The notes under the pieces: model-generated
What the model was told of the DNA's origin: nothing
The model's database searches: none
What the model saw: the letters and a program-made list of their open reading frames with translations, nothing else
In this document: piece by piece, positions 1 to 64,000 of the stretch
Numbering within the stretch: the first letter of the stretch is position 1
Layout of the letters: the number at the start of each line of letters is the position of its first letter
DNA from: Ruditapes philippinarum
Lineage: Eukaryota
Length of the DNA: 64,000 nt
Reading direction: 5' to 3'
Assembly (NCBI RefSeq): GCF_026571515.1
Contig: NW_026867237.1
Coordinates: forward strand, 124,001 to 188,000
Program-made: the position numbers and the translations under genes

Positions 1-710
1 ATTGTTAGTGGCCATGCCTTTGTCTAAATGTATTAGGACGACTTATTTTGGGGTTTGAGGTATGTACCCTAAAGAATTTGTTGGCATTGTATTGAGATGG
101 GTTTAACTTCAGGGGATTATTAGAAATTGAAGGGAGACAAATATTTTTTTTTTCACTTTCTTGGAAAAAAGGTATAGGCCACAGCCTACACAACTTATGG
201 GTAGCTATGTCTCTGATCATAAAAACAATTGTAGATAAAAAATTATTGATTTGAAGGACATCTTTAGTTGTACATGATGTATTCATTTAGTTCAGTTTTT
301 GCCAGTATATATAGGGAGTATTTATAATAATGTATGTTGGAAATAATTCTTTTCATTGGATAATCATAATTTTAATATAGTTTCATATATCCTGTTACTG
401 TCATTTTATGAAAAAATATCATTTAACCCTCTAAAATGGAACTTTGCTGTTTTATAAATTTGTTATAAATCTTCGTTACAGGTTGTATGACCTTATATAA
501 ATGATTGTTTGCTATATAACCCAAGTCTGGCTGCTCTGATTTCCAAACAACCATTTATATAGGACCATATAACATGTAAAAAATCTTTATAACTAGTAAT
601 ATAACCTGTCAAATATCTTTATAACTTATAAAGTATCTTGTTTGAGACCAGTCATTAAAAAAAGTTATCCTTATTTTAAAATTTTATATATGAATTGCTT
701 TTCATTTCAG

Positions 711-3700
711 CTGGTTACAGGTGAATGTTCCAGTATACTATGAGAAAGTATATACAACTGTTGCCCCAGTAGTTGCTAAGATTGTAGAGACAGTCATTCA
801 TTTCTGGAACAACACTAGACAACATAGAACAGCTGTTGCTGATAAGGTATTTGACATTTAAAATATGTTTCTCCATGTTAGGGCAGAATATTCATTATTG
901 TCCCCCGCCTTTTCGAAGAAAAAAGGGGGATATAGAAATAGGCTCCGTCCGTCTGTCCGTCCGTCTGTCCGTCCGTCCGTCCGTCACACTTTCGTGTCCG
1001 GTCCATAACTTTGTCATAAATGAAAGGAATTTGAAATAACTTGGCACAAATGTTTATTATAATAAGACGATGTGTCATGCGCAACAACCAGACCCCTACC
1101 TCCAGGGTCAAGGTCACACTTGCTCATTCAAGGTCAACATTGCCTATTTGAGGGTATATGTCGTGTCCGGTCCATAACTTTCTTATCTATGAAGGGATTT
1201 TGTAAATACTTGCCATAATTGTTCACAATAATCAGATGATGTGTCATGCGCAAAAACCAGTCACCTACCTTCAAGGTCAAGGTCACACTTGGAGGTCAAA
1301 TATTAACATAGTCTGTTACAGGGTATATTTCGTGTCCGGTCCATAACTTTGTCATTTATCAAAGGAATTTAAAATTACTTGGCACAAATGTTTGTTATAA
1401 TAAGACGATGTGTCATGCGCAACAACCAGACCCGTACCTTCAGGGTCAAGGTCGTACTTGCTCATTCAAGGTCAACATTGTCTATTTGAGGGTATATGTC
1501 GTGTCCAGTCCATAACTTTCTTATCTATGAAGGACTTTTGTAAATACTTGCCATAATTGTTCACAATAATCAGATGATGTGTCATGCGCAAAAACCGGTC
1601 ACCTACCTCCAAGGTCAAGGTCACACTTGGAGGTCAAATACTTACATAGTCTGTTACAGGGTATATTTTGTGTCAGGTCTATAACTTTTTCATAGATCAA
1701 AGGATTTTGAAAATACTTCGCACAAATAGTCACTATAATAAGAGGATGTGTCATGCGCAACACCTGCATCCCTACCTTCAAGGTCAAGGTCACACTTAGA
1801 GGTCAAAAATTAACATAGTCTGTATGATATATTTTGTGTCGAATCTAGAACTTCTTCATAGTTCAAGGGATTTTGGAATAACTTGGCACAAATAGTCACA
1901 ATAATAAGCCGATATGTCAGGTACAACACCTGCACCCCTACCTCTTAAGGTCAAGGTCACACTTAGAGGTCAAAGGTAAACAGTGTCTGTTATTTGGTAT
2001 ATTTTTTGTCCCGTCCATATAATTACTTCTTCATAGATTAAGGGATTTTGAAAATACTTTGCACAAATAGTCACAATGATTAGATGATATGTCATGCGTA
2101 ACATCTGTGTCCCTACCTCCAAGGTCAAGGTCACACTTAGAGGTCAAAGATTTACATAGTCTGTTATATGGTATATTTTGTGTCCAATCTATAACTTCTT
2201 CATAGTTCAAGGGATTTTGAAAATACTTGGCACAAATAGTCTCAATAATAAGACATTATGTCATGCACAACACCTGCTCTCCTACCTCCAAGGTCAAGGT
2301 CACACTTAGAGGTCAAAGCTTAACATGATAAATTTTTAAATTCCATGTTTCATTTTATTTCTTTAACAAATTTATTGTTACATTTGCAGATCTAGCATTG
2401 ATCATAATTTTTGACTGAATGTCCTGAGATCCATACCTCAATCTTTTGAAATAGCACAATTTTATGCTTCATAGAAAACTCCCGAGGCGGGGGACGTTGG
2501 TAACTCTGTTACAAATTCTTGTATTTAAGCTAAAAAAAGATTGAAAAAGGAGCTAATTTGATTTGTTCAGGTACATTTGTTATTAGTTACACATCACAAG
2601 TTCATAAGGAATGTTGAATGTTGTTCACTTATCTATGTAACGTTGGTGATTGCTCATTGGTTTAAACATATTTTTTTAAGCTCGATTGCGAAACAAGTTC
2701 TTGCAACTTATATTAATCACTTCTGAGTCTGCTTCTTGGAATCAACCAGTACTGGTGTCATATGAAGAAACATGGTTGAGTGGCAGACACCTTAACCACC
2801 AGGCCATCACTTCCCATTGAACTGTTTAGTGTTAATCCCATTGATCTGTTAATGATAGGACACTGGTTCTTCTGTAACCAGTAAAGCTGAAAAGTCACCA
2901 TACAAGTAATGCTGTCAACTTGACATAAAAAAACACAGCAAAAATATAAATTCAGTAAAAAAAATATAAATAGTTGTGACAGTGCAAAAAGGCTTTAAGT
3001 TATGCACAGTAAAGATCATACATACTTTATTATAACAATATACCAATATTACAACTGCTCACTTGATTAATATGACATTTGTATTTATTCAATGAAGTGG
3101 CTTAGTGCCAAACATGATAAAATCAGATAAAAGTTATAATCTTTGATTAGATATGATATATACCAATCATTGGTTATAATGTATAGTTGATATGTTTGCA
3201 ACAAAATATAATGACATAGGCACATATTAAATTGGTGGTGGTTTATTAATAGACACGAAACGTAAGAACTGACAACTTGAAAATGGCATAAAAATTTATA
3301 TTAAAAATGGTATAAAAATTTATATTTATTATCCTTTATACATTTACAGGTGTATTCTATGGCCCCAGAAATTTGGGACGAAGTGGGGAAGTATTTAGCC
3401 CTTTGCTGGGATTTCATACTTGAATACACATACTGGATTCAGGGACACATAGCAGTTTGTTATAAATACGTCTACCATTGGGTAGAAAAAAATATTATTC
3501 AGTAAGTATGCTTTATCAAGTTTTAAGTTTAACTTTTTCAACACTGGAAATGTGAGAATGACAGGTTTATGTCACCATTTAAGAGCAGTGATGTCTCGAC
3601 TACATGGTAGCAAGCTTATAGGACTAGATTCTTGTTCTCTTACCTGTTTTATTTTAGTGTTTTCACTTTGCTGTACTTAACATTTACACTTTAAAGTTTA

Positions 3701-4386
3701 AAGCAGAACTATTCGTTTAATAGGGATAGGGTATATAGCGATTGGGCATATCAGAGTGATTTTGTACTGGATATGAAATATTGGAATTTATCAGGGATGC
3801 TCAGTCAATATACTAGGAAAGATGAAATGAAGAAAATTTTAAATATTTTTATTAACAAGGGCAGGAGTTAAGAAACAATCCTAATTTTGAAAGAAAAATG
3901 TTGAGTAGATTTACCAGTATTTGCAATGGGTTGGGAAAGTAACATCTTACATTTCATGTGTAAAATGTGCCACATGTCTCAATATGACATCATTTCAACA
4001 CCTTTATGAATGCATTATGGTTATACACAGGCCTGTAATACATAAATTCAGATCCAGTTATAATCAGAAACGTTCGTCAGAATATTAGCATTTGAAGTTA
4101 TTTATTCTTTAGAAATACACATGTCTGCAATTTAAACGTAAGTGAATAATTGTCATATTTGAACATCAATATTGTTTATCAGATACACAAGTTTTGTTAT
4201 TGCCTTAAACAGTTGCCTATACCGAGGTATGAAATAAAGAAAATATTGTAATTTGTTTTGTTTTCTTTTTTTTTCAGGGGTGATTTTTCTGCTGCTAATA
4301 TACAACATACATTATCCTGGTCAGCTAATAGATTTCAGAATTATACTTTATCAGCAATAGAATGGTGTCGTCAATTAATGACATAA
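711..4386 (+). CDS. TMEM214: Transmembrane protein 214-like, last three coding exons (711-846, 3350-3501, 4278-4386); gene starts upstream of the window
   Basis: Canonical AG/GT boundaries with consistent phases give WLQVNVPVYYEKVYTTVAPVV...VADK|VYSMAPEIWDEVGKYLALCWDF...EKNIIQ|GDFSAANIQHTLSWSANRFQNYTLSAIEWCRQLMT*. This resembles the TMEM214 C-terminus as I recall it (WL...P, then GE..W..MK..LS...LDWA..LI); not database-checked. Confidence 0.75.
895..2522. mobile_element. HINE-type (Helentron-associated non-autonomous) element with internal ~169-bp tandem array
   Basis: 5' subTIR tcccccgcct (901-910), (GTCC/GTCT)n microsatellite (~945-985), about 8 units of ~169 bp (tcgtgtccggtccataact at ~992, 1161, 1330, 1499...), 3' subTIR aggcggggga (2485-2494) and hairpin gtaac-tct-gttac (2500-2512). 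Confidence 0.85.
2659..2815 (-). mobile_element. tRNA-derived SINE, internally deleted copy of the family at 10002-10196
   Basis: Reverse complement aligns to the 10002-10196 copy but lacks the B-box region. Confidence 0.85.
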
Positions 4387-4575
4387 AAAACTTTCTGTTC
4401 CCGCCTTTACCATACTGTGTATTTATTCAAAAGCTTTACCATACTGAAAATCAGTGTGACCATTTGCAAAAAATCATTGCCAGTTTTGTTTTCATATTTG
4501 AATGAACTTTTCTTGTTTGTTTCTTTTCTTAGATAATGTGTAAATATATTATAAACATTATAAAGGAATCATGTA

Positions 4576-7158
4576 CTGGCATGCGAGCAGTTCCCGTACA
4601 GAAGCAGTACCCGTATTTTTAGCTCACCTGTCACAAAGTGACAGGGTGAGCTTTTGTGATCGCTTTTCGTCCGGCGTCCGTCCGTCCGTCGTCCGTCCGT
4701 CGTCCGTCCGTCCGTCCGTCCGTAAACTTTTACTTTAAATGACATCTCCTCATAAACCACTAAGCCAATTTCATCCAAACTTCACAGGAATGTTCCTTTG
4801 GTGGTCACCTTTAAAAATTGTTCAAAGAATTTAATTCCATGCAAAACTCTGGTTGCCATGGCAACCGAAAGAAAAAACTTTAAATATCTTCTTTTAAAAA
4901 ACCATAAGAGCTAGAGCTTAGATATTTGGCATGAAACATCTTCTAGTGAGTGTCTACCAAGTTTGTTCAAATAAAAGCCCTGGGGTCAAAATTGGCCCCG
5001 CCCCGGGGGCTCATTGATTTTCCCTATATGCATATAGTAAAAACTTAAAAAATCTTCTTTTAAAGAACCCAAAGAGCTAGAGCTAAGATATTTAGCATGA
5101 AACATGTTCTAATGGGTGTCTACCAAGTTAGTTCAAATAAAAGCCCTGGGGTGAAAATTGGCCCCGCCCCGGGGGTCATTGATTTTCCCTATATGCATAT
5201 AGTAAAAACTTAAAAAATCTTCTTTTAAAGAACTCAAAGAGCTAGAGCTTAGATATTTGGCATGAAACATCTTCTAGTGAGTGTCTACCAAGTTTGTTCA
5301 AATAAAAGCCCTAGGGTCAAAATTGGCCCCGCCCCGGGGGGTCATTGATATTCCCTATTTGCATATAGTAAAAACTTAAAAAATCTTCTTTTAAAGAACC
5401 CAAAGAGCTAGAGCTAAGATATTTAGTATGAAACATGTTCTAATGGGTGTCTACCAAGTTTGTTCAAATAAAAGCCCTGGGGTGAAAATTGGCCCCGCCC
5501 CGGGGGTCATTGATTTTCCCTATATGCATATTGTAAAAACTTAAAAATCTTCTTTTAAAGAACTCACAGAGCTAGAGCTTAGATATTTGGCATGAAACAT
5601 CTTCTAGTGTGTGTCTACCAAGTTTGTTCAAATAAAAGCCCTGGGGTCAAAATTGGCCCCGCCCCGGGGGGTCATTGATTTTCCCTATATGCATATAGTA
5701 AAAACTTAAAAAATCTTCTTTTAAAGAACCCAAAGAGCTAGAGCTAAGATATTTAGCATGAAACATGTTCTAATGGGTGTCTACCAAGTTTGTTCAAATA
5801 AAAGCCCTGGGGTGAAAATTGGCCCCGCCCCGGGGGGGTCATTGATTTTCCCTATATGCATATAGTAAAAACTTAAAAAATCTTCTTTTAAAGAACTCAA
5901 AGAGCTATGGCTAAGATATTGAGCATCAAACATGTTCTAATAGGTGTCTACCAAGTTTGTTCAAATACAAGCCCAGGGGTCAAAATTGGCCCCGCCCCGG
6001 GGGTCATTGATTTTCTTTATATGTGTTTAGCAAAAACTTTAAATCTTCTTTGAAGAAACCCAAATAGCTAGAGTTTAGATATTAAGCATGAAACATCTTC
6101 TAGTAAGTGTCTACAAAGTTTGTTCAAATAAAAGCCCTGGGGTCAAAACTGGCCCGGCCCCAGGGGTGTCATTGTTTTTAACTATATGTGTATAGTAAAA
6201 ACTTAAAAAAAATCTTCTTTTAAAAAGCCCAATGAGCTAGAGCTTAAATGTTTAGCATGAAACATCTTCTTATGGGTGTCTACCAAGTTTGTGCAAATAA
6301 AAGCCCTTGGGTTAAATTGGCTCTGCAACGTTGGGTGGGGGGGGGGCCTATATACAGGTGAGCGACCTCAGGGCCATCATGGCCCTCTTGTTCATTTAAA
6401 CGCTAGATTTTTACTTGCAATCTTCAAAAATTCATTTCAAATCAAGCATATACATAAACGAGACAAAATGTAATTGTCAGTTCAGCAATACGTATATAAA
6501 GTCTCATTTTAAATCACTTTCACCTGTGCGTCGTCAAAACGTGACCTTGTTTTCTCTGGGGGATTCCGTCCTTGCGCGCATGCGCTAAAATACTTACACG
6601 TGAGGCTTGTTAAAGGGTTTTCCACTAATACCACCTGTTTACAAATAAGTAGGCAATGAGATGAAAAATTGTTTAATTATCAGAATGTTGACCAATATTA
6701 CTATAAATAATAGTTTTATGGCTTTGATGCGTAAAATATCATGCATACAAGCATGTTACTGCATATGAATGCGTTGGGGTAACGGTACCGGGTAATAGAT
6801 ACCGGCTTTTAGTCTACGCTCTATTTCCTGAATTACATCTATTTATCTCTTAGATAATGGTCTGTTCAACAATTGTAAATGAAAAATAGGTCCGATATAA
6901 TAAAATTGTATAATTATAATGGGTTAGACTTTATGTACGGGAACTACTTCTCTTCATACAAAATAATGGATAATTTCGGTACCCCATATGAGGCCTCATA
7001 AGTAAGGGTTTTTCTATGTTTAGAACATGATGGAATTTCCATGATTTGTGTGACGAGCCGAATATTGATGTGTAACATTCAAATATTGGTGAGTGAGCGT
7101 AATAAAAAATAATGATTAAGTAACTATGATTTTTGTACGGGAACTGCTCGCATGCCAG
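4576..7158. mobile_element. MITE with terminal inverted repeats and probable TA target duplication, interrupted by a HINE
   Basis: tgtactggcatgcgagcagttcccgtaca (4572-4600) is the exact reverse complement of 7134-7162; subterminal copies of the motif at ~4601-4615 and ~6934-6950. Confidence 0.8.
4617..6392. mobile_element. HINE-type element with ~165-bp tandem array
   Basis: subTIR agctcacctg (4621-4630) and caggtgagc (~6355-6363), (GTCC)n tract ~4670-4722, about 9 units containing agctagagct..gatatt and aaattggccccgccccgggg, terminal hairpin agggccatcatggccct (~6370-6386). Confidence 0.9.
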
Positions 7159-8521
7159 TACAGATAATTTGAAATTTGGTGCCAAAATAATACTTTGTTA
7201 ATTTTTTCAATAGACTTGTTCCAGAGTTCAGAGTATTTTGTGTTTTTCCCAGGGGATTAATTTTGAAAAAACCCACATTTACCAAGTTCTTGATAACATC
7301 TTTTTATATATAATTATCAACTTCATTAGTTACAATATTTACTCGTATTTTGAGTTAACCTGCAGAAACTTAAAAATGATTTCATTTTTGACAACTGTAT
7401 AGTGCTAAGCTTTAAATAGATGCTCGACTGTCCATTCTTGAAATTTAGCAGGTTTATGGTTAACAAGGACTCATTATATCATTGTTACAAATGCTTTTAC
7501 AGTGCAGAAATTTATAACAGTGTTTGGTGTTTAAATTTAATCTTGTAAGGTCCGTATTTAACATTTTAAATGCTTATAGGACATAGATTTTCAATTTTTG
7601 TTTTGTATTGTAAAGGTATATTCATGCATCAGAAATTAATATTATTTTTTAGAAAGGGCAAACAGGAGTTTAAAAATGTTTTAAATAATAGTTTTAGAGC
7701 ATTTTAGATGCTTTTCACCTGAAGAATACAGCTATGAATGTGAAATTATTTGTCAAAAAAATAGTAAAACATAAAAAAGTATTAGTTTTGACTTCCATAC
7801 AAAATATTTAATCACTATATTATTACTATTTACAAAAAAGCAACAGAAGCAAAAGTCGGTTCAGATAATTGGCCAATGAGTAACTTTTTTCGAAAACAGT
7901 TTTTGAAAAATGAAAATAAAAGCATTTCTGGGGCATAATGTGCCTTTAAATCAACTATCAAAATTACTTAACAGCCAAAACAAGGTTGTTTAGACTGAAA
8001 TAAAATCAGCAAAACTGTACACATATTTATTTGTAGTTAAGTTATGTAGTAGCAAAACTTTGGTTGGCAGGGATATATATTTGCCTGAGGTTATGGGAAG
8101 AATCTTGCTTTATATAAATGTATCTAAAATGCTTATTTTTTTTTTTTAATATTTTATGCTATAATGTTTGATAAATAATTTCTCTATAACTAAGATATAT
8201 CTAAAGATGATTTATTTGAATAAATAATAAAATGTTTCACAAAATAGCAGTATTATTTTACAACCAGAACTGTTGAGTATTTAAAATATTATTATTAATT
8301 AATTATTAGATATTTATTTAGTTTTCAAAGTAGTGCTGCTTCTTGTTTCTTAAGTTTCCTCTCTTTTAATTAAAATTTTTCTTTCGGGTGTTGTTTGGAA
8401 ATGTAAATAATTTAAGTTCACAATGCCTTGATAACTAAACTGTTGTAATAATTTTGTAGTCTGAAGTCAGCTTGAGTTATGATGGGTCATTATCATATAC
8501 CTATTAAGTGTTGGATAACAT

Positions 8522-8751
8522 ATGAGCCGAGTCAAGACAAAACCAACATAATGGGTTTTCGACCAGCATGGATCCAGACCAGCCTGCGCATCTGCTCAGT
8601 CTTATTAGGATCCATGCTGTTCGCTGTCAGTTTCTTTACCTGTAATAGGGTTTGTAAGCAAACAGCATGGATCCTGATCAGACTGCGCGGATGCGCAGGC
8701 TGGTCTGGATCCATGCTGATCGCAAACGCACTATGTTGGTTTTGTCGTGAC
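8522..8751. mobile_element. Palindromic ~230-bp MITE (atgagccg...cggctca family), copy 1
   Basis: Fold-back sequence (cagcatggatccagaccagcctgcgcat / atgcgcaggctggtctggatccatgctg); further copies at 34573, 59324 and 61285. Confidence 0.85.
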
Positions 8752-10001
8752 TTCTGTAATGTAAAGATATTTCTTTATTATTCATGTAAAAATATTTCTC
8801 TATTATTATTAAATAAAAGGTTTATGTAAAGTTTGTGCCCTTCGCATTATTTTGTATACCTAGTAAAAAACTTTTGTATGTGTTTTAATGGCGTTTTGTT
8901 TGCGTAATAATGTAAGGCACAATGGTATCTCATTGTATTGTGAAGTGTTAGTATATTTTGTGAATTGTTTCGGTGTCTATTGCAAGTTTTTGTGTCTTAA
9001 TGACCTCTATTGTCTTGTTTTTTTTTCTCACTATTCCTGATGAAAGACAGAAATGTAAGTCTCAAAAGAGACTCAGAAAGAATATGTAAATAAAACTTGG
9101 AAAAAATGTTGAAGTCATGCTGGATCTTTAAATATTAAAAATGTAAGGTATAAAATATATAATCTGGATGGACCTTTAAACATGATCTGCTTTCTATAGA
9201 TTAATCTCATTTCTCTGTTGTTTTTAAACTTTTGTTTTTTTGTTGTTTAGTTGTTGTATAGTCACACAGGTCGGGAGATAATAGTTTAAAAATCAAAATT
9301 TTTTGCAGAGTAAAAATTTGCATGATGAAACTTCTATTATGCTTTGGACAAAATTTATGAAAACACATACTTTTCATAATCATTGTATTTTTGATGGTGA
9401 GATGTTAGTTGAATTAAAAAGAAACAGCAACAAAAAACGTTATGTTGTATATAAAGTCGAAATGATTGAGCTTTTTGAGACAATTGACCTTTTTATATAG
9501 ATGACATACGAATTGCAGCAGTTATACAGAAAAAAATTATTGACCACATTTAGAGTACTGGAAAGATTTGACAAAACATAATTTTATAATGAATTATTAA
9601 AAAGTGTTATGAAACGAATAAAAATGAGTTTAGAAAACTTACATGTATTTTTATGATAAGTTTGTTAGACAATGCTAACTGCTATTAGATAATAATATAT
9701 TAATTTTGTGACGCAATGACCATGCTTACAGCTTTGGTCAATGTGTAGTTTTGCTTTAAAAGCCTTTTTTGTCAATTTATTGTTAATAAGTGTTAAAAAT
9801 ACAATTTATGGTTTTTCTGGTCTCTTTTTAAAATTAAAATTGATAATATAAGCAATGCAATTGTAAAATTTAAAGTTCAGATATTTATAACAAGTTTAAT
9901 AAAATCAAAGAAAAAAATCTATGCAGTTGTTTGTTGGGTTTTATTTATGTGAGAAGTATTCTTCTGTTTACGTGCCAAAATGCAATGTAAAATGTAGACA
10001 A

Positions 10002-10196
10002 GGGGAACGGTGGCCAAGTGGTTGAGGTGTCTGCCTCTCAACCCAGAGATCATGGGTTCGACACCTACTCGGGTCACGACCATGTTTCTTCATATGACAC
10101 CAGTACTGGTTGGTTCCAGGAAGCGGACTCGAAAGTGATTAATATAAGTTGCAAGAACTTGTTTCGCATTCGAGCTTAAATAAATATGTTTAAACC
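10002..10196 (+). mobile_element. Full-length tRNA-derived SINE with 13-bp TSD
   Basis: A-box-like tggccaagtgg, B-box-like ggttcgacacc, tail aataaatatgtttaaacc; aaaatgtagacaa duplicated at 9989-10001 and 10197-10209. Confidence 0.9.
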
Positions 10197-12697
10197 AAAA
10201 TGTAGACAAAACCAACCGAGATGTACTGTTTTAACTGTTCGGCAAATCCATAACACAAGTTCAGCTGGTAATGAATCACACGATATTATACATGATAATT
10301 CAACTGTTGCACCCATAGTATTGTATAATTTGTTATTGTAAATTTCTGATCAGCATTTGACTTAGTTGTTGAAGTTTGATATATGAAAAACTAATAATCA
10401 TAAAATTTGGCCCACACCTTCATTAGTTACTCTAATCGACTATTCCAGCGTTAATGTCCAATGGGATGGGGGATTTCATATCACAATTTCAAGATTGGTA
10501 ACATAATTTGACTGCGAGGGTGTGACATAGATAAAGTAATCACCGTGTCGAGATAGCACCGGAAGGGAACCTTCAATAGAAGTGTTTAACAAGAAATAAA
10601 TATAAACTTTTAAGACAAAGAATTTATCGTTTTCAATAAATTACCACTAGTTATCGCATATAGTTGTGCCCTGTGCAAATGTGGTATCCACCCCCCACCC
10701 CCAAACCTCCCAATACATCTTCATACACATCCTCTGGGTCTTAAGATAGTTTCCTCACCACATTGTTCGTAAACTTCCTTAAGACCGTACCCTTGTGGGG
10801 AAATTGTAATTTCTATATGAGCGGCATGTCACCATACCCGAGGCACACCGCAACATGTCAGCGTGATAGGTAACAAATATATATTTTATAACTTTGTGGT
10901 TAGTAAGTAACATTTTAATGTTTTGAGTTCCGTTTGTGATCATAACACGTTACATACAGTTATTATTTTCTTATATATTTAATATATTTTTAGAGTGCTT
11001 AATTTAAGAATTTCCATTAACAATCTTTCTGGTCATCTAGGCAACGCTAATAGTGATGCCGACAATATAGGGCTAATTTCATTGAAATATCATACTGTAG
11101 GAACAGTGACGTGTTGCCCCTGTTCGGCTAGATTATGCCAAGACCGAACATGTAACTGTATGAAAACTTAAGCCTCAAGTTAATGGGCTACTTCCAGCAT
11201 TCTTGGTGAAACTAGAGGGTGGCCGAAAGCACTAATGAAGCGTGTCCTTAGCCACAAAGGCAGTTCTACTGTAGAAGTGACAGGGACATCTTTTTTCTTT
11301 TTTAACCTAGAGGTTATTATTACGCACGCCTCACGTATTACACTTTTAGTTAACCTACCATTTTAGCTTCTTTTACGGAAACTGTTTGAAGAAACAATGG
11401 TAAACATTTTATAATGTTCAATGATTTATTTTTGCAATAGTACTCAAGACGATAAAAACATTGTTTATGATCATACGAAGTCAAATCCCACATGGTGGAA
11501 ACGTCCCTGAATTTACCTGAATCTACCTGCAAATACAAATGAAATCACAAATTTAATGTAAATAAGTAACAACGTTTAATGGTGTTGTTCTTTACTTTAC
11601 ATGATGAAATTTCCAGAAAACTATTAATATTCATGTAATTCTACAATTTTAATGCCCAAATATATTAAATATTTAATATCCTTAACATTTTTACACAGCA
11701 AAATTCTTCATTTTATCCACTTATGGCATTTTACTTGATTTTCGTAAAAATAATACCAGTAACCCATTGTTCTGGATTTTACACAGTTATACAATCTATT
11801 TTAGCTATGCATTACTAATGCTACCTTTTATAGTCATTTGAATGCAAATCGGGAAACAATTCCAACGAACTTAAACACACAAAATAACGGACTTGGGACG
11901 GTTGTATACAAAGTTGTGCATGCCAGTTAAAGATTAGTCAGCCTATTTATCACAAAACGGAAGAATTTTTGCATCATATTTTTAAAGACCTAATTTATAC
12001 ATGTTTTAAGTTTACAAGAAAAAAATGTCGCATTTACCCACAACAGTAATGAACAAATTAACATTTGTCAATTTTGTTTATAACTATTTATTTAATAACT
12101 CCGTCGTTTCAAATTGAAAGCCCTCAAAGGGCATTGCTCCTCCAATATAAATCAAAAGGCTTTCTGCTAGCTCAAAGAAGATTTATTGTTTTACTAAGTT
12201 GCCCACTCATGTTTGAAGTACATGTATAGTTCAGAAATGGGTTTTTGATGGGAATTCTTTCTTAAACAGAAGTAATGTTGAAACACCGTCAGATTATCCT
12301 ATTAAACTATAAGCTATAATCTCTGCTGACTACAGTTTACAAAACTTTATTTTTGAATTTTGAAAAAGAATAATTCCAAAATGCATGTATAAAAGAAATA
12401 TGTTGGGTTATTTCCTTTTGCATGCATGAAATCATTGCTAAATGGTTAAAACTATATAACATAGTAGCCTAGAATTTTGTTGCAGAACATTTTATTCTGT
12501 AAAGGTACAATTTTCATATGTGTGTGAAATAACAGAAGAATTCTATGTTACAACAGTAGCGAGAATCCATCACAAGCGCACGGAAAAAATAAAATTTTCC
12601 ATTTATAAATCTTATATTTTTTATCAGATAGAGCTTTAAACCCTTCAAGAATTATGTCTTAACTTCTATATTACGTACCTTTCTCTTAACACGAATC

Positions 12698-14059
12698 TTA
12701 CTTCTTCCAATCATAATAACTATCATCGTAGCCGTCGCCATGGTTGTCATCGTAGCCGTCGCCATGGTCATCGTCATAACTATTCCCATGACTGTTGCCA
12801 TAACCGCTGCCGCCGTGTTTGCCTTTGCCGCCTCCATGTTTTCCACCATAGTAGCCGCCACTATATCCTCCACCACCACCGAGACCACCGCCACTGAGAC
12901 CCCCGAAAAGAACTTGGATGATCAAAATGAACACAAACACTGTAAAAAAAAGATTTATATAGGTAAATATCTCAGAAATATGTCATACATTTTTACTGTC
13001 TATATTAATGCTAAGTCTGTACACAGAAACACGTGTCTTATGTACACAGAAACACGTGTCGTACACATTTATAAAGATACATTGCATACATTTTTAATCA
13101 AATTGCAAATATGAAAGTTTCTACTCAAGTGTTTTATAGATTAAATCATTTTCCGGTCAAGGTAGTTTTTATACATCATATTTATCTAGCGACTTGTTAG
13201 TTTCATAAAAGACAATGTAAACTAGTTATTTTACATGCCCTTTTTGCGAATAGAATTATTTTGAACATTTGTGATATCAGATCTAGTTATAGTCCATCAA
13301 TCAAAACGCGACAGATCAGATAGAAATAGCAATACATTTGACTGCTTTTTTACATTGATAATTAATGATGACAAAAAGTAAAGAAACGGAATCTTACAGA
13401 ATATAATCATCCCAAAGATTCCTCCGCCACCGAATCCACCGCCACTGCCCCCGCTGCTACCTGTCCACGGAGAGAGAAAAAACCCATCAGGTTAAACATT
13501 AATTGTTTGAAATGAAAGACTTTAATAGAAAATGGCATACTAGTATAAAACTTCAGAGCTTCAGTCATCACAAAGTCTTTTGATAACTTGAGTACATTCA
13601 CTTTAGAATATACAGATTTTGGCAATGGCTTTAAAATAATAGAAACACATTTAAACACTGTCCATAAACACCCAAAACACTGCAGTTATAAGAAGCCATA
13701 AATTCTCGTTTTTTTCTGAGTCAATTAACGTATGGAAACAAAATGTTAACTTACTTAAGATATTTTGATTTACTTAGCATTAAAACTAGACATGTTGGCT
13801 TACTTAGCATTAAATCTTAGTAATAATATCCTGAATATTCTTAAAAACGCAATGAAAATTTCAAAGTAAACGAAGGTCAAGTTAATAATATTTTTTAAAG
13901 ATGATAACAATAATAATCGCATTATCAATAATAAAGTGAAATAGTACCGTAATTTTGCATGCCATAGCCTCCGTATGTATATGGCATTTTGTACATGTTG
14001 CCTTGTACCAGCATTGCCACGCTGAACACGGTGACGAGTCCTACCAGGAACAACCTCAT
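12698..14059 (-). CDS. Gly-rich signal-peptide / hydrophobic-block protein, paralog A (138 aa); coding exons 14059-13948, 13460-13398, 12939-12698
   Basis: Spliced: MRLFLVGLVTVFSVAMLVQG-NMYKMPYTYGGYGMQNYGSSGGSGGGFGGGGIFGMIIFLFVFILIIQVLFGGLSGGGLGGGGGYSGGYYGGKHGGGKGKHGGSGYGNSHGNSYDDDHGDGYDDNHGDGYDDSYYDWKK*. GT-AG phase-1 introns at positions shared with the four other paralogs. Confidence 0.9.
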
Positions 14060-14247
14060 CTTGAATCTTCAACCGTCTAAAAATAAACAAAGATTCTTTT
14101 AATTAAACAAATATATCAAACATAAAAAAACGAAGATAAAATACTTAAATAAAATACGTTTTTCCTTCTAGTTATGTATCTATGTAAAACGAAATAAATG
14201 TATTTACTCTAACTATGCGGGAAGTGGTTTAAAAAAGATAGTTGAGT

Positions 14248-14275
14248 CTTATATATGGAGGGGACTTAACCGGAT
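14248..14275 (-). promoter_or_regulatory. TATA box and upstream GGA(A/T) motif, paralog A
   Basis: TATATAAG (14255-14248) about 30 nt upstream of a probable ~18-nt first exon ending at a GTAAAT donor (~14207); ccggat on the + strand at 14270-14275. Confidence 0.55.
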
Positions 14276-14931
14276 ATTCTAATAAAATTTCATATTTTCT
14301 TAGCACTTCCTGATTTTATCGGTAATTTATGTAAAACTATACGCCAGCTAATAAGTCATTTTTGTTACGGTATCTCTAACATGGACGAAAATATGAAATA
14401 AATACTAAAAAACATTCCTTTTAGAAACATATATTTGCCCCATGGGATTTTATTTCTCGTATGAAAAAACCTAAATATCCATCAATTTTGGGAAACCACA
14501 GCCGCAAAGATCTCTACAGGAATCTGAAATATAGAGTGAAATTACATATACAAGTGTATACTTTTTATGATTTTTAATGACATTTTTTACTTTATCGTTC
14601 ACCTGGTGAATTTCTTAGCTTCGATTTTTTTTCGAGACACTCCGTGATCCTAGTGAATTTCTTAAATGAAATTGCCCAGCTTCGATTTTTTTCGGGTCAC
14701 TCCGGCCGTGATCTATTTTGGAAATATGAATATATGAGCTTTAAAGTTGTTAAATCCAGGCAAGATTAAATGGATGTACAGACTAAGCTGCCTGTACATA
14801 CATGTATATTGCTGGCAAATGCTCGTCACTTTCTCTTTCAGCAGGGAAAGGGTTAAAAATCTTGAACTGCCAAACATATTGATAACAAAAGTTATAAAAT
14901 GTATAATTTTTCGATGATAAATTTTTATGTT

Positions 14932-15570
14932 TTAAAGGATCTCCACTCAGTTAAAAAGCTAAAATATTTTAATTCGTACACAGATCAGGATAAATGAAAA
15001 ATCTTCAAAGGATAATAGAGATATACTCAGAATTAAACTTAATTTATATCGAATTTATGTGCGATTCTCAGCCCGATGTGAGTGAAAGGTATTGTAACGC
15101 TTTTGTAGGTCATTTTACACAATAAAACGGATTATTCCAGAAAAAAACGGGGAAAGGTAATGATCTAAAACTTTGCACAGAAGCAATTTGACCCAGACCT
15201 ACATCAAATGGTACACAAATCTCGGAAAAATATTTTCAGTATAATTATGTCAAAAAAATCTCTGTTGAGATTAATTATGTTGAAGGGACTCTACTGAGGT
15301 TTTTTTGACATGATGGAACTAAATATATTTTTTCCAGATAATTGTACAATTTGATTTTGGTTAAGACCACTAATCTTTGTGCAAAATTTCAGATCATTCA
15401 CGCATTTCGTTTTTCCAGAATGATTATTCAAATTGTTAAAAAAAGGATTCAAAATGAAAAGCGTTTAAACACTTTTCACTCAAATCGGGCTAAGAAAAGC
15501 ATAAAAATACGATTTTCAATTTATTTCAAGGTAATTTTTTTAACTATCTTAATAACTTAGTATAAGTATC
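14932..15570. mobile_element. Degenerate fold-back MITE
   Basis: Inverted arms, e.g. ttctcagcccgatgtgagtgaaagg (~15065-15089) versus cttttcactcaaatcgggctaagaa (~15471-15495), and atgtcaaaaaa / ttttttgacat around the centre. Confidence 0.6.
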
Positions 15571-15939
15571 CAGTACTTAGCAATGGTTGTAACGTTTCTT
15601 ACTTACAGAAACGAAACAACTGGTTGTCCCTTGTTTGTTCACTTATTTTAAAGCAATAAATGAACCATTATCTATATAAGTTTAGACAGAATGTAATGAT
15701 AAAATATTCTTCCGTATATCATTTTGTGCATTTAACGCTACATTATTTGAATCGGTTAGACATAGCAAGTTGTATAATACTTCATGATGTGTAAATTGTT
15801 ATACTCAGAACAGAAAGTTTTATTTTGCTTATGGGTTAAAACAGAACTGATAAAAACGCGGAATGCCTAATGTTCATTAATGTACAATTCAAACAGGTAT
15901 ACACTGTACTCTTATATTCCAACTTGCTTCCGGAACGTC

Positions 15940-16040
15940 GGTGCCTTCGTGCCTGAAATAATGCACGAAGGTCGAGGTTTTCCTCCACCAGTAAAGCTGG
16001 AAAGTCTCCATATGACATTTACCTTAATTGGTGCAATCCC
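15940..16040 (+). mobile_element. SINE-like 3' fragment
   Basis: ttcctccaccagtaaagctggaaagtctccatatgac, related to accagtaaagctgaaaagtcaccatac at ~2877-2903. Confidence 0.5.
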
Positions 16041-18970
16041 CCAAAAGGAAACGTCAGATAACAAATTAAAGGTACATACGCATCTGTGTACTAACAGACT
16101 AATATATTTATCCTTATACTATTTGTTTTTAGACAGTATAAGATTGAAATACTCTGGTGTTACACTGGAACCTCTCTCAAAGAAACAATCATACTTTGTA
16201 TCATTCTTTTAAATATATTTTCAAGCTGAAGGCGCATTAATCCTTAGAAATATTTTTCTATACTGTAGAAATGGGAAAAATGTGTTTAAATTTTTTTTGT
16301 AAATGATTTTGACCATGTAAGATGCTAAAGAATTTTAAAAAATAGTGCTTAATGCAACATTGTCATAAAAGATAATTCAAAGATAATGTAAGCAAAGTGA
16401 TATTTTGACTTCCATACAAAATAATTAATCACTTAAACTGTACTGTATCACAAAAATGTATATAAATGAAATAATAAAAATAATAATTAATAAAAACGAA
16501 AAAGAAGCAAAAGATGGCTTAGTTATGTGACCAGTAAATAACGTTTTGGAAATTGTAACAGGACACCAATAAGAAAAGCTTTTATTAGATGAAATAACTT
16601 GCATTTTTGAGAATTTATGCGCCTGAAAAGAAAAAACTGAAAGAAAAATAGACAGAACTGATAAAAACGCACGGAATTCAAGCAGGTATACACTGTATTC
16701 TTATATTCCATCCTGCACACGGAACGTCGGTGCTTACATTATCATTATGACTATAATTAATTAAGTAATTAAGTAGGGGCTATAGCAATTTCTTTTGCAT
16801 GATTTGATTGTGGCTAATTTTTTGGTTCTGGCTCATAATTATCATATATTTTCATGATTTTCAAAATTAAAACATTTTTCAAGATCATAACTTTATTCTC
16901 TTTTATTATATAATAACAACAATAACAACATTTATTTAGCAATTAAACATAAGAACGCTTTTAGCCATAATATATCACTGCCATAAAGTGAAAATGGCAC
17001 GAAATGTCATGACATCCAATATTTTGGCATAGAGAAGTTTACACAATGGATAAAACGTTTTTAAGTAAGAAATTTAAATTGTAATGCAAATATAATTAAC
17101 TATTCCTTCATTTACATGTATTTGAAAAGAATATATATTTTGATAAATTAAACAGTTGACGTTCATTACCTGTGGACATCAGTCTCTCGAATTTATCAAA
17201 AGTTGGCCACCTACATAAATACGGTTTTAAATATTTTTCCTATTAATTTCTCGATATATTGGGCAGACAACAAGAAAATGATACACATCTTCAATCCAAT
17301 CAATTTATATAGTTGTTATCTTAAGATGATTAGCTAATGATATAGGCTGGTTGAAACTAATAAAAGATTATGTTTATGTTTTAGGAAATAGTTATTAATT
17401 GTGAGTGCATTGTTGTAGAATATAACACACTGTTCGAGTTAAATTGCATATTAGGAATAAAATCACAAAGGCCGATAGGTCTGAGTGATTAATTACAAAG
17501 CATATGAACGAAAAACCGTGTGGTATTAAACGAAAAAGTCATAATGTAATATTTGATTGCTCTATCCGCTTGTTTGAATTTTTGGCAAAGAACGTTTGCT
17601 CAGTCAACACTCATTCTGATATGTCGTCATATTTAAGTTTTCGGGACGAATGAATAGGCTTTGGAACTAATTTCATCAATTCCCTCTTTGTTGTTATACT
17701 TTTTTGTCAATTGTACACTTTTAATTCCCGCCGACCACATTTGGATGTTTGTTAGCATTATATATTCTAAGAATATATTAATATATTATTTACTTTTGTA
17801 AATTTGTTGGAAAGACATACTTGTATCACAATTCTTTAGTCTGGTCCATGTTAATGATTTTTGGGGGTTTATTTTTGTGTTGTTTTTTGTTTGTTTGTTT
17901 TGTTGTTTATTTTTAATTTTCCACCAGTGATAAAATGAAAATGTTTGACAATATTTCGAATCCTATTTGAATTTTCAATAGGACACGTGAAACAAAACGA
18001 CATAATCCGACAGTGATGCTGAAATGTGTATTTATTAAGTAAAAGAAAAAACAATAACAATTCAAAAAAGACGTTGGTCATGTCTTTTGAAATTGTGGCA
18101 ATCTCGTTTGTCGGTATCCGTTTGAAGTCGTTTATCCGTGCATTCAGCTCTGTGATTTCGTCCGCTGAAAAAGAAGATAGGAGCTACAGAATAAAAATTT
18201 GTAAATGATTCCAACACTGTGGAAATTTTAAAAAATCGGATGTACAAAGTTAATTAAAACAAAGAGAGAAAAAATTCTGGACACTTCACAAACTGAATTT
18301 AAATATTATTAATGATAGGAATTTAATGGATAACTGAATAATTGCTTTTTATGAGAATCTTTAAAACGTGAATACAGCAAGTTTAGGAGCGCTAAGTTAA
18401 TTCAAAACATTGAAAACAAGAAATATCTTTGAAACGATATTACATTGTGATAAATTTGGTTTAACAGTTGCTTGGCCATTTTTTAGTATTCTATTAAATT
18501 AATGCAGAAATAATACCATTGCTCAACAAGACCGCGATTACTTATTTAGTTTGCTCAATTGTTATTGAAGCATTCTTTTTTAAACAGGAAGATTGACTGC
18601 GTAAGGACCAACGTAGGGAACATATTGCTTTCGTGTTAGATACTTGCAAAACTAACAACAGTGTAACTTTTGAATTCCGGAACTTCTGAAATTCGGAAAC
18701 TTTTGAAATCCGAACAATTATTAGAGTTCCAAAATTTCTCCAGTTTTCTGTAGTAGAAATAGTTTATAGGACCTTGATAACACATGAAAATAATAAAACG
18801 TTTTTCTGTATAACTAAAACAGTTGTATTTGAAGCGATTAGTTTAGTAGATATTTCTATCATATCAAAGGAATTTAGCTATTTCAATCAGGCATAATTTG
18901 ATTTTTTTTTTTGATATTTTAAACCAATCTCAGTTTGACAATGGTATACTAACCTCAGTGTGTATCTCTA

Positions 18971-20542
18971 TCAATAATCATTATCGTGACTATGACTACT
19001 GTGGCTGCTGTGACTGCCGTGACCTCCACCTTTGTAATAGCCACTGCCACTATATCCCCCGTAACCTATGTTACCACCACCGATAGAACCGAAGCCTCCA
19101 CCCGAACCAAACAATACTCGGATGAATATAATGAATATAAATACTGAAATATAGGATAAACATTAAAACAACATGTGTGAGTTTCTGTATGTTATCACCA
19201 TAGTTACTGTGCTGATACCTGGGTTAACTCCTCGTTCTGATTTTCAACGGTGGATTGTCCTCTGAATCATTGAACAATGTCAACACGAAATGATGATTAT
19301 TAAAATTGAAAGCCATTAGTGTTTTTTTTCAATTACGTATGAATTGATGTAAATGGTGGTACAAAATAATTATATTATATACTATTGATTTTACAAACGA
19401 AAAATATTTCAGTGATATATATCTTTTTAGTTATATAGAGCAAATTTCCAACCTAGAACACAGTGGGAAATTATAATACTAACCCGTTTTATTTTAAGAT
19501 TTTTTTTGTTGAGGCTTTATGCATTCATTATTTTTTGTAGATCATTTATTATTAAAAAAGATATACGAAGGTTTGAATATGCAAGACTTTTAATCCTATT
19601 ACTTTTTGAACAACCATCGTATTAATGAAAACATTCCTTAGCAAGAGCTTTTTTATTTATTGTGTATTCTTGCCGCGCATTTTGTCCAAAAAGCTATTTG
19701 GTCCGCCACCCTAATAGTGATGAATCATTAGGAATAGGCTGTATACAATATGTATTTATTTGTAAAGAGCATTATGTTTAAATTACATTTTATTGATTGA
19801 ATATCGTAAAGTCTAGTAATATACTCACAGAATATTAGCATCCCAAATATTCCACTAAACCCGTAACCTCCTGATCCGGAGCTGAATCCATTGCCTACAC
19901 CGCCTGAAATAAATATATAAAAACATAACTGATACATATGACGAAGTTACGTTAAAAAAATTGGAACGTGGAAAGAACTTCTTTAGGTCTATTTATAACT
20001 TGTTTTAAAGATAAAATCAACCAATTAAATGTTCGCTTACATACTTTATCGACATGGTTTCATATCAGTAAACCTGTTCGGACTCAATAAATATTTCGAT
20101 GTGGTACATTCATTTTATCATTTTATCATTTTTATGGTGTGCCATCCAAATGCATATCAATTATTGTGAATTACAATATTTTCTTTTTGAATTTTACAAG
20201 TAGATTTATAAAAGAAAGAAGAAAAACAACTTATAAGCAGGATCGTTTGCACATATAATTATCATATTTCTTATGGGTACAACGACATTTTCAGCTGATA
20301 AAAAAAAAAAAAAAAAAAAAAAAAGCAAATAACTACAACCCAATCGCTCCAACATGAATACACGGGTTAAATGCCATTCGGAACACTTCGCCGATTATCC
20401 ATAATCCCTATCCGGACATTTTTATTTTCTAATAAGACTCACCGCCAGAATAGCCATAACTCATCGGCATCATCTTGTAATTGCCGGAAACCATCATGGC
20501 CCCACTAAGTATACAAACCAGCCCTATGAGCAGCAACTTCAT
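18971..20542 (-). CDS. Gly-rich signal-peptide / hydrophobic-block protein, paralog B (115 aa); coding exons 20542-20443, 19903-19829, 19143-18971
   Basis: MKLLLIGLVCILSGAMMVSG-NYKMMPMSYGYSGGGVGNGFSSGSGGYGFSGIFGMLIFLFIFIIFIRVLFGSGGGFGSIGGGNIGYGGYSGSGYYKGGGHGSHSSHSSHSHDNDY*; GTGAGT donors, phase 1. Confidence 0.9.
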
Positions 20543-21104
20543 TCTGAACGGTGTTCTGAAAAACAGTTCGATAATAACATAATGATTAAAAATACAATAT
20601 ATATGCGTAAGGTATCTTAAGAACAATGAAATCCAAACAAAGTCGGAGGAAACTGGCAAACTTCAATGAGTTTGAATGAAATGTGAATTTTCCAATCTCC
20701 AGAAACTGTTTCATTGTCTACAATATATTTTGATAGATGATAGTTTTCAACATAGTGGTTTGCGATAACAGATCTGAAATGATTAGAGCGTAACACATCT
20801 TTAATTGCTTAGCATCGTACTAAAATGCTTTTTAAATCATTTCGATCTTTTAATCTCCATTTCATATATTCTACTATAACTCATTCATAACAAATCCAGT
20901 AAATTATAGATTCATTGTTTACGAAATCTTCGGAAAAAAATTAAATCCGCTATTAAAAAAGAGTAAGTCAAATTAATCATTTTATCCGCTTCAGATGCAC
21001 AATTCAACAAAACGATCAGATTGTTTTCTAATGAAATTCTTAGACGCCTCTTTATAAGAAACACGAAACAATAGGTCTACTGTAGTGGTGGCAGTTTTAC
21101 TCAC

Positions 21105-21167
21105 ACGATTCAACTACTACTGCTAAACGATGAAGATGTTGTATATTTATATATTGTCAAGAGGAAA
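21105..21167 (-). promoter_or_regulatory. TATA box and non-coding micro-exon 1, paralog B
   Basis: TATAAATA (21151-21144), likely start ~21121, GTGAGT donor at 21104; aggaaa on the + strand at 21162-21167. Confidence 0.6.
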
Positions 21168-21519
21168 TTGCAACAAATATTTTGCTTATTTTTTATTGAT
21201 TTGTTAAAAAAAAATAGCGACGTTCGTCTGATAAAATCACTTGAATGTTCAAAGTATGCAATTTTGCTTAAGGAAATGAACATGAAGCTAAATTTAGATT
21301 TTGTGTCCAATTACGGACAAAAGCGAATATCCACATATTTTTGCTTTACAATATAAAATGTAACCAACTATCTATGAACTTGAAAATACAGTTTTCTAGA
21401 GTTTTGCATATTTTTTATTCTTTATGAACTGAGCAAGGCGGTTTTTGCTATCGAATAAATTAGATTCCACCATTTATTTTTATCTCATTTAGAGCATGTA
21501 TTCTTTTTCCATAAGTTCT

Positions 21520-21740
21520 GAACACTTCTTCTCTTTTAGGGCATACGTTTTCATTTACTTGGGGACCGTTTTTTATGAATGGGCACGAAAATGTCACATT
21601 AAAGGTCCCATGATAACCGCCTAATGAACACATCTGCGGATGTTTATAAATTTAAAATTTCATCATATTGGTGTTTAAATTACGCTGGGGATGCTAGGTG
21701 GCGTGGACGGTACCTTGCATTTTCCAGTACCGTTCGCGGC
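21520..21740. repeat. Dispersed repeat (family also at 28440-29060, 41265-41580, 44150-44310)
   Basis: Shared core gtcacatt.aaggt.ccatgataaccgcc..atgaacacatctgc. Confidence 0.7.
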
Positions 21741-21937
21741 TTGGAAGATTTTCCCCTTATTTCTACGATGGTGGGTCTATATGTAATGCAATATGAAGTA
21801 TATTTTCTAATTTAGCTCGTGATTCTTGTGCTTGTGTAAACTATACTAGGCTTCGTAATATCTGCTTTCAACTGATACCAGATTCAGGTGTGTAGGTCAA
21901 TCGATTAAGAATTTTATTTTCATTTAAAAATACCTTA

Positions 21938-22627
21938 TACGAGTAAGTTCCCGTAAAAATTTGCTGGAAAACGCTTTGTTAAAAGTGGTGAATTAAGGGC
22001 TTACATAAAAACTACATGAAGAGCAAAGATAGGCTATAAAATGTTTATAATATTATTTGTTATACTTATGACATGAATTGTATTAAGGCGGATGCATAAA
22101 TTAAAAAATGAGTCAATTAAAGAAGCCTTTAAGTCTAATAGGAAACTCTCCATAGTTAATGACAAAAATATTCATAAAGTCAAGCTCAGCATTGACAACA
22201 TGTGCCAGACATTCACTTACCATGATAGCCCATATCACAGGGATATCTGTAGGGCCAATTCATACGATTCTCAAGAATCACTTGAAAGAAAGACGGATAA
22301 CTGCCAGATGGATACCCAATTTGCTAACATTTGACCAGAAGAAGGAGCGAGTTAAAAGAGCTTGAAAATTACTAGTAGCTGTCTTAAACATCTACTCAGT
22401 GACGTTTTCTTCTTTCCTCGACAGACAAAACAACTTTCAGGTCATCGCTACAAGAGTAGAAATGGTCGGCCATGTTTTAGAAATTGAAAGGTATACCTAT
22501 GGAGGATTATGTTGAAGCATTTAAAATTGGATTGAACGTCTGAAACTTTGTATTTCTGTAGGGGATTATTTTGAAGGGTTTAAATAAAAAGATGTTGAGT
22601 ATTTTCTCTTTTGTTATACCCTCGTAT
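21938..22627 (+). mobile_element. Internally deleted Tc1/mariner transposon relic
   Basis: IAHITGISVGPIHTILKNHLKERRITARWIPNLLT.DQKKERV (mariner HTH and WVPHEL-like linker); C-terminal WIERLKLCISVGDYFEG* (~22527-22586); tacgag / ctcgta ends. Confidence 0.85.
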
Positions 22628-25262
22628 ATCCAATTTTATAAATATTCGTCCTTTCTAATTCCAAAATAGTTTGCTTTGAATAGGTACGATAACATCAGAG
22701 TGTGCGTTTAATTTAAAATAAATATTTTATATCTTTCTTGGCAAATGATCAACACTATCTGCATTTGGAAGAACTACACTTTGCGAATATTCTCTTGTTT
22801 TGCTTTTGGTACTTAGATGGTTCTACATTGAAATTATGATTCCATTCCTGTCTGAATTGCAACTTGAAATTATTGTTTTTATTTGTCTTTAAAAGTTTCT
22901 TTTTATCTCTCTACCGTAACGTTTATAAGATAAATCTGTTCAATACTTATTTTCTATAACCAGTTTCTAGACTTTGTTTTTTAATGGTCCGTGCCAATCT
23001 TCTGTCTTGTTCAATCATTAAGTTGTTACATATTTTATTTCAGACCTTTTGCTAAACATAATTTACATACAAACTTTATCATGCACACAACACACTAATG
23101 AGAAAAGGATCATATCCAACAGCAAAAAGTGCTTATAAATGTCTCTCCCTGGCATATTTTGGACATTTGTTTCTATTTGAAAATCACTTGAAAGATTATG
23201 TAGGGGCATTTTGTTTATTTGTCATTCAATTGTTATATGTATAAATATCATCATTCCTTATCAAAGTTTACAATTTCCAGTAGTTGATTTGCTCCCCTTT
23301 GGTTCTGAGACTTCAATCAAACCAAATATTTAACATTTTCAAAATAGCCGTATACGATAACAATTTTTACTTTTTTAATGCCATAGGAACATCGCACTGT
23401 ACTCCAAAATGCCTACTTACGACATGCATTTTCTTTAATCATAGAAATATTAATAAAATCGCAACCAATATTAATAAAATTTCATCAACAAACGTTACAA
23501 TGCTTTGGTTTGAATGCCTTTTTATACATCATTTACGCATCAAATTTGCTCTATACAAACATAACCCAAAGACGCACTAAACGCAAAACGTGCGAATCAA
23601 AAAGAAATCATTTGTGTTTAAAATGTAAACAGTTCTTTAGATATGTGATTAACAGAATATTATATTCGTGTAGGTTCAATGCTGAATTTATTACTCGTTG
23701 AATAAAAATTATGCTTGTCAGGGAGGATCGCACAATATAATTTTATTCAAGTGTTTCAATAAATTGAGTTCTGAACCTACCTACACTCATTCAACAACCT
23801 TTATTTATATAGCACGACAGACGCAAATAAAATCCAAATGATGGTGGGAAATTTAGAGAGTATCGGACATCAACATATCGAATACAAGACACAATCGAAC
23901 TAAAATAGATTCTGTATAAACCAACTTACCGAATGCAAGGGCGACAAGAAAAGTAAATCAATTAACAATTTTGTATTCTGATTGAGCTAAATGTGTACAC
24001 AACATTATCTCCCGTTTCACAACATTATTATTACAAAATTAATTATATCAACCCTATCCCCTAAATGTTATCATACTAGTTGCTGACGGGATATTTGGGA
24101 ATATATATCAAAGTAATTCAAATATGAAGTCATTATAGCGTTGTAAGTTTTAACATTTTTATGAAGTACTTACATTTGAATTGAGAAATCTGCCATATAG
24201 AATAAAACGCTATAGTAGATTTTATGCACATATTTGATAACCGGCCTACGATGTACAAATGCATTGTTATTTGTGTGCTCTCGGTTAAATAATGTAAACG
24301 GCATCGTATAAAAAGATTTTAAGCCAATCATAATTCGAGAAATGTGTTTTGCATTATTATGAAACCTATAACATTCGATTCAGTTTTTCTATAATGTCAA
24401 TAACTTGATAAAGAAAAAATCATTAAAGACTTGTCAGACTTGTCAGAATACAGAACATTCCAGCAGAGATTTGGAACCAGAAAAGAAACAAACTACATGA
24501 CAAAGACAAAAAGTAGATTGAGAGTTAGAGTGACCAAATAATGGACACAAAGGAAAGAGAAATCGGAAAACAGGAAAAAAGGGAAACAGCCAAAAAGAAT
24601 GGTAAATGTGTTTCTTTACCCTCAATAATAATAAGTTAAATAATGGTAATAATAACATATATAACATTAATAAATATAACATTTCTCTTGCTGTCTGAGA
24701 AGTTTGTTCAACAACTTAAAATATATTAAAGGATGCAAAGGAAAAAATGACAACACGTTGTAAAGATGCAACAGATTTAATAAATAGAAAGAACAACATT
24801 AAAACAACTACTCGTCATCTCTTTGTTGTGGCAGTCTCGATAGTCGAATTTTCTTCGTATATCCTAAACCATGGTATTTACTGCTTTACGCATAGTTCTG
24901 AAATAATACAAACATAATATTTTTTATATTAATCAATTATGTCTTAAACAAATAAATAACACTATGCAATGAAAGCAATTGTATATACTTTTTTATTATG
25001 TTCATAATGAAAATGTTATCACTAAATTAGATTAAACTTAATTCTGTTTTATTTATTACCCTCCGTGTGAAAATAAAAAAGTTCTTTCAATAAGTTATAA
25101 GAATAATAGATCTTCAAAATTGTGCATTTGCTTTCCACTAAGACGTTGACCTACTTTTCGTAAGATCGCATGAAAAGAATAAGCAGTTAAAGAAACGTTA
25201 TTGAACACAAAATATGTGAAGATTTTTCATCGGACGAAATAATAGGACTATCGTGTTACCAT

Positions 25263-26409
25263 TTAATAAGCGCCGCCGCCGCCGCCTTTATATCTCCCTC
25301 CACCACCACCGCCTATGCCGCCGCCCCCAATACCCCCAAGTCCTCCTGAACCAAACAGGATTTGTATAAAGAAGATGAATATGAATACTGGAATGGAAAA
25401 ATGATTGATGAATTGAACAAAGTTTTAGTATATATTATTGTTTATATCATATATGTCCAATAAAACTTAAAATAAATATCCCCCATGGCTAAATATAAAA
25501 TATTGATATTAATTAGAGAGGGAATGGCATAGCTTATTAATTAATAATAAATGAATTAAAATAAAGTATTATCAGTAACTTTAAAGTAAATAATTTTTAT
25601 AGATGCAGGTATTTCCTGAACTGAAGTCTGACTAACACGATGCTTTTGGCTTTGAACTTGGTTACTTATTATCTTTCGCACAGCATAGAATTTACCTTAT
25701 CTCTCATTATGTTTGATTTCAGCAAACTGTGTATTACCGGGTATTCAAATATTATATTTAATTGGGTTAAATTAAAAACTTACAAAAGATTATCATTTCA
25801 AAAAGACCGCCAAAAGATCCTGATCCTGATCCGCCCGAGCCTCCGAATCCACCGATACCGCCAAAACTGCTGCCACCACCACCCATACCTAAAAAGAAGA
25901 GTAGGGTAAATAATATGTTTTCATAATTCATTGAATCCCAATGGTCCTCTTACTCTTCTGTTTCATATCAGTTTACATACATGTAGGTTGTGAATAATTG
26001 TAAAGAATATTAAAAGAGATATACTCTTATTAAGATATAGTCATATGCTTTTATTTGCAAGTCGATAGAGAGAACAAAAAACAAAGCAATGATAAATGAT
26101 TGAATTAATATGATGAACCAATTAAAACTCATTAGTCGTCAGAATTAATTGAAACAATTTCCTCAGCAAAACGTTAGGAAAGGACAAACGTAATCAAAAT
26201 ATCCTAAATTATTGATTAAAACTGTCCTCCTGAAATCGGTATTTCAAGATTATATTATGGTTGCTATTGCAACACAAGATTTTCTTACTTGCATGAGAAA
26301 ACAAAATACACATACCGTAACCATAGGACATTGGCATCTTGTAATAATTGCCGGAGACCATCATGGCCACACTCAATACCACAACCGCTCCGATCAACAC
26401 CAACTTCAT
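25263..26409 (-). CDS. Gly-rich signal-peptide / hydrophobic-block protein, paralog C (107 aa); coding exons 26409-26316, 25888-25784, 25387-25263
   Basis: MKLVLIGAVVVLSVAMMVSG-NYYKMPMSYGYGMGGGGSSFGGIGGFGGSGGSGSGSFGGLFEMIIFLFIFIFFIQILFGSGGLGGIGGGGIGGGGGGRYKGGGGGAY*; canonical splice sites, phase 1. Confidence 0.9.
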
Positions 26410-26695
26410 TCTTGATGGTGACTTCTGAAACAAATTGTTTATTCAGTGTTTTATTCATTCGCTCATTTTCCGAGATTTATTATTCAATGCAAGGATGCAA
26501 AGGTGTATGATTTTTATTATATACTTCAGATATAGCATTAATACCATTTTGTTTACTTTGAAATTCTTTGAATTCTTCAAAAGTATTATATCTGTCACAA
26601 TTTTATAATGAATTAATATTTATTTTATACGATTTCCACAAAAGTGTCCATTACAAAAAATGAGGTAAAAATCAATTAAATGTTTTTTTACTTAC

Positions 26696-26757
26696 AAAAT
26701 ATTAAACACTGATATTTAGAAAATATAACTTTGTATTTATAAAGAAAGTTAAGGAAG
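26696..26757 (-). promoter_or_regulatory. TATA + Inr core promoter and 15-nt first exon, paralog C
   Basis: TATAAATA (26741-26734) lies 31 nt upstream of the A of TCAGT (26710); GTAAGT donor at 26695; aggaag on + at 26752-26757. Confidence 0.75.
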
Positions 26758-28439
26758 AGGTGTTAAAAAAACTTCATTTTGCATCATGTGATTTATGTAA
26801 TTTCTTTGATCGACTCATCTATGTGCCTAGAGTGTAGCATGTTCAAGGAAGTTTCAAAACCACAAATTGAAATAGATTTAAAGGTGTGCAGAAATGATGC
26901 ACTTGTAAAACGAGTATGTATAAAAAATCAATCATGTATGGTTTAAAGAGTTTGCACAAAAGACCACAGGAAATATGCTTCGTTATTTGAATTTGCAGTT
27001 TAATATACATTTGTTATAGGACAAGCATTTAAGATAGAGTATTGGGTGCTTGTATTTGTTACCAATTACAATTTATCTTCATCTATATACATCTGTTAAT
27101 TACCTGAAAGAAAAAAAAATAGATTTTATATATGATATAATGTGGTGCATATTATCAAAACATGTTTTCAAGACAATAAAGTGCATAGCTGAATGACAGC
27201 TGTTTGAAATATTCCTATTATAATTTCCTCCCGCGATCGATCCAAGTTTACTTAAAGTGCTTATTTTTTCTATGGTATTTTATTTCAGAATGGATTTATC
27301 TAGAACAGTACCGTCAAATGTACATCGATCTGAAAAAAGGGGTAATCCCTCGGAAGCAGTGAAAAAAGATATTATATGAAAATTGTAGACTCGGTTTGTT
27401 TGAGACAGTTTAGAAGAGATAATTTACAGTGTAACATCTCTTAACTTTGTCATGCTATGTGTAATGCTATTGTCTTTTATTTTAATTAATGCTTTTAGAA
27501 TAGAACATTTTCTTTGAGGATGCATCGCCATCCTGTCGGTTAATAGTGAAAAAGGGCCACTTCCATAAAGTCCCGTGTCAAAACAGTCAAGATACCAAAT
27601 TTTAAAGTGGTAAACTTTTACAGGGTATCAGAAAGACCCAAACTAGTGATTAGAAAAAATATTTGCATATATATAAACGTCATGATGTTAAAGTAATTTT
27701 CAAACTTAAGATTAAAAGTCACTTTTCAAGTTTTCACATGTTCATATTTTTACACAAACATTATAATTGTCCGACACGATTCAGACTTACTGCTATTTCC
27801 TTACAGAGAGGTTTTCCTTTAAGATCGTTAACAAAATATAATTTTTTATACAGTTAGCTTAAATGACAGTTGTTTTTTGCTGTTAAATCTACATTTTACC
27901 ATGAAAATTCAAGTGCATAATTTAGCCAACAATTTACCACATATTTAAAAACATTTGAAAAAGGAGTGATTCCTTGGAAGCAGTGAAACAACAATATCAT
28001 AGGAACAATGCAGAATCGATTTGAATGAGTCCGTTCAATAAACCAACAAAATGTTGTGCCTAATAAAAAATGAACTCTAGATTAGAGTCTACTTTTCAAA
28101 CTGATAATCTCCTTACCACTTGTATCTTTAAATGCAAAATTCTATTCTCAACATAACACGGGGGTGTTCAGCGTTGTTTGTGTCGTGTGGAGGCTGTAAA
28201 AAGTCGCCCCTTACATTCAATCAGATATGTTATATTTCCGATCCTTAAAGATCGTTCAGCACGACATTATTGTTGTGTTTCTGGTATTTTTTGTTTTAAC
28301 TAGTATTTTCTAGTTGGGTGTTCCAATATTTCTACTTGAATAATGTTGAATCACCCTTAGGTTATGTTGCCTGCTTTTGACGTCTTATCTGTGATATACA
28401 GGCTTCATAAGGTCTGATCCCCTTTCAAAATTCTATTTT

Positions 28440-29060
28440 GTTTAGTTCCGCCCATTGCTTCTCGTTTAGGTACTACATGCTTTCTATTATTTAGGGACCT
28501 TACACCGCTTTTCATGGAATGGCACGGAAGTGTCACATTGAAGGTTCCATGATAACCGCCGTATGAACACATCTGCAGACGTTTCTAAATTCATAATTTT
28601 ACCATCTCATGTTTTAAAGTTGAATTCTGCTTAAGCCGGTGATAGGGGGCGTGGGCGGTATTTTACACTTAACAGTACCGTCCATGATCAGACTCAATCA
28701 AACCGAGCCAGCAACATTTTCAATTCTGCCGTTTTTGGGCTTTCTTTACGGATTCATATTTTCTCTATTTCAACATACATTAAACCAACAGGTAGTAATG
28801 GTGTTTCATTGTAATTATTATTATTGTTCTATATGTGAACAATGACAGTAGTAAACCATACTGCAATGTTCAAAAGCAGAACTTTACATTTAAACATGAA
28901 AAAATGATGATATTTCGAATTTAGAAACACCGGCAGATGTGTTCATGCGGTGTTTATCATGGAACCTTCAAAGTGACACTTAATTTCGTGTGATTCCGTG
29001 ACAAAGAGGCGTATGTTCCGCAAGTAAAAGAAAGCGTGTGCTATAAACGAGAAAACAATA
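28440..29060. mobile_element. Fold-back MITE of the dispersed family
   Basis: gtgtcacattgaaggttccatgataaccgcc...gaacacatctgc (~28530-28576) is inverted at ~28933-28979. Confidence 0.7.
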
Positions 29061-29401
29061 CTACATCATGTTATGCGTGTAATGTTTATGTTTTGTTGAT
29101 ATGGGCCGGAGACCAAAATCAAATAAATCTATTGTCATTGTCATTATTGCATTTAACTGATCAGATTTTCATTTTTTTTTGTCTTTTTCATTTTTTTTTC
29201 AGTTAAAAATATGTTTGGTTATTGTCTAGACAAAATTATTTCTAACATTTACATATACATGCAGTTTGAATTTCACCAGCTTAATTGACTGTTATTTTAT
29301 GTTGTGTATCATGTAAATTTTAATAATTTTTTTTAGATAAGTAAACTGGGATTTACATGGAATAGATATTTTATTAAGTTCTTGTGCATGATCTTAATTA
29401 A

Positions 29402-30129
29402 GGTATTGGATGCCAAATGCAGAATATCCTTTCTGAAGAGTATTCATTTTCAGTTTGGACACAGAGTTTCGATAAAGCGTGGGCTCATCCCCCAAAAGTG
29501 GTAATCTTTTTCAATTTTTTTTCTTATTTTTTGTTTGTTTGGCCAGATTTTGATTTTTTCCTATTTTTTTATTTAAAATCTGAAATTAAGAAAAAGTTAA
29601 AGTTTTATATATAATTTTTATTGTGAATTGTGTGAAATTGGATAGGGTAACACATAAAATTATTGTAATTTGAAATCAGCATGGTAAATTTTCTATATAT
29701 TTTTCACAAATGTTTAGATTTGTATCAAGATAATTATTATAAACCAATATTTTGATGCTCCTATTTTATTTGACAAAATCTAACATGTTTTTTTACCCCT
29801 CTCCGTATTTGATGTAAAATAAAAAGTACCTGTCTCAATAAACAGTAATTGGTTTTATTTGTAATTATTAAAAACTATGGTTCTTTATTAGTACTTTTCA
29901 ACTAAGAAAATATGAAACTAGCAAAACTTTTATTCCGATAATTAAAACATATTCTTTGCTGTTGTTGTTGTATAAAACTGATACAAAAGTTATACATCAA
30001 TTGTCAATAATTTTCAAACAAGATGGTAAACTTTTGTAATTTTTGTATGTATGTCTAGAATATAGTACAGTTTACTAGTTTAAAGTTTTAACTGTCTTTT
30101 GAAAAAGTGTTAATTATACGTCCAATACA
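29402..30129. mobile_element. TTAA-flanked non-autonomous DNA transposon (Kolobok-like)
   Basis: ttaa|ggtattgga ... tccaataca|ttaa short TIRs with one mismatch. Confidence 0.45.
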
Positions 30130-30699
30130 TTAAATAATATATTTTGTAAAAAGTAATATATTATTGCATTAACTTAATGTGTTTGCGCATTCATTTCATG
30201 TGTTTATTTAATCAACAAAAAATGGCGATTGACATTTCAAAATGTTTTATTACACAATGATTTTGAAATCTTTATTTTCAAATAGATACGAAGCTTTGAT
30301 CATAAGGAAACGTCTAGTGATGGACATTAAAGTGGATAAAAAACTTTTTTCAGAAAACGCAAGTTTCGAAATAGCTGCAAGCTACTATGGTTACTAGGAA
30401 ACATACTGTACATTCAAATGTACGTGTAAGGAAGCTGTGGTTATGAACGTCTTACCACAGAAGTTTATAAATAAATATTCAAATTTTTGTTAATTAAGTG
30501 TGAAATTTGATAAATAATTATCTGACTGATCACGTCTTAAATATTCTTAAAACTTATTTTATACAAATACATTTGTTAAACAAGTGTTACTTAATCTAGA
30601 CGATATCAATATTTGTCAATTAAATGTTCACTGTGTATTTTTTACCAAAAATTATGTAACACTTAGTTTGCTCACTTTTTGTTTAAAGATAACAATTTC

Positions 30700-32430
30700 C
30701 TTTCTTCTGTACAGTCACGCTTGGGACCAGGTGACTTTACTGTTAACCGGTTAACATACTTGTACAATACATTATGTAAGGCTTTAGATGAGGGACTAGA
30801 AGTAAGAGCGTTGATATAAGTAAAGCGTTTGGTGGAGTTTGGCCGTAGTCGGTTGTAAACTGGTTTTCCGATGATCTTACTAACATACACAAGGTGGTTA
30901 TTCTACCTGGAGTAAAGTAAGAATGGTCGATAGTAAAGTTGGAGTCCCCCAAGGTTTTATCCTTGGTTCACTTCTATTCCTAGTTTTCATCAATGACATC
31001 GTAGAACACCTAGTCGCCAAAATAAACCTATTTGCTGACGATACTAGTTTACCTATAATTGTTGACCACCCTGATTCTGCTGCTGAAACACTGCAATCTC
31101 ACAAAGACAATATATCAGGTTGGGCCAAAAATGGCTCGTTACTTTCAATTCATCTAAGTCTGAATATATGGCTAGCTCTCGTGAAAGATATAAACCTTTG
31201 AATGCCCCACTTTTTATGCATAATCAACATATAGCAAAAGTCACTAGTCACAAACATCATTTCGTGGGTTGTCACATTAACTACATTAACGACCAGGCCT
31301 GGAAGAGTATACACATTATGAAGACACTGAAGTTTTAGATTGACAGTTAATCTTTTGAAGTCATTTATTAATCTTTCATCCGACCGATTTTGGAAAACGC
31401 CGATGTTGACACAATATGAGAAACTTGAACATAAGAAGGGTCAAAATGAAGCGTGCTGCAAAATCAATTATATAAAAAACCATAGTGAAGTTCCTTTGGA
31501 ATATTTAGAATATCGTAGAAATAATTATATGCTTATATTACTTTAAATTAAGTTGTGTTTTTGACCAATCTACGCAATGCTATCCGAACACGAACACTTC
31601 TTTATCAGCTCTGATTCAATAGAACGCACCCGTCCTAGAGAAGTCAAAGTACAAGATCACTGCGATACCATTTGAGACGAAACATTTCTAAATGTCCCAT
31701 TTTTGTCTACGAAGGCGAAAGAAAGTGGAAGGTCTATCACGCTCGACTTCATACTGAATGTAGTTCGCTCAATCAGCATCAATTATGAAAAATATTTCTC
31801 CAGTTCCTCTTTGTCACTGTGGTATAGTGGAAAGTAAATTACCAGTCAACGCTATGTTGACAGAAGGGCCTGTATTCTTAACACTTTATCTACCATTTGT
31901 TCAGTAACTCTCCAAACTTAGAGACCTAAACATTAGGGATGATGCAAACAAAAGCTTGTTTGAAGCCGTTCATACCTACATCAGAGAAAGCAGGAGCTTC
32001 TTTTGAGCATATTCACATCAACTGTTTGAATCTTTTTCAAATCGTCGAACTATCAAAATGATCTACATATAAGTTATGTCTTCATTTCTATACATTCTTT
32101 CTCATAACATTACTTTCTGTCTTAATTTATTATTTTTTCTCTTGAATTCTATTTAACATATTCGATTACAACTTATTGTAAGGAAAACCTTATTTTTAAT
32201 TATTTAAAAATAAGGATGTAAAATCAAATATATTTCAAGCAAGCCACTTTTACTGTCATACCGTATTTGATGCATTTCAAATCTATAAGGATAAAGTTTT
32301 TATAAGCTCGGCTTTCGGACCGAGTCATTTTTCAACAATCATGCCTGTATGTATACGTTACTTATTGGTATAACATGTATGTACAGTATAATTTGAAGTT
32401 GTTTGAAATATACTCTGTTTAAACAAACGC
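30700..32430 (+). mobile_element. Degraded, 5'-truncated CR1-like LINE
   Basis: GVPQGFILGSLLFLVFINDIV...LFADDTSL and KWLVTFNSSKSE in broken frames; tail tgtttaaacaaac at ~32416-32428. Confidence 0.85.
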
Positions 32431-33730
32431 TAATACAAAAATAATGATAATAAAACTGAATGTATTACAAAATAAATATTTTATGGCCACTTACAAGCTC
32501 AATAGTTGGTTTCATAAGGTCTTACATAGATCGAATTATTGACAAAACCTTACACTTTATATGATTTGGCCTTCAAACATGTTTGGACCTCTCCTTTTAC
32601 GGTCATTTCTTTATTCATAGTTTCACTATTTGTACATGCTCTGCACTTTTGGCATAATTGAATAGTACTCACGGCAAAATGTACTCTTGAAAATATTAAA
32701 TAAATTGTACATGTCATTAAACTGGGTCACTTGAAATTGCATTGTTTATAAACGGGTTTGATGTTTTTATTTTTGCAATAATAACAAACATTTTCTTAAT
32801 GCAGGAATGTATTTACAAAAATAATATAAAAGAATAACATCAAATAACAAGCAATTATAACAATATATTCATTATTCGTTGTTATGGCAATCGTGGAAGT
32901 CGGTTGTTTCTTTGGGGTCCGTTTAGAAGAGGAAATCACGTGGGGCAATGATTCTAAAAACAAGAAAAATATAGTTTGTAAAGCGCAATTTAAAATATTA
33001 CAACACATTTAAAAAACTGAAAGCCGTACAACAATTCTAACCAAATAATGTACATGTTAAACAGCTTAGTTTTTTTATTTTATTTCGGTTTTATAACTTT
33101 ATTTACAAGTGAATAGTTATATAACAATCGTTTCTGAATTAGATAACATGTTTATCAAGTTTATTTCGCCATATTCTTATACTCTATTCATCATATGTCG
33201 GTCAAAAGCTATACATAGCTTATGTTTTGTGAAATGTTATATATATATATATAGGTATAAATATACTACTTCATTTATATCCATTGTAGCAACCATTACA
33301 GTTGTAGTGAATTACTATTTTGTATGGAAGTAAAACTATCACTTTGTTTACACATTTTGATGCCTTTGTCACAAGTCACAAGTAATTTCACATTTCACCT
33401 TCAGGTGATAAGCATTTTACTAATTCAAAACCTATCATTACAACATAATTAAACACGAATTTCATCTTTCAGAAGAAAGATATATTTATTATTTATTCAT
33501 TTCGGAGGCGTAATATGCCTTTAAAAATACCATATCAGAAGCAAAGTAAGTAGTTCAAGATGATTTCAAAGCAAACTTAGTATGATTAAGAAGAAACTTG
33601 ATATTTCTTTTTTAGAATGTTCTTGATTGAGAACTAATTTTAAACACTTAATTCCTTTGTATGCATTTAAGTAATATTTTAACGATTCAAATAAAATCTT
33701 CAAACAATGGAAATACTGTACCTTAAAAGA

Positions 33731-34937
33731 TTAATAATCGTTATCGTGGCTGTCAGTGCTGTAGCTGTTTCCGCCGCCTTTATGACCACCACCATGACCA
33801 CCATGTCCTCCACCTTTTCGATACCCGCCGTAGCCTCCCCCTCCGCCTCCGCCTCGACCCCCTATTCCTCCTATTCCCCCACCTCCACCGGCTCCGAACA
33901 ATAATTGAATCAACAGTATAAACACGAACACTAAAATACAACAAAAATATAATGATATAGCATTAAGAATATGTTAACGTTTATTAGTGCGTATTTACAA
34001 AATTTATAAATTGGTCAGTACTAATCTATTTTAACCGGCTTAGTGTTTTAGATTATTTTTATGAACAGCCGATTTAAAAGACTGATTAACAGTTTGCCGA
34101 TTTACCAAAGTAAATGTGATACGATTTATTTGAAAAACTGTAATCCTATTGGACAAACAATAATTTCAAACACTAAAAATGACATGATGAATGTAAGTAT
34201 TGCGTAATGATTCAAAGATAAGTAATAGAAAAGTAATCATAACAATTGTACTAAAGATTTTAATTATCATATTTATTTGAAATAAAACATTTATGATATG
34301 TTATAATAAATCAGTTTACTAGCAGAAAATATTTGCATTTTTTATAAATAAAAAAGAACTTACAAAATATGATCATTTCAAATAGTCCTCCAAATCCACT
34401 TGCTGAAAATCAAATTTAGTCATTTTTAAGAAATATCTAGAAAAATGTGTAATTTTAAGAAATATCTGTAAAGTATACAAAACGGTATAAACACGTGTCA
34501 ATAAAAATGCTGAAGAATTTATGTTGTAAAACACTTAAATCCAATAAAATATTATGACAAGCCATTAATTAAATGAGCCGCGTCACGACAAAACCAACAT
34601 AATGGGCATCCGCGCAGTCTGATCAGGATCCATTCTGTTCGCTATCAGTTTCTCTACTTGTCATAGGGTTTGTAAGCGAACAGCATGGATCCTGATCAGA
34701 CTGCGCGGATGCGCAGGCTGGTCTTGATCCATGCTGGTCGCAAACGCATTACGTTGGTTTTGTCGTGACCCGGCTCAAAAGAAACTTACAGCCTCCTTGT
34801 CTACCACCGCCGACTTGTCCCCCACCATAACCATATGACGGCATTTGCATCTTCATGTTTGGCATTTTGTACATGTTAGCGGATGCCATCATGGCCACAC
34901 TGAAGAGTGTCACTGCCCCAAGTATATATATCCTCAT
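33731..34937 (-). CDS. Gly-rich signal-peptide / hydrophobic-block protein, paralog D (128 aa); coding exons 34937-34790, 34402-34364, 33930-33731
   Basis: MRIYILGAVTLFSVAMMASA-NMYKMPNMKMQMPSYGYGGGQVGGGRQGGSSGFGGLFEMIIFLFVFILLIQLLFGAGGGGGIGGIGGRGGGGGGGYGGYRKGGGHGGHGGGHKGGGNSYSTDSHDNDY*; GTAAGT donors; 39-nt middle exon. Confidence 0.9.
34573..34777. mobile_element. Palindromic MITE, copy 2 (in an intron of paralog D)
   Basis: atgagccgcgtcacgacaaaaccaac ... gttggttttgtcgtgacccggctca, with a deletion in the left arm. Confidence 0.85.
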
Positions 34938-35149
34938 TATTGCTGATATGGTCTGAAAGAAAGGTACAAACACTTCTTGAAAACAATTATAATATTTAGG
35001 AAAAGCATATTCAACGAAGAAAATACAGATTACTTAACATCAACATTAAATTGCCACTTTGTTATAATTATTAATCATATCATTAAAACTGTATTTAATA
35101 ACTTAAAAGCAATCGATAATGTGTTGTCGGCAAGAATTCTGAAACTTAC

Positions 35150-35216
35150 GTTATTTTACACTCCTAAAGAATAGAATAATTCAATTCCCTTTTATAATAA
35201 AATCTTCTCCCGGAAG
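35150..35216 (-). promoter_or_regulatory. TATA box and micro-exon 1, paralog D
   Basis: TATAAAAG (35196-35189), GTAAGT donor at 35149; ccggaag on + at 35210-35216. Confidence 0.7.
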
Positions 35217-36204
35217 AGGCATGCTTAATTTACAAAAAAAATAATACATGGTAGCTAAGTTCACATAAAACTGTAAAACTGTCTAAAGTTTTCTGAATAT
35301 AGACACATTATTACACCTTGAGCACTTTGCAACAATCCCTTCAGTACCCACATCGCTGAACAGTCTGGTTCTGAAATACCACATGGTCTGGTTCTGAAAT
35401 ACCACATGACCATACATTAAATGTAACCTCGAGAAATCCATGCTTATCAAGCAATAAATTTCAGAACACGACGCCGTTATTCATTTCTACATGCTGTTAT
35501 ATGCTTAGGTTTGCAGATATAGATGTTATAAGATTCAATTTAAAGAAGTAACTTACTTTTTTACGTTGCATAGTTCATTGGTGGTTGCAAGTAGTTCAGT
35601 TGTCACATCGACATATGGAAAGTTCGTATTGATTTTTATTCATTCATATATTTATATTTTTTTATAAATTATTGAAGCATAGTTTTCACTTTAATTATAC
35701 GAATAACAAAGCAACTGCAACTCCGGACGTGTATTCGATTTAAACATTCTGATATGATTATACAATGACGCCATTTATTGCAGACAAATGACATGAATTT
35801 AAGAATACGCTTTCTGATATAGATTACCATTTGTTAATAAATTGTAAATGAGCTATCAAGCCAAGAGGGATATACTGGTTCTGATATTTATAGTATTTGT
35901 ATCTTATACAGAAAAATACGTTACTGTAACTTCAAGCTCCAGATCTAGATTCTCTAGAAATTTTGCACTGGATGCATACAGTTGTGTACCTGGTGGTGTC
36001 GTCTTTAATAAGGACAAGATATTTTAACAGGATTTTATGGTCAACAAGAAACATGTATTAGTGTTTTTATATGCCAGTGAATAGACACAATAAACTGTAA
36101 TGGTTTACTGATAATCAAAATAAATTTATTAAAATTGGACACCCTGAAGAACTTTCAATTCCAATTTCAATTTTGTGATTTTTTTTGGATTTTATTCTTT
36201 ATAA

Positions 36205-36225
36205 TTATAATTATTATTATTATTA

Positions 36226-36258
<33 letters not shown>
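36205..36258. repeat. (ATT)n microsatellite
   Basis: Directly visible, slightly imperfect. Confidence 0.95.
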
Positions 36259-36259
<1 letters not shown>

Positions 36260-37812
36260 GTGAAACAGAGCAAATTGTTCTTAAAATATGCAGCTCATTG
36301 TTACATTTATTATCTCGTAGAATTATTCATATCTATACCTGTACGTAAAATGTTTTACAGTGCATATATTTTACCACATCCTGACTATCGTTGCATAATT
36401 TACGGTAACTGTACGTCTTTTCTATAAGAGAAACTCATTTAGTTCCAAAAGAGAGCTGCAAGACTAATTCTAGACAAAGATTATGACACTCCATCTCTGC
36501 TGGATGAACTTTTCACAGAGGCTAGTTTTTCAAAAAGCTAGTATGACGTTTTAGATATAATAAATAATCAGGCGCCTTCCTATTTATTGAAAATTTCATT
36601 TTTTCATCAGATGTTGCGTTCATCATCTGATGTTCAACTTTACACCCCTAGACCAAATACTGAACAATTTCATAAGTCTACAATTTATTTATATTGAGAT
36701 AATTATTGTTACTCAATATTGCAAACCTTTCACTATAAGAATTTTGAAAAACACGTTTGTAATATACAATTGGTAAAATGTGTGAGGAAAATCTGAAGAA
36801 AAAAAACACTAAGAAGTTACTTAACCTTACGAACTGGGATTTGTGATTTCACGAATTGAACCGCGCAGTGTATAAAATGAAGAAAAATAGTTTGCATTTC
36901 TGTATTTATTGAGTAAAATTGAAACGAGTATTTGCATTAGAAAATTTAGTATAGAGAGCTCGTTTAGCAAGGAAAACGTAATAAAATTATTTTCTTTTTT
37001 TCTTTTATTTTACATTAATTTAGTTCCTAGAAACAGACACGTACATACATCTCATAATTAAGCCTCTTTATTTCCTACATAGGAGTTACAAAGTCCTAGG
37101 GAGGAGTTAAAAACTTTAGGCTTTTTGGTTTCATACGTAGGAGTTTAAAAGTCATACGTAGTAGCTATAAAGTTTTATTCCCCTATGTTACAGTTTAGGA
37201 GTCCTACCTAGTAGTTTTAAAATCCTAATAAGGCTTTCTTTTTTATAGAACAAAGAATTGGCACCAGATTTTTGGCAATTTTGAGACGTCCAGCCGTTGC
37301 CACGGTAACAAGAAATTTAAAATTGAGCATGCTGTTACAGAGGCTTTGGTCCGGGCAACATTTGTGCCAAGTTTCATTAGTATTGAAGTATTTTTCATTG
37401 TTTCATAGCAGTTTGAACTTGTACAGGAGACTTTTCAATAAAAACGGCCGTTTTTCACAATATGCTCATGAATTTAAGGCTAAACATGTTGTAGCATTAT
37501 AGTTATCTCAACATGATAATACTTAATTGTATCTTTTCATAGCCAATCATCTATAAGCCATATACTTTTTTCAGTGTCTTGCAGCTGTAGTTCGTTGTAA
37601 GTCTATATAGAAAAATCAAGCATTGGTGCAACCAATATGGTTAAAGATGAAATAGTAAAGGTCTGTGTCTGCATAAGTTTCAACTCGTTCACGGAATAGT
37701 GTTTATCATAGCTTGATGGACAAATGAGCAGAGAGGTAGTAGTCTAGTTATGAAAACTGCCTGTGCATGCTTGAGTATTAACCTGTGTTGATTGAGCCAT
37801 TGCTGCCTCATT

Positions 37813-38773
37813 TTTGTGTCGCCTCTACGGAGTAGTGGCGACATATAGGGATCACTTCTCCGTCGTCTATCTGTCCGTCTGTCCGTCTGTCTGTATGTCT
37901 GTCCGTCTGTCTGTCCGTCCGTCACAAAACTTGTCCGGACTACTCCTCATAAACTACTGGTGCAATTTCATCCAAACTTTACAGGAATAATCAGTGCCAA
38001 TGCTAGTTGGGCATATTGTCAGCATTTTTTGGTTCAATGATTTTTGTCAGAGTTATGGCCCTTTGATAATTTTAAATTTTAAAGTTTGTCCGGACTACTT
38101 CTCTTATACCACTAATGCAATTTCAATGAAACTTTACAGGATTGATCTGTAGCTCAAGTCCTTGCGCAAAGTGCACGGGTTTTCCGGTTGAATGATTTTT
38201 GGCCGAGTTATGGCCCTTTGATAAAAAGGTTTCATTTTCTGTATGTTGCCAGATACACAAAAGCTTGTCCGGACTACTCCTCATAAACTACTGGTGCAAT
38301 TTCATCCAAACTTTACAGGAATGATCAGTACCAAGTGTAGTTGTGCATATTGTCAGCATTTTCCAGTTCAATGATTTTTGTCAGAGTTATGGCCCTTCAA
38401 TAAATTTTATTATTAAAGTTTGTCGGACTACTTCTCTTATACAACTAATGCAATTTCAATGAAACTTTACAGGATTGATCTGTAGCTCAAGTCCTTGCGC
38501 ATATTGCACGGGTTTTCCGGTTGAATGATTTTTGGCCAAGTTATGGCCCTTTGATAAAAAGGTGTTTTTTTCTGTGTGTTGCCAGATACACAAAAGCTTG
38601 TCCAGACTACTCCTCATAAACTAATGGTGCAATTTTATCCAAACTTTACAGGGATGATCAGTACCAAGTCTAGTTGAGCACTGTCCGTCTGTCTGTCCGT
38701 CTGTCACAAAATTTGTCCCAACATGAAATTGGCCATCATGAGGCGACACATGTGATTACTGATCGCTCTTGTC
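37813..38773. mobile_element. HINE-type element with alternating internal repeats
   Basis: subTIR tgtcgcctc (~37817) and gaggcgaca (~38740), GTCC/GTCT microsatellite ~37860-37923, repeated ttgtccggactact..aaactttacagga units. Confidence 0.85.
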
Positions 38774-39139
38774 AATCATTTAAAAGCACTGTGTCCAGAT
38801 CTTTTTAGCTGTTAGTTTTGTATTGTAGCATCATATAAGTAATATAATTCAGTGAACATTTTATATGTACTTCTAGATTTATTGTAGATTATGTAGACAA
38901 TGGTGTAAGTTTAGTGTATTGAACATCTTTGTAGCCTAAGTTTACTTAATGAAATGAAAACTTGGATTGTTCAATATTTTGAAGCAGTTTCAGCTAGAAG
39001 TAACACTTTTATTGGTAGTAAAATTTTATAGTTTCAGCATCGAAGACAATCAGCTTGGAAGAGAAATGTGTATGATGTTAGTGTCAACCAGTTACCAATA
39101 GAAGCAAACACAGTAGTAAGTCCCTTTTCCTTCCAATTA

Positions 39140-39385
39140 TTTTTAGCGGGACTATTCGATAAGAATAAGTAGAGCTATTGTAGTCACCCAAGCGTCGGCG
39201 TCGGCGTAACCACTTATGTTAAAGTTTTGGAATACCTCAAATATTTTCAAAGTTCATTGACATATGGCTTTGAAACTTTGCACACTTCTTCAGCACCATG
39301 ACCCCAACCAGTAGAAAGGAGGAGGTAATTGTATTAATTATTTTGACAGAAGTATGCCATTTTTCATCTTAGAATTTCGACTTTC
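39140..39385. mobile_element. Truncated HINE-type element head
   Basis: tttttagcgggactattcg...agagctattg followed by (GCGTCG)n. Confidence 0.55.
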
Positions 39386-39744
39386 AAGCCTAAACATAGA
39401 AAGCTACAAAAAAAAAACAATTACAGAACAGTACATACTTTGAGGGGTTCAGTGCAGCCTAGTTTTACATATAAATTTAATGTTACCTGTATGCTTACTT
39501 CAATTTTACTTTTTTTGCCTAGCGTTCAGGCCGCCATTTTATGAACCAATTGTACGATTTTGGTCACGTGATAATCCGCAGTGTTATTTACATACTAGTA
39601 GTTTATTATTAACTATTTATTTGGTATGTTACTAAATATTTTAGGAAAAGAGTCAACAGCCTAACAGATGAAGATTGTGTCCCAACAGAAGAAACAACAC
39701 TATCACCAGCCTTAACAGGTGTGCTTGAATTTTTTTTGAATTAT

Positions 39745-41125
39745 TATACACACGAAACGAAGTTTTGGGGGTAGGGTTATGTTTGCATTTTAATTGTACG
39801 GAGCATAACTTGAAGACTAATGGTTGGATTTCAATACAACTTCATACAATGATCAAGCACATAAAGAGGAAGTGCAGTGTACATGAACCGTAACTCCATC
39901 TTGAATAATTACAGAGTTATTGCCCTTTCTTACTTTTCCTTGTCCGAAGCATAAATTGAAAACTACTAATTTGAATTAAAAACAATTCCATACAATGGTC
40001 AAGCACAATAAGTGGAAGTGCAGTGCACAATAACCATAACTCTTTCCAGAGTAGTTATCTTGTTATTGCCCTTTGTTACTTTTCCATTGCTTTTTCTTGT
40101 CCAGAGCATAACTTAAAAACAACTAGTTGGAATTCAATACAACTTCATACAATGGTCAATTACATTGGGAGAAAATGCAGTACACAGTAACTATAACTCA
40201 ATCTTGACTAATCACAGAGTTTTTCCATTTGATACTTTTTCTTCTTCAGTGCATAACTTGAAAACTAATGGTTTGAATTCAATGCAACTTCATACAATGT
40301 CAGGCACAATAAGAGGAAGTGCAGTGCACGAGAACCATAACTCTATCCAGAGTATTAATAAAGTGGTTGCCCTTTGTTACTTTTCCTTGTTGGAAAACAT
40401 AACATGAAATCTACTGGTTGGAATTCAATACAATTCATACAATTGTCAATTATATTGAGAGTAAGCGGAGTGTACAGAAACCACAACTATTTCTTGACTC
40501 ATTTAAGATAGTCTGCTCTTTGTAACTTTTTATTGTCCAGTGCATAATTTGAAAATTAATGGTTGGAATTCAATGAAACTTCATACAATGGTCAAGCGCC
40601 GTAAGCTGAAGTGCTGTGCACAACAACCATAACTCTATTTGGACTAATTATATAGTTATTGCCCTTTGTTACTTTTTTGTCCAGTGCATAGCTTGAAAAC
40701 TAGTAGTTGGAACTCTATTCAACTTCATACAATGAGAAGAAGTACAGTGTACAATAACCATGACTACAAATTCAGTATTTTCAGAATTATTGCCCTTTGT
40801 TCCTTTCCCTTGTGCGGTGCATAACTTAAATACTTATATTTGGAATACATTGCAACTTCAAACAATGGTCAAACATACTGAGAAGAAGTGCAGTGTTCAA
40901 GATGTGTAACTCTTTCTGGACTTATTACATAGAAATGCAATAAAGCTTCATCAATGGTCAACCACATTGAAAGGAAATTCAATGTATTAGAATCACAACT
41001 AGATCAAATTGCCCACAACCATAACTCAAGTTCAATTATTTTACAAGGTTTTCTGTTTCTAGTAACTTCCTTATTTCCGAAGCAGTCTAACGGGGGTATT
41101 TATCACATTAAGTTATAGTTATAGT
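39745..41125. mobile_element. Older HINE-type element with ~147-bp tandem array
   Basis: About 9 diverged units carrying aacttcatacaatggtcaa and gttattgccctttgttact; ends ttatacacacg.. and ..cgggggtat. Confidence 0.75.
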
Positions 41126-41264
41126 TTATTTTAAATTAAGTTTGAGAAGTACTGATTGATGAAAAAATATCCCTGATGCGCCAAGAAAATGTCCATTTCT
41201 CCGGCATTTAATCTTTCAAAATATTAAATGTAAAACAAACTTTCAAAATTCCATTTTAAATAGA

Positions 41265-41580
41265 TCCGCCCATTGTTTTCTCGTTTTTATACAGTACGTG
41301 GGGACCATATTCCGCTTTTCATGGAATGGTACTTATGTGTCCACATTGAAGGTTCCATGAAACCGCCATATCAACACATCTGCAGATGTTTCAAAATTCA
41401 AAATTGTACCATTTCTTGTTAAATTTTAAATTCTGTTCAAGCCGAAGCTAGGGGCGTGGACAGTACTTTGCACTTGACAGTACCGTCCATTAACAGGCTC
41501 AATCAAACCGAGCCTGCAACATTTTCGAATTTGTCGAGTTGGGCTTTCTTTAGGGATTCTTATTTTCTCTATTTCATTAT
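41265..41580. repeat. Dispersed repeat, copy of 28440-28780
   Basis: Colinear similarity (ccgcccattg..., acagtaccgtccat...ctcaatcaaaccgagcc.gcaacattttc). Confidence 0.75.
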
Positions 41581-43057
41581 GATACTAAATAAAAAATTAA
41601 AAAAATAAAATAAATTCTTTTTTGTTAAATAATTGTAATTTATAAACTTTTTTTTTCATTCGAAAAAACGCTATAACTATGATGTAGAGCCTAAGCGTCA
41701 GCAAAATACTGGTACATTAAAGAGAGATATTCCTTGTGTTGTTATAATTTGGCTATTGGAGACGAATACCATTTATTTTGCATATGTTATTTCTACGATG
41801 TAATAAAAACTCACATTGCTATTATAGACATTCTTCAATATACAAATTTATCCAGCTGTTCACCCCCCCCCCCCAAAAAAAATAAAAAGAATTTGTAGCC
41901 TATACGTTTATGAATCTCTCACTTAGGTAGGTATACGCTTTCTACATTGGTGATTATGTTCATTCTCCAAACATTTTTGTTTCCATACCAAAGAAGTACT
42001 ACTTTTAAATAGTCTTATTTGTATATGTATTACAATTTAATCTATATAATTATTGTACAATTGCCATGAAACAATTAAAAATGTGAAAAGAAAGGAAACA
42101 GTTGATGAAAGACAAATACATAAAACAATAAAGGATGAGGATGCTTATGTTTATTTATGTTTGAGACGAAACTTAGCGATTTTCTTTGATAGAAAACAAA
42201 CTCTGTTTCTAATGCTGAAGGTATATATATATATATATCACATGCAACTGTAAGTTAACAAACAGATTGTGACATCGTGTTTGCAATCTCCCAGTTGCAG
42301 CACAGTCTGTGGTAGATCGTCATCATACGGAAGTCGGTATATCAGAACCATATCTAAAATCAGAATAGAAAGCTTTAAAAAAGTGATTGGTTGAAGATGT
42401 TAAACTAGTAACATTCATTGAATGGATAAAAATATTTAAAAATAAGATATTCAAATAGTCTACATGATTCGTATTACACGACAAAAATTGAAGATATTAC
42501 AGGCTTGGTGTAACTGCATTTTTTCAAGTACAACAAAGGTAAATGATGATTGCCCTACATGATCCTTAGCAGCGACTCTAGCAGAATTTAAACTCAATAT
42601 TTAAATATGTAAATTGTGTATAATTTAAAATGCACAAAAGGAAATGTTTGAGTTAATCACAAATACATGTATATTATTTCTTTCCATTATTTACATGTGA
42701 CTTCAATCAAAGATTATCAACACTTCTAACTTTCTTATCTCTCATTCATTATAATATCTGATATAGTTATTGTTAAAAAATTAAATGTTTACTTTATTAT
42801 ACATGTAATTATCTTAAAGGTAACTGATGGTGATGAATATTAATATCACTTTTGATATTTCTATTAAACATCATAGAATAATATTCGAGGATATTGAATG
42901 ACTGTAGGTTTACTACAAAATTTATTCAACGAGTTCAATACATTTATGTATTTCAATAACTTTAGTATTAAACCCAAACCAACACTCATTCAATATTCAC
43001 CCTTTATTACACTCTGTGCCATGGTTAATGTGATAAAAGTAAGTTTTACCTCGGAGG

Positions 43058-44457
43058 TTAATAAGAATTATCATGGCTGTCATGATCGCCATAGCCACTG
43101 CTGCTGCCATAGCCACTGCCACCATGTTTACTATATCCGCCATATCCGCCTCCGCCTCGACCTCCAAGACCACCTCCAGCACCAAACAATACTTGGATAA
43201 GGAGGATGAACACAAACACTGAAACAAATTGAATAGAAAATAATAATTATAACATTTAATAATTTAATCGTTTTTGAAACTGATCTAAACTTTGAAAAGG
43301 GGTGATCCTCCTTCGAGGGAAACGAAGACAGAACTAAAAAGATGATAATTACAGGCAAGGTTTCAGTCTAAAACTGCTTATAAAAAAAACGAAGACTTTT
43401 TTCAGTTTTGCATTACATTTTGCTAAGCTATATTTTGTGGAGTTCGTTAATATTAGTGCAGAATACACTAAATGTGGAGCTACATAAGTAAAGTTAAGTA
43501 AATAAATGAAAATATTGACAAAAAACATTGTTACTCACAGTAGATTATGATTTCAAATATACCACCGCCAAATCCAGAGGCTGCAATAGAAGGACAAGAT
43601 CGAGATAATTTAACTTAATGTATAGTATCTAAAAAGATAAAAATCAGATGTGATAACAAAATGTTTATTATGTATAGATTATTTACATCTTTTATGTGCT
43701 ATTCATGTAGAGAATTTGAAAGTTTATTGATTAAAATTATCCCCTTAATTCAAACATTATCGATCTTTGTAATTTTTTATTTAAGAATAAATACATTAAT
43801 TGTATATTCAAAATTTTCAATTGGTATTCCTCAGTTCCAGTAGAAATAAACATTAGTATATTGTAACACAAAATACTGAATAGTGATTAACAAAAATATA
43901 TACACATGTGTTTCTGTCATAAATTGTTCCTTTCACTGAATGATGCATGATTAAGATTAAAGACAATGGCTAGATTTCTTAGTTTTTCTAAAATAAAATT
44001 ACATAAAATTAAAACCTTAAAGAAAATTAAAATTGTTGCAGGTTCTGTTCATGGACTTAGACTACCGTCTATGCCCCTTTCTCTGGCATGAAGAACTTAG
44101 TTGTGGAATTGACGTGAAACTTAGAATTTAGAATGTCCATTAAAAATAATGTGTTCATTTCGCAGCTAACACGGAGAATTTGATGCTTCACCATGCCATT
44201 CAATGACAAGCGGCGTAAGCATTGACCCCCAAGTAAAAGAATGTGTGTAACCTAAGCAAGAAAATAAAGGCCGAAACTTAATAAAACATAATTTTCAGAA
44301 GGGATCAGAAGTAAAAAAACTTACAGTTATTGTTGTTTGTCATATGTCCACCATATCCATATGCCATTGGCATCTTCATGTTATGCATATACATGTTGCC
44401 TGAGACCAACATGGCCGCACTGAAGAGTGTGACTGCTCCAAGTAAAAACAATTTCAT
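43058..44457 (-). CDS. Gly-rich signal-peptide / hydrophobic-block protein, paralog E (111 aa); coding exons 44457-44325, 43580-43539, 43218-43058
   Basis: MKLFLLGAVTLFSAAMLVSG-NMYMHNMKMPMAYGYGGHMTNNNNSSGFGGGIFEIIIYLFVFILLIQVLFGAGGGLGGRGGGGYGGYSKHGGSGYGSSSGYGDHDSHDNSY*; not present in the ORF track in the correct frame. Confidence 0.9.
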
Positions 44458-44596
44458 CCTTGCTGGTGATTCTTTCTGAAACAAGTGTAACGATAGTAGT
44501 AATCAGCCATGGTTTGGTTTGATAAAATTGTTTTGTTAAAATTATAGACTAAATGTTTAAAAATAAACAAGTAAAATAACAACAAAGCATACTTAC

Positions 44597-44659
44597 TTCC
44601 CATTCACACTGACTTAATTTGCAAAAAATAGTTCTTTAAATAGTTTTAGATAGCGGAAA
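44597..44659 (-). promoter_or_regulatory. TATA-like + Inr core promoter and 14-nt first exon, paralog E
   Basis: TATTTAAA (44642-44635), TCAGT Inr with A at 44610, GTAAGT donor at 44596; cggaaa on + at 44654-44659. Confidence 0.7.
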
Positions 44660-47600
44660 TAAGGTCTCTCAATTGGAGAGAAATGTTAAAAATAGAAAAT
44701 TCAATCCCATATTTCCACTTTCTTTACAGATCAAACAAAACCACTTTTACCCCAAGCAAAATGTGGCGGCCACGTCTTTAGTCGTAAAACCTGTGAAAGA
44801 TGTAATGTTGCCACAAAACTGTTGAAACTCGACCTATATCACATAGTTTTAAAAAATTGATAAAGTACAAACGATTCCTATAAAAAAACATTCATTTATT
44901 ATGTCGTTCACTTTTTTCAAATCAGTTGATGCTCCTAAATGCTGCTAAACGCTTTAATGATAAGAAAATGTTTTAGAACATAAAAGTTGGATGACATTGT
45001 TATGTAACACAAGAAAAATATAAGTACAGATGATTTAAATTTAGTATGTCAAAGTGGTGCATCAAGTCCAATTAACGCAACCTTTCTACATGTCTTGGCT
45101 AGTCCAGCGAGCCAGTGATGCGCATCTTAAAAGAATCAATTGTGTAATATCTTCAGGAAGTTCAGCGAACCAAAGAAGAGCAACAAATCAATGTGGTGTT
45201 GCAAGTCGTCTTGGAGAAGCTACAAGTTCATGCTGTGCAGCCAGCCAAAGTGGTGCCGAACGTCCATTATGTGCGGCAGGTTAAGAAAGTACAGCACATC
45301 CAATAAGCGCAACATGTCCTGGTAGTGCAAGAAGTCCAAGTAGTGCAACAAGACGAGAAAGTGGTACTACCTCAGGAGCTCCAACAAGTATATATTTTAA
45401 TGTAAATTTTGGCCAGGTAGTAAAAGTACTGCTTTAATTCATGCAAATAATATAAAGTGACATAAACATTACTGCAAACAAAACTAGTTGAGCATTCAGA
45501 GTATAAACTACTTCTTTGTGTCAAAAACCTATTCGGGGAGCATCACCCGGTCCGGCCAGCTCTTTTTATTCTTTTAGCTAAGTTTAAATTGAAGTCTGGA
45601 GAAGACATGTTTGTCGGAAATGTATTTACTCTTGTTTGACAAACAGATAATGACTAAAGATTATCAGAAGTATCGTTATTGTCAGTTGTTACTTATAAAA
45701 GTATAATTTATATATATATTTTTTCTAAATATTATAATTCTAAATGATCATATCCATGGCCTTGGGGTAAATAACGAGGAAAGATAGAAAACCATGTATA
45801 CATGTATGTGTGCTACATTGCTACATTTTATCATGTCAATGTATTCTGTCTTAACTAAGGAAGATTTTTGACAAAATGTTAACTGACAATTTTGTTTATA
45901 TTTTTTAAATTTTATATCAGATGTGTTGATATATATACAAAGTACATAACAACTTTTAACGTTTAGTCTAAGGAAGGTTTGAGGAAATTTAACTTTATCC
46001 TTTAAGTTTGAACAAATCCCGATTGATGTTTATGACATGTGTATTGTCAAATGGTCATTCAGTGATTAAAACGGGAATTGATAAATATTGTAATTAGAGG
46101 CATAAAGATACAATGAAAATATTAACAATTTTATTTCGAAGGCCCTTAAGCATAAACTTAATATTGCAAATAAGGACTAAATTTATCATTTCCTCAAACA
46201 TTTCCTAAATAAAATAAATATACGTATGTATGTAGTTATGTTTGTTACTGGTAAAGACACACACATACATAGATAACTTTTCTTCTTCTTTACAGTACAT
46301 GTATTTATAACTTAAATGTTTGGCAAAACGGCAAAATTTATAATGTTACAAACTCGGTTTATTAAGCATTTACGGCAGCGCTTGTGCAAGTTATTTTCTG
46401 TCCATGCCCCTGCGCAACGGCGCAAGAACACTCATTAATAAGACCGAGTCTGCACTTCTCTCCGAAGGTTTTCAGAGCTCAAAGAATCATCTAAACTTAA
46501 TACTTATTTAATTTAATTTAATTCTAGTTTTGAATTAAAAGAACATATTTATATTGTGTAAACTACGATAGCTATAGAATTGCTTTGTTCTGCTCTTAAT
46601 TCAATTAGCCATTGTATAAGGGGGATATAGAAACATTAACAAAAGTAAAACATATGCACTACATGTAATATGAATAGTATGGAAAATGAATTTCATTTCC
46701 TTTTACTTTGTCCTTTTTATACAGCTTAAATATTATTACCACTGGCCATATTTGTTTAAATTTAAATCTCATTTAAATTGTGCTGTAGACAAAGTATGTT
46801 TTTGATAATGGACTTGTAAAATAGGTTAACGTACAAAGCTAATCTTTGGCACGAAAATTTCAGGCGTGAATTAATTATTATGTTATATAAACTTAGTTCA
46901 TGTAAGATATTAATCAGCAATAGTAAGATAGTGTGTGATTGTTTTGTTATTGTCAACAGACTTTGTTCAAACTAATTTATATGACTTCATGCTTTTATGT
47001 GTACCGCTGCTGTAAATATGTTATATTGGCAATGTTTGAACATGTATATGTTTTGCCAAATAAAATATTGAATTGAATTAAATTTAAGTTTTGTGCTCAT
47101 TGCTCTCGAGGGATGACCTCTTTTGATTTATTTACAGGAAACATTAGAGTTAATTTTTTGCTCCTTATTTAAATTCATTCATCCACAAGCTCACTCTCTA
47201 TCAATATGGTAGACATAACAGGTAGAAATAAAACAAATTCATTTTTGATTAACTTATTCTTTCGAATATTTTCGAAATTAGAAATGTCGAAACAAATGCG
47301 GACCTTTTGAAATTTTGAAACATTTCATTTTCTTTATTTATGACAAATAAGTTATTTCCGATAGGCTATAAGACAAAAAAGATGCTTTTGTTACTAACTT
47401 TGGAGTATATATACAGTACAACTTTTAAAATTAACTACATGTATAAGCGCTTGCTTTACACAAGTTATTGCATAAATGATTGATTACAAAGTTTTTTTTT
47501 TCAAACGGTATGGATGTATTACATTTGGTTTATATGTTATTAAAAATCCCTGGAGGTGAAAAGACATATACATTTTCCATGTGGTAACAGGAAATGCATA

Positions 47601-48968
47601 AAATTTGTAATGACTCTTATTTAGTTTTACATGTGATTCATTTGTCAGAGACCATTGGATCATATACTTAATGCTAAAAACAATAATTATTCTTTGAAGA
47701 AACATCAGTTCTTACAATTATTTTTTATCGAAATGTCTGATAACGATCTGCTATTGTTATTCAATATTGAATTTCTTATTAACTGGTTTTCAATTAATTC
47801 AAGAGATTGGTTGCTTTTACTAAAATATTTTCTCCTTTAACAACAATAACACAAACAAACAGAAAATTCAGACTCCGTAATCAGTATCAGGAAATTCGAC
47901 AACTGGAGATTTCTTGCTATAAATACACGTAGAAGCAAAAATAACAGCTTAAAATTCATACTAGGGTTCCGTTTATGGAATATAATGAAAGGTGCAACAT
48001 ATCGTCCCCACCGGCATAAGCAGACTTTTTCTCAAATTAAGAATTGGAATCTGTTGTACGAAGCGCCAAAAATATCACATCACTGTTATGAAGTACGGGG
48101 CAGTTTTTCGTACATGCAGCTGTACATAGTGTACATAGAGCAATAACACATAACTGTGTGCCCAGTATGCATGTTTTTTTAGAGTGTACGCAGTACCATA
48201 ATGTCCATTTCCTGTAAAAAGTTTGTTTTAAGACATTCTTCGTACAAAGTAAAAAGACAGAAGATTAAAATATATTTATGAAATAAATCCTACAAGAAAC
48301 TAACTTCCAGTTCTCCGAAACTTTCAGATTAATCCACAATTTCTCAATTTCTATAACATTTCAACGCCGGATGAACGCATTATCCAGAATCCAAATCGCA
48401 TTCAACGCGAAATACTGACGAGAAGGGGAAGATATGTGTCAATGCAATTGGAAAATCAAAACTATAAAAGCAAGGACATCTTCAAATCTATTCTGATGTT
48501 TTTTTTACATAACTCGTTTTTGTTCAAAATACTGCGCAGTATGAGCATTTTGCGGATGCACGCGCATCGTATGACCGCCTTGTTTTTGTAACTCGTCTTT
48601 TGCAAAGAGTGGTTTAAATTATAAGCAATATTAAGTTGCAATGCATTTAACGAAAATGTTTACGTATAATTTTGGTAAATTACTTTCATTACATAAACAG
48701 TCAGGGAACACCTATATACATTATTATAAAATTTGTAAAATTTACCGTCCCTAATACAGAAAAGGTTGTCAATCAACAATACTCACACGGTGTTTAGATT
48801 TAACTAAATGATTTCTAGCCAGATAAACTGGCTATTCTGATATTTAATCTATTTTCATTCTGAATGAAAGAGTGGTTTTAAATTGAGCACGGCTTTAATT
48901 ACGCACTGAATACACTCGCGTTACTTCAGACAGTGAGGGATAGTGGAACATTCGACCGATGCGCAGGA

Positions 48969-51900
48969 GAAACTGAAACTGAAATTAAAACTGTTCTATT
49001 TAATTAAACGCCTATTTCTATATACATATTCAATGGCGTTGTACAAAAGGATAATAAAAGTATGTACATATAGATAAAAAAAACAACACATATGCATGGC
49101 AAATGAACTACAAAAAATATGTTAAAGATATCAGCCGTGTAAAATATAAAGTATTACAAACTTAAAAAAAAGAAAAAAAAATAGTTAAAAAATAACAATA
49201 AAAAATAATTTAAAAGAAAATAAAAATTAATGGTTATTTCAGTAAAATTTCAAACACATTTCCACATCTCTATCAGTTTACAGCCCAATTACAATCTTAA
49301 AACAATGCGTAAAAATCTCTAAAATAGTAGGTTTTGACATTTTTCTTGAACATGTCCAAAGTCGAAGACTGTCTTATATACAAAGGCAATTTATTCCAGA
49401 GAGTTGGACCAACGGTACTAAAACTTCTGTCGTTAAATGTTTTCCTTTTGTTAAAGGGGACAGCAAAACAATAATCCATATTATCAACAGATCTGAGATT
49501 TGGTCTTTTTATGACAGGCTTGTGTAACAGTTCTGTTAGATAAACCGGAGCATTGCCCATAAAACAGTTATACATTGTACATAGTATTTTAAAATTGATC
49601 CTAGCTTTAATTGGTAACCAATGCAGTTCCAACAAAGAGTCTTTGGAACTATCATATTTTCCGCGTTGCAAAACAAGTTTAGCGCACATATTCTGGATAC
49701 GCTGTAATTTCTGTAACTCACTTTCTGAAATGCCAAACAATATAGCGTTGCAATAATCCAAATGTGAGATTACAAGCGACAATACTAGGATTTTTGTGGC
49801 GTCATGAGTCAGTTATTTGCGAATGCTCTTTATTCTCAAATAATTTAACATAGCAGTTCTACACTTGGTCTTAACATGTGTTGAGAATCTTAGGCCCTCG
49901 TCTAAGTAGGCACCTAAGTATCTTATGACACTGACATTTTGAATTTTATCACCGGCGATATCAATTTCTTTAATTGAACATTTACCAAGTTGGGCTTTAC
50001 TACCAAACATAATGAGTTCTGTCTTAGTGGTGTTCATTTTGAGTTTATTGGCATTCATCCAGTCATTGATGATTACAGCACTGTCTTCAAGTTGCTTTAT
50101 AGCGTTAAGTTCATTGGTCACTGAAGTTGGTCGAAAGCGTTGACTAGCAATGTGGTCATCAGCAAAGCCGTACACAGATATGGATGGTGGTATCACATCA
50201 AATAGGGTTCCCGCATATGTGAGATAGAGCCACGGACCAAGACAGCTCCCCCGAGGTTCATTGCATTCCAGCAATCGTGGAGTCGATTCAGTAGAATTAA
50301 CACTGACGCGACAACTACGAGGTCGCAGGTACGAGTCCACCCAAGCTAACACAGTACCATTGACACCGTACTGACTGTGTAACACTTCGAGTAGAATGTT
50401 GTGGTCAACGGTGTCGAAAGCTGCACTAAGATCTATTGCAATTAGAGCTGTGACCTCTTGCTTCTCCATACCGTCTAGAAGATCATTGACAAGTCTGAGT
50501 AAAGCAGTCTCACATGAATGATGACGCCTGTATGCTGATTGATTTTTAGGTAACAAATTATGGGTATCGACATGGTTATTTAGTCTGAAGAGCGCAGCCT
50601 TTTCTATCAATTTTGAAAGAAACGATAAGTTACTGACAGGCCTGTAGTTTGACAATTGTAATTCTAAACCAGACTTCTTAAGAAGGGGTCTAACGATCGC
50701 CTGTTTCCAGTGTGTTGGAAATACGCCTTTAGACAGAGATAGATTGACAAGTTTGGTAATGGTTGGCAGAAGCTCATCTAGATGTGACTTTAATATATGT
50801 GTGGGTATTAAGTCCAGCTCACACGATTTGGTATTTAGTTCACAAATAAGGCTCTTCACCTGTGTTTCTGTAAGATCCTCGAAATTTTCTAAAGGTTGAA
50901 TTTGTTTGACATTTGGAATGAAGCTTGGAAAATCCTGAAGTGATTTACGAATTTTAGCTATTTTTTCAATAAAAAAGTCTGCAAACTTCTCAGCTAGCTC
51001 ACCGTCATTTGTAGACTGTGGCATAGGATTTTCAGCTTTAGTACCTGTTAATTCCGAAATTAAACCATAGAGTTTTTTGAATCACCTTTTGCATTTAGAA
51101 TTTTTTCACTTATTACTAGTTTTTTCTCAGAATCAAATTCTTTACAGTATCTATTCCGTGCTTCTTTAAATTTCTTGAACTTTTCTGGCTCTTTGTACTT
51201 TCTCCAAATTCTCTCTTTTTTCCGGACAATACGCTTAGATTCCAATATTGACTCATTTAACCAAGGTTTTTGAGTTCTGCATACCCTAGTTTGTTCCTTT
51301 GTTGGAGCATGTTTGTCGATAACAGATTGGATTTCTGATTCAAACAAGTTTACAAAAGTATTGACATCTTCACTATCAACTGAAATCTTCGTTAAATCAT
51401 CAGAGAATTCAGAATGGGATATGCTTTTCCAGTTTCTAAATTGTACAGTTTTACTGGTAATGTTTTCTTTCTTCACATTAATGACTACATGGACAGCACA
51501 GTGATCGGAGAGATAAGGTCCTTGTTCACATTTAAGTACACATACACCATTAACCGATTCAGTGATAACCAAGTCTAAACAGTTTCCAGCAGTGTGTGTA
51601 CTAAAGTTGACATGTTGCTCTAAACCCATAGCATGAAGGCAATTTTGAAAGTTTGTAGATGCACAACTACCATTGTCAAGGTGAAGGTTGAAGTCTCCCA
51701 TAATCAACAAGTTAGAGTATGTAGGTAAGATATCTTCTATGAAATTTGAAAAGTCAGTTACAAATTGCTCACATGTGGCTAGGGATGGGGGTCTGTATAA
51801 ACCAACTACGTGTACTGTTATACTTTTGAAAATGAGTTTCCATATGCCAAATTCAAAACTTTGTTTGTTCCCATGTTCCATCTTTCTCATTTTAATTTCG

Positions 51901-52483
51901 GTTTTACAAAAGCAACACCGCCACCAATTTTGTTCTTGCGGTTTGCAACACTGATTTTGTAACCGTGTTGATTGAGATCAGACGTTTCATACTGATGTTG
52001 TTTTTCGTCAGAATACCATGTTTCAGTCAACAAAGCAAAGTCAATTCTTTGTTCCCTCAAATACTGGCCAACAAAATTATCCTTGTTAACAACAGATCTA
52101 CAGTTAAGTGTAAAACATGACACTTTTTCACCAATTTGAACACGCGTGTTTTGTATTAAGGGATATTTCAAATTGTGTAGGTTTGCACAAGAAGGCTTAG
52201 TCAGGATTTTAGCTTTACCACCACGTTTGCTCCTTTTGTGTGTTTTGGGTTGAGAGATGTTCAGCTTATGTATAACACCGTGTACACAATGGTCTAATTT
52301 ATGAAGTTGCCAATTACTCGAAACCGTTAATCCTAATTTCAATAGCTGGTCACGACAATACCTGTACTTTTGATTTATGGTTGGCTGGTTATTGATTTCA
52401 ATCATTTCCGAAATATGTATATTTTTCAAATATCTGTAACTTTCACCCATCATAAACAATTTAAAAAGTGTTATTGTTGCAAG
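48969..52483 (-). mobile_element. L2-group LINE, near-complete ORF2 (APE endonuclease + RT) broken by three frameshifts
   Basis: LLTETW, GLYRPP, MGDFN, LSDH (endonuclease); YRPVSNL, IDLSAAFDTVDH, FADD (RT); SHLDYCN...LHWLPI; 3' stem aacgcc/ggcgtt and (TTTCAG)n tail at 48969-48984. Confidence 0.92.
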
Positions 52484-52898
52484 TGAAGTTGGTCGAAAGC
52501 GTTGACTAGCAATGTGGTCATCAGCAAAGCCGTACACAGATATGGATGGTGGTATCACATCAAATAGGGTTCCCGCATATGTGAGATAGAGCCACGGACC
52601 AAGACAGCTCCCCCGAGGTACATTGCATTCCAGCAATCGTGGAGTCGATTCAGTAGAATTAACACTGACGCGACAACTACGAGGTCGCAGGTACGAGTCC
52701 ACCCAAGCTAACACAGTACCATTGACACCGTACTGACTGTGTAACACTTCGAGTAGAATGTTGTGGTCAACGGTGTCGAAAGCTGCACTAAGATCTATTG
52801 CAATTAGAGCTGTGACCTCTTGCTTCTCCATACCGTCTAGAAGATCATTGACAAGTCTGAGTAAAGCAGTCTCACATGAATGATGACGCCTGTATGCT
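52484..52898 (-). repeat. 415-bp near-identical duplicate of the L2 RT core (50122-50536)
   Basis: Direct comparison; I saw one substitution (NVPRG versus NEPRG). Confidence 0.92.
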
Positions 52899-55800
52899 TA
52901 CTGTTATGGCGGGCAATTGCAGGGTTGTGTGATTATGAGCAGATAACTCATGATGTACGACGTATGTACAACAATTGTCTCCCTTTTATTACAGTTTTAT
53001 TACATTTTTACTGTTTTTATCTACTATTTAGAGCAGGCGACATTGAGTCAAATCCAGGCCCCGAGATTAGTAAGGAAAATTGTTTAACTATATATCATTA
53101 AAATATTCGTGGCATTAGAAGTAAACTAGACTTTGTAAATGACAACTTTCTCGATTATGATATTTTGTGTTTTACTGAAACAAAGTTGGATGCAAATGTT
53201 CAAGATAACAACTTAATTTTACCGGGGTTCGATCATATGTTTCGTAAGGATATTTCGTGTCATGCTTGGGGTTATTAACTTATATTTCCGCTTTTTTAAG
53301 ACCAAAACGTGTAGCTGTTTTGGAAAACATCCTTCCAGAATCGCTTTGGATAGAAATTAAAGACAAAAAACATTCATATCTATTATGCACTTTATATAAG
53401 CCCCCTCATAGTACGGTCGATTTTTGGGATAAATTAAATAGGTGTCTCGAACAGGCTCTAGAGATGCAAAACCACATAGTCATGGTAGGAGATATAAATG
53501 AAGACCAGCTGAATTATTCGAATCATAAACTTCGCGACGTGTTATTACTGAACAATATGACCAACGTTTATTCAGGTACCAACTCGTGTTACACCAACTA
53601 CCAGAACATTAATTGATCCTATAGCAACAACAAATAACATTCATGTTTTAGATTCGGGAATTTTCGAAACACCAAACGAGATAAGTGATCATTTCGGCAC
53701 CTACATTTTTTTCAAAATTGAATTTGATTCAAATAAACCATTTAAAAGAAGTATGGAACTACAATAACGCTGATTTTACTACATTTAATACTCTTATTCG
53801 TGATTTCGATTGGTCGTTCATTATCAGTGAGAATATTGATATTGCATGCGAACATTTTACAAACACTTTTTTAGATATTGCTAAGCGATGCATTCCTTCG
53901 TATATAGCGTTAGTAAGGCCTAAAGATAAACCTTGGTTTAATTCCGAAATTCGAAAAACTTTGCGACTTAGGGATAGACAATTTCATAAAGCATTGAATT
54001 CAAATAACGTACATGACTGGAATAAATACAAAAAAAACAACAAGAAATAAGGTAAATAATATGAAAAAACATGCCAAAAACGTTTTCTACAACAATTAAG
54101 AATTTTCACTTAACGATCTTAATAGCAATGATTCGCGCAAATATTGGAAAACGGTAAAAATGCTCGTCAAAGAAAACTCTTCTGATTCGGGAAACATTCC
54201 ACCTCTTATTAAATGTAATAACACAGATATATCATATTCTGACACAAAAAAAGCAAATACACTAAACGATCTCTTTGTTGTTTCAATTTCAAATATTGAC
54301 GATTCAAACACTGAACTTCCGGATTTTTCATTCAAAACACATTCAAAACTTAATAATTTTTTAATAATAGAACAAGAAGTTACCGATATATTAGATAATC
54401 TTATCATAAATAAAGCTTCGGGTCCCGACGAAATTAGTCATAAAATGTTGAAAGAAACATCTAAATCAATATGCAAACCTCTTTGTTTACTCTTTAATTG
54501 ATCTTTAAATGACAATATGTACCCATCTAATTGGAAACTTGCTCATGTTATGCCTTTATATAAGAAAGGAAATAAAGATGAAGCATCTAATTACCGACCA
54601 ATATCACTAATAAGTTGTGTCGGAAAAGTAATGGAAAGAATAATTTTGAAACATATATATAACTATTTTAATGAATATTCACTTATTTTTCAAAACCAAT
54701 CAGGCTTCCTTCCAGGCCACTCCACTATTTATCAATTAATAGACATTTATAACCAAATTTGTAAATCCTTTGATACAAGGGAATCAATATGTATAATTTT
54801 TTGTGATATTTCAAAAGCTTTTGATAGAGTTTGGCATAAAGGTTTAATTTTTACGATAAGACAATATGGAATTGAAGGAAACTTGATAAACTGGTTGGAA
54901 AATTATCTAAAGAACAGAGGTCAAAAAGTTTTTGTTAATACTTCGTTTTCTTTACCTAGGTATTTATACGGTGGAGTCCCCCAAGGCTCGGTCCTTGGGC
55001 CTCTTTTATTTTTGATTTACGTAAACGATATAGCAGATTCCCTTTTAAGTGTAACAAGACTCTTTGCAGACGACAGTTCTCTTGCAGTAACATCAAACAA
55101 TGTAAACACAATCGAAGAAACTATTAATCACGACCTTGATAACATTCTCACTCGGTCAAAACAATGGTTGGTTAACTTTAATCCAGCAAAAACAGAAGCG
55201 ATGCTCTTTACATATGTCAATCGAAATCGACCTAATTTATACTTTAATAATGTTCAACTTAATTTTGTAGACCACCATAAACATCTAGGTGTTACATTTA
55301 GCCAAGACGGTAACTGGCATGAGCACATCGCAAATATAGTATCATCTGCATCAAAAATACTAGGTTCAATGAAATTGATAAAATTCAAAGTTAAAAGAAA
55401 TACTCTTAATCATATATATGTTTCCTATCTTCGTCCAAGGCTTGAATATGCATCAATTGTATGGGATAACTGTACACAATATGAAAAAGAAACTTTAGAA
55501 AAACTACAATATGAAGCAGCAAGGATTGTAACAAGTCTAAGTAGATCTGTTTCAATTCAAAATCTTATAAATGGAATAGGATGGCTTTCATTAGACGACA
55601 GGCCCCGGAGAAAAATGCAAAAACTTATTTTAATTTATAAAGAAAAACATAACCTTTTGCCGTTATATTTATCACAGTTATTCCCACCAACAGTCGAACA
55701 TGTTTCCTCACATTTATACTCGCTACGAAATAATGCTAATTATGCTTCAATAGCAAGAAGAACAGAAATTTATGCTAAGTCTGTCATTCCGTCCTCTATA

Positions 55801-56634
55801 CAACTATGGAACGAATTACAGCCCATATTAGAGAATCAGAAACATTATCAATATTCAAAAATAAGCTTAAAACATTATATAAAGCCCCTATTGTGCCACC
55901 ATTTTATATCGAAGGCGATCGTGTATCTGTTGTCTACCATGCTCGCATTAGAAATAAATGTAGCAATCTGAATTCTGACCTTTTTACAAATCATCTTACT
56001 TCTAGTGCAGCATGCGATTGTGGTACTCTAATTGAAGATGCCGAACATTTCCCATTCCAATGTCGAAAGTATATAATACAAAGAAGAAAACTATTTACAA
56101 ACACCAGAGAATTCCACCCGCTTAGTACTAAAAAGCTACTCTTTGGCATTGAAAATTTAACCGACTTTCAAAACAAAATCTTATTTCAGCATGTTCAAAA
56201 TTATATCAAAGAAACAAAGAGGTTTACATAAAACGTTACTACATTGTTTTTTATTGTAATTAACTATAACAAGTACTTAAGGTTATTTTTGCTCATTACA
56301 AACAAATGGGTATGTGCTTAACAATTAATGATGGGGATTGGTTGGTGGTAGTGTCGACACACAACTGATACAGCAACATTTCTTTTCTTGTTTTCTGTTC
56401 TTCCCTCTTCTATCTTTTCATCTTAAAATGAAAATGTATTGTAACTTAATGCATATTTACTTTAATGTATAACTTTCTTTACTTTATGAAACTGATGTTA
56501 ATCATTTACAGGGAAGGGCCCACGATAATGTTGTAAAAACTTTTGGCCCAACCCTTTTGTATATTGTGTAATTTTGTTAATGTAAATGAATTGATGTATA
56601 TTTATATATGCAATAAAATATTATTAAACTAAAC
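52899..56634 (+). mobile_element. CR1-like LINE ORF2 (2A-like peptide, APE endonuclease, RT, C-terminal Cys/His knuckle), with stops and frameshifts
   Basis: GDIESNPGP, FTET, LYKPP, VGDIN, KASGPD, YRPISL, DISKAFDRVWH, GVPQGSVLGP, LFADD, CDCG...EDAEHF..QC; tail caataaaatattattaaactaaac. Confidence 0.92.
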
Positions 56635-57180
56635 CTGTTTCAAGAGAGATCTGGAAGATGTGGGTCAGTATGGGAGTAACCTCTTGATGGAGTTCTTTTA
56701 TTAGTAAACTAGGGGATATTTGGTCAGGACCAGAAGCTTTATTTGTGTTTAGGCGTTGTAAAAGTTTCTTCAAACCATCTTCCGATATAGATACTTCTGA
56801 CATAGATGGTTGATGTTTCGGAGTCTATGTATTGTCAGTATGCTTTCCTAGTTTCTCTTTGGATTTCACTTTTAAGTAATTTGAGGTTTAATTGTGACCA
56901 AATCATTTGATGGGGACTTTGACCTTTTAATGTTTCAATAAGTTCTATCAAGATTCCTTATTTTGCGAATGATGGACTTCTTTAACCATGGTAGATCTCG
57001 ACGTGTTTTAGTGACTTTAGTTGGTATGTGAGTAGAACAAAGATGGTTTAGTTTGTCCTTGAAGGAAATCCAGGCTTTGTTGGGATCAGTGTGGTGTATT
57101 TCACTGTAGACCTTGGCATATTTACTTACATTATTTTTCTATTATAATTAAAGCTCACATTCTGTTTCCTCCCGAATATA
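56635..57180 (-). mobile_element. Old LINE fragment (endonuclease-RT linker)
   Basis: Minus strand reads KASGPDQISPSLL/KELHQEVTPILTHIFQISLET, truncated exactly at the 3' tail of the CR1-like element. Confidence 0.7.
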
Positions 57181-57345
57181 AGTTTGTTAACATGTTGGTC
57201 TTTTAGAATATGTGTATTGCATTGTATATAACACAAGCGATTTACATACATGAATATTCTAAAAAAGTTCGATACTTAGCGGTGTTCAATTTAGAGGTGT
57301 TCATTTTAATCTTCAAGTTGGAGGTAAAAACAACGATGGTTATCA

Positions 57346-57357
57346 TTTGGCGGGAAA
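57346..57357 (+). promoter_or_regulatory. E2F-type site, candidate ATR promoter element
   Basis: tttggcgggaaa matches the E2F consensus, ~1.6 kb upstream of the ATR start codon; TSS not identifiable. Confidence 0.4.
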
Positions 57358-58917
57358 GTGTTGAAATAATTTTAGAGTAAACTATATTTGTTCTAATAAA
57401 TTAATTTTCATTCAACAAGCATTCTTTCATAACAGCCATTGCTTTTCAATCCGATAATATACGACTGAAATTAATAACATATGAATATTTTCACTTCGTC
57501 TCTGTAATATAATTTCGCGACGTTTGAAGTTACAATTTTTAAAATTATGTTCATTTTACATTTTCAAGCATATATTCAATCATTGCTATTCAGTTGCTTT
57601 CCTTTGAAATGAATAAAGTAGTATTTGTTGTTTTCTTAATATTCTGAGTTTGAGAGATAGTCAGACTAATTGTAGATATACTTTACTTAGAGGTATTTTG
57701 CTAAATTTCATTTGTGTATGGGCAATATCTCCCCTAAATTTCGACCCAGAATCTATGTTTGTAATGTCAGTATATTTTGACTCGTTGAAAGTATACTTTA
57801 CTTTGAAATAGAATTTATTTACTGTTATATTTTTTTTTAACTTTGAAGTAAATTTTGTCCCCGGCTTGTGGTTTTCTTACAAATTTACTTAAGATATTGT
57901 ATATGAGGGTTGCAAGGGTGATACTACTGTATTGCAATGCAGCGTCTTACAATACATACCACAGTACAGAACCTAGTACCACAATATTTTCTTTAATATA
58001 TCTCTTTGATCAAAATATACATTTACATGTACATATTTTGACTTTTAGCGAGACTATTTGCAGGATACTGCAGCTGATGCAGTCACTCATTTGTCGGTGC
58101 CGGTGACCCTGTGGTTAAGTTTTTAGGTGTAAGCTGGTTTCTCCATAACTATCAAAGGGTAGAGTTGCAATGATACATTCCAATGAATCGAAAACCTTAT
58201 TTGATTCCAATACCAAATCTAAGAATTTTGATTTGATTCACATCCAAAAATAAACATGGAAAGAATGCAGTATTAGTCCCTCTCTATCTAGTGAACCGCT
58301 TTATTACGCAAAATACCATTGGTTAATTTAACACGTTCATCCAATCAGTGGATGCATAATGTTGATTTTTCTCAAAGCAAATCATAATGGATTAAAATGT
58401 CAGTATAGTAAAAATATATCTAAAAAAGTAATGCAACAAAACTTCAGTATAAGGTGTGGGAATGCGTTGGGTTTCCATAAACAAAGCAACATGTAAAATA
58501 TGTACGAAATAAGTACAAATAACTTCATGCAACAGCTTCAGTTACAAGCTGTTGTGCCACAACACGAAAGGAAAGAAGATATACTGATGTTGATTAGTTT
58601 AAAAAGTCTAGTTTTAGTTTTAGAAAAAGTCAGATTTATAAGAACTTTTACTCAATCTTAAATAATTTTATAATTATCTCCCTGTATGTACTTCTAATAT
58701 GATAAAAACTGCTCAAATGTATTTCTACTGACACGTACACTAAACTTATTCCATTATATTTTTCATGGTTAATTTATTGTTGCATATATGCAAATCTAGC
58801 ATTTAACAAGACTTTGCTCTGAATGTCCAGATTATAATATGCTTCAGGGAAATTGGCAATACTGTTACAAAATTCTTGTTTATTTCATGTTTTACAGTCA
58901 TACTTTGATAGCAGTTG

Positions 58918-61900
58918 ATGGTAACTAATGGCAGAATGTTAGCAGAAAGTGTTGAGTTCCTTAACAAGTAGGTATACTTTGAATATTTTTCTCACAATGT
59001 TGGGAGGGTGTGGTTAGTTAGGAAGTTGTGTCATGGATTTAGATCAGTTTGAAAGAAAACACTCAAATAATAATAACAAGAAAATTACAGTCATTTTGAA
59101 TTTAAGTGTAACATTGTTTGCAAAAAAATCACTTTTAATTTCATTTCTGTTGACTGTACGTCTCGATTAAAGCTTCAAATTCAGAACAAGGACATCCCAA
59201 TTCTGAGTGTTTTATTGTTTGTATACATTAGTCATAATTATCGTGAACATGTTTGGGAATATGAGAGGGGGGGATGAGGAGTAGAGTTTTGAAGTTATTA
59301 CACTGCACTGTCTAGGTAAGTAGACTGTTCGCTTACAAACCCTATTACAAGTAGAGAAACAGACTGCGTGGACGTGCAGGCTGGTCTGGATCCATGCTGT
59401 TTGCAAACCCATTATGTTGGTTTTGTCATGACGCGGCTCATTTTGTGATTTACAGCTTTAAGAAACATGGAGCTTCAGGAGCTGGACAGAGTGTATATTC
59501 TTGCCGTACATTCCTGGGACGTCTTGTGGAAAACTTTCTTACAGATATGGATAAAGGTGATAACACAAATACTTTCGAAAAAATATTTTTTTCATAATTT
59601 CATTTCATCAGACTCACTAATGAAGTGAAGGGAAGAAATAAAACAAATTAATGAACTTGTATATGATTGTATTTTTAACATTATTTTTAAGCTTTTATTT
59701 AACTAAATATGATTTTTCATTTGCCCTGACATAGTTTAGATTAAAATTTTATAAGACTATTGAATTTTCAATTAACAAGTAAATGTTGAAATAAAATGAG
59801 ACTTTGTTTTTGCTTTCATATGAAATAAGATAAATTTTGATGTACATAAATGATATATCTGATGTAATATAAATAACTTATTCCCCATGTATTAAACATA
59901 TTGGTTTTGTATATAGCAGTTAAAAGTTGACAATTTTGCCTCAAACAAATTCGCGTGATTTTGAAATCATCAGTTTTTTTATTATAATTTATGAGTTTCT
60001 CAATATAAGTATTTGTTGACTTGTTTATGAATATTTTAAAAAACAAAATCCCAAGTTCTTTTATTTCATTTAAAGATTTAGTTTTCAGTTTAAAGGTCAA
60101 GAGCTTAACTTTTGAAATAACATGTCCAACTTGACCAAGCTTTGCTTCATGATCATGATCTGCATTGTATGCTAATTAGTCAGTAAATATTTTGATAATT
60201 TTTCCAATGATCTTTGTTCTGTTTTTTTAGTCTCAGCAGCATTAAAGAAAGATGGAACAAGCAGTGAGTACCTGGCACCCCTACAGTTTAGTGGAATTTT
60301 CCTACGGAGCCAATCAGAGGTGTTCCTGCCGCCCCCACCAAGTCAATCACCTAGCACTCCACCTCTTAATAGGCCAGTGGATAGTATGCAAGAAGATGAC
60401 CTCACTCAAGGTACCATGACATTGAAAATAATAAAAAGAAAAGAATAACACTTATTTATCTGACTAAAGTCTGTGTTTTCTTTTGGTCATATTTATGAGA
60501 ATGAATAGGAAATATTTGTGATATATCAGAATTGTATCTGTCAATGACAGTTTTTGATGATAATCATGTTGCTAATAACAGTATTTTGATTGGTATTTCA
60601 GAATTTCTCATGTGGTTTTTCTCGCGAATTTTGGTTCTACTTGGACATGAGAAATGTGCTGCCCTCCATGAACGTACAATAGATACAATACATGAGATGT
60701 TGCAGGCGGTCTGTAGTAGAGATGCCTTCCTGTATGGTCGCTTCTTGAAGGAACTTGTCCTCTGCATAACAGGTAGGAAGACATTAGAAAATAAGTATTT
60801 CAGGTAGGTATATGAAAAGAAAAAGGTATTTTTAAGACTTCAATGAGTTTCCAATGCAAATTTCTGTAATGTATGCATTCTAGCGTAAAAATTGCCATGC
60901 CCCCATGTTATCACAAATAACAATTAAAAATCAGCGTTTCTTTACTTTTATTGAGCATTAAGAAAACAAAATTAGGACAGAAATGACATGTAAAATAGTA
61001 AAAGTGACAATTCTGTCCACTGCAAACTTTAATAGTGGAGGCAGGAGGATAGGAGTTAAATATTGCTAATTATGTGCTAAAAACATCAACAACAAAAGTA
61101 AGACACAAAAACTGACAGGGTACATGATATAAGGATATATGATATATTCTATTTTCTTAGACTTGGTACGTATTTCCGAAGACATGTTTGATGGTAAAAT
61201 AGACAGTGACAAACTTATAAGATTTCCTGTGAACATCTCAAAAGTTCTACAAAGTCTGCAGGAACCAGTCAAGGTAATGTTTAAATGAGCCGCATGACGA
61301 CAAAACCAACGTTATGCGTTTGCGACCAGCACGGATCCAGGCCATCCTGCGCATCCGCACAGTCTGATCAGGATCCATGCTGTTTGCTATCAGTTTCTCT
61401 ACCAGTAATAAGGTTTGTATGCGAACAGTATGAATCAGACTGCACGGCTGCTCAGGCTGTTCTGGATCCATGCTGGTCGCAAACACATTACGTTGGTTTT
61501 GTTATGACGCGGCTTAAATGTTTTAACCAATCAGATGTTTAAGGCAATAATAAACTTCCTATGCCACAATAACAAGGCATGTCTGTTCAGTCTGAGCAGA
61601 GTAAATGTTTTAGCATTTTGAAACTGAACCTGAAAACCCTTACTTCAAGAATGGACTGTTCTGAATTCAGAGCAGAACTGTTGCACAAATTTGACATTTG
61701 GAAACACTTGGCAGAAAAGATTAAAAGCTCAAATTCAGGGGCAGATAACACAGAAAGTAGGATGGGGACCACGGAAATTTTCCTCATAATATTGTTTCTG
61801 TTGTGATATTCTTTAATTATCCTCTATAATGTTGACAAATCAGTTATTATTACTTTTATTCTGAAATCCCTGTAACTAGTTCATTAGTATTGGTCTGTTT

Positions 61901-63877
61901 CTGTTTAAAAGTCAAACATTTCACAAAATCAGGAGACTATTTATTGAGAAATTTGATTTGTTTCAGAGAGAAGGATCTTGTGAGGTGACTCTTTCCGTCG
62001 CTGATTTTGCTGTTGTTGATATATACTGCTGTGAGTCATTACAACTTAACATCACGTAAGTTTTATGAGTCACTTATAGTATTGGTCTTGTGCCTGAAAA
62101 AAGCCTTTTTGTACCACCATTATTTTTTTTGTAGTCCAGACAAAACCGTGGAATTTAGGGTTAAGGGCAGGACAAAATTGCTAGTTCCTAGTTTCTATAT
62201 GAAAAGAAAGTTTAGAGTTACAGGGTAGTTTGTCCAGAATTCTTTATGAATATATGGGTTGTGTCAAAGGCAAGGTTGGTCAGGTTTCAGTTACCTCATT
62301 ATTTTATTTTGGCTCAAAATTTGGAAGTTGAATTTTCTTAACTTGGTCCTTTAGAAGTTGAACTTTACTATCAGTTGTGTCAGGAATAAAGTATTTCAGG
62401 ATTTGATGCATGGTATGTTTAATTTTAGTACCATAAGTAATTTTATTTCTTTCAGGAAGATTTTGAACAAAATAGCATCAGATCTGAACAAATTTTGTCT
62501 AGAATCTCAAGTGAATGCATTGTGGGCAAGTTTATGCTACCATGTGGAGGAGGGGGATTTGACCTTGAAAACTGTAAGCTATTTGTTATTTACTAGGTTT
62601 CGGTATCTGTTTTTGCTATTGAATAAAAGCAATTATGTCTCCCAAAAATATTGTTTCTGCCTCTACTGTCTGTCCATCCCTCTGCATTAAGCTTGTCCGG
62701 CTTTCACAGGTCAAACTAAAGGTGGGGGGGGTGATTTCAACCAACTTTACAGGATTGATCAGAACCATTACTAGATGTGCATATCGTCAGCATGTTCTGC
62801 AGGTCAAGCTACTGGTGGGATTTTAATGAAACTTTACATGAGTGACCATACATATTTTTGGGAGACTTGTTTTTGTGACAAAAACCCTTCTGGAGACATA
62901 TGTTTTTATGACAAAAACCCTTTTGTTCTGACTGCTTTAATAGAACTACTAACCTCTTGCACATTATTTGGATAGCTTCCTAGCATGATGTTGAATCTTA
63001 AACTTAAGCTTATCTTGTATATTCAAATATGAATTGTACTCTTGCTGACATATTTAATATAAAAATTATGTCAATTTTAGCATTTCTCTAGCTTTTACAT
63101 ATGATTGAAGTTACTTTAATTTTTAAGGAATCATTAAAGTTACTTGGTGAGTTGATTAATTACACAAAGGTGCCTTTAGAAGTGGAGGAATACTTCATTG
63201 GTTGTTTAACTGCCATGCTGGAACTACTTTCTACTGGTTTACCACTAGTTGAAGATGCCACTGCTGAGTTAGTAGTTTATGTTGTAATAATATTACCGTA
63301 GTACTTGATAAACTCTTCTGTTACACTAAAAAATACATTTTAAGAACAAAATATGTGAAAAAATTGCAATTTAAAAATCCAAAATGACATATGAACTGCA
63401 TTAAAGTGATTTTGTAAATAGCACATTAAAGTGATTTTGTAAATAGCATGACTATGTTGTCAAGCATACACAACCAATTGAATGATATATTTACATTTCC
63501 TGAAATTATCTCATTGATTTCATCCTTGTTTCATCAGTTAATATGTATTTTTTTTCTTGATATTTAGGGAAATACAAAACCTAGAAAGAGCTGCTGCGTC
63601 TGTGTTTGTCAGTTTGGTTACCAGGGGTAACTTAAACATCCTGTCATCATACCAGGGCACACTACACACATTCTTGTGTAAAATGGCGGCCATATTTGAA
63701 AGTAATGGTTTATCCCACCTCCAGACAGGAGAGCTCAAGAGGGCAATCAGTTCATTACTATGTGAGATACAAGACCAGCTTTCAGCACAGTACCTCCTAA
63801 GTTTGGTGTGTAAATCTCAGAGAAATCAGCTCGTTGCAGCGTTTATCAGTGAAATAGGCTTCTTGAATGATTTACAG
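58918..63877 (+). CDS. ATR: Serine/threonine kinase ATR, N-terminal coding exons (58918-58967, 59456-59556, 60231-60410, 60602-60772, 61161-61273, 61967-62055, 62456-62573, 63128-63267, 63568-63877); continues beyond the window
   Basis: Nine exons splice in phase to one open frame: MVTNGRMLAESVEFLNNFKKHG...CRTFLGRLVENFLTDMDKVSAALKK...EFLMWFFSRILVLLGHEKCAALHERTIDTIHEML...FLKELVLCITDLV...LWASLCYHVEEGDLTLKTESLKLLGELI. This parallels the recalled human ATR N-terminus ([83 protein letters not shown]). The kinase domain is not in the window. Confidence 0.85.
59324..59440. mobile_element. Palindromic MITE, partial copy 3
   Basis: Right arm gcaggctggtctggatccatgctg...ggttttgtcatgacgcggctca. Confidence 0.8.
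61285..61515. mobile_element. Palindromic MITE, copy 4
   Basis: atgagccgcatgacgacaaaaccaacg ... cgttggttttgttatgacgcggctt. Confidence 0.85.
62633..62930. mobile_element. Short degraded HINE-type element in an ATR intron
   Basis: atgtctccc head, ctgtctgtccatcc, aactttacaggattgatc (shared with the 37813 element), gggagac/ggagacat ends. Confidence 0.55.
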
Positions 63878-64000
63878 GTACATATAACTACACTAAAACT
63901 AACGAAAGAATTAAAAAGCTATGGGCTTCCATGGCCAAGTGTTTAAGATTACTGACTATGTTAGTTGCCTCTCTAACTCGTTTATAGGTCTTAATTTAAT

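Follow-up and report, generated by a model that had tools for sequence, protein, structure and literature searches.

The clam Ruditapes philippinarum carries an undescribed and unannotated family of at least 11 intact genes, whose products combine a signal-peptide-like N-terminus and fast-evolving arms rich in glycine and tyrosine with a nearly invariant hydrophobic block. Our best explanation, which we hold as a whole with middling confidence, is that the family is lineage-restricted and that its members are type I single-pass membrane proteins with the helix as their functional core, rather than freely secreted materials proteins. Five of the genes lie in the window that we analysed, a stretch of 64,000 nucleotides (contig NW_026867237.1, positions 124,001 to 188,000) to which the coordinates below refer unless the contig is named, and at least six lie beyond it.

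The models rebuilt from the window sequence comprise five intact genes, all co-oriented on the minus strand, with products of 107-138 aa, three coding exons in open frames, and two GT-AG introns, all in phase 1. In g1 (138 aa), coding exon 1 (13948-14059) encodes the start codon, the signal peptide, and the Tyr/Met/Pro motif and is followed by a GT donor; coding exon 2 (13398-13460), flanked by AG and GT and in phase 1 on both sides, encodes the Gly run and, in its final 25 nt, block residues 1-8; coding exon 3 (12698-12939) opens with 38 nt for the remainder of the block and goes on to a Gly/Tyr/His/Asp tail and a stop codon. Coding exons 1, 2, and 3 lie, respectively, at 20443-20542, 19829-19903, and 18971-19143 in g2 (115 aa), whose tail is His/Ser-rich; at 26316-26409, 25784-25888, and 25263-25387 in g3 (107 aa); at 34790-34937, 34364-34402, and 33731-33930 in g4 (128 aa); and at 44325-44457, 43539-43580, and 43058-43218 in g5 (111 aa). 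All five are laid out as a predicted signal peptide, a Tyr/Met/Pro motif, a Gly run, a 21-residue hydrophobic block, and a Gly/Tyr(/His/Asp) tail. The initial annotation had described five intact co-oriented paralogs with one exon plan and an architecture ending in a Gly-Tyr-His-Asp tail; the models agree with it in general for all five, except that the tail of g3 is pure Gly and devoid of His and Asp. Searched with a degenerate pattern that covers the block's first half, the window has eight matches where 1.26 are expected, five of them at the five exon-2 ends.

The same annotation had placed a five-gene family between TMEM214 and ATR. Both flanks were found, on the plus strand: an exon at 694-858 matches the C-terminal part of TMEM214 (PF10151, positions 531-565 of the 660 in the profile, at an E of 0.0037 that falls short of the curated cut-off), and an N-HEAT exon of ATR lies at 60505-60804 (PF25032, E 2.9e-4). 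ATR runs on beyond the window, with a UME exon at contig positions 206667-206828 and a kinase exon at contig positions 231730-231876, both also on the plus strand. The five genes do stand in this interval, but the cluster resumes on the far side of ATR, where three further intact members follow just past it on the same contig. This brings to eight the family genes on the contig, all on its minus strand (five on the upstream side of ATR, three on the downstream side), and three members lie on other contigs. The block-internal intron is kept in 11 of the 11 core loci; the six of these that lie beyond the window have this intron and lack intron 1. C15256 is unlikely to be a simple haplotig of g8, the alignable stretch being only 2.1 kb, at 88%.

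Protein searches were run exon by exon, with exon profiles. With the exon-3 profile, a word-index search of 5.8 billion clustered proteins brought back only a g3 fragment; when this profile was run exhaustively in HMMER over 1.84 billion representative proteins, the single entry returned was P0001, a 66-aa public ORF fragment in which 41 of 43 aligned residues are those of the last exon of g3. The exon-1 profile retrieved only unnamed fragments in the word-index search, and the word-index searches with the exon-3 profile, the exon-1 profile, and the fragment P0004 yielded a total of five unnamed genomic ORF fragments, which run on into intron sequence. Ten exon translations had no match in Pfam, and there was none in PDB profile searches or in the ESM Atlas; the metagenome contigs scanned held no relatives, and a full-text literature search with block strings found no match. 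Papers on Met-rich insoluble shell proteins describe large, unrelated proteins. No named Gly-rich materials protein was significantly similar to the exon profiles, at a sensitivity that is low for such short, low-complexity profiles. Annotation and large protein collections miss the family because of its very small, low-complexity exons, in line with the earlier expectation of an uncharacterised family that is easily overlooked.

The family is under purifying selection, a conclusion that follows from saturated synonymous sites, rare replacements, and the pattern in one young pair. Nei-Gojobori estimates for the block in ten genes give a mean pS of 0.85, which is saturated, and a mean pN of 0.15 (pN/pS = 0.17), and in some gene pairs the block peptide is identical though pS is ~0.7-0.9. 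The young pair g8/gB differs by seven synonymous and three conservative changes in 303 nt, with 12% divergence in the intron. Introns and flanks share no similarity by blastn (word 9, E<=0.01 for introns), upstream sharing being limited to microsatellites and repeats, so gene conversion is not the cause of the conservation; the saturated synonymous sites also rule it out as the source of block identity. This comparison among paralogs, of the dN/dS type, upholds the earlier view that these are old duplications with dissimilar introns and maintained by purifying selection.

The encoded proteins join very unequal parts. A rule-based check found the marks of a signal peptide in all members: they start with Met-Lys/Arg, go on to a hydrophobic core whose Kyte-Doolittle maxima over 12 residues are 2.0-3.1, and have small residues at -3/-1 (contexts VSG, AYA, ASA, and VQG). 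The arm N-terminal to the block (25-48 residues) is rich in Tyr, Met, Pro, and Gly, the tail (18-67 residues, shortest in g6 with 18) is of Gly/Tyr(/His/Asp) low complexity, and both vary widely among members in length and composition. Ectodomain Met residues number five to six in g4, g5, and gA and zero in g8/gB, so Met enrichment is not family-wide, and copper-transporter-like Met-x-Met or Met-x-x-Met clusters are not found across all members. The block has a 19-residue Kyte-Doolittle mean of 2.5-3.1 in ten members and 2.1 in gC, and the free energy of insertion, summed on the Hessa scale, comes to approximately -1.8 to -4.7 kcal/mol. In its variability, the strongest period is 105-115 degrees (permutation p 0.0016, alpha index 3.56), and there is no beta-strand signal (index 0.83, p 0.57); this periodicity lends no support to a beta-amyloid core. 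On a helix, about two thirds of the surface, a near-invariant Gln toward the predicted cytoplasmic end included, is fixed and one stripe of positions is variable.

Because the block is hydrophobic enough for insertion and has a helical periodicity with no beta signal, we favour membrane-anchored over freely secreted proteins. The signal peptide, predicted to be cleavable, would direct the N-terminus into the ER lumen, and the 21-residue Phe/Ile/Leu block would act as a stop-transfer helix, which would leave the Tyr/Met/Pro/Gly arm outside the cell and the Gly/Tyr(/His/Asp) tail in the cytoplasm. The conserved functional part would then be the helix rather than the arms, its fixed face packing against its own copies or a conserved partner and its variable stripe facing lipid. 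In membrane helices that are apolar elsewhere, a Gln or Asn is a known driver of association between helices. As for the role, our preferred guess is that membrane-tethered Tyr/Gly arms anchor or seed a Tyr-cross-linked extracellular material on the surface of a secretory epithelium. We give little credence to the idea that these are the "periostracin-type" precursors, water-insoluble Gly/Tyr proteins that were never sequenced, held in the membrane by an invariant self-associating helix until cross-linking of the Tyr-rich arms would template a nascent periostracum, ligament, or cuticle-like sheet on the cell surface and tether it there; if true, an extracellular biomaterial would be built by way of a membrane anchor. 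A number of arguments stand against the membrane reading. First, the charges past the helix show no clear positive-inside bias: the first Lys/Arg comes 4-25 residues past the block, 13-25 in most members, and the tails carry net charges of -5 to +2, several being net acidic; g6, the shortest member, speaks for the membrane reading here, with an Arg four residues past the helix. Second, a cross-linking-like Gly-Gly-Tyr-(x)-Lys motif, conserved in the tail at a conserved distance past the block, would fit better outside the cell. Third, the spliced full-length product was found in neither of the two protein collections.

The second of these arguments bears on the alternative that survives best, which we consider possible and yet doubtful, namely that the genes encode fully secreted scleroprotein precursors with arms Tyr/DOPA cross-linked in periostracum, ligament, or another material, and with the helix as a self-assembly core that might leave the cell with lipid or vesicles, or by cleavage, as in lung surfactant protein C. 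Molluscs commonly have small Gly-rich secreted proteins in tandem families, and the composition of the predicted mature proteins (18-48% Gly and 6-12% Tyr) is close to that of periostracin, a water-insoluble protein with 55% Gly and 10% Tyr whose sequence was never determined (PMC3821031). The tail motif lies near the published Tyr/DOPA cross-linking consensus, of the Gly-Gly-Gly-Tyr-Gly-Gly-Tyr-Gly-Lys type (PMC6007483), which is approached within one mismatch in the g4 and g5 tails and in the ectodomain of gA, the remaining members having two mismatches or no match. Yet a stretch of 19-21 Phe/Ile/Leu residues this apolar is expected under translocon rules to integrate into the ER membrane, fast arms around a near-invariant block are the opposite of what most materials proteins show, and the variability of the block is helical. 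The structural or biomaterial reading of the initial annotation was drawn from composition only; the exhaustive profile search returned no significant similarity to named Gly-rich materials proteins, and the block has the length, hydrophobicity, and helical variability of a membrane helix, which should keep the protein in the membrane.

Comparison with known systems sharpens the distinction. Periostracin, shematrins, KRMPs, abductin, and the Lymnaea glycine-rich shell-forming candidates resemble the family in their signal peptide, small size, tandem arrangement, and Gly/Tyr low complexity, and molluscan Gly/Tyr-rich materials proteins also have Tyr flanked by Gly and then Lys, near the cross-linking consensus. 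Here, in contrast, all members carry the 21-residue block, the arms vary and the helix is conserved, and no significant similarity was found; we know of no molluscan Gly/Tyr materials protein with a central invariant apolar helix of membrane length. The lung surfactant protein C precursor illustrates a secreted fate compatible with such a helix, as its ultra-hydrophobic helix is at first inserted into the membrane and may later be extracellular with lipid, but it is type II, contains a BRICHOS domain, and is cleaved on either side of the helix, whereas the clam family shows neither BRICHOS nor such cuts. The prion protein and Shadoo are likewise small secretory-pathway proteins in which a signal peptide is combined with Gly-rich repeats, some of them containing His, and with a hydrophobic segment that is central and invariant; their tract, however, is Ala/Gly/Val-rich and marginally membrane-competent, and they are GPI-anchored, whereas the clam proteins have neither similarity to them nor a GPI signal.

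If the helix is all that matters, the proteins might instead be small accessory or channel-forming membrane subunits, akin in kind to FXYD, KCNE, or viroporin-like proteins, in which the arms would be largely neutral spacers. This seems improbable to us, even though it would account for an extremely conserved helix with one variable face, for arms free to vary in length (18-67 residues) and composition, and for a g6 that retains just 18 residues of tail. FXYD, KCNE, and DAP12-type adaptors do share with the family a signal peptide (cleavable in the clam proteins by prediction), a short ectodomain, a best-conserved helix with a polar residue, and short variable tails. The family nonetheless lacks homology to them and ITAM-type YxxL pairs, and its extreme Gly/Tyr arms are foreign to those proteins; the FXYD motif (Phe-x-Tyr-Asp just before the helix, with conserved Gly residues inside it) is absent from the alignment, inspection of which revealed no other known signature, and Pfam gave no match. 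Furthermore, conservation of a Tyr/Pro motif near the N-terminus and of a Tyr-Lys motif in the tail argues against neutral arms, and there is no candidate partner.

We regard it as very improbable that the products are processed into Gly/His-rich peptides with antimicrobial or antifungal activity, cut from either the tail or the arm N-terminal to the block: the Gly/His-rich tails of g2 and g4 do recall arthropod and plant antifungal peptides, and tandem expansion is typical of immune effectors, but the candidate peptides have no flanking dibasic processing sites, the conserved part is an apolar helix that is neither amphipathic nor cationic, several tails are acidic, and His is scarce or missing in g3, g6, g7, and gA. 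That the loci are silent relics or chance open frames, as the absence of a spliced product from protein collections might suggest, is scarcely credible given eleven intact loci with conserved splice sites, the low pN/pS at saturated synonymous sites, the excess of synonymous over conservative replacement changes in g8/gB, and the presence of relatives in other assemblies.

If expressed, these genes represent a new architecture among molluscan low-complexity proteins, in which arms evolve freely around a helix left almost unchanged in duplicates old enough for synonymous sites to be saturated, a pattern that would point to specific contacts between helices within the membrane and offer a testable link between the cell surface and a Gly/Tyr-rich extracellular material. 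An entire multi-gene family has been missed by standard annotation and by very large protein collections. The gene models can be added to the databases used in shell, periostracum, and ligament proteomics, where the scarcity of Lys and Arg calls for a non-tryptic protease.

The regions upstream of the genes are less conserved than had been proposed: no preserved promoters were found, since the 500-bp and 3-kb upstream regions have only microsatellites and repeats in common, and the co-regulated set proposed in the initial annotation likewise finds no backing in these regions. Seven of ten genes have an acceptor-like TTTYAG at most 20 nt upstream of the ATG (background 2.4% per gene), which suggests a non-coding first exon upstream of coding exon 1. 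In g1, an in-frame TGA sits between the acceptor-like site and the ATG.

The five small Gly/Tyr-rich paralogues in the window (g1 to g5, all on the minus strand) follow one common plan when their models are rebuilt from the sequence. The first coding exon runs from the start codon through a signal peptide of 20 residues into a short Tyr/Met/Pro motif with Tyr-Gly-Tyr at its end; the second encodes a Gly run and then the first eight residues of a central hydrophobic block of 21 residues; the third opens with the remaining thirteen and continues into a Gly/Tyr tail, part of which is rich in His/Asp in g1, g2, g4, and g5, and in g3 is not. Both introns are in phase 1 and bounded by GT...AG in all five genes, and the products of g1 to g5 are 138, 115, 107, 128, and 111 aa long, respectively. 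In the window, a degenerate pattern describing the block's first half matches eight times, vs. 1.26 expected. The shared plan, the splice phases, and this excess confirm the five paralogues of common architecture described in the initial annotation, and the genes, judged by their sequences, are real. A MITE-like element of ~210 bp with terminal inverted repeats has at least four copies in the window (8522-8751, 34565-34775, 59325-59443, and 61281-61514), the second copy being inside intron 1 of g4, and the g4-g5 interval contains tandem arrays (37923-38680 and 39794-40734; periods ~333/155 with 2.3-3.9 copies and ~146 with 6.4 copies).

The count of five genes was nevertheless too low. Exon-level profiles were searched against the whole 1.41-Gb assembly, of which the window is C15724:124001-188000, and the matching loci were read, which gave six additional intact loci: g7 (~241-242 kb), g6 (~248-249 kb), and g8 (~256 kb) on the minus strand of the same contig (C15724), and gA, gB, and gC, the most divergent member, on contigs C13196, C15256, and C6192. 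All six have the phase-1 intron at the identical position within the block and lack intron 1, and therefore have two coding exons each. In gA, the start of the last exon is partially repeated in tandem, as 2-3 copies just upstream of the real exon (contig 115186-115461), each coding for the beginning of the block's second half. Since ATR matches lie inside the window (N-HEAT) and at 206.7 kb (UME exon) and 231.7 kb (kinase exon) of C15724, the family flanks ATR on both sides: five of its genes lie upstream of ATR and three downstream, every one on the minus strand. The cluster is thus not confined between TMEM214 and ATR, as had been thought; the left-flank match to TMEM214 is a single exon below threshold. 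Long open frames of reverse-transcriptase/LINE type occupy both strands at 49300-56228 of the window, apparently within an ATR intron. A more distant look-alike (gD; C12917, contig 206226-206800, plus strand) encodes a signal peptide, a Tyr-Gly-Tyr/Pro motif, a Gly run, a hydrophobic block of 18 residues, and a tail that is basic; its phase-1 intron comes before the block and not within it. This gene hints at a wider superfamily.

The block peptide is under purifying selection. Across ten distinct loci, its 21 codons have a mean pS of 0.85 and a mean pN of 0.15, so synonymous sites are saturated, and in several pairs of loci, entirely different codons specify the same block peptide or nearly the same one; these same observations rule out gene conversion as the source of the identity. 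This dN/dS-type comparison bears out the selective constraint first proposed. Introns are dissimilar, as had also been noted, and so are the flanks. The preserved promoters that had been claimed are not seen: the 3-kb upstream regions share nothing but microsatellites and repeats. One pair, g8 (C15724:255885-256558) and gB (C15256, 5263-5912), aligns over only ~2.1 kb at 88%, with 12% intron divergence and ten coding differences, seven synonymous and three conservative; from its sequence, the pair is either a recent duplication or a haplotype of very high divergence.

What might this conserved block do? The consensus reads G-[IL]-F-[EGQ]-M-I-I-[FY]-L-F-[VIL]-F-I-x-x-I-Q-x-L-F-G, with nine positions invariant and Gly runs on both sides. 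Averaged over 19 residues, the block's Kyte-Doolittle hydropathy is 2.1 in gC and 2.5-3.1 in the other ten members, and a rough Hessa-scale sum comes to -1.8 to -4.7 kcal/mol. Translocon rules have a segment of such hydrophobicity become membrane-integrated, and by these established rules the block is expected to do so. The best-supported mechanism, to which we give an even chance, is that the products would be type I membrane proteins with the helix as their functional core.

The main rival, which we hold to be rather unlikely, is the secreted scleroprotein of the initial annotation. It is kept alive by three arguments. First, 13-25 residues usually separate the helix from the first basic residue that follows it, and acidic tails also occur. 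Second, a Gly-Gly-Tyr-(x)-Lys motif is conserved in the tail and, in g4 and g5, is at most one mismatch from the Tyr/DOPA cross-linking consensus given for quinone-tanned proteins (PMC6007483). Third, the mature proteins have 18-48% Gly and 6-12% Tyr, a composition resembling that of periostracin, a water-insoluble protein of 20 kDa in which Gly makes up 55% and Tyr 10%, and whose sequence was not determined at the time of the source (PMC3821031). In a protein still anchored in the membrane, the outer arm, with its conserved Tyr/Pro motif, could support the same cross-linking chemistry.

Within the membrane-protein reading, the variable positions of the block (4, 8, 11, 14/15, and 18) form a single helical stripe, and the spectrum of variability has its maximum at 105-115 degrees (alpha index 3.56, permutation p 0.0016). 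With one variable face, two conserved ones, and a near-invariant Gln, the block would be expected to be a helix packing against its own copies or against a partner, rather than a passive anchor. Nor is this the pattern expected of a beta-aggregation core, and the variability has no signal in the beta range (p 0.57).

The family is undescribed, in agreement with its first assessment as uncharacterised, according to exon-wise searches whose power is limited because the conserved part of a single exon is 8-13 residues, the remainder is of low complexity, and g3's own fragment scored just 40 bits. Ten exon translations had no match in Pfam, profile searches of PDB returned nothing meaningful, ESM Atlas gave no usable match, and neither these nor the protein collections searched with exon profiles provided a named relative. 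Metagenome contig scans found no relatives, and the block strings had no match in a full-text literature search. Among 5.8 billion clusters searched by word index, and again among 1.84 billion representatives searched exhaustively with HMMER, the exon-3 profile matched P0001 alone, a public 66-aa ORF that corresponds to the last exon of g3 plus read-through intron. The exon-1 profile gave four more fragments (P0002-P0005), all running from the exon end straight into the intron, and therefore genomic ORFs, not transcripts. P0002 is ~97% identical to gA. The other three probably derive from other species: P0003 shares ~76% identity with g7, P0004 ~80% with gA along exon 1, and P0005 ~50% with the member closest to it. 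No fragment carries a name or an accession. A protein search seeded with P0004 found nothing further.

Finally, a polypyrimidine tract and AG lie 1-18 nt upstream of the ATG in all ten genes (e.g., window 14060-14080 and 44458-44480). Seven of the ten have an acceptor-like TTTYAG site within 20 nt of the ATG, against a background of 2.4% per gene, the paralogues not being independent, and in g1 an in-frame TGA separates this site from the ATG. Together, these features suggest a conserved 5'-UTR intron, with a non-coding first exon likely further upstream.

What the first reader, a model, noticed from the sequence alone, without database searches (positions are those of the whole stretch)
12905..43560. 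The hydrophobic block is the most conserved part and is split by the same intron: TM anchor or self-assembly core?
Seen: GIFGMIIFLFVFILIIQVLFG (A), GIFGMLIFLFIFIIFIRVLFG (B), GLFEMIIFLFIFIFFIQILFG (C), GLFEMIIFLFVFILLIQLLFG (D), GIFEIIIYLFVFILLIQVLFG (E). There are no indels, Phe positions are fixed, a polar Q/R sits at one fixed position, and the central Leu codon is split by a phase-1 intron in all five. Flanks vary freely in length. Position-specific conservation is more than a passive anchor needs, and no Lys/Arg cluster follows the block. Inference: either a type I membrane microprotein that oligomerises through its helix (placing the His/Asp tail in the cytosol), or a secreted tri-block amphiphile whose core drives coacervation, beta-assembly or lipid binding.
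Basis: partly seen in the sequence, partly recalled or inferred. Interest (0 to 1): 0.7.

Follow-up and report, generated by a model that had tools for sequence, protein, structure and literature searches.

The report
Clam glycine-rich single-helix membrane microproteins
Five neighbouring spliced clam genes encode small glycine- and tyrosine-rich proteins built around a 21-residue water-repelling stretch that is almost unchanged in a zebra mussel gene active mainly in the shell-forming mantle; the stretch is likely a membrane-spanning helix that packs against partner helices, and the proteins likely help build the shell's hardened organic skin.

Summary
Five minus-strand genes (A-E) each encode signal peptide, Gly/Tyr arm, 21-residue hydrophobic block, Gly/Tyr/Lys arm. 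A phase-1 intron splits Leu9 of the block; transcript-like contigs confirm the splicing. Four more paralogs lie elsewhere in this Manila-clam-like genome. In nine genes 11 of 21 block columns are invariant while synonymous sites are saturated (pN/pS 0.13; signal peptide 0.41-0.45). A zebra mussel protein (DPMN_127817, supplement of PMC9210306) keeps all 11, has Asn for Gln17, is annotated signal peptide plus one transmembrane segment, and is mantle-specific among three tissues. Substitutions recur with a helical period (105-112 degrees), not a strand period, leaving one variable but still apolar face. Best reading (0.5): type I membrane microproteins whose helices pack through a fixed face and whose Tyr-rich arms are tanned into a mantle-edge organic layer. 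Main rival (0.27): fully secreted assembly core; a look-alike gene group with lumen-type tail signatures supports it. The His/Asp tail is not general. Oligomer state, topology and site of deposition are untested. No Pfam family, no description found.

The parts
13948..14059 (-). Gene A coding exon 1: predicted signal peptide and Tyr/Gly arm
   Evidence: joint 13460/13948 in X1, X2
13398..13460 (-). Gene A coding exon 2: Gly linker and block residues 1-8 plus first base of Leu9 (block part 13398-13422)
12676..12939 (-). Gene A exon 3: block residues 9-21 (12902-12939), Gly/Tyr/His/Asp arm, stop ending 12698, donor 22 nt after the stop
20443..20542 (-). Gene B coding exon 1
19829..19903 (-). Gene B coding exon 2 (block part 19829-19853)
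18954..19143 (-). Gene B exon 3 (block part 19106-19143, Arg at position 17; stop ends 18971; donor 17 nt later)
26316..26409 (-). Gene C coding exon 1
25784..25888 (-). Gene C coding exon 2 (block part 25784-25808)
25260..25387 (-). Gene C exon 3 (block part 25350-25387; short arm without His or Asp; stop ends 25263; donor 3 nt later)
   Evidence: same short end in P0001
34790..34937 (-). Gene D coding exon 1
34364..34402 (-). Gene D coding exon 2 (block part 34364-34388)
   Evidence: 39-letter gap in contig record 15 of X3
33722..33930 (-). Gene D exon 3 (block part 33893-33930; stop ends 33731; donor 9 nt later, joint to 32953)
44325..44457 (-). Gene E coding exon 1
43539..43580 (-). Gene E coding exon 2 (block part 43539-43563)
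   Evidence: 42-letter gap in contigs of X2 and X3
43050..43218 (-). Gene E exon 3 (block part 43181-43218; stop ends 43058; donor 8 nt later)

Best explanation
These are spliced paralogous genes for 85-138-residue Gly/Tyr-rich proteins whose invariant-length 21-residue block is likely a single membrane-spanning helix that would pack through one fixed face against partner helices, so that the proteins likely form a membrane-held scaffold which is probably cross-linked into the organic layer made by the mantle edge. Steps: (1) shown: genes, splicing, strong purifying selection on the block, free length change in the arms; (2) shown for the zebra mussel counterpart only: mantle-specific expression; (3) inferred: signal cleavage after about residue 20 and stop-transfer at the block, N arm outside, C arm inside; (4) inferred: positions 4, 8, 11, 14/15, 18 face lipid, while 5/12/19, 6/13/20, 9/16 and 3/10/17 form a wide interface with the Gln/Asn17 amide, fitting a bundle of more than two helices, homo- or hetero-oligomeric among paralogs; (5) inferred and weakest: Tyr in the arms is oxidised by peroxidase or tyrosinase, the outer arm at the cell surface and the inner arm only if the membrane is shed (vesicles, microvillar tips), fixing the bundles into periostracum or a related mantle cuticle.
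For: Best 19-residue window has mean Kyte-Doolittle 2.5-3.1 and raw insertion sum -1.8 to -4.7 kcal/mol (scale values recalled, unweighted), no Pro and no Gly/Ala/Ser in the 12-residue core. The zebra mussel counterpart is annotated SignalP 1-20 and one transmembrane segment, out to in, 63-82; expression mantle 717.6, gill 1.6, foot 0.4, tau 0.9986. 11 of 21 columns invariant in nine paralogs at pS 0.86, pN 0.11; A and I are 21/21 identical in protein but 12/21 at third positions. A model with hydrophobic exchanges at 0.3 of neutral or more reached the observed 9 of 17 invariant apolar columns in 0 of 150 runs at matched synonymous divergence. Variability peaks at 105-112 degrees; permutation p 0.009, 0.014-0.047, below 0.001 to 0.071 in six variants; strand period p 0.18-0.98. 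The variable face stays apolar. All four zebra mussel substitutions fall on already variable columns (chance 0.035). Lys/Arg within 25 residues: C side 9 of 9, N side 2 of 9; no glycosylation sequon in any of 9 C arms. Polar Asn/Gln can drive helix association (PMC1190194, passages). A GGGYGGY(x)K motif resembling published tanning substrates (PMC6007483 section 27) is in 4 of 9 C arms.
Against: No topology, oligomer or localisation data. The tanning-like motif lies in the arm that this topology puts in the cytosol, which needs the extra shedding step. A look-alike gene group with the same exon plan has C tails with a sequon in 11 of 11 distinct tails and terminal Gly or Gly-Arg in 10 of 11, signs of a lumenal C end; its kinship is not shown by block sequence (core-shuffle p 0.05-0.90). 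The periodicity rests on 16-21 columns, windows chosen after seeing the data, and an unresolved tree (0 of 6 branches starred); over all 21 columns with the mussel added p is 0.071; three of the four mussel substitutions lie on the conserved face. Gene B has Arg at 17. A rate ratio near 0.1 is not rare for ordinary conserved proteins (own knowledge). Mantle expression is from one counterpart in another species; tissues of the clam runs are unknown. Block motifs were not found in the supplements of four shell-proteome papers (small or partial files). No tyrosinase or peroxidase exon among 94 neighbouring frames scanned.
Confidence: 0.5

Rival explanations
1. Fully secreted tri-block matrix protein: both arms are extracellular and the block is a self-assembly or lipid-binding core (helical bundle in lipid droplets or lamellae, or a beta zipper) that condenses the precursor before tanning.
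For: Both arms carry Gly-flanked Tyr (2-11 GY/YG per protein) and 4 of 9 C arms a tanning-like motif. Look-alike group has lumen-type C tails. Mantle-specific counterpart. Phe at 8, 10, 12 alternates; block is 53-68% Ile/Val/Phe/Tyr.
Against: An 18-19 residue apolar stretch this strong behind a signal peptide is expected to stop translocation (established Sec61 behaviour); published annotation of the counterpart calls it transmembrane. No strand period in variability or in aromatic spacing (p 0.41). No sequon in A-I C arms. Kinship of the look-alike group unproven.
Confidence: 0.27
2. Type I membrane microprotein whose conserved face binds a partner membrane protein of the mantle (pump, transporter, chitin synthase or oxidase), in the manner of single-helix regulators; the arms are flexible tethers, not material.
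For: Helical conserved face and an amide near the cytosolic end fit a partner site equally well. One counterpart found in the zebra mussel lists, at moderate level (717 against over 4000 for some listed matrix-type genes).
Against: Nine or more diverged paralogs with 57-76% Gly+Tyr+Ser arms is the pattern of structural mantle proteins; no shared trafficking or binding motif in the tails; no partner gene linked.
Confidence: 0.15
3. Passive anchor; similarity comes from recent duplication or gene conversion.
For: Tandem array; low-complexity, apolar sequence has few allowed residues.
Against: Synonymous sites saturated (pS 0.81-0.86); conservation extends to another bivalve order; drift model fails.
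Confidence: 0.05

Closest known systems
Dreissena polymorpha DPMN_127817 (hypothetical protein, supplement of PMC9210306)
   Same: Signal peptide, Tyr/Gly arm, same 21-residue block (17 of 21 with gene A, all 11 invariant columns kept, amide at 17), Gly/Tyr/Lys arm; clearly the same family.
   Different: Uncharacterised table row; not among the six shematrin-like IDs of that paper; intron position and synteny not checked.
Shematrins and KRMPs of Pinctada; shematrin-like proteins of Dreissena
   Same: Small or medium secretory-pathway mantle proteins with GnY repeats, often ending in Tyr; likely cross-linking substrates.
   Different: No RKKKY/RKYKY-type C-terminal signature, no Lys-Trp domain, 7-12 kDa mature, several members acidic or neutral, and a conserved internal hydrophobic block.
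Gly/Tyr-rich peroxidase-substrate candidates of the snail mantle belt (Lstag-sfc-6 to -8; Cepaea Gly-rich 2, 3)
   Same: Gly-flanked Tyr and GGGYGGY(x)K-like motifs; mantle-edge expression of the analogues.
   Different: Described as secreted; no hydrophobic or transmembrane block is mentioned in the passages read; sequences not compared.
Single-helix oligomers with a buried amide (phospholamban type; model Asn/Gln helices)
   Same: Ile/Leu/Phe helix, heptad-like conserved face, amide near one end. Works-like comparison only; phospholamban details recalled.
   Different: Those are tail-anchored without signal peptide or Gly/Tyr arms; no sequence match (PDB profile search best E 0.056, unrelated).
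Sea urchin P16
   Same: Small biomineral-tissue protein essential for spicule growth; recalled as single-pass and in a small gene cluster.
   Different: Recalled to have its acidic region outside the cell; no evidence of homology; not compared.

Membership tests
Shematrin | Signal peptide plus Gly/Tyr (GnY) repeats | tested here: met
   Arms 23-59% Gly, 8-16% Tyr; signal peptide by inspection, SignalP on the mussel counterpart
Shematrin | C-terminal RKKKY/RRKKY-type signature (PMC3896809 section 16) | tested here: not met
   C termini of 9 of 9 lack it
Shematrin | Basic protein of about 25-33 kDa | tested here: not met
   7-12 kDa, pI 5.2-9.4 against the table
Shematrin | Present in the prismatic shell matrix | not testable with these tools
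   No proteome of this species was readable
KRMP | Lys-Trp-rich domain right after the signal peptide | tested here: not met
   N arms hold 0-3 Lys/Arg
Type I single-pass membrane protein | Cleavable signal peptide followed by a 17-21 residue apolar segment | tested here: met
   Hydropathy in 9 of 9; published annotation of counterpart. No SignalP or TMHMM run here.
Type I single-pass membrane protein | Basic cluster right after the helix | tested here: inconclusive
   No adjacent cluster; first Lys/Arg at +4 to +25, but C-side bias in 9 of 9
Type I single-pass membrane protein | C terminus in the cytosol | not testable with these tools
   Needs protease protection or reporter
Self-associating transmembrane helix | Conserved helical face with polar amide | tested here: met
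   Period 105-112 degrees, position 17 about 120 degrees from the variable face; modest significance
Self-associating transmembrane helix | Oligomer shown or predicted | not tested
   The block is split by an intron, and no tool returned a full-length protein to fold
Beta-assembly (amyloid-like) core | Two-residue period in conservation or side-chain type | tested here: not met
   p 0.18-0.98
Oleosin-type hairpin anchor | Long apolar stretch with central Pro knot or turn (recalled) | tested here: not met
   18-19 residues, no Pro, no Gly in the core
Any Pfam family | Profile match | tested here: not met
   0 of 11 exon pieces at curated cut-off; pieces only, the block was never whole in a query

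The most novel reading that the evidence does not exclude
A clam-lineage class of membrane-templated scleroproteins: helices polymerise side by side in the bilayer of secretory vesicles or microvilli into a lattice, the membrane is shed, and both Tyr-rich faces are tanned, giving the roughly 25 nm pellicle that starts the periostracum; paralogs, and at a look-alike locus four mutually exclusive block exons, tune the lattice.
Probability: 0.2. Interest if true: 0.8.

Novelty: new variant of a known kind. Interest (0 to 1): 0.52.

Why it matters
Gly/Tyr-rich mantle proteins are common, but they are treated as soluble secreted precursors that cannot be aligned between lineages. This family has an alignable, strongly selected core shared between a venerid-type clam and the zebra mussel, and that core looks like a membrane helix. 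One published screen for such proteins removed anything with a predicted transmembrane segment (PMC4944945), so the class can be missed by design. It offers a concrete, short, synthesisable handle on an open question: how the first sheet of periostracum is organised at the cell surface before tanning.

Tried and rejected
Protein homologue searches: exon 3 of A (0 hits), exon 1 alignment among longer proteins (0), nine-exon-3 alignment (1 hit at E 1.5, which is gene C exon 3 read from an environmental record), full HMMER scan of 1.84 billion representatives (0 at E 0.001). All queries were single exons holding half the block at most, so the blanks are weak; the mussel counterpart was missed by all of them. 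Atlas search gave no answer. Pfam and PDB: nothing meaningful. Metagenome scans: 595 pattern hits, none confirmed; 3 junction-pattern hits, all unrelated. No intronless copy: 3 genome hits to the junction pattern against 2 for the control, none Gly-rich. Of 19 hits to an exon 3 pattern, 16 were chance (control 20). No RNA holder is on record as RNA; two raw RNA runs (4-6% read) gave about one read depth or less over A-C exons, which is no evidence on tissue. Paper full-text search for six block and tail motifs: 0 papers; eight topic searches showed no description of the family. The Manila clam shell proteome paper (PubMed 21221694) is not held. No structure or complex prediction was run, because only half-block pieces were available. 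Rejected: gene conversion, beta period, shematrin or KRMP membership, His/Asp tail as a defining part, truncation artefact in C.
Full report
1. What is there. The window is AT-rich animal DNA (32% GC), G000:C15724:124001-188000 in a 1.41 Gb genome. A lysozyme exon of this genome is 56 of 60 identical to PDB 2DQA, which I recall as the Manila clam enzyme, so the host is Ruditapes philippinarum or very near it. Five genes, A-E, lie on the minus strand, each with three coding exons joined in phase 1. Products are 138, 115, 107, 128 and 111 residues: an apolar N-terminal 20 residues (signal peptide by inspection), a Met/Tyr/Gly arm of 30-38, the 21-residue block, and a Gly/Tyr/Lys arm of 28-67. 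Contigs of RNA-like runs from three studies carry the predicted joints: directly listed for A, B and C in 2 of 4 runs laid, and as exon 1 plus exon 3 pieces separated by exactly the exon 2 length for D and E. All five also have a splice donor 3-22 nt after the stop and a non-coding last exon. The two raw RNA runs laid gave almost no depth on A-C; tissues are unknown.

2. More members. Searches of the genome and of 19 fetched stretches found F, G, H on the same contig at 241-257 kb, beyond an ATR kinase gene, and I on C13196. These four lack the first coding intron but keep the block intron. A copy of H on C15256 is 93% identical over 2 kb, an allele or recent duplicate, and was left out of the counts. 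Genome searches score only best candidates, so nine is a lower bound. Splicing of F-I was not tested.

3. Is the conservation special? In nine genes 11 of 21 columns are invariant (G1, F3, I7, L9, F10, F12, I13, I16, L19, F20, G21), with pS 0.86 and pN 0.11 (ratio 0.13; 0.17 for A-E), against 0.41-0.45 for the signal peptide of the same genes. A and I share all 21 residues but only 12 of 21 third positions, which excludes recent duplication or conversion. A codon simulation that forbids polar residues but lets Ile/Leu/Val/Phe/Met exchange needed those exchanges cut to about 0.05-0.1 of neutral to give 9 invariant of 17 apolar columns; at 0.3 or more, 0 of 150 runs did so at matched synonymous divergence. 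Caveat: a ratio near 0.1 is ordinary for conserved proteins in general; what stands out is fixed Ile against Leu against Phe in a protein whose other parts drift freely.

4. An outside test. Searching the supplement of the zebra mussel genome paper (PMC9210306; main-text passages; supplement file 3, cut when stored) gave one clear counterpart, DPMN_127817, a hypothetical protein with the same four-part plan. By eye its block differs from A at four columns (5, 6, 14 and Gln17 to Asn) and keeps all 11 invariant ones; the chance that four changes all avoid them is 0.035. Its row gives foot 0.42, gill 1.58, mantle 717.6, tau 0.9986, SignalP 1-20, and one transmembrane segment 63-82, outside to inside. 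The mantle sample was the margin, which in that species includes the fused siphons. It is not one of the paper's six shematrin-like IDs. Only tissue-specific and differentially expressed lists were searchable, so further mussel paralogs may exist.

5. Helix or strand, membrane or not. The best 19-residue window averages 2.5-3.1 on Kyte-Doolittle and sums to -1.8 to -4.7 kcal/mol on a biological insertion scale (values recalled, no position weights). Behind a cleaved signal peptide such a stretch normally stops translocation, giving N out and C in. Lys/Arg are not adjacent (first at +4 to +25) but lie on the C side within 25 residues in 9 of 9 and on the N side in 2 of 9; no C arm has a glycosylation sequon. 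Column variability peaks at 105-112 degrees per residue. Permutation p was 0.009 by entropy, 0.047 and 0.014 by tree-counted changes over columns 1-21 and 2-20, 0.020 for A-E alone, and below 0.001 to 0.071 in six further variants with and without the mussel. The strand period was never significant (0.18-0.98). Variable columns 4, 8, 11, 14, 15, 18 form one face that remains apolar apart from position 4 at the edge, as expected of a lipid-facing side; four of seven heptad classes are nearly fixed, a wider interface than a dimer needs, and position 17 lies about 120 degrees from the variable face. Asn/Gln in membrane helices can drive association (PMC1190194, passages). Limits: few columns, windows chosen after the fact, unresolved tree, three of four mussel changes on the conserved side, Arg17 in B. 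A conserved face does not tell self-association from binding a partner.

6. Evidence for the secreted rival. Two weak genome hits (E about 0.5) led to a look-alike group on contigs C487, C1305, C8905, C10222 and C14591: signal peptide, Gly/Tyr arm ending in Phe, phase-1 intron splitting Leu in 13 of 13 distinct models, a 15-17 residue apolar run, a short tail, and often a donor just after the stop. Several are near-identical copies. Their tails are Ser/Thr-rich, have an N-x-S/T sequon in 11 of 11 distinct tails (chance per tail 0.35-0.76, tails related), mostly at the same place, lack Lys/Arg in 7 of 11, and end in Gly or Gly-Arg in 10 of 11, which resembles an amidation signal (recalled). These point to a lumenal C end. 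Kinship with A-I rests on exon plan and composition: profile-profile probability 96% without a shuffled control, but block-core shuffles give p 0.05-0.90. I put kinship at about 0.6; if true, it shows that such a block need not leave its tail in the cytosol. Their splicing was not tested.

7. What it likely does. Arms are 57-76% Gly+Tyr+Ser with Gly-flanked Tyr; 4 of 9 C arms hold GGGYGGY(x)K, close to the tanning-substrate motifs cited for snail mantle-belt proteins (PMC6007483 section 27; PMC7894901 passages). The His/Asp tail is present in A, B, D, E, H only, so metal or mineral binding by the tail cannot be the family's common role. With mantle-margin expression of the counterpart, the simplest role is in the organic layer made at the mantle edge. 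In Neotrigonia the periostracum starts as a pellicle about 25 nm thick from the basal cell and is thickened by vesicular and microvillar secretion (PMC3934977 passages); a membrane-held, self-packing, tannable protein would fit there, but this link is inference only.

8. Known or new. No Pfam family, solved structure or database homologue was found with single-exon queries, and these missed even the mussel counterpart, so they say little. It works like shematrin/KRMP-type Gly/Tyr mantle proteins but fails their C-terminal signatures (PMC3896809 section 16) and size. Nine literature searches showed no description; supplement searches of PMC8217771, PMC13425148, PMC5105077 and PMC6641155 showed no block motif; PMC11592408 and PMC2614417 were seen as passages only. 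Subscription papers, including the Manila clam shell proteome of 2011, figure-only sequences and bioRxiv supplements were not visible and could hold a name for a member. The screen in PMC4944945 dropped proteins with predicted transmembrane segments.

9. Verdict. Observation confirmed; first reading partly supported. Best explanation 0.5, secreted core 0.27, partner-binding helix 0.15, passive anchor 0.05. New variant of a known kind; interest 0.52.

Noticed in passing
G000:C487:289224-291300 (L027, L078 1-1330): One signal-peptide exon is followed by four tandem phase-1 exons, each with its own hydrophobic block, tail, stop and downstream donor-like site, then a likely shared 3' untranslated exon: looks like mutually exclusive exon choice. 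Splicing untested.
   Followed up: partly
G000:C1305, C8905, C10222, C14591 (L083-L103): Look-alike gene group with shorter block, sequon-bearing Ser/Thr tail and terminal Gly or Gly-Arg; several identical copies, some in inverted orientation, may be haplotigs or recent duplicates.
   Followed up: partly
window 12676, 18954, 25260, 33722, 43050: All five genes have an intron 3-22 nt after the stop codon, too close to trigger nonsense-mediated decay by the recalled 50-55 nt rule; candidate donors 5-32 nt after the stop in F-I.
   Followed up: yes
L022 5166-5290 (G000:C13196 about 115.2 kb): The acceptor and first codons of gene I's block exon are tandemly repeated four times (34 nt unit); only the last copy gives the open block.
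   Followed up: partly
window 57000-64000 onward to G000:C15724 about 234 kb: ATR kinase exons (+ strand) separate genes A-E from F-H; TMEM214, acid-sensing channel and C1q exons lie upstream of the window.
   Followed up: partly
window 49297-52897 and 53248-56231: Two decayed LINE-type reverse transcriptase elements in opposite orientation (read by eye).
   Followed up: no
window 34570-34775: High-copy short inverted-repeat element inside intron 1 of gene D; related copies in introns of F and I.
   Followed up: no
window 35310-35400: Upstream of gene D a short acceptor-like sequence is duplicated and followed by an ATG-led short frame; possibly a 5' exon or a remnant.
   Followed up: no
PMC9210306 supplement, DPMN_174769: Another strongly mantle-specific zebra mussel microprotein, Met/Gly-rich, annotated with one transmembrane segment; unrelated in sequence by eye.
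   Followed up: no
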